From an uncultured Candidatus Saccharibacteria bacterium (GTDB taxonomy: Bacteria; Patescibacteriota; Minisyncoccia; Phycocordibacterales; UBA5272): a stretch of 64,000 nucleotides of DNA. Below, one piece after another: positions 1 through 64,000 of the stretch; position 1 is the stretch's first letter, and each line of letters begins with the position of its first letter. A model generated the notes under the pieces. The model made no database searches, was not told the DNA's origin, and saw only the letters and a list, made by a program, of their open reading frames with translations. The stretch covers positions 10,193-74,192 of the forward strand of contig CAYJED010000002.1 in assembly GCA_964369115.1 (NCBI GenBank), read 5' to 3'. The position numbers were made by a program, and so were the translations under genes.

Positions 1-209
1 TCGCTAAAACGATCATCTTGTGTAAGTTCAAGCACAAATGCTTCTGTGTGTTCAAGAAGTCCTTCAAGAGTACTATTAAGCCCTTCTTCTGCAATAATGG
101 TACGCCCTTTAAGTTCGTATTTTTCACAAAGACTTTTATACCATACCTTAAAAGCTTCAGGGTTTTCAATTGGAGTATATTTATAAAAGAGAAGTACTTG
201 GTAGTTCAT
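1..209 (-). CDS. trhO: rhodanese-domain tRNA U34 hydroxylase-like protein (TrhO/YceA, UPF0176), N-terminal part only; runs off window
   Basis: Reverse-strand translation from ATG at 209 gives MNYQVLLFYKYTPIENPEAFKVWYKSLCEKYELKGRTIIAEEGLNSTLEG, matching the conserved N-terminus of YceA/TrhO family; not in ORF track because truncated. Confidence 0.5.
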   Translation of the reverse strand, partial: MNYQVLLFYKYTPIENPEAFKVWYKSLCEKYELKGRTIIAEEGLNSTLEGLLEHTEAFVLELTQDDRFS

Positions 210-235
210 AGTAGATAATGTATGTGTATCAAATT

Positions 236-622
236 TTACCACACGAGGAGACTCCACAAAAGAGATGCGAGAATAATCATAAAAAGGAGCGGCATCACTT
301 TTTTTGTCTCAAACGGTAAGAGTAATAAAAACCAATACCATGAAAACGGAGTTAAAAAAGCACCTAAAAGTATAATCATAACCTTAGGAACAAGAAAAGA
401 TACATTTTCAGCCACTTCGGGTATCTCTTTTAAATAATCAAAAACAAACTTCCCAACAGCAAGACTTCCGATAGTAAAAAGCCTAAGAACTTCAAATAGA
501 AATCCACCTGCTGTACTCAGGTCTTTAATAAAATACCTTACAACTCTTTCTGCGAACGAGCTATGTAAGTGCGTTCCAGCTACTTCTGAAGAGGTGTGTG
601 ACATACGCAAAAACTCTATCAA
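236..622 (-). CDS. hypothetical small hydrophobic protein (uncertain)
   Basis: 128 aa ORF with hydrophobic C-terminal stretches; stops 27 nt before trhO-like start on same strand; no recognisable family. Confidence 0.25.
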   Translation of the reverse strand: MIEFLRMSHTSSEVAGTHLHSSFAERVVRYFIKDLSTAGGFLFEVLRLFTIGSLAVGKFVFDYLKEIPEVAENVSFLVPKVMIILLGAFLTPFSWYWFLLLLPFETKKVMPLLFMIILASLLWSLLVW

Positions 623-661
623 AAAGAAGCTGGAAAATCAAAGGTGAGGAGAAATGTATAT

Positions 662-1243
662 CTATTGCTCAGTAAAAGAGATGCTTGCAGGAAGATCAAA
701 AACTTTCTGATCAACCTTCCAATCTTCACAAGAGTAGTCAGTCACCTGTCTTCCGTCCCATGTCTTAACCGCACCAGAAGAGCTTGCTAATGGGCCGGTA
801 GTTTCAATGGAGGCAGCTGTTGGCATTTTTATTTTAGTTCCTTTAGTTGCGTCTTTATCAGTCCAAGCATACATATACCCATCACGAGCAACCATCGATG
901 AGTTAATTGTTGTATTCATGATAGACATCGAAAAATCAGCACGAACTGTACCGTTATACATATACACCACCCCTTTACTACTTATTGTTCCCATAGACTG
1001 GTTAACTGTACACTTTCGAGAACCACTCTGTCCTAAAAGTTCATAAAAGGGTGTTTTTGTATCTGTAGAAGATGCCGTCGTAACAGATGTAGCTCCGTTA
1101 CCTACAACACTTTCATTTTCTTTTACTGGTTGCCGCACTTCTATCATCTGGTCTTTTTTTACAACAGAAACAACACCATAAAAGACACCGAAAGATACCC
1201 CAACCGCAACAATAGCGAAAACAAATTTTCCAAACAATGTCAT
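662..1243 (-). CDS. hypothetical membrane-anchored/secreted protein
   Basis: 193 aa, N-terminal TM helix (FAIVAVGVSFGVFYGVVSVV) followed by Ser/Thr-rich domain. Confidence 0.45.
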   Translation of the reverse strand: MTLFGKFVFAIVAVGVSFGVFYGVVSVVKKDQMIEVRQPVKENESVVGNGATSVTTASSTDTKTPFYELLGQSGSRKCTVNQSMGTISSKGVVYMYNGTVRADFSMSIMNTTINSSMVARDGYMYAWTDKDATKGTKIKMPTAASIETTGPLASSSGAVKTWDGRQVTDYSCEDWKVDQKVFDLPASISFTEQ

Positions 1244-1287
1244 ATAACCTAAGTATAGAACGGTCTTTAAAAAAGTACAGTTTTTGA

Positions 1288-2136
1288 CTATATTAACTGT
1301 ATATACATATCTTGATTAAAGCCACCAACACCAACGTACTTCACTTTCCCTTCTTCTCCATTTTTAACTTTAAGAATCTCTTCGTATGGCGCGCAATGCA
1401 TACAACTACCTCCGTAAGGACAAGTAAACGTTTTTGTTTCTCGGGCTTCTTTTACTTTAACAGCCACCTCGTACACAGCCTTAAAAGCGTCATCTTTATC
1501 TGGAAGCTCTTTTTCAACGATTGAGTCCATCTCAAGATACCAGTAACTTGCTTTTGTTACAGAACGTTTCTGAAGAGCGTTACAAAGGAGAAGGTAAATA
1601 GGTAGCTGAAGCGAAGATTCTTTTTCTTCGTGTTTACCAGTTTTAAAATCAATGATATGTAACGTATCATTAGGCAAATACTCAATCCAATCAACCAAGC
1701 CATTTAATATAATATTATCTTCCTCTGAGAGGTAAAAATTGCACGGCATATTGCCTTGTGGAAGCTTAATACGTTTATTAACCAGAAAACGTGGATTACT
1801 CACTGCCGTAGCAATCATTCTTTTGCCACGCTCTTTAAACTCTTCTTCTTGCGCTTCTGATAAAAAGCCACCTTTTTCTCCAGAAACTTTCTCCCATTCT
1901 TTTAGAAACCATTCTTCTAAGTCTCTGTCCATTCTTGTTTCTGAAGGAAATTCTGCTAATCCTTCAAGTACATTATGTACCGCAATACCAAGCGACATGT
2001 ACGGCGTCACAATGCTCATTTTTCGATTTGTCTTTGGATCCTTATATACATTGTGAAGGTAATATAGTCGCGGACACTTAAGAAAATCCCCCATGGATGA
2101 ATGAGAAACCCATACAGCTGAATACTTATCTGGCAT
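1288..2136 (-). CDS. PD-(D/E)XK nuclease of RecB/Cas4 (AddB-like) family with Fe-S cysteine cluster
   Basis: N-terminal CPRLYYL motif, IIDFKTGK (RecB-family DxKTG motif), C-terminal CPYGGSCMHC cysteine cluster typical of Cas4/AddB nuclease domains. Confidence 0.7.
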   Translation of the reverse strand: MPDKYSAVWVSHSSMGDFLKCPRLYYLHNVYKDPKTNRKMSIVTPYMSLGIAVHNVLEGLAEFPSETRMDRDLEEWFLKEWEKVSGEKGGFLSEAQEEEFKERGKRMIATAVSNPRFLVNKRIKLPQGNMPCNFYLSEEDNIILNGLVDWIEYLPNDTLHIIDFKTGKHEEKESSLQLPIYLLLCNALQKRSVTKASYWYLEMDSIVEKELPDKDDAFKAVYEVAVKVKEARETKTFTCPYGGSCMHCAPYEEILKVKNGEEGKVKYVGVGGFNQDMYIQLI

Positions 2137-2350
2137 AGTGTATAAAAGTATAGCAAAGAGATGACTGTTTGCCTTTGTATAGACTTTTTGTTAACATACA
2201 TGTTCTTCGGTTACCCATGATAATAACCTGAAGGATGTTCTCTTAACAGTAAAAGAAAGGTACTCATGCGCGCGATTGTTGGAATTAGCATCATTTTCTT
2301 CACGATGATCCACAACATGAAGCATCGCCGTAAACAAAAATAATTTATTC

Positions 2351-2385
2351 GCCTCGCTTACAAAGCGGGGCGATTTTATATTTTT
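2351..2385 (-). terminator. GC-rich hairpin plus T-tract downstream of helicase gene
   Basis: tcgcctcgcttacaaagcggggcga inverted repeat with flanking A/T runs. Confidence 0.4.
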
Positions 2386-5300
2386 CCTTCCACTAAATCT
2401 TTTTCAAACTGAAGCAATCCTTTGTATGACTCTCCATACGACGAAAGATCCATAACAAATGTAAGAGAGGTAATTTTTGTATACACTACCTCAATCAATT
2501 TTTCCACAAACGCAAGTTCTTCTTCAGAAGCATCTAAGAAAAGAGAAATTGGCTTTTTTTCTTCCACAAAAAGAAGTGACACTTTTACAACAGGAAGATC
2601 GCTATAGTGTATAGACTTACGGAGAAGAATAATATACATAATGAGTTGCAAACGATACATATGAAGCTTTATCTTCTCTTGATCTGTCGCCGCATCATCC
2701 CATGACGCATATGCTTTTCCTGTTTTTATATCCACCACTTCATAATGTTCTTTTGTTTTTCTAAGGAGGTCAATTTTACCTGTGAGACGTGCTTCACCTA
2801 AAGTTACACCCTCATCTTTCATATCCACTTCCACCATATCCCCTTCTTTAAAAAGACTTTCTTTGTGTTCAAAAAGCGTATGCAACACTTTCTTGCCTCG
2901 CTCTTCCTGCTTTTCTTTTTCATACAACGGAAGACGTCCACGTCTAAGCGTTGAAGAAAATGTTGCGAGTAAGGTCTCAAGTGAAGCTTGTTTTCCGGCG
3001 TTATATTTTGGATACATTACAAGCTCTTCAAGAGCTTTATGAATAGAAGATCCATAAACTCCAGACGGATTCATCGGCTGAGGAAAGCGTAGCAGATTTT
3101 GCTCAACGAAATAAAGTGGACCACCTTCCTGTAGATTAAGGAAGTTATTTAGATGCGTTACCGGCATTTTATAATTTTTAACGAGACGAGATAGGAGCAC
3201 CCATTCATCTTCTTTGAATGGATCTTTATGCAAAAGGAGAGCATTCTCGTGAGCTTCAATTGGAACTTCTTCATGCTCCTCTTCTCCCTCTTGCTCTACA
3301 AGATACCGCACAAGTGCATCATGTCCTGAAATATGAAGGGTGTGCTTTGCGCGGGTAAGCGCAACATACAGAAGTCGTATGAAGTCATCTTCAGTGTCTC
3401 CTGCTGGCTGCATAAGAGGAACAAGAGGTGCTGGAAGTGGTGCAATGTTAGTGCGCGGCGACTTAGTCCATAAACTATCATGACAAGCAATCACATACAC
3501 ATGCTCAAATTCAAGCCCTTTAGAAGCATGCGAGGTAAGAAGCTGTACTGACTTTTCATGCTTCATAAAAGGTGACTCACTAATAAGCGAAATATCATGA
3601 TCTTTATGTGTTTGCACAAACGAAGCAACATCACTTACAAAAAGCACTTCCCCTTCTTTCCATTCACGCAAGCTTTCGATAAATGTTTTAAGTGAAGCAA
3701 GGAAGGCAACATACGTCGTCGGGCTTTCTTTGATACGGTCTTGCGAAAAATAAAATTCCTTAAATCCACTTTTTTCCATAAATTGCTCCAGTATATGTTC
3801 AAGTGGTGTAGTGAGCGCTTCTACCGAAAGAGAAGCAAATATATCATGAAGCTCTTGTATTTTTGGAATAGAAGATTCTTTCATTGCTGCCACCCATGAG
3901 ACATGACGCTCTTTTGCCTCTACCGCCAATGTGAAGAGATCTATTCTTTCAAGTGAAAAACATGGATAAGAAAGAATTGTTGGGAGGAGATACTCTTTTG
4001 TTACCTCTTCTGAAAGCGTTGAAGCTATATACTCACACACATCGATAAGAATTTTTACATGAGGCTCATCAAACACGTTTGCTTTCTTTATGTACTCATA
4101 CGGAATATTTTCTCGATCAAGATATGGAAGAAGCGCACGAAGCTCGCGGTGACCACGAGAAAGAACAGCTATTTCATCAGGCTCTCCACCTGCGTCGAGC
4201 GCTTTACGTATAGAACGAGCAACGTGAGCATATTCTGCAACATCAGAATTTTTACGCGTAATAGTAATACCCCCCTCCTTAAGATTTTTATTTTTTGCAA
4301 CAAGGACTTTTGTAATATCTTCATACTTATTTTCAAGGCGACCACTTCCTTTAATTTGCGTAATGAGACCTCTGGAAAGATCGAGCACCTCTTGAGTAGA
4401 ACGATAGTTTTCATCAAGCACCACTGTCTTTACGTTTTTATAGAGCGAGTCACGAAAACGCATCATATGAGATACTTCTGCACCTTGGAATTTATAAATC
4501 GCCTGATCATCGTCCCCTACCACACACACATTCGGTGAGCCTTCATGTACAGGGTGAGAGGTAATTGATCGAACCAGTGACATTTGTGCTTCGTTGGTAT
4601 CCTGAAACTCATCAATAAGTACATACTGATATTGCTCTTCGAGTGTATTTCTAAGCACGCTGTCATGTGTAAGAGCATGCGCTACTTCAATAATCATATC
4701 GTCATAGTCATATAAAGCGGAGGCATTCATTTGCTTACTGTAGCTTTCATATATTTCTGCAACAGCAAGTAATTTATCTTTTTGATAACTATCCTTACAG
4801 ATAAGCACATCATTTTCCTTAACGAGATATTTTGTTTTCCATGATGCAATAGGCTCTGTTACTCCTATCTGCTCTGCATGCTCAAACGCCTGACTAAGTG
4901 TCTTTGCAAGATATCCTGAAGTGACCCCTTGTAGCTTTTCTAATTTTTCTACAATTGAAGTTACTTCGTCTAATTTTTTTGCTGAAAGTCGCGCTGGCCA
5001 GTCCGTAAAACATGCGTTAATTGCATCGTGCTCATGAGTGAGTGACTGAACTACTGCTTTATATTCTTCTGCGGTATACCCATAACTTTTAATATGTTTG
5101 ATACGATCGGCGGTATCTCGTAGATATACATACCCCTTTTCCGGATGGTAACTTGCAAGCGGATGACCATGTGGAAGCGAAGCAAAAATCGCCTGTAATA
5201 GCTCTGCTTTTGTAATATCATTTGCTTGAATAAAGTGAGTTGCATTCCAAAAATATTCTGGGAAGCGAGAAATAATGTGATTACAAAATGCATGGAAGGT

Positions 5301-5600
5301 AAAGATGGAAACTCTATAAGCATTTTGTCCAATGAGAGCAACAAGACGCTCACGCATGTTAATTGCTCCATTTTCTGTAAAGGTAAGACAAAGAATGTTG
5401 TGCGGAGACACAGGACGTTCTCGTAAAATATTTCCCACACGAAGTGAAAGAAGTTCTGTTTTACCTGATCCAGGGCCAGCCACCACAAGAAGTGGGCCAT
5501 CTAGCGTATCTACCGCTTCTTTTTGTTTTGTATTTAATTTCTTGTATCGTTCTAGAAAGACATGGTCCATACATATCTCAGTATACGCCATGTTGACCAC
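2376..5600 (-). CDS. UvrD/PcrA-family ATP-dependent helicase with C-terminal PD-(D/E)XK nuclease domain (AddA-like)
   Basis: Walker A AGPGSGKT near N-terminus, UvrD helicase motifs, C-terminal VVDIKTGK nuclease motif; 1074 aa. Confidence 0.8.
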   Translation of the reverse strand: MVNMAYTEICMDHVFLERYKKLNTKQKEAVDTLDGPLLVVAGPGSGKTELLSLRVGNILRERPVSPHNILCLTFTENGAINMRERLVALIGQNAYRVSIFTFHAFCNHIISRFPEYFWNATHFIQANDITKAELLQAIFASLPHGHPLASYHPEKGYVYLRDTADRIKHIKSYGYTAEEYKAVVQSLTHEHDAINACFTDWPARLSAKKLDEVTSIVEKLEKLQGVTSGYLAKTLSQAFEHAEQIGVTEPIASWKTKYLVKENDVLICKDSYQKDKLLAVAEIYESYSKQMNASALYDYDDMIIEVAHALTHDSVLRNTLEEQYQYVLIDEFQDTNEAQMSLVRSITSHPVHEGSPNVCVVGDDDQAIYKFQGAEVSHMMRFRDSLYKNVKTVVLDENYRSTQEVLDLSRGLITQIKGSGRLENKYEDITKVLVAKNKNLKEGGITITRKNSDVAEYAHVARSIRKALDAGGEPDEIAVLSRGHRELRALLPYLDRENIPYEYIKKANVFDEPHVKILIDVCEYIASTLSEEVTKEYLLPTILSYPCFSLERIDLFTLAVEAKERHVSWVAAMKESSIPKIQELHDIFASLSVEALTTPLEHILEQFMEKSGFKEFYFSQDRIKESPTTYVAFLASLKTFIESLREWKEGEVLFVSDVASFVQTHKDHDISLISESPFMKHEKSVQLLTSHASKGLEFEHVYVIACHDSLWTKSPRTNIAPLPAPLVPLMQPAGDTEDDFIRLLYVALTRAKHTLHISGHDALVRYLVEQEGEEEHEEVPIEAHENALLLHKDPFKEDEWVLLSRLVKNYKMPVTHLNNFLNLQEGGPLYFVEQNLLRFPQPMNPSGVYGSSIHKALEELVMYPKYNAGKQASLETLLATFSSTLRRGRLPLYEKEKQEERGKKVLHTLFEHKESLFKEGDMVEVDMKDEGVTLGEARLTGKIDLLRKTKEHYEVVDIKTGKAYASWDDAATDQEKIKLHMYRLQLIMYIILLRKSIHYSDLPVVKVSLLFVEEKKPISLFLDASEEELAFVEKLIEVVYTKITSLTFVMDLSSYGESYKGLLQFEKDLVEGKI

Positions 5601-5622
5601 TTACAAATGTTAATGTAGTTTA

Positions 5623-6222
5623 GTGTTAGATCTTCCACAAATTAAGGAGAACCACATGTTCACTGCAATTGATGATAAGCTCATTGAGTGTGCTCAGTGG
5701 ACAGTACGACAAATTGAGCTGTTTACGAAGTACACAAGGAAAGATGTCGGCGTTGTTGTAAGACAGCTACAACTTATCTCAGGAGCTTTTTCGATTTTTG
5801 TTGCACTGCTTTGTGTTGGCAACTTTAGTAAAGATAAAACCTTGCTTCTTGTTGCAGTTCCCATGTTTCTTGTTGCTTTACTTCAAAGAAACATTGCCAT
5901 CAAAATTAAAAATGAAAAAGAGGTTTTTGGTATACAACCAAGCTCGATCATAAATGAAAAAACGTTCCGCCAGACAACAATCTCTATGATCATCAACTTC
6001 TCTTTCAGTCTTTTTTTAGTGAATTTTTTTCTGGGAAACGAAAAGGATATTCCTGCTTTGTGGACATTTGTTAACGTAGCTAAAATAAATATCAGTATTT
6101 TAAGTATTCTTCTTCTCGGTCTCTACTTCCTCTGTACCAGCTCTTTGCCTCCAGGAGAAAAACAAAAAAGGCTTCTTGAAAGAGAATACAAGAAACTAAC
6201 TCCTGTGCCCATCAAAAACTAA
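5623..6222 (+). CDS. hypothetical membrane protein
   Basis: 199 aa, several predicted TM helices; no family recognised. Confidence 0.45.
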   Translation: MLDLPQIKENHMFTAIDDKLIECAQWTVRQIELFTKYTRKDVGVVVRQLQLISGAFSIFVALLCVGNFSKDKTLLLVAVPMFLVALLQRNIAIKIKNEKEVFGIQPSSIINEKTFRQTTISMIINFSFSLFLVNFFLGNEKDIPALWTFVNVAKINISILSILLLGLYFLCTSSLPPGEKQKRLLEREYKKLTPVPIKN

Positions 6223-6247
6223 AGCGATCCACAAGGGTCGCTTTTTC

Positions 6248-6841
6248 TTATGAAGAGATATCGAACTTTTTGAACTCTTCGGTGCACGCTCTAAGTCTTT
6301 CTACGAGCACGTGATCTTTACCAAGTCTTTGCTCACTTATCATAAGCACCTGCTCGTTAAGCCAGATACGATTACGCATACTTGACCCAAATGATTGAGC
6401 AAACGCCTCACCTTCTTTCTTAAATGAATCAAGAAAACTTTCAGTGTTATGAATTTTATCTGCACAAGAAACTAAGATACTTTCAATAGGACCTTCTTCT
6501 AAACGCTTTAAGTACATTTCTTTTCGAGTAAGCCACGGCAGCTGATCAAAAACACTTTTATTTGCATCAAGCGGCTCAGTAACGTGAGCAACTATCGTAG
6601 CTACTCGCTCCCCACAGTCTTGTGTCAACTTTTCATACGTATACCCTTTTACATCTTCAAGACTGTCATGAAGCATGCCTGCAATAATAATATCTTCATC
6701 TAAAGTAACAGAAGAAAGCAAGAAGGCTACACCCATTAAGTGTGAAATATACGGGGTCTTAGATGCATCATTCCTTACTTGGTCACGATGAAGGAGAGAA
6801 GCAAGATTGATCGCTTCGTAAACACGAGGAGAAAATACCAT
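6248..6841 (-). CDS. HD-domain phosphohydrolase, small alarmone ((p)ppGpp) hydrolase-like
   Basis: YISHLMGVAFLL...IIAGMLHDSLED resembles RelA/SpoT HD hydrolase motif (H...HD...ED). Confidence 0.55.
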   Translation of the reverse strand: MVFSPRVYEAINLASLLHRDQVRNDASKTPYISHLMGVAFLLSSVTLDEDIIIAGMLHDSLEDVKGYTYEKLTQDCGERVATIVAHVTEPLDANKSVFDQLPWLTRKEMYLKRLEEGPIESILVSCADKIHNTESFLDSFKKEGEAFAQSFGSSMRNRIWLNEQVLMISEQRLGKDHVLVERLRACTEEFKKFDISS

Positions 6842-6936
6842 ATAGTTACATTATAGCATAAAAAAGCTTATAAGAAAAGACTTGTTTGTGTACAATCATT
6901 GACATATTGTATTAAATAATGTATAATGATATATAG

Positions 6937-7389
6937 GTGTTTTTTGTCTCACAACTTCACAAAGAAAGCGAGTTGCGCATGAAAAAGCTGTTTACGTTCA
7001 TTCAGAACAACGGCGTTGCTTTCGCTGTCCTCTTTGCACTTCTGCCTCAGTTTGTACTTGTGTCAATTGCCACATGGGGAGCTGTTGCATTTTGGTTTAC
7101 GCTTTCTCTGACACTGATCACAAGCTTTGTCATGAGTGGATGTTTTCTGTGGTACCTAACTGCAGGATTTCAACTTAAGCATCGAGGCTACTTTACCGCT
7201 GTTGGGTTCAGTGCTCTTTTTGCACTGCTTCAAGGAGTAGCTATGTTGCTTGTGGTAAATACCTTGATAGAGGATGAAACTTACAAAAACCTCACCCTTT
7301 TATCTTTCACACTCCTTCTTGGGGTTCTGTGGGGGTTTACTGCTGAATGGTTTATCAAACCACTCAAAGGTGAAGTTGGTGGTGAGTAG
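6937..7389 (+). CDS. hypothetical membrane protein
   Basis: 150 aa, 4 predicted TM helices; terminator immediately downstream. Confidence 0.45.
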   Translation: MFFVSQLHKESELRMKKLFTFIQNNGVAFAVLFALLPQFVLVSIATWGAVAFWFTLSLTLITSFVMSGCFLWYLTAGFQLKHRGYFTAVGFSALFALLQGVAMLLVVNTLIEDETYKNLTLLSFTLLLGVLWGFTAEWFIKPLKGEVGGE

Positions 7390-7398
7390 AAAAGAACA

Positions 7399-7434
7399 AG
7401 GCACACGAAGCAAAGCTTCGTGTGCCTTTTTGTT
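7399..7434 (+). terminator. rho-independent terminator
   Basis: aaggcacacgaagc-aaa-gcttcgtgtgcctt hairpin followed by tttttgttt. Confidence 0.7.
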
Positions 7435-7567
7435 TCCCTCACCAAGGGGTGCTAATTACTTAGCCGTTTTCTTTGGCTTTTTTGTTTCTTTTTTATGTGT
7501 TTTTGTTTCTTTTGCCATATGATAAGTATAACGATAAAAAGAAGAAGAAAAGAGTGGATAACTCATT

Positions 7568-7909
7568 TTACATGCAGGTTTTTGCAAGTGTCCTCCCTCT
7601 TTTTTCAGCATCTTCCTGAGAAAGGAAAAAGATTTTATTTTTCTCTAAAATCCTTCCACTTCCCAAACACCATGAATAGGTGTAGGTAGTGCCATTTTTA
7701 CTTCCGAAGGGTTTTGCCAATGAAACATCATCTATTACCTCTACTTGCCGCTTTATAAATACAGCCTCAGGGTGGGATATTTCTCTTTTTGTATGCAAAA
7801 TAAATGTAAGAGGAATAAGAAAGACAAGAAGAACAACAAGGCTGACAATATACTCCAAGCGAACCTGACTATTGATTTTTTTGAAATAATCTTGTATACT
7901 GTGTGCCAT
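7568..7909 (-). CDS. hypothetical membrane-anchored protein (C-terminal region faintly Ada-Zn-binding-like)
   Basis: 113 aa, N-terminal TM helix; C-terminal YTYSWCLGSGRILEKNKIFFLSQEDAEKRGRTLAKTC pattern. Confidence 0.35.
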   Translation of the reverse strand: MAHSIQDYFKKINSQVRLEYIVSLVVLLVFLIPLTFILHTKREISHPEAVFIKRQVEVIDDVSLAKPFGSKNGTTYTYSWCLGSGRILEKNKIFFLSQEDAEKRGRTLAKTCM

Positions 7910-7944
7910 ATAAGTTTCTATAAAATCTATATTAATTATACGCT

Positions 7945-8223
7945 ATGGCAACAAGAAAGGCCGCAGGTTCGGCAAAAAACCTAACAGACAGTAAACCAAA
8001 GTATCTCGGTACTAAGCTTTATGCTGGAGAAATGGCTACCGCAGGCGCAATTATCGTTCGCCAGCGTGGCACAAAGATCCTTGCAGGAAAAAACGTTGGT
8101 CTTGGAAAGGATCACACACTCTTTGCTCTTAAGGAAGGAAAGGTGAGTTTCTCTGAGCGTCGCATGAAGCACTTAGACGGAACAACAAAGCGAAAGAAAG
8201 TAGCTAACGTTGATCTCCAGTAA
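7945..8223 (+). CDS. rpmA: 50S ribosomal protein L27
   Basis: [31 protein letters not shown] matches L27 signature. Confidence 0.9.
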
Positions 8224-8237
8224 ATACTACATAAAAA

Positions 8238-8270
8238 CTGCACATCTACGATGTGCAGTTTTTATTTTTT
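8238..8270 (+). terminator. rho-independent terminator after rpmA
   Basis: ctgcacatc-tacg-atgtgcag hairpin then tttttatttttt. Confidence 0.8.
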
Positions 8271-8316
8271 ATTGGATGTATCTTTTTACTTAAACGAGCT
8301 AAACTAGAGAGTACCT

Positions 8317-8541
8317 ATGTTCAAAAAACTAAGCACACTATCTCTTGTACTCATTGTTATTATTTATATTTTCTCAATACTTCCTTCATGTGTAAAAATA
8401 GAAGAAAGTATTGAAACATCACAACTAGAAACAAGAGAAGATTTAAGCGGAACGTATCCTTTTACCTTTAAAACTTTTCAGAAAAAAGATGGTCAATGGT
8501 TCCAGTGCAAAACCCGTGCTTCGCGATACTTTTTTTCTTAG
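8317..8541 (+). CDS. small putative lipoprotein
   Basis: 74 aa; signal peptide with LPSC lipobox-like motif. Confidence 0.3.
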
Positions 8542-8978
8542 AGAATATGAAGGGTGAATGTCTCTTTCTTATCACCTTCTTTAATTGAAAAAAGGTGCCC
8601 TCCTGTGGTTTTAATTGGGGAAACAATTGTCACCTGACGTGGATCTATCGATACTTTAATACTTCCAAAGATTGCATCAACAATGTCAGCTTCTTTAATA
8701 TGTGCAAAGAGGTTTCCTTTTTCATCTCGTTTTTTATCTTTTATAACAAGTTTTACTTGCTTAAGATCGTTAACAAGCCGAGCAAAAGCACTCACCGCAA
8801 GCTCTTTTTTGTGAAGCTTAGCGTCTTCTTTTCCTTTCCATTTTGCAAGCTCAGAAGGTGTTGCTTGTAAAGCGTTCCCTTTTTTAATGAGAACATTAAT
8901 AGCGTACCCATCTGCTACTTCTTTCACTTCTCCACGCTTCCCCATCTTTGCAATATCTTTTAAGAGAATAACTTTCAT
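8538..8978 (-). CDS. rplI: 50S ribosomal protein L9
   Basis: [31 protein letters not shown] matches L9 N-terminus. Confidence 0.85.
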
Positions 8979-9027
8979 ACGTACCCCACATTATATACAA
9001 AAAAGGTACACATGCAAAAAAACACTT

Positions 9028-9060
9028 CGTAAGAAGTGATTTTTTGTAAAAGCCTCTTTT
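9028..9060 (-). terminator. bidirectional hairpin terminator downstream of ctpA
   Basis: cacttcgtaagaagtg hairpin flanked by A-run and T-run. Confidence 0.5.
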
Positions 9061-9063
9061 AGA

Positions 9064-10326
9064 CTACTTTAGCTGTTTTACAGTTTCTATCGCCTTAATC
9101 ATCTGTGCATCATATGGCTCTTTCATACCCTTTGGGGTTGAGGTTGCCACAGGCACTTCAATATCTGGCTTAATACCATGCTCTGAGATATTTACACCGT
9201 TTGGGGTAAACCACTTAGCAATAGTTACTTTAAGCGATGCTCCACCGTCTAAGTTAACAAGCTCCTGAACAGACCCTTTCCCAAATGACTTTATGCCAAC
9301 AACCTTAGCAATACCGTGATCTTTAAGAGCTCCTGCCAAGATTTCAGAAGCTGAAGCTGATCCACCGTCAATCAAAACAACAACTTTAAGACCAGAAGGA
9401 AGACCTTTTGTGCCATAACTTCTATGATTAACAACACTTTCTGCCTTTCCTTGTTTTTCAGATACTACCACCTGTCCTTCTCTTAAGAAATAACTCGACA
9501 TATTTACCGCCGCCTCAAGGTATCCACCCGGGTTTCCACGAAGATCAATAATAAGGTGTTTAAAACCAGAATTTACAAACTCAACAAGAGCATTTCGGAA
9601 GAGGTCTGGCGATTCACCTGAAAAGTTGTAGAGCTTAACAATAAATACTCCGTCTTTTTTCTCAGTATCTAATGTTGGGATTTTAATTTCTTTACGAACA
9701 ATCTTTATATCAGTAGTCTCTTTTGCTTCAGAATGAAGGACGGTAAGTGTAACGGGGGTATCAAGCTCACCACGGATAAGTGACACAGCCTCATCAGAAG
9801 ACATGCCTAAGATATTTTTACCATCAACAGCCGTAATAATATCTCCTGCTTTTATTCCTGCTTTCATTGCTGGAGAATCCTTAAGTGGAGCAATAACTAC
9901 AACATTTCCATCTTTCATGCCAACATTCATTCCAACACCACCAAATGAACCCTTAACGTTTTCAGCAAAACTTTTTGCTTCACGTGGCGGCATAAATACT
10001 GTGTATGGATCTTTAAATGACGCCACATATCCAGCAATCATTCCATACTCAAGCTCTTTATCTGTTGGAAGTGTGGAGGACGACTTCCAGAAAACAAACT
10101 TTTTATCGATTGTGCCTTTAACTTCATTAAAAAGAGAAGTGTTGAACGTAAGACCGTCTTTTGTTTCTGCTTCTGCTACAGAGCCAACACCATTACCAAT
10201 AAGGAAACCAACAGCAAAGATGCTAAAAATAAAAGTTCCTGCCGCAATGCTCTTCATGGCAAACTTTTTTGTAAGCATATTTTCTTCACTTACACGATAA
10301 TTAAATAAAGTACGTATCATAGACAT
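9064..10326 (-). CDS. ctpA: carboxy-terminal processing (S41 tail-specific) peptidase with PDZ domain
   Basis: PDZ region, GYLEAAVNMSSYF and LIDGGSASASEI S41 motifs; true start probably at internal Met (MLTKKF/MKSIAAG) giving N-terminal TM anchor. Confidence 0.85.
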   Translation of the reverse strand: MSMIRTLFNYRVSEENMLTKKFAMKSIAAGTFIFSIFAVGFLIGNGVGSVAEAETKDGLTFNTSLFNEVKGTIDKKFVFWKSSSTLPTDKELEYGMIAGYVASFKDPYTVFMPPREAKSFAENVKGSFGGVGMNVGMKDGNVVVIAPLKDSPAMKAGIKAGDIITAVDGKNILGMSSDEAVSLIRGELDTPVTLTVLHSEAKETTDIKIVRKEIKIPTLDTEKKDGVFIVKLYNFSGESPDLFRNALVEFVNSGFKHLIIDLRGNPGGYLEAAVNMSSYFLREGQVVVSEKQGKAESVVNHRSYGTKGLPSGLKVVVLIDGGSASASEILAGALKDHGIAKVVGIKSFGKGSVQELVNLDGGASLKVTIAKWFTPNGVNISEHGIKPDIEVPVATSTPKGMKEPYDAQMIKAIETVKQLK

Positions 10327-10363
10327 ATAGTCGTAGTATACACGTCACATGTGCTAGAATAAA

Positions 10364-11773
10364 GTGTATTGTCTTCCTATGCCTATGAAAAATCCGCTGA
10401 TCACTTTTTACAATACGAAAACAAGATCAAAAGATCTTTTTACTCCACTTACTGAGGGGGTTGTAAAAATCTATTCTTGTGGACCAACTGTTTATCACTA
10501 TGCTCACATTGGCAATCTACGAGCGTATGTCTTTGCCGACATTCTTCAGAGAACACTTAGAGCGCACAACTACAAAGTGGAGCACGTCATTAACATTACC
10601 GACGTTGGGCACCTTGTTGGGGACGGTGATGCAGGTATGGATAAGCTTGAAAAAGGTGCAGCACGCGAAGGAAAGACGGCATGGGAAATTGCATCTTTTT
10701 ATACAGACGCTTTTATGAATGACCTTGCATATCTTAATATTCCAAAAGAAAATTATTCTTTTCCAAAAGCAACAGATCATATCCCTGAACAAATCGCTCT
10801 CATTCAGACACTTGAACAAAAAGGATACACCTACAAAATTTCTGATGGCATTTATTTTGATACTTCAAAATATTTAAACTATGCAACGTTTGCCAAACTA
10901 AATCTTGAAGGACTTGCTCACGGGGCTCGTGTTACAGAAAATGAAGAGAAGAAAACTGCAACAGATTTTGCTCTATGGAAATTCTCAAACCAAGAAGAAA
11001 AGCGTCACATGGAGTGGAAATCTCCTTGGGGTAAAGGGTTTCCAGGCTGGCACATTGAATGTTCTGCAATGTCTATGAAATATCTTGGAGAAACGTTTGA
11101 TATTCATACTGGCGGTATTGACCACATTCCTGTACATCATACAAACGAAATCGCTCAAAGCGTCTGCGCAACAGGTCATCCATACGTGAACTACTGGATG
11201 CACGTTAACTTTTTAAATGACACTGAAGGGAAGATGTCTAAATCAAATGATGACTTCTTGACTCTTTGCTCTCTTATTAAAGATGGTTATGACCCTCTTG
11301 CTTATCGTTACTTTCTCCTTACAGCTCACTACAGAAAGGAGATATCCTTTTCCTATGAAGCTCTTGATGGGGCATCCATTGCTTACAAAAAGCTAAAAGA
11401 ATTTATAAGAGAGCACAAAAAGGATGATGGAGAAATTATAGAGCTCTACAAAGAAGAGATGCTTGAAGCACTCCGTAACGATCTTTCAACAGCAGAAGTT
11501 ATTGGAACTATCTGGAAAATGATCAGAGACACGACAATCGACGATAAAGATAAGGTGGCAACCATTCTTTACGTAGATACTATTCTTGGATTAAAGCTCT
11601 CACATCAAGAAAAACTACAAATTCCGGAGGAAGTGGAAATTCTTTTAGCTCAAAGAAAAAATGCAAAAGAAAACAAAGACTATCTTACCTGCGATCAGTT
11701 GCGAGAGAAAATTCACACTCTTGGTTTTACAGTAAAAGACACAAAAAACGGCCAAGAAATCGAACAGTTATAA
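10364..11773 (+). CDS. cysS: cysteinyl-tRNA synthetase
   Basis: [15 protein letters not shown] (HIGH region), KMSKS motif; start may be MKNPL at 10385. Confidence 0.9.
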
Positions 11774-11863
11774 GGTTATCCCCAATATCCCCCTTTTTTT
11801 AGTACAAGATAACATAATTTAATTTGTGCAAGAGAGTGTGTCTTTAGTACAATTATTTCTATC

Positions 11864-13321
11864 ATGCTTCCACTTAGTCAACTTGCTGCCCCAAAAAAAT
11901 CACGACCAAAACGATCTTACGAACAGTACGAGAAAAAGGAAGACCCGCTTCGTGGACCGCGCATTCCACCTCAAGACCTAGAATCTGAGAAAGCGCTTCT
12001 TGGTTCACTACTCCTTTCCTCTGATGCGCTTTTTGATATTTCGGATATTGTAAACGCAAAAAGTTTTTACGCAGCAAAGCATCAGATTATTTATGAAGCG
12101 ATAGAGACACTTGTTAACAACAAAGAGCCTGTTGATCTTCTTACTGTTTCTGCAGCCTTACGTTCCGGAAAAGAATTTGAAGCAATCGGAGGGGCGCCGT
12201 ACCTTTCTGAACTCCTTGGCCTTGTTGGTTCTGCGGCAAATATAAAATACTATGCACAAATTATTCGTAAAAAAGAACTACTTCGACGTCTTATTGAGGC
12301 AAGTAGTCATATTATTGAAGAAGCTTACGATGAGGAGGATACTCTTGAGGCAGTTCTTGAGGAGGCAGAACGTAGTATCTATGAAATCACCACAAAAGGA
12401 GGCTCTTCTGATCGTCTTATTGCTTTCCAAGAAATGATCGACGAGACCTGGGCGCGTATTGAAAAAATGGCAGACAATGGTGGAGGAATGAGAGGAACAC
12501 CGAGTGGATTTAAAGATCTTGATACCAAACTCTCAGGCTTCCAGCCGTCTGATCTTATTATTTTAGCAGCACGTCCGTCTGTTGGTAAAACTTCTCTTGC
12601 ACTTGATTTTGCGCGTAATGCTGCAGTAAAACACGGCATTCCTGTTGCTATTTTTTCTCTTGAAATGAGTAAAGAGCAGCTTGTTGATCGTATGCTTTCC
12701 GCTCAATCACAAGTAGATAGCTGGAAACTTCGTACCGCAAAACTTTCACTTGATGAAGAATTTGAGCGCCTTCAGGCTGGTATGCATGAACTTATGCGTG
12801 CACCTATTTACGTTGATGATAAAGCTGCAAACAACATTCTTAACATGCGTAGTACATTGCGCCGTTTAAGCACAGATAAGCCGATTGGTCTTATCATCGT
12901 AGACTACCTTCAGCTCATGAGTACCTCAAAGAGTTACGACAGTATGGTAAACCAGGTTACTGAAATTTCACGATCTCTTAAAGGATTAGCCAAGGAATTT
13001 AACGCTCCTGTTATCGCACTTTCACAGCTTTCTCGTGCCGTTGAAGCTCGCGGTGGAAAACCTCGACTCTCTGACCTTCGTGACTCTGGATCTATCGAAC
13101 AAGATGCGGACGTTGTAATGTTTATTCATCGTGAAGATAAATACGGAACGGAACAAACTGACCGCAAAAATATTGTTGAAATACTTATTGAAAAGCATCG
13201 TAACGGCCCAACAGGAATGGTTGAACTTTACTTTGATGACAAGAAAACTTCTTTCGTTTCAATTGAAAAAAGTGAATTTGGTGACTTCTCATTACCTTCT
13301 GTTTCAATACCAGAATTCTAA
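11864..13321 (+). CDS. dnaB: replicative DNA helicase DnaB
   Basis: DnaB N-terminal domain (EKALLGSLLL), RecA-like C-terminal domain with Walker A ARPSVGKTSLAL. Confidence 0.9.
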   Translation: MLPLSQLAAPKKSRPKRSYEQYEKKEDPLRGPRIPPQDLESEKALLGSLLLSSDALFDISDIVNAKSFYAAKHQIIYEAIETLVNNKEPVDLLTVSAALRSGKEFEAIGGAPYLSELLGLVGSAANIKYYAQIIRKKELLRRLIEASSHIIEEAYDEEDTLEAVLEEAERSIYEITTKGGSSDRLIAFQEMIDETWARIEKMADNGGGMRGTPSGFKDLDTKLSGFQPSDLIILAARPSVGKTSLALDFARNAAVKHGIPVAIFSLEMSKEQLVDRMLSAQSQVDSWKLRTAKLSLDEEFERLQAGMHELMRAPIYVDDKAANNILNMRSTLRRLSTDKPIGLIIVDYLQLMSTSKSYDSMVNQVTEISRSLKGLAKEFNAPVIALSQLSRAVEARGGKPRLSDLRDSGSIEQDADVVMFIHREDKYGTEQTDRKNIVEILIEKHRNGPTGMVELYFDDKKTSFVSIEKSEFGDFSLPSVSIPEF

Positions 13322-13324
13322 GTC

Positions 13325-13948
13325 ATGAACCCAAGCGAACGTCTCACCGAACTCTTTATGCGTTTTCCGGGCATTGGCCCAAAACAAGCTAAACGCTTTG
13401 TTTATTTTCTTTTGCGTGAACGAGCTGAGTACAAACTTGATCTTATTAAAACGCTTGAGGAATTAAAGTACACAGGTAAGCAGTGTGAACAGTGTTTTCG
13501 CTATTACGGTGACAAACGAGCTCAGGAAACATCGCTTTGTGACATTTGCGCTTCATCTACTCGAGAAAAAAATATGCTCATGATTGTAGAAAAAGAGCTT
13601 GATCTTGATGCCATTGAAAAAACAGGCAGTTATAATGGTCTTTATTTTATTTTAGGAGGTCTCGTTCCCCCGCTTACAGAAAAACCTTCAGAAATTATAC
13701 GTATTCGCGAACTTGTATCTCACATTCACACAGGAATCAAAGATCAGTCTATTCAAGAAATTATTTTTGCGCTCCCTGTAACAGACTACGGAGACACAAC
13801 AACAGAATATGTAGAAAAGACGGTGTGCCAAATTGTTGGGATTGATAGCGTTAAACTGTCCCACCTTGCTCGAGGTCTTTCAAGTGGGCTTGAAATTGAA
13901 TACATAGATAAAGATACCTTTAAGCAAGCTTTGCTACGTAGAATATGA
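13325..13948 (+). CDS. recR: recombination protein RecR
   Basis: FMRFPGIGPKQAKR HhH motif, C4 zinc finger, Toprim region. Confidence 0.9.
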   Translation: MNPSERLTELFMRFPGIGPKQAKRFVYFLLRERAEYKLDLIKTLEELKYTGKQCEQCFRYYGDKRAQETSLCDICASSTREKNMLMIVEKELDLDAIEKTGSYNGLYFILGGLVPPLTEKPSEIIRIRELVSHIHTGIKDQSIQEIIFALPVTDYGDTTTEYVEKTVCQIVGIDSVKLSHLARGLSSGLEIEYIDKDTFKQALLRRI

Positions 13949-13977
13949 AAAACGCAGTCACATCGACTGCGTTTTTT
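13948..13977 (+). terminator. bidirectional rho-independent terminator
   Basis: aacgcagtc-acat-cgactgcgtt hairpin then tttttt. Confidence 0.7.
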
Positions 13978-13986
13978 CTGCTACTT

Positions 13987-14427
13987 TTATGAGTAGCTAG
14001 AGTAAGAAGGAACACGTATTTCTTGAACAATCGAAGTTATCCACAAAACAGTAAGAACTGCCGTCAGGGTAAGCATCGATAAAATCAAAAATTCAGGGAA
14101 TGCGGAGAAGATAGCCGCAACAAGAATATTTGAACACATGCTTGCAAAGACACACATCGTCGAAACGAGCATACTAAACAAAACAAGCTCAAGGTGTTGT
14201 GGTTCTTTTTTGTTCTTGGCGATTGCCGCTGAAACGAGGAAGAAGAAAAACATGATGACACTGAGGAAGTACATCTGGAAGGTTGTTGCGACGGTTTCTT
14301 CGTAAAAGAAAACTCCTTTCTCAAATGACATTGCTGATGTTGCGATGGAAACCGTTGCCATGACGATCGCCATCTTTTCCAGAACTTCTTGCACGGTGAA
14401 AGCTTGTAGCTTTTTCAAAAAAATCAC
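13987..14427 (-). CDS. hypothetical membrane protein
   Basis: 146 aa, 4 TM helices. Confidence 0.4.
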   Translation of the reverse strand: MIFLKKLQAFTVQEVLEKMAIVMATVSIATSAMSFEKGVFFYEETVATTFQMYFLSVIMFFFFLVSAAIAKNKKEPQHLELVLFSMLVSTMCVFASMCSNILVAAIFSAFPEFLILSMLTLTAVLTVLWITSIVQEIRVPSYSSYS

Positions 14428-14522
14428 TAACTACTCCTTGTAGGTGTTATAAAAAGAACAATTCCTCTTCCAAAAAAAATTAGAAAGAGGAATGCACATG
14501 GTAACAAAGAATACCCAAGAAG

Positions 14523-14558
14523 TCAAAAGCGCTCCTTGCGGAGCGCTTTTGTTTTTTT
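14523..14558 (-). terminator. bidirectional hairpin terminator downstream of rplU
   Basis: aaagcgctcc-ttgc-ggagcgcttt hairpin followed by T-run. Confidence 0.6.
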
Positions 14559-14560
14559 GA

Positions 14561-14908
14561 TTACTTAATTGAATCAATCTTGAGACTCATGAAAGGCTGT
14601 CGGTGACCATTTTTCTTATGGTAACGTGACTTTGGTCGGTAACGAACAACGAGCACCTTATCAAGACGACTTGATTCAGTAATTGTTGCTTTCACCTCTG
14701 CACCTTTAATAAAAGGAGCTCCAAGTGTAGTAACTTTACCGTCGTCCTTAAGAACAACAGCATCGATAGTTACACTGTCTCCAACTTTAAGATCTCCAGA
14801 AAGCTTTTCTACAGCAATTTCATCGCCAACGGCAACTTTATACTGCTTTCCTCCTGTTTGAATAACTGCAAATGACATAGTTTCAGTATTATACAGTATT
14901 TTGACCAA
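14561..14908 (-). CDS. rplU: 50S ribosomal protein L21
   Basis: MSFAVIQTGGKQYKVAVGDEIAVEKL matches L21 N-terminus; start probably internal Met. Confidence 0.8.
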   Translation of the reverse strand: MVKILYNTETMSFAVIQTGGKQYKVAVGDEIAVEKLSGDLKVGDSVTIDAVVLKDDGKVTTLGAPFIKGAEVKATITESSRLDKVLVVRYRPKSRYHKKNGHRQPFMSLKIDSIK

Positions 14909-15400
14909 CTATGCAAGAACTCTTGATAGTTGAGCGACATGTAGTTGTTTTTGGTATTGCTCTAATAAAATAAGGTCTTTTTTGTCTTTTTCACGATTGA
15001 ATCGATGTTTTATTACTTGTATATCAGAAATACTCACGAAAGGAATACCTTCAATATATTCAACAGGAGAAAATACACGAGTAAATTCTTCAAAAAATCC
15101 AACATTAAGGAAATAATCAAATGCTTCAATTTTCCCTTGTGAAAAACGACGACATACGTTGTTTTGACCACTTATCACCTCTTCCTTAAATCCATTTTTA
15201 AGAAGTATTTTTCGTAAAGAGGGATGAATAAGGAGATCAATATCACCAGAATTACGTATTCCACGAGCACAGAGCGATGCCCCTATAAGCACAACATACG
15301 AGTCTTTTGGTAAATTAAGCTTCTTAAGCAGGGTGATCATTTCATTTTTTGCTATAGAGATAATGCTAAAAATAGTGCGTATATAGTGGGGTATATACAT
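14909..15400 (-). CDS. nucleotidyltransferase-domain protein
   Basis: GASLCARGIRNSGDIDLLI fits minimal NTase GS-X10-DxD motif; likely starts at MITLLKK. Confidence 0.45.
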   Translation of the reverse strand: MYIPHYIRTIFSIISIAKNEMITLLKKLNLPKDSYVVLIGASLCARGIRNSGDIDLLIHPSLRKILLKNGFKEEVISGQNNVCRRFSQGKIEAFDYFLNVGFFEEFTRVFSPVEYIEGIPFVSISDIQVIKHRFNREKDKKDLILLEQYQKQLHVAQLSRVLA

Positions 15401-15466
15401 AGTGTATACAAGAAAAACTTTTTTAACTATACCCCTTGCATTGTATGGAATAGTGATTTATAATTA

Positions 15467-15492
15467 TAAATATTGATAATTATCAATATTTA
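15467..15492. promoter_or_regulatory. perfect 26-bp palindrome in divergent promoter region, candidate operator
   Basis: taaatattgataa|ttatcaatattta upstream of nitroreductase/ArsR genes. Confidence 0.3.
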
Positions 15493-15514
15493 AATATATC
15501 TATTTTAAAATTAT

Positions 15515-16150
15515 ATGACACAACACATTATTGATACCCTACATTTTCGTTACGCAGTAAAGCAATTTATTAAAGATAAAAAAGTGGACGATACGACACT
15601 TTCAACTATCCTAGAAGCAGGAAGAATGGCACCTACCGCATACGGACTACAACCGTTTACTCTTATTCACGTTAAAGATACAGACCTTCGACAAAAAATT
15701 CGTGAAGCCGCTTTTAATCAGCCTCAAGTAACTGATGCTGGAGATGTATTTGTGATCGCAAGAAGAACAGACATTAACGATGCTTTTGTTGACGAATATG
15801 TAGCCCGCACAGCACAAGTACGTGAAGTTTCAATAGAAGATCTTAAAGGTTTTAGTGAGATGATGAAAGGAGATATTCTTTCACGTGACGAAAATGCTAA
15901 AGCATCATGGGCAGGGCGTCAGGCGTATATCGCACTTGGAATGATGGTAGAGACAGCAGCACTTCTTAAGGTTGACGCCGCATCGATGGAAGGCTTTATT
16001 CCTTCTCAGATAGATGAAATCCTTAACCTTAAAGAGCACAACCTTGCAAGTCTTGGTCTTTTTGCTGTTGGCTACAGAGATGAAAGCGATGCCCATGCAA
16101 CACTTACAAAAGTTCGCAGATCAAAGGAGGACCTTATCCTTGTTCGGTAA
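15515..16150 (+). CDS. nitroreductase family NAD(P)H-flavin oxidoreductase
   Basis: HFRYAVKQF...LEAGRMAPTAYGLQPF nitroreductase fold signature. Confidence 0.8.
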   Translation: MTQHIIDTLHFRYAVKQFIKDKKVDDTTLSTILEAGRMAPTAYGLQPFTLIHVKDTDLRQKIREAAFNQPQVTDAGDVFVIARRTDINDAFVDEYVARTAQVREVSIEDLKGFSEMMKGDILSRDENAKASWAGRQAYIALGMMVETAALLKVDAASMEGFIPSQIDEILNLKEHNLASLGLFAVGYRDESDAHATLTKVRRSKEDLILVR

Positions 16151-16175
16151 TTTTGCTATACTTAAGCTATAGTAT

Positions 16176-16448
16176 TTGAGAACTATGGAAAAAACACAGG
16201 CAATATTCAAAGCTCTTTCCGATGAAACACGACTTTCTATCGTGCTTTTCCTTCGCGATGTTAAAAAAGCTTCATGTAAAGATATTTCTGAAAAATTTCC
16301 AGAGCTTTCTCAACCAACAATGAGCCACCACTTCAAAATCCTTAAAGAATCAGGAGTCTTAGATGTTAAGAAAAAAGGTACAGAGCATACGTATACCTTA
16401 AATATTCAAGACCTTAAAAAATGTGGGATTGATGTGGTAAAGCTATAA
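16176..16448 (+). CDS. ArsR/SmtB-family transcriptional regulator
   Basis: LSDETRLSIVLFL...SQPTMSHHFKILKESGVL winged HTH. Confidence 0.75.
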   Translation: MRTMEKTQAIFKALSDETRLSIVLFLRDVKKASCKDISEKFPELSQPTMSHHFKILKESGVLDVKKKGTEHTYTLNIQDLKKCGIDVVKL

Positions 16449-16477
16449 AAATTCATTTACCCTCCTTACACCGATCA

Positions 16478-16849
16478 TTGACTAAAGTAAAAAAGTGCTA
16501 CAGAATAACCTGCAGATGTTCACTTTTAAGCGAAGGAAACATGATGTGTGAAGAAAAAGCCAAGAAAGAGCGCTCTAAGCGGCAACTAGCGCTTACCCGA
16601 AAAAAACTCCTCCATGCCGCAACACTTCTTGAAGAAGCGTCTTTATGTCTAGAACTTTTGCAAGCTTCGTTAGAAAAAGAACCTGACTACAAACATAAAG
16701 ATGTCATTGTAGGCATTGCACGCTCACTACGAGAAACCTGTGGCAGGGAAAGCCTTGCCCTTTCTCGTCTAGTGAAACCTGTGAATGCTCTTGAGCTGCA
16801 AATACTAAAAGAACCTCGTCTTTCATTGGTGAAAAATAATGCAACATAA
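16478..16849 (+). CDS. hypothetical protein
   Basis: ORF with coiled-coil-like content; start probably internal Met; slightly elevated GC. Confidence 0.3.
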   Translation: MTKVKKCYRITCRCSLLSEGNMMCEEKAKKERSKRQLALTRKKLLHAATLLEEASLCLELLQASLEKEPDYKHKDVIVGIARSLRETCGRESLALSRLVKPVNALELQILKEPRLSLVKNNAT

Positions 16850-17243
16850 AGGAAGGGCGCGTATGCAAACATATATACTGTTTGTAAGAGAGCGGTTTCA
16901 AGGGGAATCAAATGTGCCCGACGTAGAGTACGGGCTATTAAGGTACAGCAATAATCTGTTTGCGCCGATCATCCTACAAGAAAGCGATCTATACCAGCGA
17001 CTGTCTGCCTGTTTACAAAAAGGCGCTACATACGCAATTAAAGATCACTTTCATGAAGATGCTTTAGCGGTATTCCTTCCTGAGTCAATAGCCTATCGAT
17101 GTGAAGGAAGGTTTTGGTGGCAGACAAGGTGTGGCTTGTACCTTTTCTACCATAACACTGCTTCTAGAATTCTTTTTCCAGAAACAACACTTATCATGAA
17201 GGACGTCTTTGATGTCTTTAGAAAAAAGAAAGGAGTACTGTAG
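16839..17243 (+). CDS. hypothetical protein
   Basis: 134 aa ORF, no family recognised. Confidence 0.3.
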   Translation: MQHKGRARMQTYILFVRERFQGESNVPDVEYGLLRYSNNLFAPIILQESDLYQRLSACLQKGATYAIKDHFHEDALAVFLPESIAYRCEGRFWWQTRCGLYLFYHNTASRILFPETTLIMKDVFDVFRKKKGVL

Positions 17244-17306
17244 CGTGTTCTTGTAAAAGGATACGCTACTTTTGTTGTATAAGAAGAGTATGTATCTACT
17301 GAACCC

Positions 17307-18227
17307 CTATACCCCGATGGAATTAATTAACTTCAAGAAAGTAAACTCCGTTTCTGGAGTAATTGCTTCAAAAAAAGTTTTCATATTATTATCCATCATC
17401 CCGTCTTCAAGATAATGCTTTCTAGCATATTCCAAGTGCTGTGGAGTAAATTTTTCATCTCCTTTCATACCAAAATATGACTTAAGCTGTGACATACGTT
17501 CAATTAATTCATGTGGTGATTTAAAATTAAAAAGATACTCTCTTGCTGAATCAATAACTTGCTGATCAGTAGATTCTGCAGGCCTATCAGGTAAATAATT
17601 ATTTGGACTAATCTTACTTACATCAAATGCTCTAGAAAACTTTTCTTCCAGAAAACCAGAGCCTCTTAACACTCTAAAAACATGTCCTTTTTCATGAGAT
17701 TCTATAATAGACATATTTCTAATCTCATTTTCAGATAACGGTACAGAACTATTTCTTTTAACTCCTATTCTGACTGTTCTGTTGTTAGGGTTAGTTATAT
17801 CAGCAGATTGATCTACAGCGGTTCCAACTGATTCATCGGGTTCAGCCTGAAAATCAACCTGAGTAAAATGCTGTTCTCTTTCCAGCGCTTCACGTATAGA
17901 CGCTTCTATTTCCTTTTTTGATTTTGGAATATATACATCTGGAACTCTTTCAAATATCGGTATACCAATATCATCGGTAAGTATTTCGCCGTGCTGATCT
18001 TTTTTAAGAACTTCTTTTGTGGGAGGATGAGCCTGTATCCATCGTTCGTTTTCTTCAATAAGATCAAGTAATTGAGACCTAATCACAGGATTATTAAGTC
18101 TAGAAAAAACAAGCTCAGAATAATTACCTTTATAATTTGCTTGATTTTCAATAGGAATACTATTTTCACTCTTTAAAAAAAGAGGTTCGCTAGAAAAGGT
18201 ATTACTCTCTGGAGTTAACATCTGCAT
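17307..18227 (-). CDS. hypothetical protein with HExxH (HEKGH) putative zinc-metallopeptidase motif
   Basis: SIIESHEKGHVF motif; sits directly downstream of tRNA-Asp-linked repeat. Confidence 0.5.
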   Translation of the reverse strand: MQMLTPESNTFSSEPLFLKSENSIPIENQANYKGNYSELVFSRLNNPVIRSQLLDLIEENERWIQAHPPTKEVLKKDQHGEILTDDIGIPIFERVPDVYIPKSKKEIEASIREALEREQHFTQVDFQAEPDESVGTAVDQSADITNPNNRTVRIGVKRNSSVPLSENEIRNMSIIESHEKGHVFRVLRGSGFLEEKFSRAFDVSKISPNNYLPDRPAESTDQQVIDSAREYLFNFKSPHELIERMSQLKSYFGMKGDEKFTPQHLEYARKHYLEDGMMDNNMKTFFEAITPETEFTFLKLINSIGV

Positions 18228-18261
18228 AAGTAGATAGGAAAATTAAAAACATTAAAGTAGA

Positions 18262-18399
18262 CAGTATTTGGTAACAAAAGCACTCGAGACGCTCTCGCGA
18301 CCCCTATTCAAATCCCAACGCACATGAAGCAGTTCATGTGCTTCTACTCTGTACAGAAATCAAAATACCAGGGCAAGAAGCCTTGGTATTTTGATTTTG
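18262..18399 (-). repeat. tRNA-3'-flank structured repeat, copy C (terminator hairpin + conserved core CGCGACCCCTATTCAAATCCC + GGTAACAAAAG)
   Basis: Shares conserved core with copies at 21121-21285, 60566-60773, 61389-61559; contains inverted copy of tRNA-Asp T-loop/T-stem (GGGATTTGAA). Confidence 0.7.
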
Positions 18400-18473
18400 C
18401 GCAGTGAATGGGATTTGAACCCACGACCCCCGCCGTGACAGGGCGGTGCTCTAACCAGCTGAGCTACCACTGC
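18400..18473 (-). tRNA. tRNA-Asp (anticodon GTC)
   Basis: Manual cloverleaf: GCAGTGG acceptor, CCGCC/GGCGG anticodon stem, loop CTGTCAC, T-loop TTCAAAT, discriminator G. Confidence 0.85.
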
Positions 18474-18718
18474 ATATGTTTATGTTTTATGACAAGAGCT
18501 TTGTTTTATTTTGTGCCCCCTGTCGCACCGCGGTGCTCGCTATTTTTTTTCGGAGTAAACTCCTATGAGCTGAGCTACCGCTGCAATTACTTATATTATA
18601 CCACAAATACTTTATATTTCAAATCCACTAAAATACCAAAAGAATCTACATTTAGACATGGTACACTATTTGCTATTGTCGCATTTTCACTACTAACTAA
18701 TAACGAATAACGATTCTT

Positions 18719-19945
18719 ATGGCAAAAGCATTTTCAGCAAAACAGTACTTTAAAAAAATTTACGCCCCAGACCTTATTGTTGAATTGTATAAGCGACACA
18801 ATATTGTTGCTCTTTTTGAAATAACAGAACAGACTCCTCGTAAAAATGCTGTGGGAATTTTTACTGATTTTTATAGCAGTCTTTCACCTGAAGAGAAGAT
18901 ACTCGTAGATGAAGATCTGGCACTTGTAGCAAGCGTCTCAACACAATACGCACCATCACTGTGTATCAACCTTCTTAAGAAAAAAGGCATCCCGCATGAA
19001 GTAACACAAATTGAATGTACCTCAGATCACGATAAAACAATGTACTACTATCTTTTTCATAAAGATATTTTTGATGAAATGTTTTTCTTCCATGATTTCT
19101 ATACCAGTAAAGGCTACATGCGCTACGAAGCAAAGAAGGTTGATCTCGAGGCCGCATCGTTTGCCACAACTGAACTTACAAAAGAATTTACAAGAATTGT
19201 AAATAAAGACGAAAATCAAACAGAATGTTCAGTAAACCATAACGTATTAGAAAACATCCTCTATGTAACAGCTCAGTTTTCAAGTGGAAAAGAAATAGTT
19301 ACGGAGCAAGATAAAGAAACGCTTACAATGCGCCCTGTTACAAAAAAGAAAGAGGAGAAGATTCACATCGCCTATCTTCCAGAAGACGAGGAAGTGCTCA
19401 TTAAATACACTGGAGGAAACTATGAGAAACTTATATTCCTCGATACATTTTTACGCATTGTATGTAAAAGTGGCTACGAAGCAAAAGAAGAATCCTATTC
19501 CCTTACATCATTTTCTCGTGATGATTTTGATATAGCAAAAACAAACAAAGGTGTACCACTCATGACCTGGAAAGTTAAAGGGGTGAGTATTTCTTTTGGA
19601 CAAGATAAAGCAAAGAAAAAAATTAAATTCACTATCCCAAGTAGTATGCACGAAAGTGGCATGACCCCTTTACTTACTACACTTCGTGATATTGGAATAG
19701 AAAAAGCATACAAGGAAGCATCGATTGATTCAGTTATTCTTGGTATGACATTTGTAAACAAAGACAAACCAGAAAAGAGTATCCCGCTTAACGTTACCGT
19801 AAGTCGTTCAAAGTCTTCTCTCTGCTCGCTCTTTACTTATGACCGCTACGCACGAAGCCTTCTTAAAGAAGCCGGCATTGATAATGGTTTTGTAGAAGCA
19901 GTAAAAAAAGAAAAAGACAACATGGAAAAGAAGTGGGAGATGTAA
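18719..19945 (+). CDS. hypothetical protein (408 aa)
   Basis: Long ORF, no recognisable domains; in islet bracketed by tRNA-linked repeats. Confidence 0.5.
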   Translation: MAKAFSAKQYFKKIYAPDLIVELYKRHNIVALFEITEQTPRKNAVGIFTDFYSSLSPEEKILVDEDLALVASVSTQYAPSLCINLLKKKGIPHEVTQIECTSDHDKTMYYYLFHKDIFDEMFFFHDFYTSKGYMRYEAKKVDLEAASFATTELTKEFTRIVNKDENQTECSVNHNVLENILYVTAQFSSGKEIVTEQDKETLTMRPVTKKKEEKIHIAYLPEDEEVLIKYTGGNYEKLIFLDTFLRIVCKSGYEAKEESYSLTSFSRDDFDIAKTNKGVPLMTWKVKGVSISFGQDKAKKKIKFTIPSSMHESGMTPLLTTLRDIGIEKAYKEASIDSVILGMTFVNKDKPEKSIPLNVTVSRSKSSLCSLFTYDRYARSLLKEAGIDNGFVEAVKKEKDNMEKKWEM

Positions 19946-19989
19946 GATACAAGAAAAGCAGTCCTGTGGACTGCTTTTCTTTTACAAAG

Positions 19990-21039
19990 TTAAATTATGT
20001 ATGAATGACGAAGCTTTGTTTTAAGTTCTGCTTCATTACAATCTATAGCACGGTCTGGAAGATCATTAATAAGGTCTATCTCTTGTTGATTAAATTTATT
20101 TCTATGTGAAGCAATAAGATGTAATACAATCGAATCAACAACATAACTTTTACCAGAAACACCTTGTAGTTTATAACCAACATTACGTTCAAGAGGCATT
20201 CCGCAACCACAGCTATGATAAATAATACCTCTATATCCTGGAGGCGGGAGACCGTACTCACTTTGCACTTTAATTTTCTCTCCTGTTTTACAAGCTGCCC
20301 ACACATCTTTAGTCGCATCATCGACAATTAATGTTGCCTCACCACTGCGAGCCATCCAGTTAAACCAAAGAGATGGTTCTTTTTCCATGGATTCTATAGC
20401 TTCAGAGCCCTCTGTAACACCAAATAATTCATTCAGGGTATTTCGTATATAATCAGAACTTAAATTAAAAGGAATACTCATTCTATCAGCATCCTTTTTA
20501 ATAACATCGATCCAATAGTAAATTTGATTGAACGAAGATTTAATTTCATTAGCAGAATCATTATTTGGTTTTTTACAATAATCTATAATTTTAGGCAAAA
20601 TTATATTAAAAAAATTTCTAATAATATTACCTGGCGGCTTATCTGGCGGATAAGGTAAATCCAATAGCGCCCTATCATTAAAGGCATTAATAAAATTATC
20701 AATAAATCCATTCATTTTATTGATTGTTAAAGAAAGTTGTTCATCTGTTTCGCTACTTACTTTAATATAATCAGGTGACCGTGGTAACACTGCTTCGGTA
20801 CTATATTTTTTATCTTTACAGAGATCGTTATATTCATCTCTTGCTTGAGATACAGACTGATATACTTGTGATAAACTCGTATCCACGTAGAAACTGCGGC
20901 CTATCTGAATAAATTCATCCATGTAACTAACGGACGCTAAAGGCTCATGAAGATGTGGCGACTGTTTGCTTTCTTCTTTTTGAACTTCTCCTTCAGATTG
21001 ATTTGTGAACAACTTTGATGCATCATTACTAGGTTCCAT
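19990..21039 (-). CDS. hypothetical protein (349 aa)
   Basis: Long ORF, convergent with previous; C-terminal YHSCGCG motif; no family recognised. Confidence 0.5.
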   Translation of the reverse strand: MEPSNDASKLFTNQSEGEVQKEESKQSPHLHEPLASVSYMDEFIQIGRSFYVDTSLSQVYQSVSQARDEYNDLCKDKKYSTEAVLPRSPDYIKVSSETDEQLSLTINKMNGFIDNFINAFNDRALLDLPYPPDKPPGNIIRNFFNIILPKIIDYCKKPNNDSANEIKSSFNQIYYWIDVIKKDADRMSIPFNLSSDYIRNTLNELFGVTEGSEAIESMEKEPSLWFNWMARSGEATLIVDDATKDVWAACKTGEKIKVQSEYGLPPPGYRGIIYHSCGCGMPLERNVGYKLQGVSGKSYVVDSIVLHLIASHRNKFNQQEIDLINDLPDRAIDCNEAELKTKLRHSYII

Positions 21040-21120
21040 AAATTTATTTTTTTACTATAAATAAAGTATATATATATACGGCGTGTAAAGCAATTTAAAA
21101 CAGCACTAGTTAGTGCTGTT

Positions 21121-21285
21121 TTCTTTTCTGTGTCGGTGGCGGGAAATTGGTCACAAAGTCTATTTTTGATTACAAAAATACAAGACTTCGCGACCCCTAT
21201 TCAATTCCCGAAGCGAAAGCCAAGCAGTTGGTTTTCTCCACCGACAAAAAAAACGAAGCTGAAGTGCTTCGTTTTTTCTTTTCTG
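21121..21285 (-). repeat. tRNA-3'-flank structured repeat, copy A (partial direct copy of tRNA-Met 3' end + GGTCACAAAG + covarying helix + core CTTCGCGACCCCTATTCAATTCCCG + terminator)
   Basis: 30-bp direct repeat ttttcttttctgtgtcggtggcggga(a)att at 21121 and 21276; core conserved with other copies; helix AAGTCT/AGACTT. Confidence 0.75.
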
Positions 21286-21359
21286 TGTCGGTGGCGGGAA
21301 TTGAACCTGCGACCTTCTCTTTATGAGTGAGATGCTCTAACCAACTGAGCTACACCGAC
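21286..21359 (-). tRNA. tRNA-Met/Ile2-type (anticodon CAT), elongator-like
   Basis: Manual cloverleaf: GTCGGTG acceptor, D-arm GCTC/GAGC, anticodon loop CTCATAA, T-loop TTCAATT, discriminator A. Confidence 0.8.
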
Positions 21360-21366
21360 AATCTTT

Positions 21367-22092
21367 CTATAATAGCACACTTTTCTTGTTTTGCATATAC
21401 TCTTTCATATAATCGATCATCGCCAAAGTCTTATACTTAATACGTGAACTTTTTGCAACAGAAAGGTGCAAAATTCCTGTATACCTCTCTTCATTTTCAT
21501 ATACTTTTTTTGTATTTGTATAAACTAATACTGTTTTTCGAAATTGTTTCTTTGGTATTTTTATATACGAAGACCAAAATGAATGTACTCTATCTGTCCT
21601 ATGGGCATGTTTTGCATTAATATAAATCTGTAGTTGCAATTCACTTTTTGTAATAGCAAAAACAGTTTGTAACCAATTAATAATAAGCACTATAGAGTCA
21701 GGATCTGAATTAACAAAAGTAAACGTAGGCTTGCTATTCTTTGCACCTTCACCCCAATACAGTCCAATACCAAGCATAAGCAAATCCCTTTTTGATATAT
21801 TATCCATTTGACAAAAAACTTCATTCTTAACATCTGCAATAACTTTCTCCTTCTTTTCTTTATTCATTTTTGCACCCAACATTCTCCCTGCGTTACCAGC
21901 AAGAACCATACGTTTATGCAATTTTTCTTTCACATCTTTACTCAGAATAACGTCACGACACCATATACTTACGGTACTTTTTGATATATGTAATGTATTT
22001 GCAATCTCCGTAATACTGTAACCACCTTTTCTTAAAGCGAGCGATTTTTGTTTTTCTAGAGATTTCGCCATATATAGCAGTATATCAGACAT
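21367..22092 (-). CDS. HTH-domain protein with possible LAGLIDADG-like endonuclease motif
   Basis: N-terminal GYSITEIANTLHISKSTVSIW helix-turn-helix; LGIGLYWGEGAK resembles LAGLIDADG; flanked by two CAU tRNAs. Confidence 0.5.
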   Translation of the reverse strand: MSDILLYMAKSLEKQKSLALRKGGYSITEIANTLHISKSTVSIWCRDVILSKDVKEKLHKRMVLAGNAGRMLGAKMNKEKKEKVIADVKNEVFCQMDNISKRDLLMLGIGLYWGEGAKNSKPTFTFVNSDPDSIVLIINWLQTVFAITKSELQLQIYINAKHAHRTDRVHSFWSSYIKIPKKQFRKTVLVYTNTKKVYENEERYTGILHLSVAKSSRIKYKTLAMIDYMKEYMQNKKSVLL

Positions 22093-22182
22093 TCGTTTTA
22101 CTTGTACGTATTTATATAGTAAATTCGTATCATCTTGTAAAAATACACGTTTTGTGTTATTATTCTAAGGTTAATAAAAGAT

Positions 22183-22253
22183 AGCGGAGTAGAGTAGAGG
22201 TAACTCACGAGGCTCATAACCTCGGGACACTGGTTCGATTCCAGTCTCCGCAA
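22183..22253 (+). tRNA. tRNA-Met (anticodon CAT), possibly initiator (1:72 mismatch)
   Basis: Manual cloverleaf: AGCGGAG/CTCCGCA acceptor with A1:A72 mismatch, anticodon stem CGAGG/CCTCG, loop CTCATAA, T-arm ACTGG-TTCGATT-CCAGT. Confidence 0.7.
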
Positions 22254-22263
22254 CAAGTAAACA

Positions 22264-22296
22264 AAAAGTTCTGATCATGTGATCAGAACTTTTTGT
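22264..22296. terminator. bidirectional terminator
   Basis: aaaaagttctgatca-tg-tgatcagaactttttg perfect palindromic hairpin. Confidence 0.7.
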
Positions 22297-23682
22297 TTAT
22301 CTAATTGCTTTTAAGTCTCTAAATACCGACTCAAAAAGAGTGAAAGCTCTACGCGCTTCTCGCTCAGTAAGTTCAAAGTCAGACCCTTCGTGAGCAATAC
22401 GATTACGAATCTTATGAGCATCCCACGCAAGGTCAATAGTCTTAAAGCTTGCACCTTTTAATTTCTCACCAACACCTTCACCCTGATATCCTTTTTCTGT
22501 AAGCACTTCAAGAAGAAGATTGTCTGCTTCTAAAATACCAATTCTCCAAAGTGCCTCGCTTTGACTACTCATATACCCTTCGATAATTGCAAACTTTGGA
22601 TGATCTTTGAAATCTTGCGCCTGAGGTGGAGCAACTATTCCACCACCCACAGGGAGGCCATGAATTCCTGCAGGAACAGCTCCATGTGCCCCCTGGTGAC
22701 CGTCAGTAATAATATGAGTATCATGTCCACCATGATCGTCATGATGGAAGTGATGCTCATAATGATTAAGCCCAGACAAGAAAATGATAAGCCATCTTGC
22801 TGAAGCATATACAAATGCAATAAGCACTACGATCATTGCAACAGACAAAAGATCAGTAAAGAAAGCAAGTACTGGATTTTGTACAGAAAAGGTAATTCCT
22901 TCTGTTGAAGCATGTATATCAAGAGGAACAATACCTCCAATATTTTCAGGATCAAGTGCATACGTATCCATATTATCCGTAATAGCATCACCGTCTGTAT
23001 CTTTTTTAAGAATATCTGTACCGAGCACCCCTTCTACCTTATCGCTTACACCGTCCCCGTCAGTATCTTTACCTAAAGAGGAAACACTTCCATCGAGAGG
23101 CGCTTCATCACGCCCATCAAGCACCATATCACCATCAGTGTCTGGATTAAGTGGGTTTGTATTTTGAAGTAACTCTTGTCCATCAAAAACTCCATCACTA
23201 TCAGAATCTGGATTTTCTGGATTAAGTCCGTAAGCTTTTTCATAACTATCAGGAACACCGTCTTCGTCACCATCTTTTGGCCCGATTCCAAAAACATCTC
23301 GAACGTGATCAAAAAAACCATACTCAGCTTCATACCGCTCTTTAAGCTCTGCTTTTGATAAATTGTCTTTATCGTACGGACTAGCATCAGTAATATCCGG
23401 AATCCCGTCTCCGTCACTATCGCGAACTTTAACCCCAATGCTTTCTAAAAATTTCTGCCAAAGAGGTGTCTGATCTGGTGCAATAGGTACAACTGCTTCT
23501 TTGTTTTTAAAATATTCATCAAACCACCCTCTGTCCCTAAGTCCATCCCATTCACGATATGAATAGGTTTCCAGGTATGTTTCTGGATCCTGTCGTAAAA
23601 TAGTAAAAAACCATGTGTACTTTATAAAAAGTAACACATCGTATACTCGGTTAAAAATATAATCTATAGAGAACGAGTACAT
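22297..23682 (-). CDS. membrane protein with N-terminal thrombospondin-type-3-like Ca-binding repeats and His-rich segment
   Basis: Repeated DxDGDGxxD motifs (DSDGDGIPD, DTDGDMVLD, DTDGDGVSD, DTDGDAITD), central TM helix, HYEHHFHHDDHGGHDTH segment. Confidence 0.6.
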   Translation of the reverse strand: MYSFSIDYIFNRVYDVLLFIKYTWFFTILRQDPETYLETYSYREWDGLRDRGWFDEYFKNKEAVVPIAPDQTPLWQKFLESIGVKVRDSDGDGIPDITDASPYDKDNLSKAELKERYEAEYGFFDHVRDVFGIGPKDGDEDGVPDSYEKAYGLNPENPDSDSDGVFDGQELLQNTNPLNPDTDGDMVLDGRDEAPLDGSVSSLGKDTDGDGVSDKVEGVLGTDILKKDTDGDAITDNMDTYALDPENIGGIVPLDIHASTEGITFSVQNPVLAFFTDLLSVAMIVVLIAFVYASARWLIIFLSGLNHYEHHFHHDDHGGHDTHIITDGHQGAHGAVPAGIHGLPVGGGIVAPPQAQDFKDHPKFAIIEGYMSSQSEALWRIGILEADNLLLEVLTEKGYQGEGVGEKLKGASFKTIDLAWDAHKIRNRIAHEGSDFELTEREARRAFTLFESVFRDLKAIR

Positions 23683-23767
23683 GAGAAAAAGCTCTTATCT
23701 TATAGCTTTATAGTAGCACGAAGTTTTCATAAAAAAACTTCTTTAATTCACTTAATATATGCTTTCT

Positions 23768-25180
23768 TTAAACAAGCTTTTCAAAGTCTTTCCCAACAGT
23801 AAATAAAATGTCTTCTCGCATATGCGGAGCAACAAATTGTATTCCAAGAGGAAGACCGCTTTCTGTTTTACCTGAAGGAACAGAAAGCGCAGGCACTCCC
23901 ACAATATTAACTGGTACTGTAAAGATGTCAGCCAAGTACATAGCAAGTGGATCAGAAGATTTTTCTCCAATCAAAAATGGTGGGATAGGTGATGTTGGCA
24001 TAACAATTGCATCAACCTCACTAAACACTTTCTTAAACTCATCACGAAGCTGCTCACGTACAATGTTTGCTTTATTGTAATAAGCGTCATAATACCCAGA
24101 AGAGAGTACATATGTCCCAAGAAGGATACGACGTCTCACCTCAGCACCAAAACCAGCAGTTCGTGATTCAAAGTAGCTACGAATACTTGTGTCTCCTGGA
24201 CAAGAAAGCCCAAAGCGAACCCCGTCATAACGAGAAAGGTTACTTGACACTTCAGCAAACATAAGGATATAGTACACAGAAAGAGACTTCTCAAGCTGAT
24301 TAAGTGTAACATCTTTAATTTCATATCCGGCACCCTTAAGAGATTCAATACTTTTATTAAAATTTTCAAGCACCTCTTTATCGATACCATCACGATTAAT
24401 AAATGAATATGGCACCCCAAGTACCTTTTTTAGTGGGGACTTTTTTTCTTCACGAAGAGATGGGCTTAGTGAAGTGCTATCAAGGGGATCATTCCCCGTA
24501 ATAATTCCATACACCACTTCCGCATCTTCTACAGAATTCGCAAACGGACCGATTTGATCAAGAGAGCTTCCCATTGCCATAAGACCATAACGAGAAACAT
24601 CACCATAGCTCGTTTTGAGCCCCACAAGGCCACAAAATGATGCTGGTTGGCGAATAGATCCTCCAGTGTCAGAGCCAAGAGAAACTGGCACAGCACCGTA
24701 TGCAACAACCGCAGCAGATCCTCCAGATGATCCTCCTGCCACACGTGTCGTGTCGATCGGATTTTTTGTCACACCGTATGCTGAGTTTTCGGTAGACCCC
24801 CCCATAGCAAACTCGTCCATATTTGCGCGTGCAATAAGAATTGCCCCAGCGTCTTTAAGTCGCTTTGTAACAGTTGCATCATACGGCGCTTTATAATTCT
24901 CAAGAATCTTGGAAGCCCCTGTTGCGATTTCACCTTCAACTAAAATATTATCTTTAAGCACTATAGGAACTCCAGTGAGGAGAGTTGCTGTACCTTTGGC
25001 GAGCATTTCTTTTGCTTTTGTAATTTGTGAAGTAATAAGAGCATCAGAATACATACCAAGTATGGCATGGACATCTTTATCTTTTACTGCAATTATTGCT
25101 TTAGCTTCTTCAACAAGAGCTTCTACTGTTACAGCACCGCTTACAAGTGACTCATGAATTTTTGAAAGTGAAGACATCAT
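23768..25180 (-). CDS. gatA: Glu/Asp-tRNA amidotransferase subunit A
   Basis: Amidase signature GGSSGGSAAVVA. Confidence 0.9.
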   Translation of the reverse strand: MMSSLSKIHESLVSGAVTVEALVEEAKAIIAVKDKDVHAILGMYSDALITSQITKAKEMLAKGTATLLTGVPIVLKDNILVEGEIATGASKILENYKAPYDATVTKRLKDAGAILIARANMDEFAMGGSTENSAYGVTKNPIDTTRVAGGSSGGSAAVVAYGAVPVSLGSDTGGSIRQPASFCGLVGLKTSYGDVSRYGLMAMGSSLDQIGPFANSVEDAEVVYGIITGNDPLDSTSLSPSLREEKKSPLKKVLGVPYSFINRDGIDKEVLENFNKSIESLKGAGYEIKDVTLNQLEKSLSVYYILMFAEVSSNLSRYDGVRFGLSCPGDTSIRSYFESRTAGFGAEVRRRILLGTYVLSSGYYDAYYNKANIVREQLRDEFKKVFSEVDAIVMPTSPIPPFLIGEKSSDPLAMYLADIFTVPVNIVGVPALSVPSGKTESGLPLGIQFVAPHMREDILFTVGKDFEKLV

Positions 25181-25194
25181 AATAATAAAAAAAA

Positions 25195-25503
25195 TTATTT
25201 AAGCACTTGTAATACTTCAACATAATTACCTTCTACTTTAGGAGCTTCACGAAGGAGTGAGACTGTTTTACTTCCAGGACGAGTAGTGACAACATCTTCT
25301 CGAACAACATTATAAACAGCCTCATTTACTTCAACGGACCTACTTACCGCTTCATTAATTTCTGATACGTACCCCAAAATAGCTTGCATATCTAGAAGCA
25401 TTTTTGCTTTTTCATCGTCACTAATATCAATACGCGCAAGGCGTGAAAGATTCATAAGATCTTCTTCAGTGAATTTCATAGTTCCTATTCTATCACAGAG
25501 CAT
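25195..25503 (-). CDS. gatC: Glu/Asp-tRNA amidotransferase subunit C
   Basis: MKFTEEDLMNLSRLARIDISDDEKAKM matches GatC; start likely internal Met at 25479. Confidence 0.75.
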   Translation of the reverse strand: MLCDRIGTMKFTEEDLMNLSRLARIDISDDEKAKMLLDMQAILGYVSEINEAVSRSVEVNEAVYNVVREDVVTTRPGSKTVSLLREAPKVEGNYVEVLQVLK

Positions 25504-25531
25504 TAAAAGTTACACAAAAGTAAAATCCTCA

Positions 25532-27556
25532 CTATTTCTTTAGGAGATTAAAAAATCCCTGTTCATCCAAAACGTTACTACCAAACTTTTTAGCATCGTC
25601 ACGTTTTCCACCCCCTCCTTCGCCCGCCAAAAGATAGGAGGTATTTTTCGAAACACTTCCCGCAACTTTACCACCATTATCTTCAATAAGCTTTTTTGCC
25701 TCATCGCGCGTTAGTGTTGGAAGTGTCCCCGTAATAACAAACGTAAGACCTTCAAGTAGTACCCCTTGTTTTACTTCATACGTAATACTAAGCTCCTCGA
25801 TAAGATTTTCTACTTCTTTTTTATTTTTACTATCTGCAAAAAAATCAATAATGCTATCTGCTACTTTTTCTCCAACACCATCTATAAGAAGAAGATCTTC
25901 TTTTGTGGTAGACATAAAATCTGCCACATTCGCAAAGTGTCGAGCGATATCTTTTGCAGTCGTCTCACCAACATGACGAATACCGAGGGCAAAAATAAAT
26001 CTTGAAAAAGATACCTCTCGCGAACTTTCTATTGCTGAAATAAGATTATCAGCAGACTTCTCTCCAAACCCTGAAAGAGGTGCAATATCCTCTTTCTTAA
26101 GGTGGTAAATAGAAGTAAAAGTATCAATCAAACCGAGCCCACAAAATTCTTCGATAATACGCTCACCCATACCGTCTATATTCATCCCCTTTTTTGAAAC
26201 AAAATGAATAAGTCCTTCGAGATGTTTCGCTGGACATTCCTTATTATGGCAATACCAGGCAGCAGAAGAACTTTTACCAACATACTCTTTTACAAGCACA
26301 CTTGCACACTCTGGACACATTTTTGGCATAAAAAATGGCACTGAATCTTCTTTACGTAAATCATGAAGCACACCAAAAATCTCAGGTATAACATCCCCAG
26401 CTTTTCTAATAAGAACAGTATCACCAACTCTTACGTCCAGACGAACAATTTCCTCCTCGTTATGAAGAGTTGCACGTTTTACTGTTGAACCTGCAAGTAA
26501 AACAGGATTAAGCTCTGCTACCGGTGTCACAGCTCCAGTTCTACCAACCTGACAGGTAACAGAGAGAAGCTGTGTCGCAACCTCTTCCGCGGGAAGCTTA
26601 TAAGCAATTCCACCTCGAGGAGATTTTGCGGTATATCCGAGAGAATCCCATAACACTCTTTCGTTTATTTTAATAACAATTCCATCTATACCAAACTCTT
26701 CCTTATCTTTTCTGTCTACCCAGCTATTGTAAAACGACTGAATATCTTCAAGCGATTTGCAGATATTTTTTGAGCTGTTTACCAAGAAGCCAAGAGAAGT
26801 AAGTTCTTTAAGTTCATCTTCTTGTGTAGCATAATCACCACCCTCAATGTCATAAGCAAAAAGCTGAAGGTTACGTTTTGCCACAATACGCGCATCAAGC
26901 TGGCGCAGTGTTCCTGCTGCCAAGTTGCGTGTATTTGCATAAAGAGGAAGATTTTCATTTTCTCTTTCTTTATTAATAACCTCAAGGTCACTTTTTTTAA
27001 TCCATGCCTCACCAATCACTGTGATTGAGAGAGGTAAAGGCAAACTAAGTGGTATAGTACGTATTGTTTTTATATTTTCAGTAATATCTTCTCCAACTTC
27101 TCCATCTCCTCGCGTTGTGCCACGAACAAGTTTACCGTTTTCATATGTAAGGATAATTTTAAGTCCGTCAATTTTAAGCTCGGCAACATATGTTGGAAGA
27201 TTATGGTGTCCACTCTTTTTAAGAAGTGTTAGGTTGCGATCCTCCCAAGAGGTAAGTTCTTCAAAATTAAAAACGTTGTCAAAACTCCACTGCTTCACAT
27301 CGTGTTTAACTTTTTTAAAATGTGTAAGCGTGTGTCCTCCAACTCTTTTAGTTGGGGATGTTGCATCTTCGTATTCAGGAAACATCTCCTCAAGCAAAGC
27401 AAGCTCTCTAAGTAAAGAATCGTACGCTTCATCAGAAATTGAAGGCATATCATGCACGTGATACAACACGCGATGATACTCAAGAGACTCTCTAAGCTCG
27501 TAGATACGCTTTTGTGCAGCATTTTTATCCATACTATACAGCATAGCACAAAACAC
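25532..27556 (-). CDS. ligA: NAD-dependent DNA ligase
   Basis: Adenylation KIDG motif (AELKIDGLKI), OB, Zn finger, HhH and C-terminal BRCT regions. Confidence 0.9.
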   Translation of the reverse strand: MFCAMLYSMDKNAAQKRIYELRESLEYHRVLYHVHDMPSISDEAYDSLLRELALLEEMFPEYEDATSPTKRVGGHTLTHFKKVKHDVKQWSFDNVFNFEELTSWEDRNLTLLKKSGHHNLPTYVAELKIDGLKIILTYENGKLVRGTTRGDGEVGEDITENIKTIRTIPLSLPLPLSITVIGEAWIKKSDLEVINKERENENLPLYANTRNLAAGTLRQLDARIVAKRNLQLFAYDIEGGDYATQEDELKELTSLGFLVNSSKNICKSLEDIQSFYNSWVDRKDKEEFGIDGIVIKINERVLWDSLGYTAKSPRGGIAYKLPAEEVATQLLSVTCQVGRTGAVTPVAELNPVLLAGSTVKRATLHNEEEIVRLDVRVGDTVLIRKAGDVIPEIFGVLHDLRKEDSVPFFMPKMCPECASVLVKEYVGKSSSAAWYCHNKECPAKHLEGLIHFVSKKGMNIDGMGERIIEEFCGLGLIDTFTSIYHLKKEDIAPLSGFGEKSADNLISAIESSREVSFSRFIFALGIRHVGETTAKDIARHFANVADFMSTTKEDLLLIDGVGEKVADSIIDFFADSKNKKEVENLIEELSITYEVKQGVLLEGLTFVITGTLPTLTRDEAKKLIEDNGGKVAGSVSKNTSYLLAGEGGGGKRDDAKKFGSNVLDEQGFFNLLKK

Positions 27557-27580
27557 GTAAAAACCCTTATAGAATAAACA

Positions 27581-28222
27581 CTATTCTGAGATTGTTGTAT
27601 TTATAACGGCGCGCTCAATAGCTCCAGTGTCATTACAAGAAGAATACCCTTGAGCGATAATCTGCCTAAATGAAGGTGTTTTATTAACCGTCACTCTTGC
27701 ACATCTAAATTCCCCGCCCCCCATATTCATACGCATTCTATAGGTTACCGTTTTACCCTCTTCATCTCCCGAGAAAGGAGAATGGTATGTATAATTATCG
27801 TCACTTACTTTAAAATCAGATGTAGCTGGATTTTGGTCAAAAATAAGTGACTGAGCACACTTAATTGGATTTGGACCAGCAAGGGAAATTGGGTCAAGTG
27901 GGGGTTCTTGACTAGCACGATCATCATTAACATAATCTATTACAGCTTCAACTGAAGTCATTGCGGGGGTTGTGGTGCTACTTGGAAAAATACCTAAACC
28001 GTCTGCTGATGTATATGTATCATCGATCGCAAGAGCACAAGTAATTGCATCATCAGCTGCATAATAAGCATTTTGACTGTTTCTATACAATTTTGAAAAA
28101 TACATCTGCTTTGAAACTAATGTCATTGCACTTCCTGTAATAAAAAGAACAAGTGTTGACATAAGCATTGTGAAGGGTAGAACAAATCCTTTTTTAATTT
28201 TTTTATTGTGTAAAAAAAACAT
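27581..28222 (-). CDS. pilus-associated protein, PilX/minor-pilin-like (no canonical E5)
   Basis: N-terminal KKGFVLPFTMLMSTLVLFI hydrophobic segment resembling prepilin but lacking conserved Glu; in minor pilin cluster. Confidence 0.4.
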   Translation of the reverse strand: MFFLHNKKIKKGFVLPFTMLMSTLVLFITGSAMTLVSKQMYFSKLYRNSQNAYYAADDAITCALAIDDTYTSADGLGIFPSSTTTPAMTSVEAVIDYVNDDRASQEPPLDPISLAGPNPIKCAQSLIFDQNPATSDFKVSDDNYTYHSPFSGDEEGKTVTYRMRMNMGGGEFRCARVTVNKTPSFRQIIAQGYSSCNDTGAIERAVINTTISE

Positions 28223-28239
28223 AATGTGTCTAATATTAC

Positions 28240-28977
28240 TTATGGTTGTGCATGTATAAATCTACTTACCCTAGAAGTGTATGTGACACCATTTACCCCT
28301 TTATGTTTCACTTCTGAAATTATTTTTATATCGTCATTATATTGACTAAGCATATTACCTATATCATAAGTTGGATTATGTTCAAGGTAAACACTTCGAC
28401 TAAAGGTTTTTTTTGTTGACGGAATTGCGCCATTTGAATGAGCAGACCCTGTACACAAAAATTTTACTGTACCGTCTGGAAAAAGGTACTCGGTCACTGT
28501 ACGACAATTTTCATTGTTAGCAGGTGATCGAGATGGTGTCACGGTAATATCACCAGTCATTTGTTCATAATCAAATGTACATCCCTGTGGAACGTTATTA
28601 CCACCTGCACCTTCATTATCTCTTTCACCGTAACAAGATGGCTGACCATCTCCTGCTGCAAATTTCTCTTTAAATAATCTCCACGAGGTTTGACCATTTG
28701 TTTCTCCGACGTTTGGAGCACAATAAGCATTTTCAGGTTGTTTTTTGCACAATAAATAGATAGAATCATATTGATTTTCTATAAGCTCAATCAACTCTTC
28801 AGCTAAATACGTCGCAATGATTGAATCTTTTGTTTGACGAGAATAGGAAGAAGACTCTGTAATTACTGTAAGAGGTCCAATGATCATAATTACCATTATA
28901 GCAACTGAAGCAAGTGTTTCCAGAAGAGTAAATCCTTTAGTGAGTTGTTTATTTTTCATATATTTAACGATTATCAA
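28240..28977 (-). CDS. type IV minor pilin (prepilin N-terminal motif)
   Basis: KGFTLLETLASVAIMVIMI class III signal. Confidence 0.7.
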   Translation of the reverse strand: MIIVKYMKNKQLTKGFTLLETLASVAIMVIMIIGPLTVITESSSYSRQTKDSIIATYLAEELIELIENQYDSIYLLCKKQPENAYCAPNVGETNGQTSWRLFKEKFAAGDGQPSCYGERDNEGAGGNNVPQGCTFDYEQMTGDITVTPSRSPANNENCRTVTEYLFPDGTVKFLCTGSAHSNGAIPSTKKTFSRSVYLEHNPTYDIGNMLSQYNDDIKIISEVKHKGVNGVTYTSRVSRFIHAQP

Positions 28978-29641
28978 GCGAACGTGAAGAAACAGTTGCC
29001 TGTATATTAAAGGTAATTGGTTTTACTGTTTGTCGTTCAGATTTTGTATACCCTGAAATAAGAATATGTATGAGAGGTTGCCTAAAATCAAATAAACCTA
29101 AATAATCATTAGAGCCATCTGATGTATGTGCACCATCTACATAAAAGAGAAGTTTGGTAATGAAAACATCACTTGATGTCATTTGTAATGTAGTACTAGC
29201 CCCAACAAAAGGATATTCAATCTTAAACAAAACACCGTCTGAAATATAATACGCCACCCTATCTCTATCATCTTTCCACTCAGAACCACGAAAGATAAGA
29301 ACATCCCCTCCATTACCTGCGGCATCTGAACAGTCTTTACGTATAAGAGGTATGGAAGGGAGTGTTGTTGGATCATCTTCTCCGCAATAAAAATTTGCAC
29401 CAAATCGTACGTCGCGTGTTACAGTTTGAATAGATAAATTAATATTATCAAGTATTGATTGAGTTTCTTGTAATCGATTATTAATTGTTTGAGCATTAAA
29501 TAATGACCCTAAACTAAGAGTTGCTATCCCTGAAAAAAGACCAAGCACAACAAGAAGCTCAACAAGTGTAAATCCTTGTCTAAATCTGCTTTTTTTAAAA
29601 AATAATATGTTCATAATTGTTTCATGCTTTACACGTATCAA
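28964..29641 (-). CDS. type IV minor pilin
   Basis: QGFTLVELLVVLGLFSGIA prepilin motif; start probably MNILFF. Confidence 0.7.
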   Translation of the reverse strand: MIRVKHETIMNILFFKKSRFRQGFTLVELLVVLGLFSGIATLSLGSLFNAQTINNRLQETQSILDNINLSIQTVTRDVRFGANFYCGEDDPTTLPSIPLIRKDCSDAAGNGGDVLIFRGSEWKDDRDRVAYYISDGVLFKIEYPFVGASTTLQMTSSDVFITKLLFYVDGAHTSDGSNDYLGLFDFRQPLIHILISGYTKSERQTVKPITFNIQATVSSRSLDNR

Positions 29642-30278
29642 TTTTTTTAACTATCATCCCTGATTTATAAATCAATATTGAACGAACATATCCTTTTACA
29701 GGAGTACGCAACGAATCAAGCTGAACACACGCAATGTCATAGTTGGTTGTTTTCGAATCATTAATATAAATATTTGCATTTTGCCGTGGCCTACTAAATG
29801 AAATGGTGAGTGTTTTTAAATCAGGATCTAATTCATCGTTACATAAAAGTGGGTTAGTGCTTGTTGCTACGCAAAGCACACCAACTCTGTGACGATTAAC
29901 TGTTTTTAATAGCTCATTGTTTTCATCACCTAAACCCTGATCATAAAGACCATTTCCTATACCGATTGGATGAGTTATCGAATTATCAATTTTGTCTCTA
30001 AATTTTATAACTTCTGACGAAGTCGCAAGATCAAAGTAAACACCGGATCCACCAAAATTACCATTAACAGAAACAACGGCACTTCCTTGCAACTGCGCTT
30101 CACGTATTAAAATTTCAGTACGGTAAGCATTATCTGAAAGCGTAAGTCGCATAATTGCTTGTGGCCCACCTGACAAACTAATACCCAGAACAATAGCCAT
30201 AATTGAGATACTTACAAGAAGTTCAACTAAGGTAAACGCTTTAGCTGTTTTTCGTAAGGGAAAATAAGGAACAAGCAT
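29622..30278 (-). CDS. type IV minor pilin
   Basis: KAFTLVELLVSISIMAIVLG prepilin motif. Confidence 0.7.
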   Translation of the reverse strand: MLVPYFPLRKTAKAFTLVELLVSISIMAIVLGISLSGGPQAIMRLTLSDNAYRTEILIREAQLQGSAVVSVNGNFGGSGVYFDLATSSEVIKFRDKIDNSITHPIGIGNGLYDQGLGDENNELLKTVNRHRVGVLCVATSTNPLLCNDELDPDLKTLTISFSRPRQNANIYINDSKTTNYDIACVQLDSLRTPVKGYVRSILIYKSGMIVKKIDTCKA

Positions 30279-30293
30279 ACATACATGGTAGCA

Positions 30294-31073
30294 CTAAGCG
30301 AAAAGAAGGGCGATAGAGAATATATCTGCACCTGTGAACAACACAATAAGGAATGCTACAACAATAAACGGAACAAAAGGAATCGGTGTGCTTGTTTTAA
30401 TTTTTTTTCCAGAAAGAAAATATTTATACATAAGCCCATAAAAAGCGCCAAACCAAACGGAAAGAATGAAAACGGCGAAACCTTGCTGTACACCAAAAAA
30501 AGCTCCAACACCAAAGAAAAGAACAACATCACCAAATCCGACACCTTTTCCTTTTGTAATAAGCCAGATAATCAAAAAAGGCAGAGCAACAAAAAGAGGT
30601 GCAGACAAAGTGACCAGTGAAAAATCTTCTTGCGCTCTCATTAAAAAAACAACAAAGGAAAGTAGCGAAAAAATAGTAATAAATGAAAGTGGTATATATG
30701 AGTGCTTATTGTCGTAAAGAGCCATTGCTCCAAGCACTCCAAATAAAAGAGTATAAAAAACAAGCCAAAAAAAACTTATCATTACAGAAGCGTGCCCAAC
30801 AAGGATCACGTGATAAAGGAAAAAAAAAGAAATTCCAAATAATATTTCAACGATAAGAGATGAAACTCCGTAGTCAGTTTTGCAATATCGACATCTCCCT
30901 TTTAGCCAGATAAAAGAAACTATTGGAATAAGATCAAGAGGACGAAGTGTTTCACCACAAGAAAGACACTTACTTCTACTTTTTGTAATAGGCGCAACAT
31001 GGAGTCTAGAAACAATAACTTGAACAAAACTACCGATCGAAGCACCATAAAGAAAAGAGAGGATTGCTAACAT
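30294..31073 (-). CDS. pilD: prepilin peptidase (A24 family)
   Basis: CLSCGETL...RCRYCKT zinc-binding tetracysteine, polytopic membrane domain. Confidence 0.85.
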   Translation of the reverse strand: MLAILSFLYGASIGSFVQVIVSRLHVAPITKSRSKCLSCGETLRPLDLIPIVSFIWLKGRCRYCKTDYGVSSLIVEILFGISFFFLYHVILVGHASVMISFFWLVFYTLLFGVLGAMALYDNKHSYIPLSFITIFSLLSFVVFLMRAQEDFSLVTLSAPLFVALPFLIIWLITKGKGVGFGDVVLFFGVGAFFGVQQGFAVFILSVWFGAFYGLMYKYFLSGKKIKTSTPIPFVPFIVVAFLIVLFTGADIFSIALLFA

Positions 31074-31221
31074 GGAGTAAAATAAATAATAATAATATAT
31101 TCTTAAGTATATAGTTAAACAATAGAATTTTACACTTCATTATAAACACTTTAACGAAGCAACATTATCTTGGACAATTAATCTTAGACTAAGAGCTAAG
31201 AGAAACAGTACATAAGATTTC

Positions 31222-31252
31222 AAAAAAAAAGCGGGCAGTGCCCGCTTTTTTG
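31222..31252 (-). terminator. strong rho-independent terminator after major pilin
   Basis: aaaaaaaaagcgggcagtgcccgcttttttt. Confidence 0.85.
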
Positions 31253-31288
31253 TTTAGCTAAGATAGAAACTTCTTTTAGAAAAACAGA

Positions 31289-31987
31289 TTATTGCTGTGA
31301 AGTAACATCAAAGATACAATCTTCTACAGCGACACAAGTACTACTAGACTGTTCAGAGTAAGGAGAGACAGCTGGAAGATCATTAATTTTTGATTCGAAA
31401 TCAGATCCATTAGTAGGCACAGGACTTCCTTCTACTATAGACGCTGGAAGGCTGGATGAAGCAGCGGAGGTAAAAAGGTTAGTTCCGTTATTAACGAAAG
31501 TTGCAGTCATGAAGTTACCGTTGTACACCGCACAGAAAGGAACAGCGAGTGCGCTTGATAGGGTTGCAGAAATACAGTCACGATCAGTTTCAAGAGCTGG
31601 ACCATATACTTCAAGTTTTACACCAAAGTGATACGCAAAAATCTGATCCTGAGCACCTGTTGATGAAGCTGTATAATATGTGTAAGCAAAAGCATCACGG
31701 GCATTTGATGTAGTAGAAGCAGCAAATGTAGGAAGAAGCGGCATAAACTGAGGTGAAAGATCTTTAAGATCAATTGGATACTGAGCGGAGTTTGATTCAG
31801 CGTATTGCTCAAGAGCAAGCTGTGTTGATTTAAGTTCGGCAATCTTCTTCGCGTCACGTGCTTTTTTACGCGCACTTTGAATTGGGGCAGCAATAATAGT
31901 TGAAAGGAGACCGATAATAGCGATCACCACAAGAAGTTCGATAAGGGTGAATCCACGAACACCTGATTTTGTAAATTTGTTTGACAT
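31289..31987 (-). CDS. pilA: type IV major pilin
   Basis: RGFTLIELLVVIAIIGLLSTI canonical prepilin leader and N-terminal helix; own terminator. Confidence 0.8.
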   Translation of the reverse strand: MSNKFTKSGVRGFTLIELLVVIAIIGLLSTIIAAPIQSARKKARDAKKIAELKSTQLALEQYAESNSAQYPIDLKDLSPQFMPLLPTFAASTTSNARDAFAYTYYTASSTGAQDQIFAYHFGVKLEVYGPALETDRDCISATLSSALAVPFCAVYNGNFMTATFVNNGTNLFTSAASSSLPASIVEGSPVPTNGSDFESKINDLPAVSPYSEQSSSTCVAVEDCIFDVTSQQ

Positions 31988-32108
31988 AATATTTTTCTAT
32001 CTTTTTGTAGATACTTTAAAGTATATACCCATTATTTTATAAAACACAAGTATTAAAGATAAATTGTGTGGATAATTAAAATAGATTGTAAATAAAGGTT
32101 TTTTAAAC

Positions 32109-32140
32109 AAAAATACACATTTTACTTAATGTGTATTTTT
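32109..32140 (-). terminator. palindromic hairpin between pilC and pilA
   Basis: aaaaatacacatt-ttactt-aatgtgtattttt. Confidence 0.55.
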
Positions 32141-32168
32141 ATGTTTTGTTAAAAAAAGTAATAAAAAA

Positions 32169-33392
32169 CTAACTAATTGCATCAGTGAGAGAATACATAG
32201 GGAGAAGAATAGCAGACACAAGCACACCTACACCGACTCCCAAACTTACGATCATCGCAGGCTCAATAAGTCCAATCATTGAATCAATTGCTGTGTCGAG
32301 TTCACGTCTATAAAAGTTAGAGAGATTTTTAAGGATATAAGCAAGCTCTCCTGTTTCTTCTCCAATGTGAACCATTTGTACAAGAATATTTGGAACAAGA
32401 GGCTCTTCATATAAAGCCTTTGAAAGAGACTTTCCCGTTTGAACTTTAACAGAAACTCTACCCATCAATTGTTTATAAACACGATTCTCAACAATTGAAG
32501 TAGTAATATCGATAGACCGAACAATTGGTACACCATTTGAGAGCATGGTACTCATGTTATCTGACAAACGTTGTAAGAAAATTTTCTGAAGAAGATTATT
32601 AAGCACCGGCACTTTAATGAGATTGCTATCAACAATGTACCCTCCTTCGTCAGTTTGCGACCACTTATAAAACCAAAAACCAAGACCAAAGAGAATAGGG
32701 AAAGTAATTGGTCCATATTTTACGAAAAGATCCGAAACAAAGAGAACAATTTGTGTCACCATCGGAAGCTCAGCACCTTCCTCAGCAAACATGTTTGCCA
32801 TTTTAGGGACCACAAATGTAAGCATGCCCACCATAATTGCAAAGAATGTTCCAATAACAAATCCTGGGTAAGTAAGAGCTTTTTTGATCTTCTGGTTAAG
32901 TTCGTAGTTACGATCAAGATAGTCAGCGAGAAAAAGAAAAACTTCATTCAATTTTCCACTTTCTTCACCCGCTTTAACCATGTTAACGTAAAAATTTGAA
33001 AAGAGGTCAGGTCTACGAGACAAGGCTTCTGAAAGAGCAATACCTGACTCGATATCATCAGCAACCCCCATAATCTCTTCTTGAAGAGTCTTGTTTTCAT
33101 TTTCTTGTGCAAGAAGACGGAAGGCACGCAATGCTGACACCCCCGCCTCAAACAAGGTCGACACCTGTCGTGAAAAGAGCACCACATCTTTTGGTTTTAT
33201 CTTTTCTTTAAAAAGCTTACCTGTTGCCTGGTAAATAATATTATTTTTCTTATCTACCTTTTCTTTAACTTCTAAAATAGTAGTAATACCTTTTTTTTGA
33301 AGAACAAGAATAGCGCTATCAACAGACGTTGCTTCAACTTCCCCCTCTTCTTTGTTTCCGTTATTATTAAGCCAAGAATATTCAAAGATCAT
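32169..33392 (-). CDS. pilC: type IV pilus assembly platform protein (GspF family)
   Basis: GspF-family repeats, 3 TM segments, 407 aa. Confidence 0.85.
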   Translation of the reverse strand: MIFEYSWLNNNGNKEEGEVEATSVDSAILVLQKKGITTILEVKEKVDKKNNIIYQATGKLFKEKIKPKDVVLFSRQVSTLFEAGVSALRAFRLLAQENENKTLQEEIMGVADDIESGIALSEALSRRPDLFSNFYVNMVKAGEESGKLNEVFLFLADYLDRNYELNQKIKKALTYPGFVIGTFFAIMVGMLTFVVPKMANMFAEEGAELPMVTQIVLFVSDLFVKYGPITFPILFGLGFWFYKWSQTDEGGYIVDSNLIKVPVLNNLLQKIFLQRLSDNMSTMLSNGVPIVRSIDITTSIVENRVYKQLMGRVSVKVQTGKSLSKALYEEPLVPNILVQMVHIGEETGELAYILKNLSNFYRRELDTAIDSMIGLIEPAMIVSLGVGVGVLVSAILLPMYSLTDAIS

Positions 33393-33409
33393 AAAAAATT
33401 AACTAATTA

Positions 33410-34468
33410 TTAAAGAAGTCTATCGAAAAGTCCTCGACGGCGAGCATATGTATATGCAACATCGCGTGCAACTGTTCCCTCACGAACAAGTGAGGCGAGA
33501 TATCTATCAAGGTCAATCATTCCGTCTTTTGCACCCATTTCAATGATCATATCAATTTCGTGTACACGGTTTTCGCGTATAAGATTTGATACAGCTCCTG
33601 TATTTAAAAGAAGCTCAAAAGCAGGAACCATACCCCCTCCTGTTGTAGGAATAAGCTGCTGAGAAAGAATGCCTATAAGAGAGGATGAAAGCTGTAAGCG
33701 AATCTGGTTTTGCTGATCAGAAGGAAATGAATCGATGATACGGTTGATTGTCTGAGCAGCTGAGTTACTGTGAAGCGTCGCAAGAACAAGGTGACCTGTC
33801 TCAGCAGCAGTTACCGCTGTTGCCATAGTATCTCTATTTCTCATCTCTCCAATCATAATGACATCAAGATCTTGACGGAGGGACTGAACAAGAGCTGTGT
33901 CAAAATCACTTGTATCGGTACGAACTTCTCGTTGCTCAATAATAGATTTATCATGATCAAAACGAAATTCCGCAGGATCTTCAATGGTGAGGATATGCCG
34001 CCTAGACTCTTTGTTAATTTGCTGAATCATTGCAGCAATTGTTGTTGACTTACCCTGCCCAATTGAACCAACAACAAGAAAAAGTCCTTGGCGTTCACGG
34101 GAAACAGCTATAAGCTGCTGAGGAAGAGCGAGCTCTTCTATTGTCCTTACTCGAGGCAGTAAACGAAGGGCAATTGAAATAACCCCACGCTGAAAACATG
34201 CATTCCCTCGAAGCCTGTACTCTTTACGATGCTCGTAAGAAAAATCTAACTCTTGAGTTACTACAAAGTTAGTAAGCATTTTTTCGCCAATCATTTGACG
34301 CAAAAAACCTAGAGTGTCTTCTGGTGTGAGCTCTTTTTTTCTCGTAAGAGGGATAAGGTCTCTGTTAATACGAAGTGAAGGGAAGTGAGCTACAGTAAGG
34401 TGCAGGTCTGAACCTCCTTCCTTTACTAAGGTCATAATAAGATCGTCGAGCTCTGTTTCGTAATTCAT
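33410..34468 (-). CDS. pilT: twitching motility/retraction ATPase
   Basis: 352 aa; Walker A GSIGQGKSTTIAAMI, Asp/His boxes typical of PilT. Confidence 0.85.
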   Translation of the reverse strand: MNYETELDDLIMTLVKEGGSDLHLTVAHFPSLRINRDLIPLTRKKELTPEDTLGFLRQMIGEKMLTNFVVTQELDFSYEHRKEYRLRGNACFQRGVISIALRLLPRVRTIEELALPQQLIAVSRERQGLFLVVGSIGQGKSTTIAAMIQQINKESRRHILTIEDPAEFRFDHDKSIIEQREVRTDTSDFDTALVQSLRQDLDVIMIGEMRNRDTMATAVTAAETGHLVLATLHSNSAAQTINRIIDSFPSDQQNQIRLQLSSSLIGILSQQLIPTTGGGMVPAFELLLNTGAVSNLIRENRVHEIDMIIEMGAKDGMIDLDRYLASLVREGTVARDVAYTYARRRGLFDRLL

Positions 34469-34539
34469 ATACTAAAAAGTATAGCAAGCAAATTGCTCGA
34501 GGCAATTGTATAACTCACACATAACTTATAATTACTTTT

Positions 34540-36330
34540 TTAAAGCTCAGCAAGTTCAACAAATGGAATCTTCCCCTCCATACATTTAAGCATCGCATCT
34601 TCTTTTAGAGTTACCATTCCATTTTTACGTGCCAGCTTAAAGATCTCCTCCTCTCCTTTGTTACGTAGAATTGCTTCTTCTATTTCGTCTGTAATAGAGA
34701 GAACTTCAAAAACAGGAACACGCCCTTTAATACCTGTTGGAAACTGAGCATTCCCTTTTGCTTCATACAAAGGTCTGTCAATTTGAAATTCTTTTTTAAA
34801 TTCATCAGGAAGGTCTTCGAACTGCTTATGAACCAATTCCTTTAAAGAAGGTGTCATTTCCATTTGTTCACCGCAACTATCTGCAATACGACGAGAGAGA
34901 CGTTGACCAAGCGCAGCAATAAGAACTGGCGCAATAAGATACGACTCAATACCCATATCAAGAAGACGAGTTACCACACCAATTGATGTGTTGGTGTGGA
35001 TTGTTGAAAATACCAAGTGACCAGTAAGAGCCGCTTGAATAGCAAGCTGTGCGGTTTCACCGTCACGAATTTCTCCCACCATGATTACATCAGGGTCCTG
35101 ACGAAGGATAGAACGAAGCCCTGAAGCAAATGTATACCCAATATCAGGGAACACCTGAGACTGATTCATTCCTCCCACGTTATATTCCACAGGGTCTTCA
35201 AGTGAAACAACGTTCTTATGGTCACGATCAATTTCGTTAAGCATCGAGTAAAGCGTTGTGGTTTTACCGGATCCTGTAGGACCAGAAATAAGTACCATAC
35301 CATATGGCGCGCCGATTGCTTCACGAATATGTTTCATCTGAAGTGTAGAAAAACCAAGATCATTGAGAAGCTTTACACCTTTAATGCTGTCAAGAATACG
35401 GATTACAATCTTTTCACCATAATACCCTGGGAACGATGACACACGGTAGTCAATTTTACGATCACCAAACTTAGTACTAAATCGCCCATCTTGAGGTTTA
35501 CGCTTCTCATCAAGCTTCATAGCGCAAAGGATTTTGATACGGGCAATAAGCATCGGATGTAATTTTGCAGGGAGTGCAGCAATTTGTTCGAGGCGTCCAT
35601 CCATACGAACACGAGTACGAACAGAAAGACCGACGTGTTCTATGTGAATATCGGAAGCCGTATTATCAATAGCATAACGCAAAATAGTACTGAAAATATC
35701 AGGAATTGGGAGTTTTGCTAGATTTTTATCAAGAACACTTGATGCATCTTGAAGATCAATCTCCTCGTCACCTTCTGGACCATCTTCAAGACTGTCATCA
35801 TCTTTTGCAACATAAGAAATGATTTCATTATCCACCTTATCAGTTACACTGGCTTTTTCTTCTTGCAAATCATTTGGTGAAGTGATGCCAAAATGTTTCT
35901 TAAAGGCATCATAAGAAACGAGGTATACCTTATAGGCTTGATGTGTTGACCCGAAAAGAAACTGAAGACTTGATAGAACGTTACCATGTTCAGGATCAAC
36001 AATACCAACAAACAAAACCTCATCACGAAACTCAAGCGGAACTGCCAAAAACTGCTTAGATTGGACCACATTTATATACTTAGTAAGCTCTTTGTCGTCC
36101 GCAATATCTTCTCTGTAAATAGGGAGACCATGGAGGGTACTTCTTACTTCAGTAATTTCATCGCTTGAGATATTTTTTTTAGCGAGAAGGTCATCAACAA
36201 GAATCCCTTCTGTTGAAGAGATTGTAGCATCGATTTCTTTTGCTTCGATTTCAGTTAATTTATTTTGGCTAACAAAAAGATCAAGGAGCAACATACGGCG
36301 CGAAAGGATCTGGTCGGCCTCGAGAATCAC
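34540..36330 (-). CDS. pilB: type IV pilus assembly ATPase (GspE family)
   Basis: GPTGSGKTTTLYSML Walker A, C-terminal tetracysteine-like region; 596 aa. Confidence 0.85.
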   Translation of the reverse strand: MILEADQILSRRMLLLDLFVSQNKLTEIEAKEIDATISSTEGILVDDLLAKKNISSDEITEVRSTLHGLPIYREDIADDKELTKYINVVQSKQFLAVPLEFRDEVLFVGIVDPEHGNVLSSLQFLFGSTHQAYKVYLVSYDAFKKHFGITSPNDLQEEKASVTDKVDNEIISYVAKDDDSLEDGPEGDEEIDLQDASSVLDKNLAKLPIPDIFSTILRYAIDNTASDIHIEHVGLSVRTRVRMDGRLEQIAALPAKLHPMLIARIKILCAMKLDEKRKPQDGRFSTKFGDRKIDYRVSSFPGYYGEKIVIRILDSIKGVKLLNDLGFSTLQMKHIREAIGAPYGMVLISGPTGSGKTTTLYSMLNEIDRDHKNVVSLEDPVEYNVGGMNQSQVFPDIGYTFASGLRSILRQDPDVIMVGEIRDGETAQLAIQAALTGHLVFSTIHTNTSIGVVTRLLDMGIESYLIAPVLIAALGQRLSRRIADSCGEQMEMTPSLKELVHKQFEDLPDEFKKEFQIDRPLYEAKGNAQFPTGIKGRVPVFEVLSITDEIEEAILRNKGEEEIFKLARKNGMVTLKEDAMLKCMEGKIPFVELAEL

Positions 36331-36622
36331 TCATTGGAACTACTTCTGGGAGATCCGTAAATGACTTAAAGAGAGTTAATTCTGTAAAAGCAAAATCTTT
36401 TTTTGTAAGTGCAACTTTCTGCTTTGGGTCAACCATAACAGCACCTGCTTTTTGAAGTTTTGGACCAAAAATAGCAACATCGGCTGCAGTAAGAGGTGCT
36501 GTAGGGTTAGATGAAACACCGGAAAACATAACACCGTAAAAGAAATAGAGGCACCACCCCAATAAGCCGAGACTAATGATTCCAACAAGTAAACCTGTAA
36601 ATTTAGATGGGTTAATTTGCAT
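36281..36622 (-). CDS. small membrane-anchored pilus assembly-associated protein (PilP/PilO-like, putative)
   Basis: 113 aa, N-terminal TM, position between pilO-like and pilB. Confidence 0.35.
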   Translation of the reverse strand: MQINPSKFTGLLVGIISLGLLGWCLYFFYGVMFSGVSSNPTAPLTAADVAIFGPKLQKAGAVMVDPKQKVALTKKDFAFTELTLFKSFTDLPEVVPMSDSRGRPDPFAPYVAP

Positions 36623-36640
36623 AGTAAATAAATGTAAGAA

Positions 36641-37225
36641 TTACTTAAAGTAATACACCTTTGAAGTAACACTAATACTAAGAGCTTCCGGATCTTCTAT
36701 TTTATCAACATCACCAGACTTTTCTTCTTGGCGTTTAATGGTAACACTGTCATGAACATAAAATCTAAGATTTTTTTCATAAGCCTCAATAAATGATTTA
36801 AAAGCAGGGTACCGAGATATTAAGTTAAACGTAACAAGATATGAACCAAGATCTTTATTTTGATTTCTTTGATTTAGAACAACACCAACATTAGTTACCG
36901 CAACTCCATTTTTATTTCCAATAGTTATTATCTCATTTCGAAGCTTAATTGGATCAATCGAAGGAGGAAGCATTGTTTCAATCTTTTTTCTAAGATCACC
37001 GTCAATTTCTTTATACTGTTTTTCTGTTCTATTTATATTTTCTTCAACAGAAATAATTTTACTGAGAGTGTCTTTATACTGAGTATTTCTGTCTCTTAAC
37101 GTTACAATACTTGCTTCTGGGGTAAAAACAACTCCAGGTAAACCAGAATGGACAGGCTTAATATACCCAAGATACAAAACAACCGGGGTAATAATCATAA
37201 GAATGTTGAGTAATTTAGGTGACAT
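36641..37225 (-). CDS. PilO-like pilus assembly protein
   Basis: N-terminal TM + coiled coil + periplasmic domain; operon context. Confidence 0.5.
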   Translation of the reverse strand: MSPKLLNILMIITPVVLYLGYIKPVHSGLPGVVFTPEASIVTLRDRNTQYKDTLSKIISVEENINRTEKQYKEIDGDLRKKIETMLPPSIDPIKLRNEIITIGNKNGVAVTNVGVVLNQRNQNKDLGSYLVTFNLISRYPAFKSFIEAYEKNLRFYVHDSVTIKRQEEKSGDVDKIEDPEALSISVTSKVYYFK

Positions 37226-37230
37226 AAATT

Positions 37231-37941
37231 TTATTGAGGTGTTGATGTTGAAACTTCTGGTGGACGTCCTTCAACAAAAACAATTTGATCTGACGTCACA
37301 CCTTGAACAATTACAGGTGTTGAAACTCTTACCTTAATTGAATTTCTTGAATCAGAAATACCAGCTGTCTTTGGTTGAGGGGCAATCTTACTGTACTGAG
37401 CAAGATTAAGAGCCTCAAGCTGTTGAATAAGTGCTCTATAATTTGTTGTTACTACAGCAAAATCAACAGTATAACCAGACCCATTAACAGGTTTTTTTAA
37501 GCTAAATTCATCAAAAACAACTTGTCTTTCAACAACATCTTCAAGAAACTTAAGGGGTGAGCGCACAGAAACATACTCCTGTAAAAGTTTTTCTAAATTC
37601 TTAACTCTAGATGAAAAATTTACCATCTCTGAGATTGGGTAATCTTTAAAAGATGCGTCACGGGTTAAGATTTCCTGTTTCGTTGAAGCTATGCTTGATT
37701 TTAGGTAAGTTGAATAAACAAATAAAACAAGACTAACAAGAATAGAAAGAGATGCTATAACGAAAAGAAGGATTTGTAAGTATGCATTAACACTAATTTC
37801 CCCTCCTCTTTGCTGAACAAAGAGAAAAGGAGAACTTGAGTCTGGCGCCACACCTTGAGGTTGTGTGCCGTTTTGAACTCCTTGTATACCCTGACCAGGC
37901 ACAGGAGCTGCTTCTGATTGATTACTAAGTGAAAATGCCAT
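37231..37941 (-). CDS. PilN-like pilus assembly protein
   Basis: Single TM (LQILLFVIASLSILVSLVLFVY) followed by coiled coil; operon context. Confidence 0.5.
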   Translation of the reverse strand: MAFSLSNQSEAAPVPGQGIQGVQNGTQPQGVAPDSSSPFLFVQQRGGEISVNAYLQILLFVIASLSILVSLVLFVYSTYLKSSIASTKQEILTRDASFKDYPISEMVNFSSRVKNLEKLLQEYVSVRSPLKFLEDVVERQVVFDEFSLKKPVNGSGYTVDFAVVTTNYRALIQQLEALNLAQYSKIAPQPKTAGISDSRNSIKVRVSTPVIVQGVTSDQIVFVEGRPPEVSTSTPQ

Positions 37942-37953
37942 GAGGTACTACGT

Positions 37954-39021
37954 TTATGAAATTAATTTTTTTAGAGCACACCCAAGTGCAACAGCATAAC
38001 TTGGACCAACTCTCTCCATCATTTCTGACAAAAAATCAGGAACAACAACTTGTTCAAATGGGGTGACTACTCGTCCTGCAATGTGCACTGTTTTACTGTA
38101 CACACTTATAAGACTTGGTACACGTGCACCACCCCCTGTTAAAATTATTCCTTCTATAGTTTGATTATACTTTCTTTCGTACATTAGGGATAGTCTTGCG
38201 ATCTCACCAAACAGTGGATAACTGGAAAGCTCTAACACGTCCTTAAGATAAGGATTAGAAGAATCACCTTCATACCCAAACACTCTCTTAGACTCTTCAG
38301 CTGTGTCGATAGTAACAGAGAGTGCTCTAGAAATTTGCATAGTCCCCTCTTGCGAACCTCTACTAATAACATGCATATCAAGCACTATCCCCTGATACAC
38401 AACAGAAAGCACAGTTGAAAGTGAGCCGATATCTACATACATTACCATTTTATGTGTGTGTGGTGGTGAACTTCTCAAAAGAGAGTACCCATGAATCTCG
38501 TACTCAACATTCTTTAATTCCAGTTTTTGAGAAATAGCAGCAGATGAAGTGAGAGCAGAATTATTTACAGCAGCAAGAACCACACTGATCATCTTTTCAT
38601 CGTTAATAAACTTAACGGTTTGGGGAATATGCCACCAGTCCATCTGAACTTCAGTAAGGGGAATTGGAATATACTTACGAGCCTCTATGGGCATCATAGT
38701 TCTCAATTCATCGTCAGACACTTTTGGCACATTTACCAAAGAAACAAAGGCAGCTGTTGGGTCAATCGCAATAACAGCATCTCGTGCGGTCACTTTTGCT
38801 TCCTTAAACAAATCCTGTACAGCTTCTACAAGCTTTTCCTCTCCAAGATGGACTCCTTGTCCAATCTTTAATCCGCCATAAGGTCCAAGAGCAACTTCAC
38901 CATAGGTATCAAGAACAATTCTATTTTTTTCCTTACGAAGCTGAACCACTTTCACAGAAGAAGCTCCGACATCGAGGCCGATCGCTTGTCCTAATTCTTC
39001 TTTCTTAAAAAAGTTAAGCAT
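37954..39021 (-). CDS. pilM: type IV pilus assembly protein PilM (actin-like ATPase)
   Basis: IGLDVGASSVKVVQL actin-fold N-terminus, 355 aa. Confidence 0.8.
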   Translation of the reverse strand: MLNFFKKEELGQAIGLDVGASSVKVVQLRKEKNRIVLDTYGEVALGPYGGLKIGQGVHLGEEKLVEAVQDLFKEAKVTARDAVIAIDPTAAFVSLVNVPKVSDDELRTMMPIEARKYIPIPLTEVQMDWWHIPQTVKFINDEKMISVVLAAVNNSALTSSAAISQKLELKNVEYEIHGYSLLRSSPPHTHKMVMYVDIGSLSTVLSVVYQGIVLDMHVISRGSQEGTMQISRALSVTIDTAEESKRVFGYEGDSSNPYLKDVLELSSYPLFGEIARLSLMYERKYNQTIEGIILTGGGARVPSLISVYSKTVHIAGRVVTPFEQVVVPDFLSEMMERVGPSYAVALGCALKKLIS

Positions 39022-39049
39022 ACTGTAACTGAGTATATACTATTATATA

Positions 39050-39715
39050 TTGAAGCCTCTATCGTACTACTGCTTTTATATGTGGATGATTAAATCATTA
39101 CTTACTTTTTTCTTCTCAGTTGTATTTCCTTCTTATTGTTACGTATGTAAAAAAGAAAAAACCTCTCTTTGTAAAAAATGTACCGATACTTTTTCTCGCG
39201 GAGTAGACACACCTTATCCATTCATAATAAGCCTCTATTCATTCAAAGATAAGAATGTAAGAAAAATAATTCACGCCATAAAATACTTTCACAGAAAAGA
39301 CCTTATACGAGACTTTACGGAAAATGGTATTGTAAATAAAAACATTGAAAGCATTGAAGCTGCAGATAATCCTATACTTATTCCAGTACCAACAACCTTA
39401 TTTCGCAAACTAAAGAGAGGTTACTGTCATACAGAATATATTGCACTAACTCTTGGAGAAAGACTGGATTACCCAATATCTCTCACAACATTAAAAAGAA
39501 GACATTTTACTAGAGCGCAAGTAGGGACAAAACGTAGTGACCGCATCAACGCTCAAAAAGGGAGCTTTTTAATCAAAGACATGCGGTGTATAAAAAATAA
39601 AACAGTAATTCTTGTTGATGATGTTACTACTACTGGAGCAACTCTCCTTGAAGCAAAGAGGGTTCTTCTTTTATCTGGTGCAAAAAATGTACTTGCCATT
39701 ACTCTTGCTCATTAA
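39050..39715 (+). CDS. comF: ComF-family competence protein (zinc ribbon + phosphoribosyltransferase)
   Basis: CYVCKKEKTSLCKKC zinc ribbon; VILVDDVTTTGATLLEA PRTase motif. Confidence 0.75.
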   Translation: MKPLSYYCFYMWMIKSLLTFFFSVVFPSYCYVCKKEKTSLCKKCTDTFSRGVDTPYPFIISLYSFKDKNVRKIIHAIKYFHRKDLIRDFTENGIVNKNIESIEAADNPILIPVPTTLFRKLKRGYCHTEYIALTLGERLDYPISLTTLKRRHFTRAQVGTKRSDRINAQKGSFLIKDMRCIKNKTVILVDDVTTTGATLLEAKRVLLLSGAKNVLAITLAH

Positions 39716-40328
39716 AAAAATTATAGAAGATAAATTAAAAAAATACATACTTTATCAAGAAAAATAAAACCAGTAATTTGCTGTTACGAAATCTTACACT
39801 CTGGTAACGAAGGTTTATGGTCCCTTGCTGTAACGTACCTTATAACAGAATTAGAAAGATACTTAAAATCTAACAGTGAGTACATAAACAGAGATTGTTC
39901 ACTTAAAAGTTCTGCACCTAATGATTTAAGAAAACAGTTGAGCGTATACAGAAAAAACCAAGATGGTTCCGCTAAACCTATAAATCGTATTAGTGATCTT
40001 TTAAAAATCTTCTTACACGAACATGAAAGCTCTTACTTTTCCAACTATTTAAAAACATTTGATGAAGAAATGATTAAATTTTGACAAAAAAGAATTGAAA
40101 GAATCAAAAAAACAAGAGACTCTATAATGCATGGAGAAAAAGAAAACTCTCATATAAATATTTTTCTTTTCCTTACACTACACTCAATAAATATTTTTAA
40201 CCAATCAAAATATATACAACAACTAATTTGGTAATACAAAATAATTAAAATCATATTAAAACAGACTAATTTCCATGCTACACTACCCCCTATCCCTGTT
40301 CTTTCCAACAACTTAAAAAGGATTTCTT

Positions 40329-40565
40329 ATGCAGTTCCCCCCTGTCATTGGAACACCACTTACAAACATTGCTATCGACCTCTTTAAGGCACAACAGCAA
40401 GCACAAAGACTTGTAATTCCGACGAATCATGCAGTGCAGTCCGATCTCGATGTGCGTGTAAGCTTACAGCAAGCAATTGCTCGCGCTGATGCTACAGCAA
40501 ATATTCGCAACCATCACAACAGAATGACTATCCGTCTCTACGAAGAAATTCAAAAAATGAAATAG
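40329..40565 (+). CDS. hypothetical small protein
   Basis: 78 aa ORF followed immediately by terminator. Confidence 0.45.
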   Translation: MQFPPVIGTPLTNIAIDLFKAQQQAQRLVIPTNHAVQSDLDVRVSLQQAIARADATANIRNHHNRMTIRLYEEIQKMK

Positions 40566-40590
40566 TCCGCACACCATGCGGACTATTTTT
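40563..40590 (+). terminator. rho-independent terminator
   Basis: tagtccgca-cacca-tgcggacta then ttttt. Confidence 0.75.
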
Positions 40591-40786
40591 ATAGCTTCAT
40601 CTTTTCAATATGAAGAATATCTTTTTTCTGTATAGTAAGCACATCCACTGGATCATCAAGATACAATGTAAAGCAAATAGTTAGAGTACCTTCCTCATCT
40701 TTAATCACTTTTCCCGCGCAACTAAAAAGCTTCTCATTTTCTTTATATTCTATACGCACCTCTTTCTGTAGCAATGTGTTATCCAT
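40589..40786 (-). CDS. hypothetical small protein
   Basis: 65 aa ORF 1 nt downstream of next gene, operon-like. Confidence 0.35.
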   Translation of the reverse strand: MDNTLLQKEVRIEYKENEKLFSCAGKVIKDEEGTLTICFTLYLDDPVDVLTIQKKDILHIEKMKL

Positions 40787-40787
40787 A

Positions 40788-41282
40788 CTATTTTTCTACT
40801 TTAGTGATAAATGATAGTGGTATCACATAATAAAATGGCGTATATCCTGGGTGATTCTTAACAGGCTGAGGATGAAGCCGTAATGTGACAGGGTCTTTAA
40901 GGAGCAGATACGTAGAAGTTATTTGTACCACCTCCCCTTCGGTATACATTTTTGTTATCTTTTCTGGAACACTCTTTTCAAAATAAACAATATCATCCCA
41001 GTACACAGTAAGAGCATCTCCGATACTTACCCCACTCATTACTTGCTCATTATTTTTATATTCTGTAAGAAGTGCCCCCTTTGGAAGAAGGAGACCTCTA
41101 ACAGAAGTCCCGCTTTCCACATCCTCGATAAAAGAGACTACTATATTTCCAGCGACATCTTCTGTAATCTTTCCGTAAGAAATATGAGGATAGAGATCGA
41201 CTTTTTCAAGACTAGCGTCGCTTATATAAAATGCATCAACATATTCTACTTTAGAAAAAGTATCTACTTCTTTTACTTTCAT
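40788..41282 (-). CDS. hypothetical protein
   Basis: 164 aa ORF, no family recognised. Confidence 0.45.
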   Translation of the reverse strand: MKVKEVDTFSKVEYVDAFYISDASLEKVDLYPHISYGKITEDVAGNIVVSFIEDVESGTSVRGLLLPKGALLTEYKNNEQVMSGVSIGDALTVYWDDIVYFEKSVPEKITKMYTEGEVVQITSTYLLLKDPVTLRLHPQPVKNHPGYTPFYYVIPLSFITKVEK

Positions 41283-41355
41283 ATACTTACTCTATATCCT
41301 TTTAAAAGAAAAACCAAGCAGTAAAAGTCACGCTGCTTGGTTTGGCAGTTTTTAT

Positions 41356-41499
41356 TTACTGCCAAAAATGGAGCTCCAGATGACCAGACGAGACAGCATC
41401 GTCGCGTGCCTGATGCCAAGCACCAGAAACGTCTCTGACGGACGAGCCTGTATCTTTTGCTGCGTCACCCTTATCGTAGGATGAAGAATCTCTCCCCAT
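41356..41499 (-). CDS. small hypothetical protein (47 aa) with strong Shine-Dalgarno, in locally GC-rich patch
   Basis: aggaggtg 8 nt upstream of ATG; MGRDSSSYDKGDAAKDTGSSVRDVSGAWHQARDDAVSSGHLELHFWQ; hairpin after stop. Confidence 0.3.
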   Translation of the reverse strand: MGRDSSSYDKGDAAKDTGSSVRDVSGAWHQARDDAVSSGHLELHFWQ

Positions 41500-41628
41500 A
41501 CACATCACCTCCTTTCTGGACATATTTTGCCTTAGAAAGGCACGTCCACCTAAACTCTATTATTTTAGTTGCTAAAAAGCAAATCTTTAAGGCACTCAAC
41601 TTAATTTATTTTATGATACTATAAACTT

Positions 41629-41784
41629 ATGAACAAAGCTGATAAAAAATGTATCGTCTGTAAACTTGATTTAAATACACAGAAAAGTTTTCAGGAACGC
41701 GAAGACTGGGAATCTGTTAAATTCTGCAGTAGTAAGTGTAGAAAAGCTCGTACAAGTAAGTCAACATTTAAAAAAAGAAAGTAA
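41629..41784 (+). CDS. small zinc-ribbon-like protein (51 aa)
   Basis: MNKADKKCIVCK...FCSSKCRKAR CxxC...CxxxC pattern; below ORF-track size cutoff. Confidence 0.3.
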   Translation: MNKADKKCIVCKLDLNTQKSFQEREDWESVKFCSSKCRKARTSKSTFKKRK

Positions 41785-41835
41785 TTCATTTAGTAAACTA
41801 ATTACAAAGTACCTTCTTTACATAAAGAAGGTACT

Positions 41836-42537
41836 TTAATTAAAAAATGCTTCTGTATAAATAGTATCTTCGCGTACTCCAAGCTCTCTTAAACCTTTCC
41901 AGTAATATCTTACAAATGCAATAGATCCGCAGATAAAATATTCTCTTTCCGTAAGATCTCTTGTTTTTTCAGTAATGTGAGAGATCGGAATACGTCCATT
42001 TTCTTCACCTAACATTGCCTGCTCTTTAGTTACATAGTAACGCACTTCAAATCTACCAACGTACGTTAACATAAGATCATTAAACTCATTTTTAAAAACA
42101 GTCTCTTCTTTCGTCTTATTACAGTACAATAAAATAATTTTTCTCGTCGAAGAAGTACGTAAAGTGTCAACAATAATACTTCGTATTGGGGCAATGGCGA
42201 TACCTCCCGCAACCATAACAAGTGAGGTTTTTTTTAAATCTGGATAAAAATAACCATACGGCAAAGATCCTGATATAACCTCTCCTTGGTTTTTATTAAC
42301 AATAGCACTAGAAAATACACCGATTTTTTTTACTGTTATCCTTATACAATTTTCTTTCGGTGAGCTAGAGATACTGTAAGACTTGCCTTCCATGTGTCCA
42401 GTTTCAGGAAAAAAAACTGTAATAAATTGACCTGCCTTAAATTGAAATAAAGGGTCACCACATTTTAACTCAAGAGTTGTTACATCTTTTGTTTCTTGTA
42501 TTTTTTTTATAATTGTATATATTACAGTATTATTCAT
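41836..42537 (-). CDS. FNR-like FAD/NAD(P)-binding oxidoreductase (electron transfer subunit)
   Basis: KSYSISS (RxYS FAD motif) and GGIAIAP (NAD-binding GGxGxxP) motifs. Confidence 0.7.
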   Translation of the reverse strand: MNNTVIYTIIKKIQETKDVTTLELKCGDPLFQFKAGQFITVFFPETGHMEGKSYSISSSPKENCIRITVKKIGVFSSAIVNKNQGEVISGSLPYGYFYPDLKKTSLVMVAGGIAIAPIRSIIVDTLRTSSTRKIILLYCNKTKEETVFKNEFNDLMLTYVGRFEVRYYVTKEQAMLGEENGRIPISHITEKTRDLTEREYFICGSIAFVRYYWKGLRELGVREDTIYTEAFFN

Positions 42538-42964
42538 AATGAGATTCGTAATCTTCTATTGCTTTACGCAACGCTTCGTGACCCAATACAGAACAATGAT
42601 ACTTCCTGTCTGGTAAACCACCTAAACGCTCAATAATTGATTCTGGAGAAACCCTCTTCGCACGAGCAAGAGACATTCCTTCATTTTCCGTCACCATAAC
42701 CGACATCATTGAAGTTGAAGCAATTGCTGATGCACAACCAAATGTTTTCCACTTACATTCTTTAATTTTTTTCGTTTCTTTGTCAACCTTAATCCAAACA
42801 ACCATCATATCTCCACAAAGAGGACTACCTGCAATACCAATACCGTCTGAAATATACTCTTTGTCATCGAAAAGAATATTTTTTGGGTTAAAAAAATGCT
42901 CTTTAACAGTATCTGAGTAAAGCCATTCATTATTTCCACATGATGAGGGTGATGAAAATGTCAT
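42530..42964 (-). CDS. NifU/IscU-like Fe-S cluster scaffold
   Basis: GIAGSPLCGDMMVVWIKV...KTFGCASAIASTSM conserved Cys triad. Confidence 0.8.
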   Translation of the reverse strand: MTFSSPSSCGNNEWLYSDTVKEHFFNPKNILFDDKEYISDGIGIAGSPLCGDMMVVWIKVDKETKKIKECKWKTFGCASAIASTSMMSVMVTENEGMSLARAKRVSPESIIERLGGLPDRKYHCSVLGHEALRKAIEDYESHYE

Positions 42965-44148
42965 ATAAAAGTCGACGGGGAGATTGATCTCAAATAAGAA
43001 ACATTTTTTTTCAACATATCAACCAATACATCACACATTTCTTGTGTTGTTTCTTCACCAAATGTTATACGTATGCTTCCATGGAGAAGCGCAGGGTCTT
43101 GTTTAATCGCAACAAGCACATGGGAAGGCTTAAGATCATGTGAACTACACGCAGACCCAGTTGATACGCATATACCTTGTTCATCTAATAAGAGTAGCAG
43201 TGACTCTCCTTCTATATACGAAAAGGAGCAATGAATATTGTTTGGTAGTCGTTTTTTTTCATGACCATTTATGGTTACATCTTTTATTTCATTTTTAATA
43301 CGATAGATACAGCTATCACGTAATTTTGTAAGCCTCTCATTTTCTTGATCTTTTCTATCCTGAACACGAATAAGTGCCTCAGAAAAACCGACAATTCCTG
43401 GAATGTTTTCTGTCCCACTTCTAACCCCGTACTCTTGTCCACCACCAACAATAAGTGGCTCAATGAAGACATTTTTATTTTTGTAAAGTAAACCAACCCC
43501 TTTTGGTCCATATATTTTAGAACTATTAATACTCATACAGTCAACTAAAAGTTCTTGAACATTGAGGCTTAGGTAGCCAGCGGCTTGACACGCATCAGTG
43601 TGAAAAATAGGAAAAATTGAAGAACCTCTTACTTTATGTATCATTTTTCCTATCTCTGATATTGAAAGTATGGTCCCAATTTCATTATTTGCATACATAA
43701 CAGAAATCATAATTGTTTTCGGAGTGATGCGAGACTCAATCTCATCAACACTTATAAGTCCATCTTTACTAACGGGTATATATTCAACAACAAAGCCTTC
43801 TTTATTAAGCATATATACAGACTCAAGAACTGCCTTATGTTCAATAGAAGAAACAAGTATATGGTTTCCGTGTGAACGATTTGCACGAGCGATGCCAACA
43901 AGTGCTAAGCAAATTGACTCTGTACCAGATCCAGTAAAAATAATCTCATGCGGATTAACATGAAGAATGTCGGCTATTTTTTGTTTTGCATTATTAATAA
44001 CAGTAGCACTTTTTCTACCTAGCGAGTGAAGGGAAGAAGGGTTTCCGTAGTCTTTTCCAAAATAAGGAAGCATTGCAGTTAACACATCTTTTGCAATGGG
44101 GGCAGTTGACGCATTATCAAAATAAAACGGGTATGAATGTTGATGCAT
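42961..44148 (-). CDS. cysteine desulfurase (NifS/IscS family)
   Basis: PLP-dependent class V aminotransferase fold, HTDACQAAGY, active-site Cys near GSACSS. Confidence 0.85.
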   Translation of the reverse strand: MHQHSYPFYFDNASTAPIAKDVLTAMLPYFGKDYGNPSSLHSLGRKSATVINNAKQKIADILHVNPHEIIFTGSGTESICLALVGIARANRSHGNHILVSSIEHKAVLESVYMLNKEGFVVEYIPVSKDGLISVDEIESRITPKTIMISVMYANNEIGTILSISEIGKMIHKVRGSSIFPIFHTDACQAAGYLSLNVQELLVDCMSINSSKIYGPKGVGLLYKNKNVFIEPLIVGGGQEYGVRSGTENIPGIVGFSEALIRVQDRKDQENERLTKLRDSCIYRIKNEIKDVTINGHEKKRLPNNIHCSFSYIEGESLLLLLDEQGICVSTGSACSSHDLKPSHVLVAIKQDPALLHGSIRITFGEETTQEMCDVLVDMLKKNVSYLRSISPSTFI

Positions 44149-44156
44149 GATATATC

Positions 44157-44849
44157 TTAACTTCTAATTTCGCAATTTTTTACATATGAAAGCATCATTG
44201 TTTGCAACTCCTTAAGCTCATCATCTGAGTAACTTGTTTTTCTTAAGAATTGAGGATTTAGAATTTTTGTGGGAATAAATTTTTGCAAATAATACATTTG
44301 CGCACCCTCTAACGACTCCCCTATTTCTTTAATATCACCGAAACTAAGCTGAGACTTTACTAAAGTTGTTCTGAACTCGTATGGTATACCACTTTGCATG
44401 ATACACGAAATGCTCTTTTTAATAGCGTCAATATATACCGGCCTTCCAACAACTTCTGAATATTTTGAAAATGGAGCCTTAATATCCATTGCAATATAAT
44501 CAATCAATTTTTCTGCAATTACGCGTTGCAAAAAAAGTGGAGCAACACCATTTGTATCTAATTTAACAAGGAAACCTATTTTTTTTATTTTTTTAATAAA
44601 TGAAATAAGGTTATCACCGTGCATACTTGGCTCCCCTCCTGTAATAACCACCCCGTCAAGCAACCCTTTTCTTGTTTCAAGAAAATAGATTATTTCCTGT
44701 TCATCAAAAAAAACAGAAGCTGTTTCATCGACAAGTTCTGGATTATGACAATAAGGACATCTAAACGGACATCCGATTGTATACACCATGCAAGCTATTT
44801 TTCCAGGAAAATCTATGAGTGTGCACTTTTCAAAGCCACCAAAAATCAT
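44157..44849 (-). CDS. nrdG: anaerobic ribonucleotide reductase activating protein (radical SAM)
   Basis: GCPFRCPYCHNPEL CxxxCxxC radical SAM motif; adjacent to nrdD. Confidence 0.8.
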   Translation of the reverse strand: MIFGGFEKCTLIDFPGKIACMVYTIGCPFRCPYCHNPELVDETASVFFDEQEIIYFLETRKGLLDGVVITGGEPSMHGDNLISFIKKIKKIGFLVKLDTNGVAPLFLQRVIAEKLIDYIAMDIKAPFSKYSEVVGRPVYIDAIKKSISCIMQSGIPYEFRTTLVKSQLSFGDIKEIGESLEGAQMYYLQKFIPTKILNPQFLRKTSYSDDELKELQTMMLSYVKNCEIRS

Positions 44850-44851
44850 AC

Positions 44852-47044
44852 TTACTTTTGTAAAATAACTTGAGTGGCAAGATCTTCTTTGTGTACTGTT
44901 TCTGTAAGATATTCCTCCCTTAAAACATATTCAGACTGTTTTCCTTCATTCCACTGACTCACAGGACGAAGATAGCCAACAATACGTGAATAAACTTCAC
45001 ATTGAGATTCACATGTCGGACAAATAAAATGCTCCCCACTTATATATCCGTCTGACGGACAAATACTAAATGTTGGGGTAATGGTAAAATAAGGCAATTT
45101 ATAATTTTCACAGATTTTCTTCACAAGATTAGGGACAGTGCGGTAGTCATTGATACGTTCACCTAAAAACAAATGAATCACCGTTCCTCCTGTATATTTT
45201 GTCTGTAGTGTATCTTGAATATTTAATGTTTCAATAATATCCTTAGAATAATTAACAGGCAAATGAGAAGAGTTCGTATAAAATGGCTTTGCTCCTTTTT
45301 TATATTCTGACTCATTTGCAACAACAATAGCTGGATACATTTTTTTATCTTTTAGTGCCATTCGGAAAGATGTTCCTTCAGCTGGTGTTGCTTCAAGGTT
45401 ATACAAATTGCCTGTTTCCACCTGATATGAAATAAGACGTTCACGCATATGTTGTAATACATCTTCAGCAAAAACCCTTCCTTTTTCGGTACCTATTGTT
45501 TCATTAAATAAATTAACGATCACCTCATTCATGCCGACAAGCCCTACTGTTGAGAAATGATTTTTCCAATACTGGCCAAAATTTTTTCTTATATTTCTAA
45601 GATAGAACTTAGTATAGGGATATAAATTTGCATCAGTTAATTTTTCTAATAACTTTCTCTTAATCTCGAGACTTTCTTTTGCAATATCCATTTGAGCATT
45701 AAGTGTCTCATAAAAATAAGGGACTGCTTTTTCTAAAGAGGAAAACTTTTGTTTAGCCATAAATGCTAAACGTGGTAGATTTATAGTTACAACACCAACA
45801 GACCCTGTGAGCGCATTTGCACCGAACAATCCACCTCCTCTTCTATCAAGCTCATCTAGATCAAGTCTAAGTCGACAACACATTGACCGTGTATCTTCTG
45901 GCTTCATATCAGAAGTAACAAAGTTACTAAAATATGGAATACCGTACTTTGCTGTTATTTCCCACAAACCTTTTAATTTTTCATTATGCCAATCAAAATC
46001 TTTAGTAATGTTTACAGTAGGGATCGGAAACGAAAACACTCTTCCAGAAGAATCACCTTCCATCATTACCTCAAAAAAAGCTTCATTAAACATATCCATC
46101 TCCTTCTGAAAATCGCCATATGTTTCTTTTTGCTGTTTTCCTCCAATTATTACTGGAAGATTTTTGAAATTAACAGAAGGTGTAAGATCTAGTGTTATGT
46201 TTGAAAAAGGTGTCTGAAAACCAACGCGTGTTGGAACGTTCATATTAAAAATAAATTCTTGAATTGCTTGTTTCACCTCTTTCTGATTTAAATTATCGTA
46301 CTTAATAAAAGGAGAGAGTAGTGTGTCGAAATTAGAAAATGCAACAGCACCAGCAGCTTCACCTTGCATTGTGTACATAAAATTAACGACTTGTCCTAAG
46401 GCTGTACGGAAGTGCTTAGCGGGTGCAGATTCTATTTTATCTGAAACACCTTTAAATCCAACAGTTAGTAGATCTGTTAAATCCCACCCAACACAGTAAA
46501 TTGAAAGTGTTCCTAAGTCGTGAATATGTATATCACCATTTTCATATGCTGACCTTATGTGACTAGGGTAAATTTTATTTAACCAATATGTCTTACTTAC
46601 CTCTGAGAAAATATAATTATTTAGTCCCTGCAAAGAATACCCCATGTTACTATTTTCTTTAACTTGCCAATCAAGTTTATCAAGATAATTATCAACTAGA
46701 CCAAGCGATGACATTATTGCAAAGGATCTCATTTCTGCATGTTGCTCTCGATACAAAATGTACGCCTTAGCTGTTACCTTAAAACGAGATACCATAAGAA
46801 CATGTTCCACAGCGTCTTGAATTTGTTCAATTTGAAGTTTTTCACCTTGAACTGTATGAGATAAATAATGCACAACCTTTTCTGCAAGCTCTTCTGCCAT
46901 ATCTTCTTTATACTCTTTTGTTGCGTTGCCTGCTTTTTTAATTGCAAACACTATTTTTGATCTATCAAAAGGTACCTGTGACCTATCACGCTTAATAACA
47001 GTAGAAAAAGAATGTACAGTACTTATAGGTGCAGATGTTTTCAT
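44852..47044 (-). CDS. nrdD: anaerobic ribonucleoside-triphosphate reductase (class III)
   Basis: N-terminal ATP-cone, C-terminal Zn ribbon CPTCESQC and glycyl radical motif SRIVGYLRP. Confidence 0.9.
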   Translation of the reverse strand: MKTSAPISTVHSFSTVIKRDRSQVPFDRSKIVFAIKKAGNATKEYKEDMAEELAEKVVHYLSHTVQGEKLQIEQIQDAVEHVLMVSRFKVTAKAYILYREQHAEMRSFAIMSSLGLVDNYLDKLDWQVKENSNMGYSLQGLNNYIFSEVSKTYWLNKIYPSHIRSAYENGDIHIHDLGTLSIYCVGWDLTDLLTVGFKGVSDKIESAPAKHFRTALGQVVNFMYTMQGEAAGAVAFSNFDTLLSPFIKYDNLNQKEVKQAIQEFIFNMNVPTRVGFQTPFSNITLDLTPSVNFKNLPVIIGGKQQKETYGDFQKEMDMFNEAFFEVMMEGDSSGRVFSFPIPTVNITKDFDWHNEKLKGLWEITAKYGIPYFSNFVTSDMKPEDTRSMCCRLRLDLDELDRRGGGLFGANALTGSVGVVTINLPRLAFMAKQKFSSLEKAVPYFYETLNAQMDIAKESLEIKRKLLEKLTDANLYPYTKFYLRNIRKNFGQYWKNHFSTVGLVGMNEVIVNLFNETIGTEKGRVFAEDVLQHMRERLISYQVETGNLYNLEATPAEGTSFRMALKDKKMYPAIVVANESEYKKGAKPFYTNSSHLPVNYSKDIIETLNIQDTLQTKYTGGTVIHLFLGERINDYRTVPNLVKKICENYKLPYFTITPTFSICPSDGYISGEHFICPTCESQCEVYSRIVGYLRPVSQWNEGKQSEYVLREEYLTETVHKEDLATQVILQK

Positions 47045-47147
47045 GGTAAATGTATGTTATATTGATAGGTATAAATTGATTATAGTATAGATAGTAATCT
47101 ATACAATTTTTAGATGGGGATAAAATAAAAAAATACTTAAAAATAAA

Positions 47148-47477
47148 ATGAAAAATAATATTTCCTTAAAAAAATACCCGGTTCCAGAATGGGTACCGAA
47201 AGAAATAACCAAAGAGCAAGAGCTTTGCCCAGACTGTTTCAAGGTAGTTGGCGAAAAAAGTCGCTATACCCTTGTATGTACATTAGGTAAAAAAATAGAA
47301 GGAATGACGGTTGGAGAGCTTACAGAAACAATGGAGCTTAAGCAGCCCACAATTACACACCATCTTCAAGTTTTAGAATCAGTAAATGCCGTTCACAGTA
47401 AAACAATAGGCAGAAATCGATACTACTCTCTTAACCGTGACGCACACTGCTTTGAGGAATGTAAAATTCCTTACTAA
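47148..47477 (+). CDS. ArsR-like winged-helix transcriptional regulator
   Basis: MTVGELTETMELKQPTITHHLQVLESVNAV HTH; divergent from nrdD. Confidence 0.55.
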   Translation: MKNNISLKKYPVPEWVPKEITKEQELCPDCFKVVGEKSRYTLVCTLGKKIEGMTVGELTETMELKQPTITHHLQVLESVNAVHSKTIGRNRYYSLNRDAHCFEECKIPY

Positions 47478-47531
47478 GCGAATTAAAAAGTTATAATAGT
47501 GTATATAAAATGGACATTTATATTAAAGTAT

Positions 47532-47540
47532 GGTATAATA
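47532..47540 (+). promoter_or_regulatory. extended -10 promoter element (TGGTATAAT)
   Basis: tggtataat 44 nt upstream of ATG at 47584. Confidence 0.4.
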
Positions 47541-47583
47541 TACTATAGTACTGTTTTGTTCGTTTTAATCAACAGAGATAGAC

Positions 47584-47997
47584 ATGGGAAAATCCGAAAC
47601 ACTGATCGGCGACAGCGTCTTTTCGCAGATCGGCCCCCCTTCAAGACTGACCACCCAGAAACCATTGAAAAGAACTCTTCACGAAGATCTGATCCTGTTG
47701 CGCGCCGAAATCGCAGAACAAGAGCAGGAACTACTGGAGATACTGAGAACAAAAAAGATTGTTTCTCGTGCAAAAACGAAACGGGTCTATACAAAAAAAA
47801 GGGTGATTGAAAAAATCATCGACGTTTTGTCTAATGGTGGTGTTTATAGCATGAGGGATATCCCTGAAGCAACCGTTGGACTGAATAGCAAACTCGAACG
47901 TTTGGTTGTTGCTTGGAAAGCGTTGGAGATTACCTCCGATGTCGCTTTTGATAAAAACCGAACAAAAGACTTCATCAAAAGTCTGAAGACCCTGTAA
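47584..47997 (+). CDS. hypothetical protein, GC-enriched (~50%) relative to neighbours
   Basis: 137 aa ORF with own promoter-like element and terminator; overlapping ORFs on other frames are by-products of higher GC. Confidence 0.5.
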   Translation: MGKSETLIGDSVFSQIGPPSRLTTQKPLKRTLHEDLILLRAEIAEQEQELLEILRTKKIVSRAKTKRVYTKKRVIEKIIDVLSNGGVYSMRDIPEATVGLNSKLERLVVAWKALEITSDVAFDKNRTKDFIKSLKTL

Positions 47998-48008
47998 AGG
48001 TCTCAACT

Positions 48009-48046
48009 AGGCACACTTATTACAAGTTGTGCCTATTTATTTTTGA
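48009..48046 (+). terminator. rho-independent terminator
   Basis: aggcacac-ttattacaagt-tgtgcct then atttatttttg. Confidence 0.65.
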
Positions 48047-48782
48047 ACACTAAAGTTTTTGCAAACATTACTTTTTCTACCGCGTATGAAAAAGGAACAG
48101 AAATAGCTTTTACAATTAAAAGGAGCGCAGGAGAAAATACTTTTCTTACAAAAAGACTATGCTCAAATACGACAGTAAAGAATAATACTGAAAGAATAAT
48201 CGCAATTTTAATTCCATTTACAACATAACTTGATGTTACTGCTTCATAGAGCATAATACCTCCAAGAAAAAGAATAATACTAAATACCGCCTCAGGTAAA
48301 CCTTTGTATTTTTTCAAACCTTTAGCTAAGTATGGAGCACATAAAGCAATAAAAGCCATAGAAAAAGCAATCACCGTCACAATAACTTCAAAACGAGCTG
48401 TAAAAGAAGCTACAAGAAAGATATTGTTAATACTAAATGCTCTATTTGCTGCTGTGATCTGAAAAAGTGCCAACCTGCGAGATTCTGGAGGTCTAACAAT
48501 ATGTCCCTCTTTATCGACATGTCCAGCAAGATGCTTAAGTGCAATAATTATTAAATAAATACCGCACAAAAACTTAAGCCACACATTTTGAATAATAAGA
48601 GACATTAAGAAAAGCGTGATGAGTCGGAATGAGATTTCAATTAACATTCCCATGCGAAGCATTTTCTTTTTTTCCTCATCTTCAAACTCTGAAGCGATTG
48701 CGGCATTAAAAAGCGCATTATCAATAGAAAGGAGTACCTCTAAAAAAATAAGCACAACAATGACAGGGATAAGCTCTACCAT
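48033..48782 (-). CDS. TerC-family integral membrane protein
   Basis: LEVLLSIDNALFNA motif typical of TerC/DUF475 family; multiple TM helices. Confidence 0.65.
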   Translation of the reverse strand: MVELIPVIVVLIFLEVLLSIDNALFNAAIASEFEDEEKKKMLRMGMLIEISFRLITLFLMSLIIQNVWLKFLCGIYLIIIALKHLAGHVDKEGHIVRPPESRRLALFQITAANRAFSINNIFLVASFTARFEVIVTVIAFSMAFIALCAPYLAKGLKKYKGLPEAVFSIILFLGGIMLYEAVTSSYVVNGIKIAIILSVLFFTVVFEHSLFVRKVFSPALLLIVKAISVPFSYAVEKVMFAKTLVFKNK

Positions 48783-48835
48783 AGCTAGAGTATATACCTA
48801 TTTCCTTATTTAACTGTGGTACACTAAACAAAAAT

Positions 48836-49405
48836 ATGTCGCTTGATATTCTCTATCTTATTGCAAAACTTGGACATTTTATTGGGATTGCTACAGGTGT
48901 AGGAGGTGCGATTGCTAGCGACCTCCTCTTTATGAGATCAATCAAAAATAAAACTATTTCAAAAGATGAAATAGCCTTGCTTACCACCCTTTCCTCATTA
49001 TTGTGGGTAGGATTACTTACTTTTTTAGTTTCAGGACTTCTTTTTATGTATGTTCAGCAACTACAGCTTGGATATATCAAATATTTTGAATATGAACCAT
49101 TTAAAGCAAAACTTACTCTTTTTCTCATCTTAAGCATAAACGCTATCGCCTTTCATAAGTATGTTTTTCCAAAACTAGCACAAGCAGGGACTCAGGTACT
49201 TTATAAAGCAAAAGTGGAAGGACATGCTCTTTTAATTTCAATTGTAGGAAGTATTTCAATTGTGACATGGGTGTCTATTTTCCTTCTCGGTACATTTAGA
49301 AAAATCACCCCACATTACTTCAGCTTTGAAGGTGTGCTTTTCCTTCACGCTATTCTTGTCCTGTGCGGAACAATCGTTGGATATAGACTACTCGCAAAAA
49401 AGTAA
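48836..49405 (+). CDS. hypothetical membrane protein
   Basis: 189 aa, 4-5 TM helices. Confidence 0.5.
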   Translation: MSLDILYLIAKLGHFIGIATGVGGAIASDLLFMRSIKNKTISKDEIALLTTLSSLLWVGLLTFLVSGLLFMYVQQLQLGYIKYFEYEPFKAKLTLFLILSINAIAFHKYVFPKLAQAGTQVLYKAKVEGHALLISIVGSISIVTWVSIFLLGTFRKITPHYFSFEGVLFLHAILVLCGTIVGYRLLAKK

Positions 49406-49446
49406 AACACCTCCTATAGAGGAGGTGTTGTGTGGAGACTTACGCC

Positions 49447-49887
49447 TTAAGCAACGAATGGAGCTTCATGCTGGAAAACCGCAAAGGTAGTCTCAGAAGA
49501 TGGGATGTTGTCTTCAGGAGAAAAACTCGAGATAAAAAAACCATCTTCGAGAACGACAGGCTTGTTGTATTTCGAAGCATGGAAGCTTTTATGCTCTTGA
49601 ATCAGACGGAAAAGCCTTTTGGTGGCGATGTCGATTGCACCGTACATGCCACCTGCAAGAGGGTTGCCAGGCTTGTACACATCCTGATCAAGGACGATGC
49701 CGTCGCAACGAGGTAGTTTGAGGACAAAAATCACCTTCTGTTCTTTACCTCCGAAAAGCGTCACCTTAAAAGAGGTGATCTCAACTCCAGAGCACTGACG
49801 CAGAAGCCGCATCACGCGATCTTCCACATAAGCACGAAGCGTATCAGTCACCTCGAGGTGGCAACCGAGAATTTCAATTTGCAACAT
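49447..49887 (-). CDS. hpf: ribosome hibernation promoting factor (long HPF/RaiA family)
   Basis: MLQIEILGCHLEVTDTLRAYVEDRV matches HPF N-terminal consensus (MxIxIxGxHxExTxALRxYVExK). Confidence 0.75.
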   Translation of the reverse strand: MLQIEILGCHLEVTDTLRAYVEDRVMRLLRQCSGVEITSFKVTLFGGKEQKVIFVLKLPRCDGIVLDQDVYKPGNPLAGGMYGAIDIATKRLFRLIQEHKSFHASKYNKPVVLEDGFFISSFSPEDNIPSSETTFAVFQHEAPFVA

Positions 49888-49990
49888 CTTCTGTTTCTCC
49901 TTGTATATTCAAAAGAACATTCCTCTACCCTAAGCACAAAACCTAAGTGAAGAGTCACTATTTAAACACACATTTAAATAAATAGCAAAT

Positions 49991-51274
49991 TTACGAGCGC
50001 TTCATCCATTCTTCCTCTTGTCGAACAAGGTATGCTTTTGGATCATGAGTGCGTGCAAGTATCATTTCTATAGCTCTCTCCATACGCATACTTTGTGAAC
50101 CTTTTACGTACACAACATCCCCTTCTTGTAAGCTACCGACAAGCTCTTTACCTGCTTCAATCGAACTATCACATTCAAAAATATGCGCCTCGCTCATCTT
50201 TTCATCAAGAGCACCTTCCACCGTTGCACGCGAACGAATCCCTACTGCAAACAACTTGTGACAAATACTTCCTGCAATCTTTCCAATTTTATAATGTTCA
50301 TCACGAGTATGAAGACCAAGCTCCATCATATCTCCAAGTACAGCAATTTTACGTCCTTTTGTATCTATTTCACCTAACGTTTTAAGGCCATGCTCTGCAG
50401 CTTTTGGAGAAGCGTTATAAGAATCATCGATAATAGTAGAACCGCTCATTCCTGGGAGGAGACGCATACGACCTTTTGGTTTTTCACCTACCTCTAACGC
50501 TTTACATGCATCTGTAAGCGAGATACCAAGCTCACGAGCAACAACAAGAGCTGGAAGTGAACAATACACAGGAGACTTACCCACAACCTCAGGAAGTACT
50601 AGTTGTACTTTTTCTTCACCGTATACAATGTCTGCCTCTGTACCAGAAAGAGGTTGCCCGTAGAGCTTTACATTGTGAGCCTCAATATCAGCTTTCTCAT
50701 GAATACCAAAACCGATAGTGCGGGCTTTTGTTTTAGAAATAAGTGAAGTTGAATCTAAACAATCTTTATTGTAGATAAAAATCCCTGTCTCCTTAAGAGA
50801 GTTCACAAGGTATCCTTTTTCTTCAATAACAGCATTACGATCAGCAAAAAATTCAATATGTACAGGAACCTTACCAAATTGAGTAACCACTGAAATGTCC
50901 GGTTTTACCCAAGAGGTAATATTTTTTATGTCCCCTGGTCTATCTGCACCGATTTCAAGCACAAGGTGTGTTGGATATTCTTTATCAAAAGGAACAAACA
51001 GTCCTCGTAAAAGAATAAGAGCCCACTTAAGTGGATTGTTCCAGCCTGAAGATTCACCTAAAATAGTAAGAGGTACACCAAACTCGCTATTCATGCTCTT
51101 TTTACTACGACGCACATGAACATGATCTTTAAGTACTGTATATATAGCGTCTTTAGTTGATGTTTTTCCGAGATTTCCTGTAACACCTATAATGTATGGT
51201 TTATGTCGAGCAAGGATAGCTTTTGCTTCCCATGTTAATACCGCAACTACAACCTTTTTAAACAATTCTTTCAT
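49991..51274 (-). CDS. murF: UDP-MurNAc-tripeptide D-alanyl-D-alanine ligase
   Basis: IIGVTGNLGKTSTK Mur ligase P-loop followed by NSEFGVPLTIL (MurF-type NNxIGVPLT). Confidence 0.75.
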   Translation of the reverse strand: MKELFKKVVVAVLTWEAKAILARHKPYIIGVTGNLGKTSTKDAIYTVLKDHVHVRRSKKSMNSEFGVPLTILGESSGWNNPLKWALILLRGLFVPFDKEYPTHLVLEIGADRPGDIKNITSWVKPDISVVTQFGKVPVHIEFFADRNAVIEEKGYLVNSLKETGIFIYNKDCLDSTSLISKTKARTIGFGIHEKADIEAHNVKLYGQPLSGTEADIVYGEEKVQLVLPEVVGKSPVYCSLPALVVARELGISLTDACKALEVGEKPKGRMRLLPGMSGSTIIDDSYNASPKAAEHGLKTLGEIDTKGRKIAVLGDMMELGLHTRDEHYKIGKIAGSICHKLFAVGIRSRATVEGALDEKMSEAHIFECDSSIEAGKELVGSLQEGDVVYVKGSQSMRMERAIEMILARTHDPKAYLVRQEEEWMKRS

Positions 51275-51386
51275 GATCTGTGCCAGTAACTATTAGCGAA
51301 ATAATAGAAACAGTGTACCATATACATCTTTATGATTATCTTTATAAAAAAACCGCCACATATGTATGTTGACGGTTTCTTTTTAT

Positions 51387-53933
51387 TTACCTAAGATGTT
51401 TATATTCTTCACAGTCACACTTCTTCACCTTCTTCCCTCTTCCACATGGACATGGGTCATTACGTCCAAATTTTTCTGCACCACTTGTAGCAGCAACTGA
51501 ATGAGAAGGAGATTCAACTTGCGGAATCACCGAAACAAAACTTGCCTCTTGAGCTGCTTGTGCCTGTTGAGCAGCAAAGAACCCGTCAAGATTTTCCACA
51601 AATGTAGTCATCTCACCCTCGATTGAAGCTTCAAGGTTACGGAACGCTCGAAGACCTTCTTTTTTGTATTCAACAAGTGGATCACGCTGACCGTACGCAC
51701 GAAGGTTTACACTTGAACGAAGGTGCTCCATGTAATCAATATGATCCATCCATAACGTATCAATTACCTGAAGAAGCATAACTCTAAAGATATGACGCAC
51801 AGCAAGTGATCCGTACTTTACTTCTTTACCTTCAAAGTTTTCTTTAAGTCCTTCTTTTTTAGCAAAGAGATCCTGAAGCACTTCATCAATAAATGAAGCA
51901 TCTTCAAAAAGAATTTTGCGACGACGAGCATACACGCTTGTTCGCTGCTGATTTAAAACATCGTCATACTGAAGTGTATGCTTACGAGTATCAAAATGGA
52001 AGCCTTCAATTTTTTCCTGAGCACCTTCAAGAGCGCGCGACACAAGCTTAGACGCAATAGGCTCATCTTCTGGGATACCAAAGCGCCCCATCATGGTTTT
52101 TATATTTGAAGAACCAAACACTCGCATAAGATCGTCTTCAAGGGAAACAAAAAACTGCGTCTCACCTTTATCTCCTTGGCGCCCCGCACGTCCACGAAGC
52201 TGATTGTCAATACGACGAGCCTCATGACGTTCAGTACCAATCACAAAGAGTCCGCCAAGAGTAAGCACTTCCTCTTTTTCAGCATCTGTTGCTTGTGGAC
52301 CGCCAAGTTTAATGTCTACTCCACGACCTGCCATGTTGGTTGCGATAGTTACTGCACCACGCTTTCCAGCTTCTGCAATAATCTCTCCTTCTTTTTCGTG
52401 GTTCTTCGCATTAAGTACTGCATGAGGAACACCTTCACGAGTGAGGTAGGTAGAAATTGCCTCATTTTTTTCAATAGAAATAGTACCAATAAGTACTGGT
52501 TGTCCCTTTTCATGAAGTTCTTTTACCTTCTTTGAAAGTGCTTGCCACTTACCTTTTTCGGTTTGGAAAATAAAGTCTGGATGATCGGTACGCGAAATGA
52601 TGTTATGTGTTGGAATTGGAGTCACCACAAGACCGTATACTTTATAGAACTCTTCTTTTGAAGTTTCTGCAGTCCCTGTCATTCCTGCAAGCTTTTCATA
52701 GAAGCGGAAATAGTTCTGGAATGTAATAGACGCAAGTGTTCGAGACTCCTGCTCCACCTTCACCCCCTCTTTTGCTTCTACCGCTTGATGAAGACCGTCT
52801 GACCAGCGACGCCCTGGCTGCATACGCCCAGTAAATTCATCAACGATAATAACTTCACCGTCTTTTACCACGTATTCTTTTTCTCGAACAAAAAGCGCTT
52901 TTGCTTTTACCGCAGTCTCAAGATGATGTACATACTTCACTGTTTCAAGTGAATAAATATTTGAAATATTAAGAAGTGCTTCTGCTTTATTGATTCCTGA
53001 TTCAGTAAGAGAAATGGCTCGCTGCTTTTCATCAACGGTATAATCTTCATCTAAAATAAGCTGTTCTGCAATCTGCGCAAAACGAACATACATGTCACTC
53101 GACTCTTGTGAAGGAGCAGAGATGATAAGCGGGGTACGTGCTTCATCGATAAGGATCGAGTCAATTTCGTCAACGATTGCAAAATGATGTGTGTGCTGAG
53201 TGAGAGCATCTTTGTTGTATCCAATATTGTCACGAAGATAATCAAACCCAAACTCGTTATTTGTACCGTAGGTAATATCTGCTCTGTATGCCTCCTGACG
53301 ATTACACGGCTTAAGGTAGTCGTATACAACTTTATATGACCCTACTTCATCACGTTTAATGTCATCTTCTTTCTGTTCACTCTCTTCTAAATGATCAGCA
53401 TCATACATAAATGATGACTGATGATTGATAACTGAAACAGTAACACCAAGCGCATCATATACCTGCCCCATCCACACTGCATCACGACGTGAAAGGTAGT
53501 CGTTGACAGTAACAATGTGTACACCACGACCAGTGAGTGCGTTTAAGTATGCCGGAAGTGTTGCAACAAGTGTCTTTCCTTCTCCTGTACGCATTTCTGC
53601 AATATGACCACGATGAAGAAGTATTCCTCCAATCACCTGCACACGATAATGCATCATATGAAGTGTGCGGCGAGCACTTTCTCTCACAAGCGCAAACGCT
53701 TCAGGGAGAACCTCTTCAAGAATTTTCTTTTCTTTTTGCTTTAAATCATCCCCTACCAAACCTTCAAGCTCTTTCATTACTCGTGCTTTAAGCACAAGAC
53801 TTTTTTCTTTGAGCTCAGTATCTGAAAGTGTTTTAAGTGTTTCTTCATACGAAAAAACAACATCTACTAAAGGAGTAAGCGATTTAATGGTTTTTTTGGA
53901 CTCGTCCGGAAAAAGCTTTGTAATAAAAGACAT
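51387..53933 (-). CDS. secA: preprotein translocase ATPase SecA
   Basis: DEAD-like motor domains, C-terminal zinc-binding CPCGRGKKVKKCDC. Confidence 0.9.
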   Translation of the reverse strand: MSFITKLFPDESKKTIKSLTPLVDVVFSYEETLKTLSDTELKEKSLVLKARVMKELEGLVGDDLKQKEKKILEEVLPEAFALVRESARRTLHMMHYRVQVIGGILLHRGHIAEMRTGEGKTLVATLPAYLNALTGRGVHIVTVNDYLSRRDAVWMGQVYDALGVTVSVINHQSSFMYDADHLEESEQKEDDIKRDEVGSYKVVYDYLKPCNRQEAYRADITYGTNNEFGFDYLRDNIGYNKDALTQHTHHFAIVDEIDSILIDEARTPLIISAPSQESSDMYVRFAQIAEQLILDEDYTVDEKQRAISLTESGINKAEALLNISNIYSLETVKYVHHLETAVKAKALFVREKEYVVKDGEVIIVDEFTGRMQPGRRWSDGLHQAVEAKEGVKVEQESRTLASITFQNYFRFYEKLAGMTGTAETSKEEFYKVYGLVVTPIPTHNIISRTDHPDFIFQTEKGKWQALSKKVKELHEKGQPVLIGTISIEKNEAISTYLTREGVPHAVLNAKNHEKEGEIIAEAGKRGAVTIATNMAGRGVDIKLGGPQATDAEKEEVLTLGGLFVIGTERHEARRIDNQLRGRAGRQGDKGETQFFVSLEDDLMRVFGSSNIKTMMGRFGIPEDEPIASKLVSRALEGAQEKIEGFHFDTRKHTLQYDDVLNQQRTSVYARRRKILFEDASFIDEVLQDLFAKKEGLKENFEGKEVKYGSLAVRHIFRVMLLQVIDTLWMDHIDYMEHLRSSVNLRAYGQRDPLVEYKKEGLRAFRNLEASIEGEMTTFVENLDGFFAAQQAQAAQEASFVSVIPQVESPSHSVAATSGAEKFGRNDPCPCGRGKKVKKCDCEEYKHLR

Positions 53934-54082
53934 AGTTAGGAGATTATACCATATATAGAGGCTAGAATATAGACACCCATAACTGTCTCATCCATCTTTA
54001 TGTAACAAGAGCACAAAACAAAACAAGCTCCATGGGAGTGGAGCTTGTTTTGTTTAAAGAACTAAAGGAGACTCGAAGTAAA

Positions 54083-54223
54083 TTACTTCTTTGATGTCTT
54101 CTTAACAGCTTTCTTTGCAACTTTTTTTACTGCTTTCTTTGCTACCTTCTTAGGTGCAGCCTTCTTAACAGCTTTCTTTGCAACTTTTTTTACTGCTTTC
54201 TTGGCAGCTTTTTTTACTGGCAT
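54083..54223 (-). CDS. tiny lysine/alanine-rich basic protein with KKAAKKAV repeats (histone H1/Hc1-like)
   Basis: MPVKKAAKKAVKKVAKKAVKKAAPKKVAKKAVKKVAKKAVKKTSKK (46 aa); contains ~45-nt internal tandem duplication. Confidence 0.5.
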   Translation of the reverse strand: MPVKKAAKKAVKKVAKKAVKKAAPKKVAKKAVKKVAKKAVKKTSKK

Positions 54224-54410
54224 AGAATTATTTATTATTCAAAATCTATGAGAGTGCTTGTAAATTTTTGATCACGACCGTTGATCACTACTCTCTATGT
54301 ATAAGTATGACACTCTCGTACATACACACAATAGTTTTGTATGTGAAGTGTGTGGATAACTTGCAATTTTTATAAAATCTATTTATGCAAATGCGAAGCA
54401 TTCGCATAAA

Positions 54411-54466
54411 TAGTTAATAGTTAATAGTTAATAGTTAATAGTTAATAGTTAATAGTTAATAGTTCC
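54411..54466. repeat. heptanucleotide tandem repeat (TAGTTAA) x ~7.5
   Basis: tagttaatagttaatagttaat... directly read. Confidence 0.9.
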
Positions 54467-54535
54467 TCTGCTTATAGTAAAAGTGTAGCCGAGCTAAAAG
54501 TAAGAGAGCAAGTAATTTAATTTAAATATAAAAAT

Positions 54536-54566
54536 GAAAAAGCCCCGCACGGAGTACCGTGCGGGA
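54536..54566 (-). terminator. GC-rich rho-independent terminator of GC-rich island gene
   Basis: minus strand: gtcccgcacgg-tact-ccgtgcggggc followed by tttttcatttt. Confidence 0.75.
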
Positions 54567-54627
54567 CAAGGACTAAGTCCAAAGGGTCCAAGTGCTAATT
54601 GAGACCTAAGTGAACACATCCTCAGTG

Positions 54628-55254
54628 CTAACCTGCAAGCACGGCAGACGGGCGGTTGGCGTCCCACTCGACGTCCAACCAAGTGTAGCGCCAGCGCCAC
54701 CTGCCATCGCTCCAGAACAAGTCCAGGACGTAGCGGCCGCCGCCCGAGTGCTGCAGAATGGTTCCGTCGAAGAACACGTACGTGGTGTTGCCGTTGGTGG
54801 GTTGCTTCCACGCTTCGGGGATGAGGTGTTGGTTTTCCCAGAGGGTCTGAAACACCTTCGCATCGAGGCGAATGTCGCCAGATGCGATGAGGCGTTTCAG
54901 CTTCTCATTACCGACCACCGTATTTTCGCGGCCCTTCAGCGTCGTTTTGAAGCTGACCTTCGCCAGGTCCACTTCGGTGAGCTTGAGGGAACGCTTGTCT
55001 TCCTCGACGATGGACCAGCCGTTACCGATGAAGGCGACGGGGTCGAAAGCGGAGGTACGGTCGACAGTGATGACCTTCGGAACGCCTGAGATGACACGTC
55101 CGCCGTTCTTGAGGAAGGCGGTGAACTCACGTCCTGCGTCCTTCGGGTTGTCGATGACCTTCTGCAGGATGGAAGCATTGACCGCATCCCAATCCGCATT
55201 GTTCATCAGAATACCGATGGCGTTGAGAACCTGACCTTGTGAGGACTTGTTCAT
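54628..55254 (-). CDS. hypothetical protein encoded in ~58% GC island (foreign composition)
   Basis: Start MNKSSQ with aggaga SD 7 nt upstream; balanced amino-acid composition vs Ala/Arg-rich antisense frames; C-terminal WSDGRWRWRYTWLDVEWD; no family recognised. Confidence 0.55.
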   Translation of the reverse strand: MNKSSQGQVLNAIGILMNNADWDAVNASILQKVIDNPKDAGREFTAFLKNGGRVISGVPKVITVDRTSAFDPVAFIGNGWSIVEEDKRSLKLTEVDLAKVSFKTTLKGRENTVVGNEKLKRLIASGDIRLDAKVFQTLWENQHLIPEAWKQPTNGNTTYVFFDGTILQHSGGGRYVLDLFWSDGRWRWRYTWLDVEWDANRPSAVLAG

Positions 55255-55548
55255 TTGGGTATCTCCTAAGGATTGGCTGACCACGCGTAGAAGCGTAGCT
55301 TGACCGTGCTAGAGGGCTCAAACAAGAGTTTGTTTACCATAGCTTCAAATCTACAATCGCAAGGATTGTGAAACTTAAAGCTAAGGTAAACACAAGTTAA
55401 GTATATTCAAAGAACTCCTATACTATATAATATAGCACATTTGTACATAAAAGTCAATAGCCTAATCTAACAAACCATTAAGAAACTAAGAAGCACTGAT
55501 TTACAATGATTCTATAAAAATACAAGATTTTTTATTCAAAGAACATGA

Positions 55549-55581
55549 TAAGCGTGCGACACCGAAGGTGTCGCACGCTTA
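55549..55581. repeat. GC-rich palindromic hairpin (taagcgtgcgacacc-gaa-ggtgtcgcacgctta)
   Basis: Near-identical stem to hairpin at 58463-58490 in inverted loop orientation. Confidence 0.7.
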
Positions 55582-55602
55582 CTATATGTTGCTTATTAAC
55601 TA

Positions 55603-56139
55603 CTACTTACTTTCTACTGTCGGAAACGCTCTCGCATTATAGCTATGCACTTGTGCAATACATCTACACCCCTTAGGAGCAATGAACTCGTTTACAAACT
55701 CTTCTCCATAGTCATACACAATTTCTTCCCCTTCTTTTATATTTTTAATTGCTTTTACAAACACTCTCCCTTTTTTAATTTCACTTTCCGCATTTGCTGC
55801 TTCTTCACATGCATGATTGCAGTAACGTGCGATATTCCATCTCACTGATCCATCAATCGTCTTATTACGATTCACTTCAAAGAGGTACTGATTACTCTTT
55901 ACCTGATCTGCCTCTTCTTTATTTAAAATATTTCCGATATATTCAATAATAAGCTCCCCTTTCTTAATATCTTCGCCAGCAAAGAGCCCTAAACCTGCAA
56001 GCCCTCGTTTTACTTTTACTATTTTGAAATGGTGATCTGGGAGTTTTGGGGTATCTTTTGTAGAAACCTTCTTAACAATGTTCTTACTCACCTTTTTCTT
56101 CGAACCTTCTTTTAAAATTTTTGACTGTTTAGTTAACAT
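55603..56139 (-). CDS. SET-domain protein lysine methyltransferase
   Basis: GELIIEYIGNIL, NIARYCNHACEEAN, GEEIVYDYG SET motifs; Lys-rich N-terminal tail. Confidence 0.8.
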   Translation of the reverse strand: MLTKQSKILKEGSKKKVSKNIVKKVSTKDTPKLPDHHFKIVKVKRGLAGLGLFAGEDIKKGELIIEYIGNILNKEEADQVKSNQYLFEVNRNKTIDGSVRWNIARYCNHACEEAANAESEIKKGRVFVKAIKNIKEGEEIVYDYGEEFVNEFIAPKGCRCIAQVHSYNARAFPTVESK

Positions 56140-56275
56140 ACATAAGCGCTAAAGAGGCTAATAAAATAGATCATAAGTGTAGCATAAGCACTGTATTTTC
56201 TTAACCTCTTAAGACGTCTTCTTTATGCTAGAATGAAGACATTACTATCTAATACATTAATTACATACATTAAGT

Positions 56276-58423
56276 ATGAAGCAGATTCCAGAGACACTTA
56301 AAAAACCTTTTGATGCGACCGCAGTTGAGAGCACCCTCTACGATATGTGGGAAAAGAGTGGGTATTTTAATCCAGATAATCTTCCAGGTGAACGAGCTCG
56401 CGCATATACCGTGGTACTTCCTCCACCAAATGTCACTGGAACATTACACACTGGGCATGCCATCATGCTTGCTATACAAGATACACTTATCCGCTTCAAG
56501 CGAATGAGCGGATATAAAGCTCTCTGGATACCTGGTACTGATCACGCTGCCATTGCGACACAGTCTGTAGTTGAAAAAAAGATTCAAAAAGAAGAAGGTA
56601 AAAGTCGTCACGATCTCGGACGAGAAGAAATGATGCGTCGTATTAATGCTTTTGCACTTGAAAGCCAAAATACTATTCTTGCTCAAACAAAATCAATGGG
56701 TGCATCTCTTGACTGGTCTAGACTTTCATTTACATTAGATGACACACGTAACCTTGCAGTACGTACGATGTTTAAAAAGATGTACGACGATGGACTTATT
56801 TATCGTGGGCAGCGCATTGTTAACTGGGACCCGAAAGGACAAACCACTATTTCAGATGATGAAACAGTAACAGAGGAGAGAAAAGGAGTTCTTTACACAT
56901 TTAAATACAGTAAAGACTTCCCTATTGCTATCTCTTCAACACGACCAGAAACAAAAGTGGGGGATGTTGCTGTTGCTGTACATCCAGATGATGAACGATA
57001 TAAAGAATATGTCGGAAAAGAATACAGCATGACATTTGCTGGATGCCCTATCACTATTCGTGTTATCGCAGATGAAGCAGTAGAAAAAGAGTTTGGAACT
57101 GGAGCTCTTGGTGTAACCCCTGCACATAGCACAATTGACTGGGAGATTAAGGAGCGTCACAACCTCCCTTCAATTCAAGTCATTAATGAATACGCAAAGA
57201 TGTTCGGACTTACAAATGAAGAACTCAATGGAAAAAAAGTGACGGATGCTCGCGAATACATCGTTAACTGGCTTAAAGAAGAAGGTCTTCTTCTTGAAGA
57301 AAAAGAAGTGGTGCAGAATATCCCTACAGCAGAACGAACTGGCGGGGTTATTGAACCACTTCCAAAACTACAATGGTTCGTTGCGGTAAATAAACCTTTT
57401 TCTCATTTTGGAAAAGAAACGACACTTAAAGAGCTTATGCGTAAAGCAGTAGAAAGTGGAGATACAACTGTTTTACCTGACCGTTTTGAAAAGGTGTACT
57501 ATCATTGGATCGAGAATCTTCGTGATTGGTGTATTTCTCGCCAGATCTGGTACGGACACCAAGTCCCTGTTTGGTACAAAGGTGAGGAAATCTACTGTGG
57601 AGTAGAAGCACCTGTTGGAGACGGATGGGTACAAGATGAAGATACACTTGATACATGGTTTTCTTCTGGAATGTGGACATTCTCAACACTTGGATGGCCA
57701 GAGAAAACAAAAGATATGGAAACATATCACCCGACAGCGCTTCTAGAAACGGGCCATGACATTCTTTTCTTCTGGGTGGCACGTATGGTGCTCTTTTCTC
57801 TGTACGCATTAAACGAAGTGCCGTTTAAACATGTGTACCTTCATGGACTCGTTCGTGATGCTCAAGGACGTAAGATGAGTAAATCACTCGGAAACGCACT
57901 TGATCCTCGAGAACTTTCAACAAAGTATGGAACTGACGCGCTTCGCATGGCACTCATTGTTGGAAACGGCCCAGGAAACGATCTTAAGCTTGGTGAAGAC
58001 AAAGTAAAAGCATACAAACTCTTTGCAAATAAAATATGGAACGCAACGCGTTTTGTACTCGAAAAAACCGAAGACTTTGAAACTGCCTCAACTGCATCGT
58101 TTAACGAAGAAGATAGAGCGGTGTATGACGCATGGCATGCTGTACATAAAGATATTACAGATGACCTTGAGAACTATCGTCTTCATCTTGCTTCAGAAAA
58201 GATTCACAATTACTTCTGGCATATTTTCTGTGATGAAATAATTGAAACACGTAAAGTTCGTATTATGGAAAACCAAGACAAAGAAAGTGCCCAGCTTCTC
58301 CTTACTACAATGCTTCGAGAGCTCATTATCACTCTTCATCCATTTATGCCATTCATTACAGAAGAACTATGGAAGCATCTAAAAAAAGATACTGATGAGA
58401 TGCTTATCGTAACAAAGTGGTAA
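56276..58423 (+). CDS. valS: valyl-tRNA synthetase (short form, no C-terminal coiled coil)
   Basis: PPPNVTGTLHTGHA HIGH region, KMSKS at residues 533-537, 715 aa total. Confidence 0.9.
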   Translation: MKQIPETLKKPFDATAVESTLYDMWEKSGYFNPDNLPGERARAYTVVLPPPNVTGTLHTGHAIMLAIQDTLIRFKRMSGYKALWIPGTDHAAIATQSVVEKKIQKEEGKSRHDLGREEMMRRINAFALESQNTILAQTKSMGASLDWSRLSFTLDDTRNLAVRTMFKKMYDDGLIYRGQRIVNWDPKGQTTISDDETVTEERKGVLYTFKYSKDFPIAISSTRPETKVGDVAVAVHPDDERYKEYVGKEYSMTFAGCPITIRVIADEAVEKEFGTGALGVTPAHSTIDWEIKERHNLPSIQVINEYAKMFGLTNEELNGKKVTDAREYIVNWLKEEGLLLEEKEVVQNIPTAERTGGVIEPLPKLQWFVAVNKPFSHFGKETTLKELMRKAVESGDTTVLPDRFEKVYYHWIENLRDWCISRQIWYGHQVPVWYKGEEIYCGVEAPVGDGWVQDEDTLDTWFSSGMWTFSTLGWPEKTKDMETYHPTALLETGHDILFFWVARMVLFSLYALNEVPFKHVYLHGLVRDAQGRKMSKSLGNALDPRELSTKYGTDALRMALIVGNGPGNDLKLGEDKVKAYKLFANKIWNATRFVLEKTEDFETASTASFNEEDRAVYDAWHAVHKDITDDLENYRLHLASEKIHNYFWHIFCDEIIETRKVRIMENQDKESAQLLLTTMLRELIITLHPFMPFITEELWKHLKKDTDEMLIVTKW

Positions 58424-58462
58424 CAAACCCAGTTATTCGTTATTAGTAATTCGTAATTAGTC

Positions 58463-58503
58463 TACAGCGACACCTTCGGTGTCGCTGTAGATATTTTGTA
58501 TTT
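58463..58503 (+). terminator. hairpin terminator after valS (same palindrome family as 55549)
   Basis: ctacagcgacacc-ttc-ggtgtcgctgtag then atattttgtattt. Confidence 0.65.
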
Positions 58504-58619
58504 ACAAATAACTACTTACTAATAACAAACAACTACATTCCCCCTGTGGATAGTATTAGAACAACATCTATAGCTGTGGTTGTATACTATGTGCATATAC
58601 ACCTAAACGTTTATTATTT

Positions 58620-59174
58620 ATGCTTAAAGAAAAAAAATCATTCTTCGAACGATTGGCGGGGTCAATCAGTGTTGAGGATGACGATGATCAAATCGACTTC
58701 ACCCCTGAAGAGGTGCATGACGATACCCCAGAGGAAGTTCCTATTAAGCACACACCGACTCGTGCATCTGCACACCCAGTAACTCACGCAAAACAACCTG
58801 CTCATCATGTTGTTCATGAAGAACCTGAAGAAATGGAAGCAGAGGAAGGAGAACTTTCTGTTGACGTTTATCAGACTGCTACCGAAATCATCATTGAAGC
58901 AATGGTAGCCGGAGTAAAACCTGAAGATCTTCATCTCTCTATCACTCGTGATATGGTAACCATTAAAGGACGTCGCGATGGAAACACTTCAGTGAGTCAC
59001 GATGATTACTTCTATAAAGAACTCTACTGGGGAACCTTCACAAGAACTATTCTTCTTCCTCACGAAGTGGAGATAGAAGAAGCAGAAGCGGTAGAAAAGC
59101 ATGGACTTCTCATTATACGTCTCCCTAAAATCGATAAAGCACGTCAGACAAAGCTTAAAGTTAAATCGATCTAA
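58620..59174 (+). CDS. Hsp20/alpha-crystallin family small heat shock protein
   Basis: alpha-crystallin domain ELSVDVYQTATEIIIEAMVAGV...LLIIRLPK. Confidence 0.85.
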   Translation: MLKEKKSFFERLAGSISVEDDDDQIDFTPEEVHDDTPEEVPIKHTPTRASAHPVTHAKQPAHHVVHEEPEEMEAEEGELSVDVYQTATEIIIEAMVAGVKPEDLHLSITRDMVTIKGRRDGNTSVSHDDYFYKELYWGTFTRTILLPHEVEIEEAEAVEKHGLLIIRLPKIDKARQTKLKVKSI

Positions 59175-59175
59175 T

Positions 59176-59206
59176 AAAAAACGCACAAAAAAATGTGCGT
59201 TTTTTA
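59176..59206 (+). terminator. rho-independent terminator after hsp20
   Basis: aaaaaacgcaca-aaaaaa-tgtgcgtttttt. Confidence 0.8.
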
Positions 59207-59295
59207 TATACAATATCTCCTTGTTACTGAGAAAATATAGGCGTACAATGTATATATCGCTGAAGTATTATCTAAGGCGATGACTGGAGGTTCAT

Positions 59296-59496
59296 ATGGC
59301 AAAAAAGGTAACAACTGCCGAAAAACCTGCTGAACATGACGCTGGAATTCCGGCTCAGATCAAAAATCCGAAAGAAAGGGAGGCCTGGAAAAAAAGAACT
59401 CTCGAGATCAGACTTCAAGAAGAGCGCTCCGCACTTTTCGCAGGCTTCTTCAGAGAAAGTCCGATTTATCCAGGACTCAATCGCTGCTTCCAGTAA
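59296..59496 (+). CDS. hypothetical small protein
   Basis: 66 aa; ggagg SD 6 nt upstream of ATG. Confidence 0.4.
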   Translation: MAKKVTTAEKPAEHDAGIPAQIKNPKEREAWKKRTLEIRLQEERSALFAGFFRESPIYPGLNRCFQ

Positions 59497-59583
59497 GCGC
59501 AGCAACAAACACCACAATCGTATGGTGTTTTTCTTTTTCCATACACGTAACTATAAAATAATCGTATACTAGAGTAATAATCT

Positions 59584-59808
59584 ATGAAAGATACATGTCA
59601 CGAACGTCACGGCCGTTCTTTTGCAAAAGCTGTTAGTTATAGAGTTGTAAGTATTATTATTGACCTTACTATTGTTTTTCTAATTACAAAAAAAGCTGAT
59701 TTAACACTAGGAATTGTGCTTCTTAGTAATACTGCAAGTATTTTTGTGTACTACTTCCATGAGCGCGCATGGAACATTGTCCACTTAGGAAGACGACCAG
59801 CTAAATAA
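59584..59808 (+). CDS. small membrane protein, DUF2061-like
   Basis: RSFAKAVSYRVVSIIIDLTIVFLIT resembles DUF2061 (RSxxKAxSWRxx) family. Confidence 0.45.
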   Translation: MKDTCHERHGRSFAKAVSYRVVSIIIDLTIVFLITKKADLTLGIVLLSNTASIFVYYFHERAWNIVHLGRRPAK

Positions 59809-59920
59809 ACACTTACCTTAAAATAACTAAGGATACTTCTAAAAATCTTTATTTTTGCGAAAAAATATTTTTAGCAAACTATTTAAAGTTTTTTTCTATA
59901 AGCGTATACAGTTTTTACTT

Positions 59921-60487
59921 TTAAGGTTTTTCAATAACATTTTTTGATCTCATTTTCTTTAAAAATTTAATAAATAAAAATACAAGTAAAACGTTACATA
60001 CCATAAAGGACAAAATAACTGTATAGCCTTCTCGGGTCAAAACGTGCAGAAGATTACCTAACTGCCCAAAAATAGATTTTATATCCCAATAAAATCTATA
60101 TAGTAGAAATGTTGAAGGGTGTTCAGATAAGAGCTTTATATTTGATAGGCTATCAACTGACACCTGATATACACCCGCAACAAGTGCGGTGTTACTATTG
60201 TTAACTAAATTTTTTAAAAAAATACTATCTTCCTTTACAACAATTAGCCCCTTGCGGCAACTTGCACTGAAAAACCGCCACTCAACCTTAAACCCATTAA
60301 TAAATTTATCACTCTCATATTTTGCGATATAAATATCTTTATGACGAAAATTTTCATACCCTTGTGGATATAAAATCGGAAGACAGCTACTAGCGTAAAC
60401 ATAGTTGTTGCTAAATATAAAGTTACCAGAGATTAAGATAAATAAAATAAAAAAATATTTTTTCATAAAAATTAACGAGCTAGACAA
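59921..60487 (-). CDS. hypothetical membrane protein
   Basis: 188 aa, N- and C-terminal hydrophobic segments; downstream of tRNA-Phe-linked repeat. Confidence 0.45.
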   Translation of the reverse strand: MSSSLIFMKKYFFILFILISGNFIFSNNYVYASSCLPILYPQGYENFRHKDIYIAKYESDKFINGFKVEWRFFSASCRKGLIVVKEDSIFLKNLVNNSNTALVAGVYQVSVDSLSNIKLLSEHPSTFLLYRFYWDIKSIFGQLGNLLHVLTREGYTVILSFMVCNVLLVFLFIKFLKKMRSKNVIEKP

Positions 60488-60565
60488 GCTTTTTACTTGC
60501 TATTCTGTATACTTAAAAGTATACAGAATAGCAAGTGTTTTTTTGCAAGATATAGAAAAGTATAA

Positions 60566-60773
60566 CTTTGCGACCCCGTATTATCGCCTGCCAAACATGA
60601 CGCAGGTTGCTGTTTTTTTAAAAACAGGCTCGGTCACAGAACTCCTCGTCGCAAGCTCCTCGAGTAAGTTCTGCGACCCCTATTCGAACCTGGACGAAAG
60701 TGACGCAGGTCACTTTCTGTCCCAGCACAGAAATACAAAAGCCGCATCATATGATGCGGCTTTTGTATTTCTG
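60566..60773 (-). repeat. tRNA-3'-flank structured repeat, locus D (two tandem cores: CTTTGCGACCCCGTATTATCGCCTGCC and GGTCACAGAACT...CTGCGACCCCTATTCGAACCTGG) plus 60-bp perfect palindrome embedding tRNA-Phe acceptor 3' strand
   Basis: Core conserved with loci A/B/C; helix CAGAACT/AGTTCTG covaries; palindrome 60721-60780. Confidence 0.7.
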
Positions 60774-60846
60774 TGCTGGGACCCAGGCTCGAACTGGGGA
60801 CCCTTTGCTCTTCAGGCAAATGCTCTACCAACTGAGCTATCCCAGC
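60774..60846 (-). tRNA. tRNA-Phe (anticodon GAA)
   Basis: Manual cloverleaf: GCTGGGA acceptor, anticodon stem TTTGC/GCAAA loop CTGAAGA, T-arm CCCAG-TTCGAGC-CTGGG. Confidence 0.85.
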
Positions 60847-60917
60847 GTATTTAGTTCTAAAAACATGCACACTACTGTTAATAACATTTGCCTGCAAATG
60901 AGCTGTAAAACTTCTTT

Positions 60918-60945
60918 GCCAACTGAGCTATCCAAGCGTATTTAC
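60918..60945 (-). pseudogene. tRNA-Phe-like 5' fragment (acceptor + D-arm only)
   Basis: minus strand GCTTGGATAGCTCAGTTGGCAAAG matches 5' 20 nt of tRNA-Phe then diverges. Confidence 0.4.
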
Positions 60946-61035
60946 TTTTAAATTAGGTATTTATAGACTAACGTAAACAGCATTTTCTTAACGAAAATGT
61001 CTCATTATTATAACACAATTTAGATATGGTTTCAA

Positions 61036-61374
61036 TTACTCAGAAATTCCATCTGGAAGAACTTCCTGCGGTCTATTTTTCTTCTCTAAAAACTCATTAA
61101 GTGCTTTAGTTTCTGGGAGCTGATTACGGAGGTTAAAAAACTGATCAAGTGTCTGCTGAATCATTGAGCCGTTTGTTGTAAGTGTAGTGATAAATGGTCG
61201 AACATAGTAGTATGCTCCTCCAACAAAACCAAGAACAAGGAGCCAGTAGAATATCCTTGTGAAGCTAGCAAAATACTGTTGACGACGAATCGATTTAAGG
61301 ACTTCATGATTTTCAAGGGTCATCTCATAAATAGCATCAAGCTTTTCTTCGTTCGTAAGATCTTTTTTACTCAT
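61036..61374 (-). CDS. hypothetical membrane protein
   Basis: 112 aa, central TM helix (YWLLVLGFVGGAYYYV). Confidence 0.45.
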   Translation of the reverse strand: MSKKDLTNEEKLDAIYEMTLENHEVLKSIRRQQYFASFTRIFYWLLVLGFVGGAYYYVRPFITTLTTNGSMIQQTLDQFFNLRNQLPETKALNEFLEKKNRPQEVLPDGISE

Positions 61375-61388
61375 CTAAAAAGTATATC

Positions 61389-61559
61389 ATTTATTATGGT
61401 GCCCTCGGCAGGAATCGGTCACAAAACTACCTCACTTCGTTCGAAGTAGTTTCGCGACCCCTATTCGATTCCTGTCGTACGACACGCAGGTGTCGTACTC
61501 CTAATACCGCAAAATATAAAATACCCATCACTTTGTTAGATGGGTATTTTTATATTTTG
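61389..61559 (-). repeat. tRNA-3'-flank structured repeat, copy B (direct partial copy of tRNA-Arg 3' end ending ...CGAGGGCACCA + GGTCACAAAAC + helix + core TTTCGCGACCCCTATTCGATTCCTG + terminator)
   Basis: 19-bp direct repeat gtgccctcggcaggaatcg at 61399 and 61559; helix AAACTAC/GTAGTTT; inverted copy of tRNA-Arg T-loop/T-stem. Confidence 0.75.
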
Positions 61560-61631
61560 TGCCCTCGGCAGGAATCGAACCTACATCAAAAGCTTAGGAC
61601 GCTTCTGTTCTATCCATTGAACTACGAGGGC
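61560..61631 (-). tRNA. tRNA-Arg (anticodon CCT)
   Basis: Manual cloverleaf: GCCCTCG acceptor, loop GTCCTAA, T-arm GTAGG-TTCGATT-CCTGC, discriminator A. Confidence 0.8.
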
Positions 61632-61653
61632 GATACATAATACTACCATAAAC

Positions 61654-61686
61654 AAAAATACCGTACGAACCGTACGGTATTTTTGT
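61654..61686. terminator. bidirectional terminator
   Basis: aaaaataccgtacg-aa-ccgtacggtattttt. Confidence 0.7.
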
Positions 61687-61697
61687 TGAGCAGACAC

Positions 61698-61955
61698 TTA
61701 CTCTGCAACTTCAAGGAGTTTTGCCATCTCTGCTTGATTAAAACCAACCATAACATTGTCTTCAATTCTAATAACCGGAACTCCAAGCTGACCAGTCATC
61801 TCCATCATTTCTTTACGCTTTTCCATATCCTCAGCCACATTATGGTCTGTAAAAGGAATATGTTTTTCGTTAAGCCAGTCTTTTGCCATATGACAAAAGT
61901 GACAAGACGGAGTACTGTAAATCTCTACTTTTTTATGTGTCTGTGTTGTATCCAT
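61698..61955 (-). CDS. glutaredoxin-like protein (NrdH/YruB type)
   Basis: VEIYSTPSCHFCHMAKDWL CxxC thioredoxin-fold motif, 85 aa. Confidence 0.75.
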   Translation of the reverse strand: MDTTQTHKKVEIYSTPSCHFCHMAKDWLNEKHIPFTDHNVAEDMEKRKEMMEMTGQLGVPVIRIEDNVMVGFNQAEMAKLLEVAE

Positions 61956-62009
61956 ATAAAATGAGTATACCTAAAAAAACACTCATGACAACCTCTCTCT
62001 AAAAAGATT

Positions 62010-62396
62010 CTATTCAAAGACTTTTTTCCACCAAAGGTTTATCTTTTCTCGCGTCGTTATCTCTGTTCTTACTTTAGTTACCGAATTTTTATTATCATCA
62101 TATATAACAATCACCCCTTCACCTTCTTTTACAACAGGATATGTGGTGCGTACATAGGCTTCAAAGCCACGATCACTTTTAATAAACTCTACTTGTTTTT
62201 CTGCGTCACCCACTTTCTTTTCAAGTTCTTTGCGTTCTTTTACTACCTCTTCTTTTTTTTCATTTACCTCCACTCTTTTTGCATTAAGTTCAACAACAGA
62301 ACGAATAAGAAGAATAATCAAAAGAAAAAGCACAAGCATCGTAGCTTTTGAGTAAAATAAAGTTCTTACGATGTGTTTTTGTTGAAATTCTCGCAT
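62010..62396 (-). CDS. septum formation initiator-like (FtsB/DivIC family), putative
   Basis: N-terminal TM, coiled coil, C-terminal YPVVKEGEGVIVI resembling FtsB/DivIC. Confidence 0.4.
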   Translation of the reverse strand: MREFQQKHIVRTLFYSKATMLVLFLLIILLIRSVVELNAKRVEVNEKKEEVVKERKELEKKVGDAEKQVEFIKSDRGFEAYVRTTYPVVKEGEGVIVIYDDNKNSVTKVRTEITTREKINLWWKKVFE

Positions 62397-62461
62397 AGAT
62401 GCGCTAGTATTATAGCTATTCTACCACGCAACCATAACTAAACGCGTGAACAAATAAGACT

Positions 62462-62572
62462 ATGATTTTTAATGCAAAAAACCGAAAAACTGTTCAAAAG
62501 GTGTGGGCAGTTATCTCTATCCTTGTCATCATCAGTATGATTGGATTCTCACTTATCGCCCTCTTCCAGTAA
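62462..62572 (+). CDS. tiny single-TM protein (36 aa), uncertain
   Basis: MIFNAKNRKTVQKVWAVISILVIISMIGFSLIALFQ; followed by bidirectional terminator 62584-62622. Confidence 0.25.
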   Translation: MIFNAKNRKTVQKVWAVISILVIISMIGFSLIALFQ

Positions 62573-62583
62573 GAAATACATGA

Positions 62584-62622
62584 CAAAAAAACAATCTCGC
62601 AACTAGCGAGATTGTTTTTTAT
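62584..62622. terminator. bidirectional terminator
   Basis: caatctcgc-aacta-gcgagattg hairpin flanked by A-run and T-run. Confidence 0.7.
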
Positions 62623-62627
62623 TTCAT

Positions 62628-64000
62628 CTACTTCTCCCCTGGTTTCATCATTTGAAGGAAGGTGTCGTGAGAAATATGCACTTTTCCTTCTGCGAGCATT
62701 CTTTCTTTTCCTCGTTTTTGTTTTTCGCGAAGTTTCATTTTACGAGTAATATCTCCTCCGTACATATATCCAGTCACATCTTTTTTCATTGGAGCAATAG
62801 AGCGAGATGCCACGATACGCCCACGAACATACGCCTGAATCTTCACGCGAAACATTTCTGCAGGAAGAATTTTCTCGAGTTTTTCTACCACTTCTTCAGA
62901 TTCTTCGCGAGCTCTATACTCTGGAATCACACGAGAAAAAGCCGTTACTCGCTCTTCTGCAACGTACACATCAAGTCTCGTTACATCTGCTGGTCGCATC
63001 TCAAGTGGTTCGTAAACAATAGATGCGTACCCACTTGATGCAGACTTTACTTCATTAAAGAAGTTACGCATAAGTTCACGAAGTGGCATAGCAAGCTTGA
63101 TACGCACTCTATCATGCCCCCAATCAGCCAAATCTGACACCGTAGCCTCGTGTGGAGGGAAAAGCTGCATAAGAGGGCTTACATAGTCGTGAGGCGTAAT
63201 GATGGTCAAAAGAATCCATGGCTCCTGTACTGCGGTATATTGACCATGATCAGGGAAATGTATCGGTGTATACACCATTTCTTTCTGACCATTTTTTAGA
63301 GTAACTTCATACGTAATTGAAGGTGTTGTTACTACAAGCTCTTGATCAAACTCACGACGAAGACGTTCAGTAACAATCTCCAAGTGAAGCATACCAAGGA
63401 AGCCACATCTAAATCCACGACCAAGAGCACCAGAGGATTCTTCTTCAAAAGTAAGCGACGAATCAGAAAGCTTCAACTTTCCAAGTGAACTACGAAGGTC
63501 ATCAAACTCATCTTGTGACTCTGGGTATACAGACGCAAATACGATTGGTACAGGTTCAGCGTATCCAGGGAATGCTGGGAGCGGTTTACTTTGTGTTGTC
63601 ACCGTATCTCCAACACGCGCAATACCTGGCTCCTTAATGCCTGTAACAATATATCCAATTTCACCAGCACTAAGCATCTTCCCTTCTTTTTTTGCAGGAG
63701 AAAATGTACCAATCTCACGAATAATAAATTTATGATTTGATTGTGTAAAAAGAAGTGTATCCCCCGCCTTAACGTTACCATCAAGCACACGCACATACAG
63801 AATAACCCCCATGTGATTACTATATTCAAAATCAAAGATAAGTGAACGTGACTGAGAAAATGCAGGTCCACCAAATTCATGTTTTGGTTCTGGAACACGC
63901 TTAATGATTTCTTCAATTAGTTCTTGCACCCCCTCACCTGTTTTTCCTGACACCGCCAAAATATCATCTGGATCACACCCTAAAAGCTCCATAATTTCAG
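62628..64000 (-). CDS. lepA: elongation factor 4 (LepA), C-terminal ~455 aa; N-terminus beyond window
   Basis: LepA-specific C-terminal domain ...GGDITRKMKLREKQKRGKERMLAEGKVHISHDTFLQMMKPGEK. Confidence 0.85.
   Translation of the reverse strand, partial: EIMELLGCDPDDILAVSGKTGEGVQELIEEIIKRVPEPKHEFGGPAFSQSRSLIFDFEYSNHMGVILYVRVLDGNVKAGDTLLFTQSNHKFIIREIGTFSPAKKEGKMLSAGEIGYIVTGIKEPGIARVGDTVTTQSKPLPAFPGYAEPVPIVFASVYPESQDEFDDLRSSLGKLKLSDSSLTFEEESSGALGRGFRCGFLGMLHLEIVTERLRREFDQELVVTTPSITYEVTLKNGQKEMVYTPIHFPDHGQYTAVQEPWILLTIITPHDYVSPLMQLFPPHEATVSDLADWGHDRVRIKLAMPLRELMRNFFNEVKSASSGYASIVYEPLEMRPADVTRLDVYVAEERVTAFSRVIPEYRAREESEEVVEKLEKILPAEMFRVKIQAYVRGRIVASRSIAPMKKDVTGYMYGGDITRKMKLREKQKRGKERMLAEGKVHISHDTFLQMMKPGEK

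Follow-up and report, generated by a model that had tools for sequence, protein, structure and literature searches.

The window, by which we mean the whole stretch of 64 kb that was analysed, contains four tRNA genes that are each followed by a copy of one structured module. All four copies named in the original prediction are present, on the minus strand, which is the tRNA-coding strand, and a covariance model places them at 61407-61501 (tRNA-Arg), 60622-60720 (tRNA-Phe), 21139-21239 (tRNA-Met) and 18260-18344 (tRNA-Asp), with scores of 98.8, 89.4, 82.6 and 70.3 bits, respectively (E 7e-22 to 5e-15), and with no further match in the whole 64 kb. This model was built from 106 copies, three of them from the window and the remainder public, and the tRNA-Asp copy was outside its training set. 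The core GAATAGGGGTCGCG, with 0-1 mismatch, occurs in the window only at the four element loci, and the compound pattern GGGGTCGC..TGTGACC was counted three times against an expectation of 0. Moreover, the minimum-free-energy folds of the four copies reproduce the architecture described below (z = -6.45, -5.29, -3.81 and -2.35, in the same order).

At the first locus tRNA-Arg(CCU) (61560..61631; ARAGORN; Rfam tRNA model, 65.2 bits) is separated from its element by a terminator-like hairpin with a T-run, recognised in the sequence (61511..61558). The element begins with HP1, a 9-bp hairpin with a CUGC tetraloop (61477..61498; fold and covariation), which is a second conserved hairpin of each element that the original prediction had not singled out. 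It is followed by the 5' strand of helix P1, CAGGAAUC, and the bulge GAAUAGG (61460..61474), this strand and the GAA after it being the reverse complement of nt 54-64 of tRNA-Arg, and by helix P2 (GGUCGCGA/UUGUGACC, with two G.U pairs), continuous with an exchangeable hairpin, HP2 (61417..61459; covariation and fold). The last part (61397..61416) is the P1 3' strand with a direct copy of the tRNA-Arg 3' end, followed by CCA. The direct copy comprises the T-stem 3' strand, the acceptor 3' strand and the discriminator, and forms a 19-nt exact repeat with 61559-61577.

tRNA-Phe(GAA) (60774..60846; ARAGORN, Rfam) is followed by a region (60720..60773) in which the terminator hairpin (60728-60773) runs on into an acceptor 5' strand copy, UGCUGGGA (60720-60727). 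Its element (60625..60717) consists of HP1 (60696-60717), the P1 5' strand (60686-60693), the bulge (60679-60685), P2 with HP2 (60632-60678) and a truncated P1 3' strand (60625-60631), with merely 7-8 nt of the 3' copy retained. In the same locus the sequence contains a fifth, truncated unit (60566..60609), with part of HP1, the P1 5' strand CAGGCGA and a core that ends after GGGGUCGCAAAG; it is an older array member, and a 99%-related locus (L184) has the same remnant. At tRNA-Met(CAU) (21286..21359; ARAGORN, Rfam) the terminator hairpin (21246-21277) and then an acceptor 5' strand copy, GUCGGUGG (21238-21245), occupy 21238..21277, and the element (21149..21236) contains HP1 (21215-21236), the P1 5' strand (21203-21210), the bulge (21196-21202) and P2 with HP2 (21149-21195). 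The adjoining stretch (21099..21148) holds the P1 3' strand with the tRNA-Met 3' end copy and 12 nt of trailer (21119-21148), and past it a second terminator hairpin (21099-21120). tRNA-Asp(GUC) (18400..18473; ARAGORN, Rfam) is followed at 18264..18398 by its terminator (18357-18398) and a degenerate element with HP1 (18320-18341), the P1 5' strand (18310-18317), the bulge (18303-18309), a shortened P2/HP2 (18270-18302) and a decayed P1 3' strand (18264-18269), in which TGTTACC (UGUUACC) replaces TGTGACC.

The original prediction described one module at all four loci. This holds, but the Asp copy is degenerate, the Phe copy has lost most of its 3' copy and the fifth unit had been missed. The predicted direct repeat at tRNA-Arg (19 nt, 61399 versus 61559) is exact, but the one at tRNA-Met (21121 versus 21276) is exact over 25 nt only and reaches 30 nt with one indel. 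The indel in the 30-nt Met repeat (21276-21305) is one extra T.

Well beyond the window, the covariance model found 169 copies at loci from about 42 Patescibacteria species, and a further 57 came from metagenomes. This element family is real and widespread: elements of roughly 100-190 nt are known after 17 tRNA types, just 3' of about half of the tRNA genes in the carrier group, which are very small bacteria of the candidate phyla radiation, and the module represents the smallest version within a superfamily whose cores reach about 330 nt. The suggestion that no described class matches is borne out by Rfam, which gave no match to the elements at the gathering or at permissive thresholds, and by a full-text literature search, in which no family of such elements was described. 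The family is thus apparently undescribed. The viral contigs that were searched carried no copy, and this absence counts against a mobile-element reading.

The universal unit comprises HP1, P1, the GAAUAGG bulge and P2 (GGUCGCG/UGUGACC), capped by the exchangeable HP2. If a denotes nt 56-64 of the tRNA (the 3' half of the T-loop and the T-stem 3' strand), b the acceptor 3' strand with the discriminator, and c the trailer, the layout is tRNA[1-55]-a-b-c-terminator-(c'-b')-HP1-a'-GAA-UAGG-P2/HP2-a-(b-c), that is, a hairpin core flanked by an inverted (a', nt 64 to 54) and a direct (a) copy of the target. The inverted target copy is the key feature of the element; it had been mentioned earlier and left uninterpreted.

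That the helix strands covary was confirmed on 106 distinct copies, where 92.9% of the cells are paired versus 34-43% with slid partners. Double-sided changes numbered 682 versus 218 in shuffles, and none of 500 shuffles reached this figure. In HP1 all nine pairs covary and 97.8% are paired. Three helices are maintained by covariation, and in over 150 copies compensatory change preserves the structure. Folding is specific to one strand: P2 includes two G.T/G.U pairs, the fold energy as DNA is -26.7 kcal/mol for the sense strand versus -22.2 for the antisense, and GCGAAGC occurs 17 times at hairpin tips on the sense strand, its reverse complement 0 times.

Each element is, moreover, customised to its own tRNA, as had been predicted. 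The P1 5' strand has the reverse-complement sequence of nt 54-64 of the tRNA that precedes it, and it pairs with that tRNA at nine or more of ten positions in 69 of 93 copies, versus 10% with tRNAs of other anticodons; among independent metagenome copies 28 of 37 pair at all nine positions, versus 5%. Segment a' forms Watson-Crick pairs with the resident tRNA over nt 56-63 in 89-100% of copies, and direct reading of the sequence shows the constant GAA after it to complement the universal T54-T55-C56. Segment a' also fits the resident tRNA better than the element's own 3' strand (46 copies versus 9, p = 1.5e-5). Where that partner strand has diverged, by truncation, substitution or insertion in its first 8 nt, a' is still 93% complementary to the tRNA (74/80 positions). 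Many of the changes on the element's own strand are C-to-U and still pair with G in a', so the tracking of the tRNA by a' is partly due to wobble tolerance.

A terminator-like hairpin lies between tRNA and element at all four window loci, as the original prediction held, and the same arrangement is seen in at least 58 of the 82 adjacent public copies. A terminator at this place fits poorly with an RNA gene, but is what one would expect if the element restores the 3' end of the tRNA. About 20% of copies have no preceding terminator and must therefore be co-transcribed with the tRNA. In two relatives (L187, L191) the distal terminator is of the type common to the relatives and the proximal one is new, as integration predicts; at several loci, however, the shared type is proximal, which counts against integration.

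Comparison of orthologous tRNA loci revealed both presence/absence and turnover of core class. The tRNA-Phe slot is empty in L189 and L190, holds class A in the window, L184, L186 and L192, class B in L187, class D in L188 and another type in L193 and L194, and is decayed in L191. The core classes are modular and recur at different tRNAs. In tandem arrays (L040, L094, L097) the tRNA copies are identical and the hairpins unlike, and truncated older units occur in L186 as in the window (60566-60609). Some copies are orphans, with accessory DNA sitting between tRNA and element. In L045 this cargo includes a G2P rolling-circle initiator (31.8 bits versus a cut-off of 21.7); further cargo comprises ParB-methylases, HTH_Tnp proteins, a HerA/FtsK ATPase and MazF. 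The initiator of L045, the one such gene found, lies on the strand opposite to the one on which the element folds, which counts against mobility of the element, and it may be unrelated cargo. The search for a cognate integrase was negative, both among the 36 scanned proteins of the window (the 28 largest and 8 near elements) and among about 35 island proteins, and neither set contained a recombinase gene in cis.

The best, if tentative, reading of these gene-less units in the 3' flank of Patescibacteria tRNA genes is that they are miniature integrative elements whose folded single-strand attachment hairpin mimics the tRNA T-arm, by analogy with CTXphi and dif. Of the two readings offered originally, the integration footprint comes closer to this, in view of the turnover, arrays of unlike units, remnants and wedged cargo; its classical tyrosine-integrase form does not stand, given a duplicated 3' copy of 1 to 38 nt, the lack of an integrase and the inverted copy. 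On this view the element would move in single-stranded form, and a small circle with the order a b c T c' b' HP1 a' core is the most plausible candidate; pairing of its one a-b strand with a' and b' would account for the tRNA-like three-way junction. A duplex of about 180 bp is too stiff for easy circularisation, and the unit size of about 180 bp favours a single-stranded intermediate. No free circular or single-stranded form was seen, which counts against this reading, but the metagenome collection comprised contigs of at least 1 kb only and could not show one. The a'/a stem would reproduce, in folded form, the duplex tRNA gene at its T-arm, and we infer that a recombinase encoded elsewhere, in keeping with the lack of such a gene in cis, would swap one strand pair between this stem and the gene, the product being fixed by replication. 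This would regenerate the tRNA, with a 3' end and terminator supplied by the element, and leave two target copies, non-functional and opposite in orientation, on either side of the core. What is observed is one functional target and, 45-70 nt from each other, two target copies of opposite orientation. Arrays would result from repeated rounds, and cargo would be a feature of the larger relatives. By analogy only, re-templating from hybrid att sites could provide the arms for 17 different tRNAs, which is a weakness of this reading.

A review of CTXphi describes the same kind of outcome: two sites resembling dif, oppositely oriented and about 90 bp from each other, form a forked hairpin of the (+) ssDNA, and a single strand pair is exchanged (PMC3089051; PMC3442271). 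The tRNA elements resemble such IMEX in having two opposite target-like sequences tens of nucleotides apart, a bulged hairpin stem that copies the double-stranded target, an integrated state of one functional target and two dead copies, no recombinase gene and tandem arrays at the target. They differ in targeting the T-arm of 17 different tRNA genes and not dif, with arms customised to each target, and in being gene-less units of about 100-190 nt without recognisable Xer-binding arms or coat or assembly genes, known here as integrated copies. Integron attC sites, which can also be tandem and diverse within one array, are likewise recombination sites that owe their identity to the fold of a single strand rather than to sequence, whereas our elements lack the R''/R' consensus (RYYYAAC/GTTRRRY) and cassette ORFs, no IntI was seen, and their target is a tRNA.

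The main rival, which we hold to be somewhat less likely, is a host non-coding RNA made from the tRNA 3' trailer. Transcription would reach it by read-through, or directly at loci that have no terminator in between. In it a' (and b') would be an antisense or guide segment, or P1 a T-arm decoy, and the bulge and P2 a platform recruiting a protein for tRNA or fragment processing, modification, quality control or sequestration. The elements always lie on the tRNA-sense strand immediately 3' of the tRNA, about a fifth of them without an upstream terminator, and HP1 branches off precisely where T-stem and acceptor meet, the point at which the D and anticodon arms of a tRNA depart. The compensatory covariation, with G.U pairs, is very strong over more than 100 diverged copies, and related species have retained orthologous copies. 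Divergence among copies of one genome equals that between genomes; the paralogues are old, with no recent burst visible, and together with the compensatory change this is also the pattern that prolonged purifying selection on a host RNA would leave. The survival of complementarity between a' and the real tRNA after loss of the internal partner points the same way, but the C-to-U changes make part of it wobble tolerance. Nevertheless, at least 71% of copies come after a terminator-like hairpin that ends in a T-run, with no promoter-like site ahead of them, the segment to be targeted is buried in the folded T-arm of the mature tRNA, and no conserved partner protein is encoded nearby. Moreover, the elements are dispensable and replaceable at orthologous loci (empty slots, core-class switches), with redundant arrays and many decayed copies among relatives. 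We know of no trailer RNA that is templated on its tRNA. Like the tRNA-like RNAs (YrlA, tmRNA) and the RNAs of tRNA 3' external transcribed spacers, the elements have an acceptor/T-arm-like junction and lie in a tRNA transcription unit, but tmRNA and tRNA models do not match them, and they lack the GNCGAAN0-1G motif, the D- and T-arm mimics and the adjacent rsr gene that YrlA requires (PMC4201824).

It is improbable that the units are mutational by-products, without function or mobility, of terminator hairpins that provoke fold-back or template-switch errors, the tRNA 3' end being copied first inverted and then direct. Long perfect hairpins right after the discriminator are the usual terminator style here, also at element-free tRNAs; in L057 two elements lie head to head and form a perfect palindrome of about 330 bp; relatives show inverted blocks of whole tRNA and element and partial 5' tRNA copies upstream; and the 3' copy varies in length. 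This account leaves unexplained a core sequence and HP1 common to about 42 species and 17 tRNA types, the covariation of three helices, the stereotyped spacing and the recurring core classes, and the results of the covariance model and of the covariation analysis largely refute it. REP/BIME, Correia, RUP and other MITE-like repeats are also short, non-autonomous intergenic palindromes near terminators, but their copies hardly differ within one genome, have no link to tRNAs and contain no copy of their neighbour.

We give very little credence to scars of tyrosine-integrase islands or prophages that later lost their cargo, with the repeats as attL/attR. Such islands also insert in the 3' part of a tRNA, regenerate it and leave a distal direct repeat of its 3' end, and cargo-bearing inserts do occur at tRNA 3' ends in L045, L184 and L076. 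The elements, however, have no integrase or cargo and no fixed repeat length, are absent from viral contigs, and form a stereotyped unit of about 180 nt with conserved covarying hairpins and an extra inverted target copy, unexpected of random deletion remnants.

Least probable of all is a self-contained gene for a tRNA-like RNA that would have an acceptor stem of its own and an encoded CCA and be processed by RNase P and RNase Z. The three-way junction does resemble a tRNA, the Met copy has both acceptor copies and the Arg copy ends in CCA, but tRNA models do not score the elements, the acceptor 3' copy is intact in only 40 of 93 copies, an acceptor 5' copy is present in 35 and both in only 13, and CCA follows 5 of 40 intact tails versus 6 of 93 tRNA genes. 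The predicted tRNA-3'-half mimic with a free acceptor tail and encoded CCA is consequently not general to the family.

In the same phylum tRNA genes also house extra structured sequence in the form of group I introns, which are at least 200 nt long, lie inside the anticodon loop (35/36) and interrupt the tRNA (PMC13011429), whereas the elements described here are not matched by Rfam intron models and follow an intact tRNA.

Five tRNA genes were found in the window by ARAGORN and Rfam, four of them on the minus strand: tRNA-Asp (18400-18473), tRNA-Met (21286-21359), tRNA-Phe (60774-60846) and tRNA-Arg (61560-61631). Each of these four is followed on its 3' side by an element, while a second tRNA-Met (22183-22254, plus strand) has none downstream. 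The order of the unit is always the same: a terminator-like hairpin with a T-run (T), a 9-bp hairpin with a CUGC tetraloop (HP1), an inverted copy of 8-9 nt of the tRNA (a'), the constant GAAUAGG, a helix (P2) which begins GGUCGCG, closes with UGUGACC and runs on into a variable hairpin (HP2), and a direct copy of the tRNA starting at C56 (a), which pairs with a' in helix P1. In the Met and Arg copies a is extended into the acceptor 3' strand and discriminator (b), and the Met copy also has about 12 nt of the trailer (c) beyond b. The acceptor 5' strand is copied (b') directly before HP1 in the Met and Phe copies. By pattern counts over the 64 kb, the element core has no further occurrence in the window beyond the four loci, and no promoter-like site was found upstream of the window copies.

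Other fragments related to tRNA were observed. The 5' strand of P2, GGGGUCGCG (window 61451-61459 and 21187-21195, and all other copies), resembles tRNA nt 43-51, which correspond to the variable loop and the T-stem 5' strand (GGGGGUCGUGG in window tRNA-Asp, AAGGUCGCAGG in tRNA-Met), and to go by this resemblance P2 may also be derived from a tRNA. About 90-100 nt upstream of the real tRNA-Asp and tRNA-Phe genes lie partial copies of their 5' portions (acceptor 5' strand and D-arm), at 18568-18584 and 60919-60937 (both minus strand), which bear the acceptor allele found in relatives (GCAGCGG for Asp, GCTTGGA for Phe). The related loci L184, L186, L190, L191 and L194 keep the Phe fragment, and L189 has it as a tandem duplicate.

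Scanned with the pattern GAATAGGGGTCGC-N15-45-TGTGACC, a set of one genome per species gave 108 stretches of public sequence (L001-L108). About 120 copies are located in about 42 Patescibacteria genomes whose record titles name Paceibacterota, Parcubacteria, Nomurabacteria, Gracilibacteria or 'uncultured Saccharibacteria', and nine obvious chance matches came from GC-rich genomes. The structure that we drew by hand (HP1, 9 bp; P1, 8 bp; P2 with the base of HP2, 14 bp) was paired in 92.9% of cells over 106 distinct copies, against 74.7% in shuffles and 34-43% in slid registers. In these copies both sides of a pair had changed in 682 cells against 218 in shuffles, the observed value being reached by none of 500 shuffles. 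P1 was 82.6% paired, with six of its eight pairs covarying, and the same helices were found independently by RNAalifold; single-sequence folds of the window copies also reproduce the structure (z -6.45 to -2.35). The covariance model built from the 106-copy alignment picks out the family cleanly: it recovered exactly the four window copies (E 7e-22 to 5e-15), including the degenerate Asp copy, which was outside the training set, and 169 copies across 99 loci. A metagenome collection of contigs of at least 1 kb provided 57 further non-redundant copies. The original prediction of a family of structured repeats with a covarying helix is thus borne out.

The same prediction held that each module is customised to its own tRNA, and this was confirmed on a much larger sample. 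Ninety-three GTDB copies have a same-strand ARAGORN tRNA no more than 330 nt upstream, covering 15 amino-acid types, to which the metagenome copies add Tyr and Ile. With the register of the comparison set by the acceptor stem, a' pairs in 69 of the 93 at nine or more of ten positions with nt 56-65 of its own tRNA, compared with 10% for tRNAs of other anticodons; in the metagenomic replication set it pairs at 9/9 positions in 28 of 37 copies, compared with 5%. Complementarity is Watson-Crick in 89-100% of copies at nt 56-63, falling to 72% at nt 64 and 20% at nt 65. Since the constant GAA after a' complements the universal T54-T55-C56, as read directly from the sequences (those of the larger core classes likewise), the inverted copy spans nt 64 to 54. 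The direct copy and the tRNA share 82-100% identity over nt 56-65 and 49-70% over nt 66-73; measured from C56 the copy ends abruptly anywhere within 1-38 nt, with no preferred length. A stereotyped 2-nt insertion (CGA|AY|NN) in the direct-copy strand of 19 of 92 copies gives P1 a bulge.

The arm a' follows the resident tRNA rather than its own partner strand, the duplex with the tRNA being the more stable in 46 copies against 9 (Wilcoxon p = 1.5e-5). In 24 copies whose partner strand diverges within 8 nt, the orphaned a' is still complementary to the tRNA at 74 of 80 positions, and in L098 and L016 it fits the resident tRNA while the partner strand bears another allele. Many of the partner-strand changes are C-to-U, so part of the retained match reflects wobble tolerance.

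Many tRNAs in the same loci have no class A core (the type present in the window) yet are followed by the same scaffold of terminator, b', HP1 and a'-GAA, with larger cores that all finish in a tRNA 3' copy. Class C, found after tRNA-Arg (UCG), has the arrangement GAAU-GCCGCAGUCAUG-(hairpin)-CGGACGAGGCGG-GGUCGCGAG... and reads in sequence as class A with an extra branch inserted in the place of UAGG. Class B, ...CCGGAGUAUG-(hairpin)-GACGAGGAGCGGGA-GGCGAG-(hairpin)-CUUGUC, is homologous. The module CGAUUAGUAAAUCG...CCGWGAGG is common to other core classes. The distance from a' to a is 45-70 nt, reaching about 330 nt in other classes, as in the tRNA-His element of L021, where b' and a' are contiguous and HP1 is missing. 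None of these larger cores has a match in Rfam. Because the same scaffold carries them, the module originally noticed is the minimal and commonest member of a superfamily. Of 205 tRNAs, 95 have a hairpin of the HP1 type (loop CUKC, at least 7 bp) at a distance of 15-170 nt on the downstream side; on the upstream side such a hairpin was present at only 3 of 213. On this scaffold, at least four further classes of core (90-330 nt), none of them in Rfam, were observed after other tRNAs (L002, L023, L040, L047, L059, L064, L068, L069, L021, L052 and others), CCGCAGU...ACGAGGNGCGGG being another recurring module among them.

Three features indicate that a single-stranded form with the sense of the tRNA matters. 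P2 holds two G.U (G.T) pairs, which become C.A on the opposite strand; one is invariant by construction of the search pattern and the other is G.U in 94 of 106 copies. Folds with DNA parameters were better for the sense than for the antisense strand (-26.7 vs -22.2 and -22.0 vs -19.5 kcal/mol). Finally, in the tRNA 3' flanks of L001-L108, GCGAAGC occurs at hairpin tips 17 times on the sense strand, where about one is expected, and its reverse complement does not occur. d(GCGAAGC) is a classic unusually stable DNA mini-hairpin. The form could be either RNA or single-stranded DNA. The GCGAAGC sites are HP2 apices and, after tRNA-Cys and tRNA-Gly, the short hairpins that stand in for the terminator. 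Of 82 adjacent copies, at least 58 (at least 71%) have a terminator-like hairpin with a T-run between the tRNA and HP1, and about 20% have no terminator there and only a spacer of 0-41 nt. Since a long hairpin right after the discriminator is the usual terminator style also at element-free tRNAs of the same genomes, the complementarity of this hairpin to the trailer is not specific to the elements.

Hairpins at least 90% identical were found in 3-5% of same-genome pairs, in 1-3% of different-genome pairs and, slightly more often, in 6-9% of pairs from different genomes that follow the same tRNA. As hairpins of one genome are no more alike than those of different genomes, there has been no recent intragenomic burst. 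Close relatives can have terminator, HP1 and a' in common and differ in HP2 type, as in the window Asp copy vs L004 and the window Arg copy vs L074 and L097. The original prediction proposed comparing orthologous tRNA loci for presence or absence, which was possible in eleven loci (L184-L194) anchored by the gene for a 112-aa protein that lies downstream of the Arg element (protein identity from 99% down to 52%). The tRNA-Phe slot proved to be empty in L189 and L190, decayed in L191, and occupied by class A in the window, L184, L186 (with two decayed extra units) and L192, by class B in L187, where HP1 and a' are the same as in the class A copy of L073, by class D in L188 and by other cores in L193 and L194. 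Tandem arrays were seen in L040, L094, L097 and L186; in the first three the tRNA copies of the units are identical, with as much as 19 nt of trailer included, and their HP1 and HP2 are unrelated.

In several relatives the block of tRNA, terminator and element is inverted relative to conserved flanking genes, at the tRNA-Arg slot in L186, L188 and L192 and at the tRNA-Phe slot in L188, L190 and L191. Across the terminator from the inverted block, L186 retains a decayed tRNA 3' end that has kept the original orientation. Locus L057 contains at 2391-2642 a perfect palindrome of about 330 bp formed by two complete head-to-head elements around one terminator, with no tRNA between them, which reflects either a genuine fold-back duplication or an artefact of assembly.

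Fourteen orphan elements lack a tRNA immediately upstream, and accessory DNA fills the gap wherever the context can be read. In L045, 3 kb separate tRNA-Leu(CAA) from the orphaned element and include a rolling-circle initiator of filamentous-phage type (751-1419, minus strand; Pfam Phage_CRI/G2P, 31.8 bits vs a cut-off of 21.7), which also matches the PHROG replication protein phrog_702 and is encoded on the strand opposite to that on which the element folds. The mini-elements themselves contain no rolling-circle initiator genes. At other orphan elements the intervening DNA encodes N6/N4 methylases, both plain and fused to ParB, as well as HTH_Tnp-like proteins, a HerA/FtsK ATPase, MazF and DUF5677. 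The siblings L184 and L185 (99%) have one and the same sequence running from the tRNA-Arg discriminator across terminator and element and including the anchor gene; on the upstream side of the discriminator L184 has methylase-island DNA where L185 has a glutaredoxin gene and tRNA-Arg. The metagenomes from which the window and L184/L185 derive (JGI 3300056850, SRR26856460) contain sibling strains. A conserved non-coding stretch of about 290 nt was observed in L184 (~2075-2365) and L076 (~6160-6400), ending in a core-like hairpin, ACGGGGTCTC(14 nt)GAGACC, and then a pseudo tRNA 3' end. It adjoins a 613-aa ORF and ParB-fused N6/N4 methylases, and in L184 it stands in place of the glutaredoxin gene and tRNA-Arg, with the junction exactly at the tRNA discriminator. 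The 613-aa island protein had no match in Pfam, NCBIfam, PHROG or PDB. No element of any class was found on viral contigs: the class A and class D patterns each gave 0 viral matches, and the 75 to the class B/C pattern are GC-rich chance matches with no tRNA nearby, so that carriage by phages was rejected.

We tentatively favour, as the best reading of these data, integration of a single-stranded circle at the T-arm of the tRNA gene. The mobile form would be a small circle, a-b-c-T-c'-b'-HP1-a'-core, and because it would integrate by one strand exchange within a, the layout a-b-c-T-(c'-b')-HP1-a'-core-a-(b-c) would result. In the circle the single a-b strand would pair with a' and b', giving a tRNA-like three-way junction in which the a'/a stem is a folded replica of the double-stranded tRNA gene over nt 54/56-64. 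This stem would exchange with the identical strand of the tRNA gene and replication would follow, leaving a tRNA rebuilt with a 3' end and terminator from the element, the hairpin arms placed distally and the original 3' end of the host next after them. Such a circle would account for the inverted and direct target copies, the fit of a' to the real tRNA, the bulge in the stem, the proximal position of the newest unit in arrays, the lack of a recombinase gene, slot turnover, the terminator of each unit and the distal shared terminator type in L187 and L191. It does not yet account for arms for 17 tRNAs, and the position of the L045 rolling-circle gene on the wrong strand counts against it.

The closest parallel is provided by CTXphi. 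As described in PMC3089051 and PMC3442271, two dif-like sites in opposite orientation and about 90 bp apart form a forked hairpin in the (+) ssDNA of this phage, one pair of strands is exchanged, the pseudo-Holliday junction is resolved through replication, and the product has one functional and two non-functional sites. Our elements resemble such IMEX in having oppositely oriented target-like sites tens of nt apart that pair into a target-copy stem, in the intact tRNA followed by a'...a (93 + 37 copies) and in their tandem arrays. The target of the CTXphi type is, however, dif with its XerC/XerD binding arms; the elements target the T-arm of the tRNA and contain no dif-like 11-6-11 site. They may work like IMEX of this type, yet are not members. 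Other integration schemes were discarded: an integron-like G|TT crossover at G53/T54 and a 5-bp CGAAT duplication both misfit the junction sequences, and there is no fixed target-site duplication, the 3' copy measuring 1-38 nt.

The elements could instead encode a tRNA-trailer RNA with a tRNA-specific antisense or decoy arm, an explanation that fits the covariation, the old diverged paralogues and the constraint on a'. It is the main rival, which we consider somewhat less probable, as it sits poorly with upstream terminators, with copies that are dispensable and replaceable at orthologous loci, and with redundant arrays and many decayed copies. Local rearrangements such as the palindrome in L057, the inverted blocks and the 5' tRNA fragments on the upstream side are probably due in part to fold-back replication errors at terminator hairpins; being unable to create a conserved covarying core, these errors are an improbable source of the family. 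Classical integrase scars, the footprint suggested in the original prediction, are very improbable. The turnover of tRNA slots agrees with that suggestion, but scans of 36 window proteins (the 28 largest and 8 near elements) and about 35 island proteins turned up neither Phage_integrase nor any other recombinase, transposase or reverse transcriptase, and where an att core has a fixed length the 3' copy varies from 1 to 38 nt. A free-standing tRNA-like gene with an acceptor tail and encoded CCA, also envisaged there, is hardly credible: the discriminator is followed by CCA in 5 of 40 intact tails and in 6 of 93 tRNA genes, b' occurs in 35 of 93 copies and together with an intact tail, giving both acceptor strands, in only 13, and therefore an own acceptor stem with CCA is not the design of the family.

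The elements fail the defining tests of Rfam families, YrlA, group I introns, integron attC sites, MITE/REP repeats, integrase islands and dif/Xer IMEX; as their logic is most like that of hairpin-attP elements, we regard them as a variant akin to those systems and a member of no family. Rfam 15 (including tRNA, tmRNA, Y RNA, group I intron, RNase P and self-cleaving ribozymes) gave no element match; over the window and 27 loci only genuine tRNAs and one SAM riboswitch scored (L023 3982-4099, minus strand; RF00162, 60.3 bits), and permissive scans of the element and the ~330-nt core gave only chance-level matches. The R''/R' boxes of attC, RYYYAAC...GTTRRRY, are absent, the invariant arms being GGTCGCG...TGTGACC. 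A group I intron has the wrong size and position and no model match. Copies of MITE/REP repeats are near-identical within a genome and have common terminal inverted repeats; here only 3-5% of same-genome pairs reach 90% and the outer inverted repeat varies with the tRNA. A T-box-like leader was dismissed, the downstream genes being unrelated and without Pfam domains and some copies preceding another terminator. Likenesses to the tmRNA 5' end (GGAUUCGACGGGAUUUGCGAAAC), E. coli RNase P L15 (AAAUAGGGGU) and, in larger cores, RNase P CR-I (GAAAGUCCGG) were unconfirmed and dropped. YrlA requires the Ro-binding motif GNCGAAN0-1G, D- and T-arm mimics and an adjacent rsr (Ro60) gene (PMC4201824). The elements lack this motif (GUCGCGAA is two bases too long for it) and a D-arm, and the window scans gave no TROVE protein; a supposed likeness to the Ro60-binding helix of Y RNAs, checked against the same paper, was dropped as well.

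Two wider readings, without precedent if true, can be put forward, and taken together we hold them only as a possibility. The elements may be gene-less single-stranded mini-replicons or satellites of about 180 nt, of DNA or conceivably RNA, which copy part of the occupied tRNA gene into their own attachment hairpin and so retarget themselves with no encoded protein; or they may be tRNA-specific guide RNAs, the first in bacteria, with one for each tRNA encoded in the trailer of that tRNA. To our knowledge, filamentous phages at dif and integron attC sites are so far the known cases of integration by hairpin mimics. Were the circle reading correct, this mechanism would reach tRNA genes and gene-less elements of less than 200 nt, and copying the target into the own attachment site would be a simple route to self-retargeting. 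Were the trailer RNA real, it would add a new layer to tRNA biology in organisms which lack much of the usual tRNA-processing and modification machinery. Under either reading the family merits an Rfam-style description. For the annotation of CPR genomes, about half of the tRNA genes in genomes of about 1 Mb precede such a unit (95/205 for the HP1 type), and the units mark hotspots for the entry of cargo DNA. The window also contains, at 30294-39021 on the minus strand, a type IV pilus or type II secretion-like operon (prepilin peptidase, T2SSF, two T2SSE ATPases and PilM), which would be relevant if DNA uptake helps the elements to spread.

Follow-up and report, generated by a model that had tools for sequence, protein, structure and literature searches.

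To our knowledge, bacterial SET proteins are known almost only as pathogen effectors aimed at host histones. In a full-text literature search, no paper combined 'SET domain' with Patescibacteria, or candidate phyla radiation (CPR) with histone H1. The closest described systems, of which an earlier sequence-only reading of the DNA analysed here had correctly cited the chlamydial and archaeal ones, are BaSET of Bacillus anthracis, which trimethylates several lysines of histone H1; cpnSET of C. pneumoniae, which was reported to bind Hc1 and Hc2 and to methylate Hc1; and Go1-SET of Methanosarcina mazei, which was reported to methylate MC1-alpha (PMC3980110). However, methylation of Hc1 by chlamydial SET proteins is disputed (PMC6426960). 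NUE of C. trachomatis, a secreted effector, failed to methylate Hc1; this makes the chlamydial precedent a contested one, and with it the case for bacterial SET proteins acting on their own chromatin.

The window, by which we mean the whole 64-kb stretch of DNA that was analysed, contains minus-strand ORFs for a SET-domain protein (SET) and a small lysine/alanine-rich protein (KA), both of which were present where the sequence-only reading had placed them. That reading had put about 1.4 kb between them, and the gap from the SET stop codon to the KA ATG measured 1,379 nt. Both genes of its two-gene picture are real, but an intervening ORF of 208 aa (54628-55254) had been overlooked. Its assignment to a CPR-like genome was borne out by the related loci, 68 of 68 of which came from Patescibacteria MAGs. 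The interval is best read as three minus-strand genes (SET, a DGR target and KA), each probably transcribed independently, with the following features.

54016-54055, minus strand: intrinsic terminator of KA, between KA and secA; 17-bp stem with flanking A/U tracts (-25.6 kcal/mol, z=-6.9)
54083-54223, minus strand: KA gene (ORF) for a 46-aa polycationic K/A/V-repeat protein
54098-54214, no strand: internal duplication in KA; two 54-nt copies, 63-nt period, 91% identity
54218-54296, minus strand: KA leader element (covariance model R1) with outer helix GAGAG/CUCUC
54302-54309, minus strand: conserved CATACTTA (TGT-CATACT), candidate extended -10 box; nearly invariant columns in alignments A2 and A3
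54351-54362, minus strand: 12-mer AAGTTATCCACA, including the perfect DnaA-box consensus TTATCCACA; invariant in 19 aligned species
54379-54413, minus strand: palindromic motif ...TTATGCrAAnnCTTCGCATTTGCATAAAT...; 16-bp hairpin in the window (z=-7.4)
54409-54464, no strand: heptanucleotide repeat (AATAGTT)x8, which reads (AACTATT)x8 on the strand of the genes, at that edge of the KA upstream region which is farther from KA; TRF score 112, 100% matches
54500-55330, no strand: island of high GC content (55-60%, surroundings about 38%), with no second such island in the 64-kb window
54542-54567, minus strand: GC-rich hairpin with a U-run, downstream of the gene for the DGR target; the 101-nt stretch scored z=-5.25
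54628-55254, minus strand: orphan DGR variable (target) protein gene, 208 aa; AGGAG Shine-Dalgarno sequence 8 nt before the ATG, exact product on record
55548-55582, minus strand: intrinsic-terminator hairpin directly after the SET stop codon; 16-bp stem (-31.5 kcal/mol, z=-7.5)
55603-56139, minus strand: SET-domain protein gene (ORF; Pfam SET), 178 aa
56041-56139, minus strand: Lys-rich N-terminal tail of SET, residues 1-33; motif M-x-x-K-Q-S-x-I-L-K-x-G-S/G-K

Residues 49-145 of SET matched the Pfam PF00856 profile over its full length (positions 1-105) with E=4e-24 and a score of 85.5 bits, the cut-off being 22.4. No further Pfam domain was found in the 178-aa protein, which consists of a Lys-rich N-terminal tail, the SET core and a post-SET-like C-x-C-x4-H. 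The segments G49-L-G51, R105-Y-C-N108-H109-A-C111 and Y142-D-Y144 (GxG, RYCNHAC and YDYG) were invariant in 20 homologues, as were C111, C158, C160 and H165; in C158-x-C160-x4-H165, which together with C111 would correspond to the post-SET zinc cluster of three Cys plus the Cys of NHxC, the third post-SET Cys is replaced by His. Profile matching gave KMT2C/D, MLL1 and SET1 as the best solved relatives (E about 1e-19; query 48-176). The catalytic core is shared with the eukaryotic KMT2 (MLL/SET1) enzymes, since the GxG, NHxC and YDY motifs (also against KMT2C individually) and the post-SET Cys cluster align; however, the bacterial protein has no N-SET, WIN, PHD or other KMT2 regions, and an invariant His takes the place of the third post-SET Cys. 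KMT2 enzymes need WRAD partner proteins. Homologues of SET numbered 533, with 68-86% identity among the 120 matches listed; an AlphaFold2 model built from 20 close homologues (pLDDT 37) was too poor for fold comparison. The identity of SET and the integrity of its motifs are demonstrated, and the motifs indicate that SET is probably a catalytically competent lysine methyltransferase of minimal SET plus post-SET form, nearest to the KMT2 catalytic domain.

The KA ORF translates to MPVKKAAKKAVKKVAKKAVKKAAPKKVAKKAVKKVAKKAVKKTSKK. Its direct repeat copies (54098-54151 and 54161-54214) share an identical first 42 nt and 15 repeated residues, AKKAVKKVAKKAVKK; the internal tandem duplication of about 45 nt proposed earlier is real, but it is a 54-nt repeat with a 63-nt period rather than a head-to-tail 45-mer. 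An HMMER homology search with KA yielded 6,120 word-sharing candidates, none of which scored, because of the low complexity and compositional bias of the protein, and orthologues were located by pattern-based ORF scans instead. Over 54 orthologues, the composition was 47% K, 30% A and 11.5% V, with a 12-nt (4-aa) repeat period; the MAAKKK and AKRA ends were kept in 38 of the 54, around a length-variable repeat core of 21-58 aa.

Since low-complexity sequence keeps open frames easily and HMMER finds no homologues, the ORF might be untranslated, the conserved thing being an RNA or a DNA repeat. The pattern of change argues otherwise. Where two species had identical proteins, the differences between their KA genes fell at third codon positions (10/10 and 8/8; 18/18 together), and overall the differences at codon positions 3, 1 and 2 numbered 289, 111 and 81, with 228 synonymous against 142 non-synonymous codon changes. 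The ATGGCA start and the AKRA-stop end were conserved, all length changes across 54 species were in frame, and Lys codons were AAG in 564 cases and AAA in 323 in a genome of 38% GC. KA is truly coding, and its protein is under purifying selection; an untranslated ORF is highly improbable.

When KA was scanned against all Pfam-A models at E up to 1, the single match was a chance one to Rv1893 (E=0.85), with none to the Hc1 (PF07432), Hc2 (PF07382) or linker histone H1 (PF00538) models, and a search of NCBIfam gave none. The 46 aa of KA are repeats, which leaves no space for a winged-helix domain. The earlier comparison with H1 tails and Hc1 holds for composition but not for the Hc1, HC2 and linker-histone Pfam models, and by its composition KA falls in the class of H1-tail-like polycations, which is a functional class and not a homology family. 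Repeats of the AKKA/KKAV type, extreme positive charge and repeat-driven length polymorphism also mark the H1 C-terminal domain, the mycobacterial HupB C-terminus, Pseudomonas AlgP and Bordetella BpH1; KA differs from these in being the repeat alone, with no attached folded domain, and the likeness is compositional, with no linker-histone Pfam match. The KA product would be a very small polycation of about 35 residues, typically about 47% of them Lys, that is intrinsically disordered and probably abundant; by analogy with the H1 C-terminal tail or the Lys/Ala tails of nucleoid proteins in bacteria, it would bind nucleic acid, most likely DNA.

As in the chlamydiae, where cpnSET and NUE/CT737 occur together with Hc1 and Hc2, a SET enzyme is encoded here in a genome with a Lys/Ala-rich, H1-like protein of a kind that condenses DNA in those bacteria. 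However, KA is 5-10 times smaller than Hc1/Hc2 and has neither an N-terminal domain nor a match to the Hc1/HC2 Pfam models, the SET and KA genes are direct neighbours in most species, and the host is a non-chlamydial CPR bacterium. Go1-SET is likewise a minimal prokaryotic SET enzyme whose target, MC1-alpha, is an endogenous small basic DNA-binding protein; MC1 is folded, of about 90 aa, with one target lysine, whereas KA is a repeat polycation without a fold, and gene adjacency does not form part of the Go1-SET/MC1 report as quoted (PMC3980110). BaSET resembles our protein in being a small bacterial SET protein that acts on a Lys/Ala-rich H1, but it targets the H1 of the host after export, whereas the candidate substrate here is encoded next door in the same genome.

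The pair proved to be conserved in related genomes: of the 63 species-level loci with enough flanking sequence, 53 had KA closely downstream of SET and in the same orientation. The 64-kb window contained exactly one K/A-rich ORF of the KA type, and related loci with such an ORF had one each, always at the same place downstream of SET, which indicates that the pairing is more than chance. SET-KA was kept in four flanking contexts (ValRS/SecA, ValRS/HPF, GluRS/PilM and other flanks), and it was intact where the flanks were rearranged to GluRS-SET-KA-PilM (L060 and L062), SET-KA-ATPase (L061) and ValRS-SET-KA-HPF (L052). KA was present in the deepest clades of the SET tree, and the pair spanned SET divergence down to about 50% identity. 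The order SET -> KA is ancestral and has long been retained in this Patescibacteria lineage. Two SET clades (10 species) had an intact SET with KA not found within 10 kb, and in L056, L057 and L059 the HPF (hibernation-promoting factor) gene directly followed SET; there have been at least two losses or relocations of KA next to SET, so either SET has other substrates or KA has moved. The wider block Hsp20-ValRS/SET-KA-SecA-MurF was syntenic as a whole. Among divergent loci, ValRS-SET adjacency was kept in about 15 of 23 and SET-KA adjacency in about 12 of 22; ValRS has no obvious functional tie to SET despite its equally conserved adjacency.

The description of the locus as a compact module did not survive closer analysis, because SET ends in a conserved terminator of its own and KA is equipped with a separate promoter region, leader and terminator. 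Related loci carried a GC-rich hairpin of different sequence at the same position after SET. SET and KA are separate transcription units, not an operon. We also considered KA as a secM-like leader peptide for secA and rejected it, since KA has its own terminator and is followed by an HPF, PilM or ATPase gene in other species.

KA carries a conserved upstream region of about 240 nt, in which 7-nt repeats, the palindromic motif and the DnaA box precede a leader hairpin at its end. Degenerate 7-nt-period 'nCTAnnn' arrays occurred at the same place as the heptanucleotide repeat in 17 of 35 related loci, and the palindromic motif, which forms conserved columns in alignment A2, was unique in the window (expected 0.04). 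The 12-mer AAGTTATCCACA was found in 38 of the 69 loci searched, as a single copy except in L060 (two), and nearly always at about 130-150 nt before the KA start codon; the exact DnaA box of the window is at 54351-54359. Its conservation suggests that DnaA may control KA synthesis, and CATACTTA would act as a promoter from which the transcript starts at the leader hairpin. We rejected the DnaA box as part of an oriC, because it is a single box with no cluster and the cumulative GC skew falls monotonically across the window; DnaA-box matches with up to one mismatch numbered 22 in the window against 17 expected. Through the 7-nt repeats, palindromic motif, DnaA box and structured 5' leader hairpin, KA synthesis would be controlled separately.

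The leader contains an inner hairpin of 6-8 bp whose GGUC(G) loop is conserved, and the A/U-rich stretch after it includes a TG-n-TATAAT-like sequence about 12 nt before the KA ATG. Its structure was derived from per-sequence folds, a hand-specified structure and covariance model R1, the stem columns of a MAFFT alignment being out of register. R1 gave one match per locus, always 5' of KA (62 bits and E=3e-10 in the window). In the alignment fitted to this model, for a transcript predicted from sequence, 90.8% of cells were paired against 26-49% in slid controls; double changes occurred in 10 of 14 pairs, with G-U tolerated, and 0 of 500 shuffles reached the observed values. A search of Rfam gave no match at gathering thresholds and only chance-level matches at E up to 10. 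The predicted leader is a conserved structured RNA with a putative cis-regulatory role. When metagenomes were scanned with the leader pattern, 115 of 120 matches were random and 5 were true, all in the same block; SET lay upstream in 4 of the 4 with enough upstream flank, and beyond that the scan says nothing on whether KA implies SET.

The GC island was inserted between SET and the upstream region of KA, and it is this insertion of the orphan DGR target gene that accounts for the gap of 1.4 kb. The 208-aa ORF had 344 homologues and no Pfam match; its AF2 model (pLDDT 86) gave only weak C-type-lectin-like fold matches. Like other CPR DGR targets, its homologues have bAvd and reverse-transcriptase (RVT_1) genes next to them, and the VR/TR pairs there show mismatches at TR adenines; L190 and L191 have bAvd, RVT_1 and VR/TR pairs of 126-130 nt with 82-88% identity that differ at TR adenines, and L006 and L050 carry Avd and RT genes within the SET-KA gap. 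The intervening gene belongs to the DGR target family. Unlike complete CPR DGRs, the copy in the window has no TR, Avd or RT within 64 kb (tblastn for RT and Avd at E up to 1; no TR-like repeat), so it is an orphan or trans-served target; the hairpin at 54542-54567 is its terminator and/or a DGR-associated hairpin. The target was probably inserted secondarily and would be unrelated to the SET-KA pair. Insertions of this kind fall in the SET-KA gap, yet the upstream region of about 240 nt stays intact, and SET and KA are still not beyond 3 kb apart. We rejected a defence or phage gene, there being no PHROG or PADLOC match to the ORF. An assembly chimera is not supported either, because an independent Logan contig, 100% identical to the window over 54435-55974, crosses both sides of the junction.

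The long-retained adjacency makes a writer-plus-substrate chromatin pair plausible and testable. SET would methylate lysines of KA, and perhaps its own tail, and methylation would tune KA binding, resistance to proteases or acylation, or condensation behaviour. By analogy with the characterised pairs, methylation of KA by SET is the reading that we prefer, tentatively and as something short of probable; it is plausible, not demonstrated. Lysine methylation leaves the charge unchanged, which counts against it, and the separate units, the wider synteny and the two clades without an adjacent KA leave the coupling plausible only. An extended version, a minimal and vertically inherited system in which an H1-tail-like polycation, tied to replication by the DnaA box and gated by the leader RNA, is served by a dedicated KMT2-like SET writer whose H3-tail-like N-terminus is an auto-substrate or autoinhibitor, seems improbable. 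It is quite possible that SET and KA are neighbours by inheritance only, functionally unrelated within a very stable housekeeping block, and that SET has a different substrate, for example its own tail, a translation factor or a ribosomal protein. The conservation of Hsp20-ValRS/SET-KA-SecA-MurF as a whole, the separate transcription units, the 10 species with SET and no nearby KA, the HPF gene directly after SET in three loci and a ValRS adjacency conserved as well as that of KA all fit such neighbours. However, the pair has outlasted at least three rearrangements that replaced both flanks (L060/L062, L061 and L052), it is ancestral across SET divergence to about 50% identity, repeated DGR insertions have left the genes within 3 kb, and there are precedents for SET enzymes on Lys-rich chromatin proteins.

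Structured leaders with a conserved loop are typical of autoregulated RNA-binding or ribosomal proteins, and at every locus KA is directly preceded by the covariation-supported hairpin with its GGUC(G) loop, which would argue for KA binding RNA. KA might be a small basic protein associated with RNA or the ribosome, autoregulating through the hairpin, which SET may or may not modify. KA is tiny and very basic, has strong expression signals and has translation and secretion housekeeping genes as neighbours, and other bacteria have ribosomal proteins of comparably small size and high basicity; in yeast, ribosomal proteins are among the substrates of SET-domain enzymes. We consider this role unlikely, since KA matches no ribosomal protein family, has disappeared from its position in two clades, as a core ribosomal protein rarely does, and ranges from 21 to 58 aa by gain and loss of repeats, a spread that suits a bulk polycation more than a protein at a fixed site on the ribosome; the invariant upstream DnaA box hints at a link with replication. 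KA would be irrelevant if SET were an exported effector that methylates proteins of the host cells carrying these episymbionts, as are chlamydial NUE, Legionella RomA/LegAS4 and Bacillus BaSET. Patescibacteria are considered host-dependent, which would suit an effector, but the cells they probably live on are prokaryotic and have no histone tails. Most of the characterised SET proteins from bacteria are effectors directed at a host (PMC3980110), and the sole NCBIfam match of SET, weak and partial, was to the model for the effectors LegAS4/AnkI, at 44.8 bits where the cut-off is 550. An effector is nevertheless very unlikely: SET has no evident signal peptide, its N-terminus being the conserved Lys-rich tail, it is inherited vertically as part of a housekeeping block and keeps 68-86% identity across the 120 matches listed, unlike fast-evolving effectors, and it was not found in viral or mobile contexts, where the only match was to a giant virus (27% identity).

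Because SET and an H1-tail-like polycation are encoded side by side across a lineage, they form a simple, directly testable writer-substrate candidate, comprising one 178-aa enzyme and one peptide of roughly 35 aa that is chemically synthesisable, from non-pathogenic, ultra-small bacteria. If SET does methylate KA, CPR bacteria would join the organisms whose DNA-packaging polycations are methylated on lysine, with a bearing on the origin of SET-based chromatin marking; the extended version, if true, would give prokaryotes other than pathogens and archaea a free-standing counterpart of histone-tail writing. New here are the DGR insertion that explains the gap, the KA upstream region and the leader hairpin without an Rfam match. 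The upstream region adds a new conserved RNA motif and a conserved DnaA-box candidate promoter, which are rare handles on gene regulation in organisms that are not culturable alone.

The N-terminal tail of SET is Lys-rich, as the sequence-only reading had described: 11 of the 33 residues ahead of the PDHHFK core are K or R. Among 20 homologues, K4, S6 and L9 were invariant, and Q5 was conserved in at least 90%. A Lys-rich tail was present in every crown-clade SET, all of which either had KA or lacked enough flank; among loci with enough flank, every SET with such a tail was accompanied by KA, which counts towards their linkage. The spacing of M-x-x-K-Q-S...G-G-K at the SET N-terminus, spotted by eye and then counted, is that of K4-Q5-T6...G12-G13-K14 in histone H3, and we record it as a lead only.

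The sequence-only reading paired a SET-domain protein with a small Lys/Ala-rich protein (KA) as a chromatin-modification module. This observation was correct in substance, and both ORFs were recovered, at 55603-56139 and 54083-54223; however, the interval from 54083 to 56139 contains three ORFs rather than two, the third being a 208-aa ORF between SET and KA. The features of the interval and its flanks are as follows.

56276-58423, plus strand: valS, divergent from SET, flanking the interval
55603-56139, minus strand: SET ORF, 178 aa
55548-55582, minus strand: SET terminator hairpin (z=-7.5)
54628-55254, minus strand: ORF of the GC-rich island, 208 aa, with a good Shine-Dalgarno sequence (clear AGGAG)
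54542-54567, minus strand: terminator hairpin of the island ORF
54409-54464: heptanucleotide array (AATAGTT)x8, (AACTATT)x8 on the gene strand, perfect in the window
54379-54413: conserved palindromic motif TTATGCAAAnnCTTCGCATTTGCATAAAT, unique in the window
54351-54362, minus strand: 12-mer AAGTTATCCACA with a perfect DnaA box, invariant in 19 aligned species
54218-54296, minus strand: KA leader element (covariance model, 62 bits, E=3e-10)
54083-54223, minus strand: KA ORF, 46 aa, product MPVKKAAKKAVKKVAKKAVKKAAPKKVAKKAVKKVAKKAVKKTSKK
54016-54055, minus strand: KA terminator hairpin (z=-6.9)
51387-53933, minus strand: secA, the other flank of the interval

Each of the three genes is followed by a strong hairpin terminator of its own. 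The two genes form a conserved, ancestral pair, but the module is not compact, as SET and KA are expressed separately.

A scan for SET loci with one genome per species yielded 68 loci (L001-L068), all from Patescibacteria (labelled Paceibacterota, Nomurabacteria or Parcubacteria). Conservation of the pair in related genomes, which had been proposed as a check, was found: SET is followed by KA in 53 of the 63 loci with enough flank, and KA is always downstream and in the same orientation, mostly 190-480 nt past the SET stop codon. In L016, which has too little flank, the KA leader is present at the contig end. A single K/A-rich ORF is present in the entire 64-kb window, and likewise a single one in each related locus that has it. 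In a distance tree of SET cores, loci with KA occur in the deepest clade (L065-L068, SET about 50% identical), in L060 and L062 and throughout the crown, whereas those lacking KA fall into two clades (L045, L046 and L048; L053 and L055-L059); L064, the tenth locus lacking KA, could not be placed. From this distribution, we infer that the SET-KA pair is ancestral and has been lost or relocated at least twice. When metagenomes were scanned without bias for the KA-leader pattern, only five true matches emerged, and SET was upstream in all four with enough upstream flank. L045, one of the species without KA beside SET, encodes about 3.3 kb upstream (6343-6711, minus strand) a 122-aa protein with a long Lys/Ala/Pro-rich H1-like C-terminal tail (...AKAAPKKAVAKKPATKKPAAKKPAAKK...), and this fusion protein may supply the polycation function there.

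The SET ORF matched the Pfam SET profile along the entire model (E=4e-24). For a profile of 20 homologues, the closest solved structures were the catalytic domains of KMT2C/D, MLL1 and SET1 (E about 1e-19), with NSD, EZH2 and G9a ranking next; the aligned region spans the GxG, NHxC and YDY motifs and continues into the post-SET region. The residues of these motifs and C111, C158, C160 and H165 are invariant among the homologues, and the enzyme looks catalytically active. The protein database contained 533 homologues, the best 120 of which shared 68-86% identity and had named sources that were all Patescibacteria. An AlphaFold model built from a shallow alignment had a pLDDT of 37, too low for use. 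The Lys-rich N-terminal tail described earlier was confirmed as the first 33 residues (56041-56139, minus strand), with the conserved motif K-Q-S-x-I-L-K-K-G-G-K. Among 42 distinct SET tails, 26 carry M-x-x-K-Q-[ST], with the motif right behind a Met, and 37 have KQ[ST]-x5-GGK in the spacing of K4-Q5-T6...G12-G13-K14 of histone H3; this likeness of M-x-x-K-Q-S-x-I-L-K-K-G-G-K to H3 is post hoc and a lead only. The nearest solved relatives of SET are H3K4 methyltransferases. The N-terminus may be a pseudo-substrate or an automethylation site, or its likeness to H3 may be coincidence. All SETs with a Lys-rich tail come from loci with KA, and tail-less SETs from loci with or without it, a correlation confounded by phylogeny.

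The internal duplication reported in KA is present, although as 54-nt direct copies with a period of 63 nt (91% identity, initial 42 nt identical) and not as a tandem repeat of about 45 nt. The ATGGC(A) start is retained in 54 species, and 38 of the 54 orthologues have MAAKKK... and ...AKRA ends; their length ranges from 21 to 58 aa, with in-frame repeat changes. Two species pairs encode identical KA proteins, and the 10 and 8 nucleotide differences between their genes lie exclusively in third codon positions; differences over 38 pairs numbered 289, 111 and 81 at codon positions 3, 1 and 2, respectively. The 54 orthologues comprise 47% K, 30% A and 11.5% V, and AAG is favoured over AAA for lysine despite the AT-rich genome, which would be consistent with an efficiently translated mRNA avoiding slippery A tracts. 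KA is a real protein under selection, and non-translation is effectively excluded. Its proposed H1/Hc1-like character stood in composition, but searches of Pfam and NCBIfam, including Hc1, HC2 and linker histone, gave no family match; HMMER was unable to score KA. The resemblance to H1 tails is compositional, and homology is not demonstrable.

Alignment of the SET-KA spacer from 19 species revealed elements in a constant order: SET terminator (only its position is conserved), 7-nt array, palindrome, 12-mer, conserved TGT-CATACT, nested hairpin and A/U-rich stretch. Degenerate 7-nt-period nCTAnnn arrays were found at the equivalent place in 17 of 35 related loci. In the window, the (AATAGTT)x8 repeat directly abuts the palindromic motif (TTATGCrAAnnCTTCGCATTTGCATAAAT), and together they could form a regulator-binding array or a promoter element prone to slippage and phase variation; the repeat also interrupts an independent assembly contig. 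The 12-mer occurs in 38 of 69 loci searched, including the most divergent, as a single copy in each except L060, which has two, and lies about 130-150 nt 5' of the KA start in nearly all 38. A replication origin at this site was rejected, as there is no box cluster and the cumulative GC skew declines throughout the window without a turn. Since the DnaA box lies outside any origin, DnaA may regulate the transcription of KA. The A/U-rich stretch contains TG-n-TATAAT about 12 nt before the KA ATG. TATAAT-like boxes ending about 12 nt before the ATG, without a Shine-Dalgarno sequence, precede both secA (53934-53960) and KA (54224-54245) on the minus strand, and the native genes at this locus may use very short leaders.

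The leader covariance model gave one match per locus in about 50 related loci, always immediately 5' of KA. In this structure, an outer helix, GAGAG/CUCUC, encloses a covarying inner hairpin whose GGUC(G) loop is conserved. In the alignment, which was fitted to the model, 90.8% of cells were paired, versus 26-49% with slid partners. Both sides changed in 10 of 14 pairs, including 7 of the 8 in the inner helix, and none of 500 shuffles reached the observed values. The tolerance of G-U pairs on the sense strand of KA favours RNA pairing over a DNA palindrome. The stability of the window hairpin alone was unremarkable (z=-1.15), and Rfam contained no matching family. This conserved element is undescribed and is a putative structured leader RNA.

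On the basis of gene order, the best-supported reading is an ancestral pair of a writer and its candidate substrate. SET, a minimal KMT2-like enzyme, would form the writer half. KA, a polycation resembling H1 tails, probably coats nucleic acid, and its expression would be under elaborate control, possibly tied to replication via the DnaA box. That SET acts on KA is plausible, but we hold it tentatively. The main rival, only slightly less likely, is plain synteny, with SET acting on another substrate: a wider Hsp20-ValRS/SET-KA-SecA-MurF block is syntenic in most loci, so SET-KA adjacency by itself is weak evidence, and ValRS-SET adjacency is retained about as often as SET-KA in divergent loci. 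However, the pair persists where the block is broken, as ValRS/SET-KA/HPF in L052 and, judged by their layout, in L047 and L054, GluRS-SET-KA-PilM in L060 and L062, and SET-KA-ATPase in L061. The structured leader would fit a KA that binds RNA or the ribosome, which we consider unlikely.

The cpnSET-Hc1, Go1-SET-MC1-alpha and BaSET-H1 pairs provide precedents (PMC3980110), although the chlamydial SET-Hc1 precedent is contested (PMC6426960). The SET-KA arrangement is a new version of something already described, bacterial SET enzymes alongside Lys-rich, chromatin-like proteins of the same cell. Its new accessories are the leader RNA motif and the candidate DnaA-box promoter, which is conserved. 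A full-text literature search returned no paper joining 'SET domain' with Patescibacteria, or candidate phyla radiation (CPR) with histone H1. The pair is easily tested and bears on the endogenous role of bacterial SET proteins.

The island between SET and KA (54500-55330) has 55-60% GC versus roughly 38% for the genome. The family of its 208-aa ORF yielded 344 matches, all 'hypothetical', and none in Pfam, PHROG or PADLOC; the predicted fold (pLDDT 86) had no significant match in the PDB, with weak C-type-lectin-like matches only. Two homologues (L190 and L191) adjoin bAvd and an RVT_1 reverse transcriptase (RT), and a second copy of their C-terminal 126-130 nt lies downstream, with 82-88% identity. 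The mismatched positions are adenines in the downstream copy, a pattern that marks the VR/TR pairs of a diversity-generating retroelement (DGR). The SET-KA gap holds Avd and RT genes in L006 (12106-13447), which also has a homologue of the window ORF, and in L050 (7931-9301); DGR fragments were found in L002, L018 and L012. These similarities place the 208-aa ORF in the DGR variable-protein family, as an orphan variable (target) gene; no TR, RT or Avd for the window copy was found within 64 kb. The 1.4-kb separation of SET and KA reflects secondary insertion of this orphan target, an ordinary event for CPR genomes, which spared the KA control region of roughly 240 nt. An independent Logan contig was 100% identical over 54435-55974. 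The clear AGGAG of the inserted gene, which secA and KA lack, marks the island as foreign.

Target genes have 52-60% GC inside genomes of 34-42% GC. GC-rich single-gene inserts (56-67% GC) also occur in KA-SecA or SET-KA spacers of L040 (10522-11139), L027 (about 4800-5350) and L029 (about 5830-6280), with no detectable similarity to the window DGR target. Several species carry DGR cassettes or fragments in their SET-KA or ValRS-SET spacers, a recurrence suggestive of an insertion hot spot.

Among loci that are otherwise similar, the identity of ValRS to the window protein had two modes, about 50% (L001, L004-L007, L009, L033, L034, L036, L038, L039 and L063) and 65-83% (others), whereas SecA identity was 73-84% in the same genomes. 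This pattern suggests that valS was replaced in place by a distant xenologue in some lineages.

Follow-up and report, generated by a model that had tools for sequence, protein, structure and literature searches.

A GC-rich single-gene island in a Patescibacteria genome as the transcription unit of a DGR target gene

The GC-rich island at 54533-55330 of the DNA analyzed here (64,000 nt; the window) is the full transcription unit of the hypervariable target gene of a diversity-generating retroelement (DGR), a reverse-transcriptase system by which one end of a protein is rewritten. The unit has a promoter, structured leader, coding sequence, 3' block, and terminator (module 55460-54542). Combining this with a slightly favored role as a remote DGR substrate, with a high GC content that is an intrinsic trait, and with exchange of the whole unit as a cassette gives a joint reading for which we consider the chances to be even. 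DGRs are, to our knowledge, the sole prokaryotic system for targeted protein hypermutation. They are especially dense in Patescibacteria, with uncultured hosts, and the recognition, expression, and protection of their targets are poorly understood. This locus indicates that a target gene can stand as a self-contained, strain-variable cassette without a diversifier. The features of the locus are the following.

55429..55457, minus strand: sigma-70-like promoter (TTGACT, 17 nt, TG, TATATT; 10/12 matches, extended -10)
55300..55415, minus strand: conserved structured 5' leader RNA (5' motif, long hairpin, further motif, small hairpin)
55262..55267, minus strand: Shine-Dalgarno AGGAGA, 8 nt 5' of the ATG, read from the sequence
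54628..55254, minus strand: coding sequence of the 208-aa DGR-type variable (target) protein, with scaffold residues 1-165 and VR-encoded C terminus 166-208
54634..54762, minus strand: variable region (VR), homologous to the template repeats (TRs) of related DGRs
54568..54627, minus strand: conserved 3' block from stop codon to terminator, GCACTGAGG...TTCACTTAGGTCTC...GGACCCTTTGGACTTAGTCCTTG
54536..54567, minus strand: intrinsic terminator (11-bp GC-rich stem, loop TACT, T-run)
54445..55418, minus strand: segment polymorphic among near-identical strains, here with the window-type cassette
54409..54464, no strand assigned: (AATAGTT)x8 tandem array, 100% matches, right-hand junction of the cassette polymorphism

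The base composition of the island was compared with that of the other 798-nt windows of this DNA (n=1,232). Its GC of 0.564 lies at z = 6.4 from their mean of 0.376 (sd 0.029, maximum 0.446), and the flanks, with a GC of 0.31, are reached within ~50-100 nt at either end. This bears out the description, in an earlier sequence-only reading, of a GC-rich single-gene island with abrupt junctions. That reading's single cassette is supported as a discrete one-gene unit, and its codon usage looks foreign. Of the 64 ORFs in the window, no other is an extreme outlier in GC3, and the gene has the lowest codon adaptation (0.37 versus a median of 0.69). The GC of the gene at the three codon positions is 0.56/0.41/0.77, against a reference GC3 of 0.29 (0.25-0.31 in neighboring genes), and the anomaly is located almost wholly at synonymous sites. 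The 208-aa ORF (starting MNKSSQ), its Shine-Dalgarno, and the GC-rich terminator hairpin with its T-run are present as had been read, the ORF and the hairpin being found on the minus strand. The heptamer array is also there, with position and phase shifted by 2 nt, so that (AATAGTT)x8 equals the (TAGTTAA)n of the earlier description. The limits first drawn around the island captured its GC-rich part, but the conserved unit is bigger and takes in an AT-rich leader hairpin that lay outside them.

Abrupt composition junctions with a tandem repeat on one side could also arise if a GC-rich fragment of another organism had been spliced into an AT-rich contig during assembly. This suggestion of a chimera can be set aside with near certainty, since both junctions are crossed at 99-100% identity by contigs from no fewer than 13 independent runs and assemblies (Logan, JGI, NCBI), and the AT-rich promoter and leader belong to the same conserved unit in relatives. 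The organism is present in the runs ERR4405439-41, SRR28520270-78, and SRR25822718.

The gene was identified through its relatives. Homologs of the 208-aa protein numbered 345 in a word-indexed search and 2,847 cluster representatives in a profile search, the majority of them from Patescibacteria. A TR, bAvd, and an RVT_1 reverse transcriptase (RT) come after the gene in about half of the related loci. There the TR, of 126-133 nt, is found ~330 nt past the 3' end of the gene, and beyond it come bAvd, which is encoded on the opposite strand, and RVT_1. Three relatives with 78-80% amino acid identity to the window protein (P0004, P0008, and P0010) are each trailed by these elements, and the window shares 83% DNA identity with DGR-complete relatives across 896 nt that take in promoter, leader, and 3' block. 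The TR-to-VR mismatches of the relatives fall on TR adenines in 22/23, 15/15, 18/21, and 19/19 cases, with similar results in ~30 loci. In these relatives nearly all differences between TR and gene lie at TR adenines, and the island gene is accordingly a DGR variable-protein gene. Its identity as a DGR target was upheld when tested, both the TR/VR adenine bias and the linkage to RT and Avd being found in relatives. The TRs of three relatives (L001, L002, and L003) align to a single place in the window, 54762-54634, where the match is gapless and 71-76% identical. The window VR carries a base other than A at 21 of the 37 TR-adenine columns of the relatives; the compared TRs being foreign, non-adenine columns differ too.

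Protein sequence comparison (alignment A1) showed that residues 1-165 are conserved, while invariant and hypervariable columns alternate over residues 166-208. The scaffold has a dN/dS of ~0.19 at a dS of 0.42. In one pair of relatives (L094 and L095), with cassettes that are 98.7% identical, the VR has a dN of 0.26 and a dS of 0.04, and the scaffold a dN of 0. These values bear on a further explanation, in which a structured non-coding RNA accounts for the GC-rich stretch and the ORF within it is incidental. GC islands in AT-rich genomes are often structured non-coding RNAs, and both the leader and the 3' UTR flanking this one are structured. The explanation was nevertheless rejected as extremely improbable, because it is contradicted by codon-position-specific evolution, that is, by the scaffold dN/dS and by a GC excess concentrated at third codon positions. 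Moreover, thousands of protein homologs keep length and frame, the AF2 domain model of the window protein is confident (pLDDT 94), and Rfam holds no match.

The family of the window gene shares with known DGR targets a VR in the final ~130 nt of the gene, a TR rich in AAC codons, adenine-specific TR/VR differences, relatives with adjacent bAvd and RVT_1 RT, and a massively diversified VR beside a conserved scaffold. A C-terminal VR is also found in the DGR variable proteins Mtd of Bordetella phage BPP-1, TvpA of Treponema, and AvpA of nanoarchaea. The differences from known targets are that the window copy is without TR, Avd, and RT, and two clade-wide signatures that were not found described in the literature searched, namely, a synonymous GC enrichment of the target alone over its own Avd and RT and a conserved, covariation-supported 5'-UTR hairpin. 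Both are simple searchable markers that could be used to annotate orphan or remote DGR targets in metagenomes, and both offer testable mechanistic handles, as reconstituted DGR systems exist in Escherichia coli. The closest counterparts are the CPR/Patescibacteria DGRs, which have been described as a "CPR set" and unclassified VR classes UVR1-6 (Wu et al. 2018, PMC5758913) and as "DGR clade 2" (Roux et al. 2021, PMC8144416).

The protein and 44 family members gave nothing meaningful in Pfam, PADLOC (0 families at E <= 1), PHROGs, or PDB sequences, and the window protein has no signal peptide and no Pfam domain. The C-type-lectin fold typical of DGR variable proteins was not confirmed in Foldseek comparisons, which returned E > 0.4 and TM of 0.3-0.47, with CTLDs recurring as weak matches only. 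Neither a sequence match nor a significant fold match to C-type-lectin or Ig-type variable proteins was obtained. The predicted role of the protein is ligand binding.

The GC enrichment extends well beyond the window. GC3 averages ~0.65 in the targets of this clade, compared with ~0.37 in the Avd, RT, and host genes of the same mobile cassettes. Target GC3 exceeds host GC3 in 67/76 loci and RT GC3 in 32/34 independent loci, and it stays high even when clades are compared whose dS is saturated. Within a mobile block that is 98.7% identical, the target has a GC3 of 0.80 and Avd and RT have 0.32-0.34. The high GC of the target is thus a synonymous-site trait kept clade-wide, not a mark of donor ancestry, and is built from the rarest codons of the host. 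Like classical compositional islands, the locus combines an abrupt deviation of GC and codon usage with mobility and a patchy distribution, but here a single gene deviates within a mobile cassette of several genes. The logic of amelioration is inapplicable because this one-gene deviation is maintained across deep divergence.

These data were set against the proposal of the sequence-only reading that a single defense, anti-defense, or toxin gene had recently been imported from a high-GC donor and had kept its composition. That the codon usage of the gene is the most atypical in the window, that the cassette is mobile and polymorphic, and that relatives adjoin restriction-modification, GmrSD, and SocA-type genes would all fit such an import. 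We consider it very unlikely, given the GC3 excess over host and RT, its persistence between clades, and the GC3 of ~0.33 in Avd and RT of the same block. A search for the cassette in high-GC phyla had been suggested; the homologs lie overwhelmingly in low-GC Patescibacteria, which speaks against a high-GC source. The defense or toxin assignment is likewise unsupported, as PADLOC, Pfam, and PHROGs hold no match and the context of the relatives is that of a DGR variable-protein gene. What survives of the proposed horizontal acquisition is mobility, horizontal or by recombination, because an 83%-identical copy of the window cassette lies within complete DGR cassettes in unrelated contexts; the recent high-GC donor is not supported. 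The practical point for genome scanning is that neither recent horizontal transfer nor mis-assembly need be behind a GC island of one gene in a CPR genome.

As to the cause of the GC3 bias, selection on the target mRNA or its translation is favored over mutation bias, with low confidence. Several specific causes were tried without support. Translational selection was rejected in view of the GC3 of 0.26-0.40 in ribosomal-protein genes and the use of the rarest codons by the target. Avoidance of adenine on the sense strand, as a shield against RT errors, was not supported, A3 and T3 being depleted to about the same degree (0.60 and 0.64 relative to RT). A conversion tract would give a strong gradient from the VR, and none is evident in the GC3 along the window gene (in order, 0.68, 0.78, 0.76, 0.78, and 0.84). 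Special synonymous constraint was not demonstrable in the one cassette pair compared, where dS is 0.27 for the target, 0.43 for RT, and 0.05 for Avd; this spread looks like mosaic recombination.

The leader begins with GTTCTTTGAATATACTTAACTTGTG at 55415-55391, continues with a long hairpin at 55392-55331, and ends with CCCTCTAGCA and a small hairpin. Its RNAfold z score is -4.3. In an alignment of 20 sequences, compensatory changes occur in 16/21 pairs, and 93% of the alignment cells are paired, compared to 72% in shuffles and 36-46% when the structure is slid. The G-U pairs indicate that the structure is strand-specific. A covariance model of the leader (R1) has one match in the window (65 bits, E 2e-9) and matches ~60 related loci, each directly upstream of a target gene. 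The same type of promoter is found upstream of the target genes of relatives. The covariation-supported leader hairpin marks the target genes of the clade, and neither it nor the DGR spacer has a family in Rfam. Covariation-supported RNA structures tied to DGR loci are also found among the motifs RT-1 to RT-19 described by Weinberg et al. 2017 (PMC5737381), RT-10 being the TR-RT spacer of BPP-1. In contrast with these motifs, the leader belongs to the target's 5' UTR and does not lie between TR and RT, is kept in orphan targets, and is without an Rfam 15 match.

Homology with DGR-complete relatives (L001/L095) begins at 55460, its left limit, and stops at the terminator (54567), after which spacer, TR, Avd, and RT come next in those relatives. 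The end of the VR, ...CCGTCTGCCGT.CT.GCA, is conserved, and VR equals TR there in relatives; the 3' block and hairpin come next. The 60-nt stretch that links stop codon and terminator hairpin is a family-specific 3' block, conserved family-wide in orphans and complete DGRs alike. The hairpin, GTCCCGCACGG-TACT-CCGTGCGGGGC plus T-run, spans 54567-54542, and block and terminator together are predicted to be structured (z -4.6). By analogy of position with the IMH/stem-loop region of BPP-1, the block is a candidate target-recognition element.

The diversifying half of a DGR was searched for in the 64-kb window. Using tblastn, three family RTs gave a best E of 0.35 and three bAvd proteins gave nothing below E = 0.7; using blastn, the VR matches itself alone and foreign TRs match the VR alone. 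For this genome, whose source is a ~80-kb metagenome contig, the search yielded no cognate TR, Avd, or RT; the available sequence of a related strain is one contig of ~80 kb. The predicted TR pattern TGGNNCGCCNNCNNCCCGTCTGCCGTGCTTGCA had 0 matches in metagenome contigs. A JGI contig known to carry the VR was also missing from the output, which makes it probable that the scanned collection does not contain the strain.

Targets without an adjacent diversifier recur in the family, with an RT within 10 kb missing in about half of 78 related loci. Two loci (L008 and L025) keep the TR only. Three others (L029, L035, and L135) have one TR each and a second, non-adjacent target that bears its own leader, 2.6-9 kb from the TR; the mismatches of these second targets to the single TR are at adenine sites in 14/14, 23/24, and 25/26 cases, respectively. 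In one MAG, an RT-linked copy (L076) and an orphan copy on another contig (L081) have VRs that differ solely at positions 1-2 of NNC/NNT codons (18 differences, 0 synonymous), and their upstream halves differ at 109/327 sites. This pair was assessed by a VR-VR codon-position test, no TR being detectable in L076. The Treponema denticola DGR has seven extra, non-adjacent targets. Non-adjacent targets were reported for 45/372 DGRs, 73 in all, with CPR DGRs usually having one adjacent target and remote (>100 kb) targets being reported only outside CPR DGRs (Wu et al. 2018, PMC5758913). The locus resembles such targets in being a VR-bearing gene without adjacent RT, whose family members differ at adenines only or at codon positions 1/2 only, and differs from known remote targets in that its own TR and RT were not found.

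Two strains of the window species have the orphan arrangement in common, and their VRs differ at 4 sites, with a double change (AC>GT) within a single codon among them. Three or all 4 of these sites fall on TR-adenine columns, against 0.48 expected (P about 0.01-0.002). This excess comprises 4 substitutions, and ordinary positive selection could yield the same. The strain group has two VR alleles only in a 15-billion-protein collection, one of them identical in 10 samples, which argues for diversification being rare or not ongoing.

Use of the window copy in trans is plausible, and the balance tips slightly toward the cassette still being the substrate of a DGR elsewhere in the genome. The competing account, which we hold to be possible but on the whole doubtful, is that of a frozen relic, left by deletion of the TR-Avd-RT half or by a copy of the target module arriving alone. 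In that case no DGR in the genome would service it, and the protein would work with a fixed C terminus or be drifting. The 64 kb without a diversifier, the single allele shared by 10 samples out of two known, the decay series in relatives from complete DGR to TR only to target only, and the prevalence of one adjacent target in CPR DGRs (PMC5758913) are in its favor. On the other side, all cis elements are kept (promoter, leader, 3' block, intact VR frame), the strain differences cluster on TR-adenine columns and postdate the orphan arrangement, remote targets exist in the family, and two different orphan cassettes are maintained at one site.

The operation of the DGR is demonstrated in the relatives. 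There, TR RNA is copied with adenine-specific errors and the cDNA replaces the final ~130 nt of the gene, randomizing ~15-20 AAC-type codons. These encode part of a beta-rich domain at the C terminus, and purifying selection continues to act on the scaffold. Because C-terminal codons are randomized and the scaffold is conserved, the protein would be a small scaffold for binding whose surface is hypervariable. The window has the target module alone, which would be diversified by a DGR placed elsewhere in the genome or otherwise be a frozen relic.

The module also moves. Complete DGR cassettes in two different contexts are 98.7% identical. In a near-identical strain (L177 and L182), an unrelated cassette of 946 nt, whose product is a DGR-type target protein of 199 aa, stands in place of the segment 54445..55418; the strain with this cassette is represented by GCA_013558375.1 and GCA_020047435.1. 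No homology was found between the two alternative cassette proteins (hhalign probability 0.2%). The target module behaves as an exchangeable cassette: at the same position next to the promoter, the near-identical strain has a DGR-type target that is unrelated. A broader proposal, which we put forward as speculative and rather unlikely, is that a Patescibacteria DGR target could be an autonomous exchangeable expression cassette (promoter, leader hairpin, GC-rich rare-codon coding sequence, and 3' recognition block) that can be placed anywhere, swapped at a fixed site, and serviced in trans by TR-Avd-RT, with the GC recoding and the leader being required for hypermutation or for safe expression of a hypervariable protein, and not accidents of history. 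These might bound the homing tract, stabilize or gate the mRNA, or slow translation for the folding of variants.

With two unrelated cassettes at one site, a shared promoter, a repeat array beyond, and near-identical strains, the locus resembles gene-cassette and expression-site systems such as integron cassettes and antigenic-variation loci. It differs from these in that two alleles only are seen and that the window shows no integrase, attC-like site, or silent-copy archive. The exchange may be simple homologous recombination through the flanks. Every short-read contig breaks at the (AATAGTT)x8 array.

The base composition of the window singles out one gene. The segment at 54533-55330, which the sequence-only reading had described as a GC-rich single-gene island, has a GC content of 0.564, against a mean of 0.376 (sd 0.029, maximum 0.446) for the 1,232 other 798-nt windows (z = 6.4), and its immediate flanks are at 0.31. 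The predicted 208-aa ORF lies on the minus strand, and the GC-rich hairpin and heptamer array noticed with it correspond to an intrinsic terminator and a perfect tandem repeat. The features of this cassette, in which "target" denotes the variable-protein gene of a diversity-generating retroelement (DGR), are the following:

55457-55429, minus strand: sigma-70-like promoter of the cassette
55415-55300, minus strand: leader RNA (covariance model match, E 2e-9)
8 nt upstream of the target ORF, minus strand: Shine-Dalgarno AGGAGA, from the sequence
54628-55254, minus strand: 208-aa target ORF, starting MNKSSQ, from the sequence
54762-54634, minus strand: variable region (VR), the only window match of foreign template repeats (TRs)
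between target CDS and terminator, minus strand: conserved 3' block, 60 nt
54567-54542, minus strand: intrinsic terminator hairpin of the target
54409-54464: (AATAGTT)x8 tandem array without mismatches, at which the cassette polymorphism has its right junction

The compositional anomaly of the target gene is synonymous. GC1/GC2/GC3 are 0.56/0.41/0.77, whereas GC3 in SecA, MurF, SET, and ValRS is 0.25 to 0.31, and the gene is the sole extreme GC3 outlier among 64 non-overlapping window ORFs (mean 0.29, sd 0.09). The codon-adaptation profile, proposed earlier as a check, gave the target the lowest value among the window ORFs (0.37 versus a median of 0.69), with the genome's rarest synonyms making up 55% of its codons versus 19% in other genes.

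Searches of Pfam, PADLOC, PHROGs, and PDB sequences returned no meaningful matches for the 208-aa protein or for 44 members of its family. A word-indexed search retrieved 345 homologues, and a profile search, run against 1.84 billion cluster representatives, gave 2,847 matches at E <= 1e-3 (395 at <= 1e-30), with a conserved core at residues ~58-209; the named homologues are almost all Patescibacteria. In five relatives (P0004, P0049, P0052, P0008, and P0010) three elements lie downstream of the target at constant spacing: a direct repeat (~130 nt) of the gene's own 3' end, the accessory gene bAvd (PF22296) on the opposite strand, and an RVT_1 reverse transcriptase (RT). Mismatches between the repeats fall at adenines of the downstream copy (22/23, 15/15, and 18/21), and the same pattern was observed in ~30 loci. 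This near-exclusive mismatch at adenine sites is the signature of a DGR with its TR and VR. In the target protein alignment, residues 1-165 (the scaffold) are conserved, and residues 166-208, encoded by the VR, alternate invariant and hypervariable columns. In a pair of cassettes with 98.7% identity across 3.85 kb, dN is 0.26 and dS 0.04 in the VR, and dN is 0 in the scaffold. Between the window and the related locus L001 the scaffold has a dN of 0.08 and a dS of 0.42, showing purifying selection.

Taken together, the context of the relatives, the adenine-biased TR/VR pairs, and the confinement of variability to the VR indicate that the window gene is a bona fide DGR variable-protein gene, and we regard the relatives' genomic context as decisive. 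The defence or toxin role suspected earlier does not hold, since PADLOC, Pfam, and PHROGs are empty and the relatives' context is that of a DGR target. DGRs of CPR bacteria are already known, from the Wu 2018 CPR set with its unclassified VR classes (PMC5758913) and as Roux 2021 DGR clade 2 (PMC8144416), and the window object, a Patescibacteria DGR target of the orphan or remote type, is of a known kind. What adds interest is the split in GC3 seen across the clade, the leader RNA specific to targets, and the exchange of cassettes between strains, all described below.

An AF2 model of the window protein is confident, with a pLDDT of 85 over the full length and 94 for residues 58-208. It has a helical segment at the N terminus and then an alpha/beta domain in which the VR encodes the final strands. 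Foldseek searches of PDB and BFVD gave no significant fold match, with C-type-lectin-like domains recurring weakly (TM 0.3-0.47), and no signal peptide or membrane segment is evident in the sequence. The DGR context suggests a ligand-binding role with a variable surface.

The target stands without a DGR around it. Neither RT nor Avd was found in the 64-kb window by tblastn with three RTs and three Avds (best E 0.35), nor was a TR or second VR copy, the window VR matching itself only and foreign TRs matching nothing else. DNA homology to complete DGR loci covers 55460-54567 (896 nt, 83%), which is the full transcription unit of promoter, leader, CDS, 60-nt 3' block, and terminator. Past the terminator, relatives continue into a conserved spacer, TR, Avd, and RT, whereas the window continues into unrelated AT-rich DNA and the heptamer array, after which lies an AT-rich 16-bp hairpin (54413-54379). 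About half of 78 related loci in reference genomes have no RT within 10 kb, and two, L008 and L025, retain a TR without Avd or RT, so that all intermediate states between complete DGR and orphan exist. In these two (L008 10867-10996; L025 10996-11121 and 11247-11489) target, spacer, and TR are kept with adenine-only TR/VR mismatches, and in L025 a GIY-YIG-like 80-aa ORF follows the TR. With a non-A base at 21 of the 37 TR-adenine columns, as defined by relatives' TRs, the window VR resembles a family TR that has undergone diversification. The ~280-nt spacer between terminator and TR is 99% identical between L001 (6680-6957) and L094 (8680-8957, as in L095) and is conserved in L005 (~4330-4594); lying ahead of the TR, it may be a DGR RNA element, for which an Rfam search was empty.

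Family members have three leader elements in common ahead of the start codon. A 5' motif, GTTCTTTrA..AACTTGYG, comes immediately behind the -10 box, and the other two are a long hairpin (window 55392-55331) and a CYCTAGCA element. In a 20-sequence alignment of this leader, compensatory double changes occur in 16 of 21 pairs, and 93% of alignment cells are paired, versus 72% in shuffles (none of 500 is as high as the real alignment) and 36-46% in controls that were slid. In two pairs G-U predominates, so the structure is strand specific and hence one of RNA. The covariance model finds the leader once in the window and at ~60 related loci, in every case immediately 5' of a target gene and in sense orientation (e.g., L001 5842-5957; L025 9884-9991; L135 3386-3493 and 6754-6864). 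Among these genes are orphans, second targets, and members of other target protein families; the leader is missing in one low-GC3 subclade (L009, L010, L014-L017). Rfam 15 has no match for it, and its position is unlike that of the RT-10-type DGR motifs (PMC5737381). It is a 5'-UTR RNA supported by covariation and specific to the DGR target genes of this clade.

The high GC3 is likewise found across the clade. In 25 complete loci (L001-L082) GC3 is 0.66 in the target, 0.37 in Avd, 0.375 in RT, and 0.374 in host ORFs. An independent set of 34 RT-seeded metagenome loci (L097-L176), with TR/VR detected de novo, gave ~0.65 for the target and ~0.42-0.46 for RT, the target exceeding RT in 32/34, and in 23 of the 24 whose target protein is not recognisably of the window family. 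Target GC3 exceeds that of the host in 67/76 loci and barely follows it (rho 0.28, versus 0.76 for RT), and it remains high between clades with saturated synonymous sites. Within one 98.7%-identical mobile block the target is at 0.80 and the RT at 0.33. The GC anomaly is a clade trait rather than a mark of ancestry: of the acquisition proposed from the sequence, the mobile single-gene cassette stands, but the high-GC donor as cause of its composition does not. Three causes may be considered: selection acting on the stability or structure of the mRNA, translation kept deliberately slow for a hypervariable protein, and repair with a GC bias tied to homing or recombination. Translational selection was not supported (ribosomal-protein genes are AT3-rich), nor were sense-strand adenine avoidance (A3 and T3 are depleted equally) or a steep GC3 gradient from the VR along the target gene, and synonymous constraint was not demonstrable. 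No mention of a target-specific codon bias was found in the DGR literature searched. Distant paralogues (39-43% identity) in Syntrophus/'delta proteobacterium' MAGs (L046-L049, L053, L054, L056, L064, L066), of which each genome has several copies, none of them with an RT less than 10 kb away, show the opposite of the Patescibacteria pattern, with GC3 of 0.40-0.46 below a host value of 0.51-0.64.

An assembly chimera, the other explanation offered for the abrupt junctions, is contradicted by 11 Logan/JGI contigs from independent runs that span 55974-54435, including both junctions, at 99-100% identity, and by two further contigs (L181 and L183) that likewise span both. Every short-read contig ends within one of two repeats, the heptamer array or the 12-nt units of a neighbouring K/A-rich ORF, as expected at repeats. 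The site is polymorphic. The contig L177 (GCA_013558375.1) is 100% identical to the window from the heptamer array through SecA and MurF (6,058 nt) and 97.4% identical over ValRS and SET, and in place of 55418-54445 it carries an unrelated 946-nt segment (1544-2489) encoding a 199-aa protein. The same allele lies beside a window-type SET gene in L182 (GCA_020047435.1, ~1335-2287). The 199-aa protein shows no detectable relationship to the window protein and has homologues (E 1e-13 to 1e-7) among the VR-bearing targets found in complete DGRs (L165, L170, L171, L113, L028); its gene is also GC3-rich (0.58). Two different orphan targets of DGR type therefore alternate at this site in near-identical strains. 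The left junction of the swap is the predicted transcription start, just past the shared promoter, and the right one lies within the heptamer array. Elsewhere, two contexts that are otherwise unrelated share a 3.85-kb block (L094 7682-11527, L095 7682-11526; related L001 5670-8456) at 98.7% identity. It contains target, TR, Avd, RT, a TPR protein, and a 65-aa ORF, and neighbours restriction-modification genes, a ResIII helicase, and an HTH_17 gene. The parts of a cassette have diverged to unequal degrees, as a mosaic (dS 0.05 for Avd, 0.27 for target, 0.43 for RT).

It is marginally probable that the window target is serviced in trans by a remote DGR. At three loci the single TR is accompanied, 2.6-9 kb away, by a second target with its own transcription, and 14/14, 23/24, and 25/26 of the mismatches fall at adenines. 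The Taylorbacteria MAG MHRY01 has paralogous targets on different contigs (L076 399-806 and L081 5866-6357), one 3.6 kb from an RT and the other an orphan. Between their VRs there are 18 differences, none synonymous and each in position 1 or 2 of an NNC/NNT codon, which marks concerted evolution under one TR. The upstream halves of the two genes differ at 109/327 sites, and their N-terminal halves are unrelated, a case of domain shuffling onto a common VR domain. The window strain shares its orphan arrangement with the P0001 strain (genome-wide difference ~1.3%), and their VRs differ at four sites, 3-4 of them on TR-adenine columns versus 0.48 expected, one difference being an AC>GT double change within a single codon. 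The cis elements of the window cassette are all intact. Against servicing in trans, the diversifier was not found, only two VR alleles are known, one of them identical in ten samples, and a single adjacent target is usual for CPR DGRs (PMC5758913). That the target is instead a frozen relic is a somewhat doubtful but serious alternative.

Around the cassette, a strong bidirectional terminator hairpin (15-16 bp, 55549-55582) separates the SET-domain gene from the cassette promoter. Between the cassette and secA sits a 46-aa lysine/alanine-repeat ORF (54086-54223, minus strand; MPVKKAAKKAVKKVAKKAVKK...), built of ~nine copies of the 12-nt unit and resembling a histone-H1-like basic peptide. The window also holds a type IV pilus/pseudopilin cluster at ~27500-39000 (PilB/T/C/M-like, with several FTLVELL-type prepilins) and five tRNA genes (18400, 21286, 22183, 60774, and 61560), which are ordinary Patescibacteria content unrelated to the cassette.
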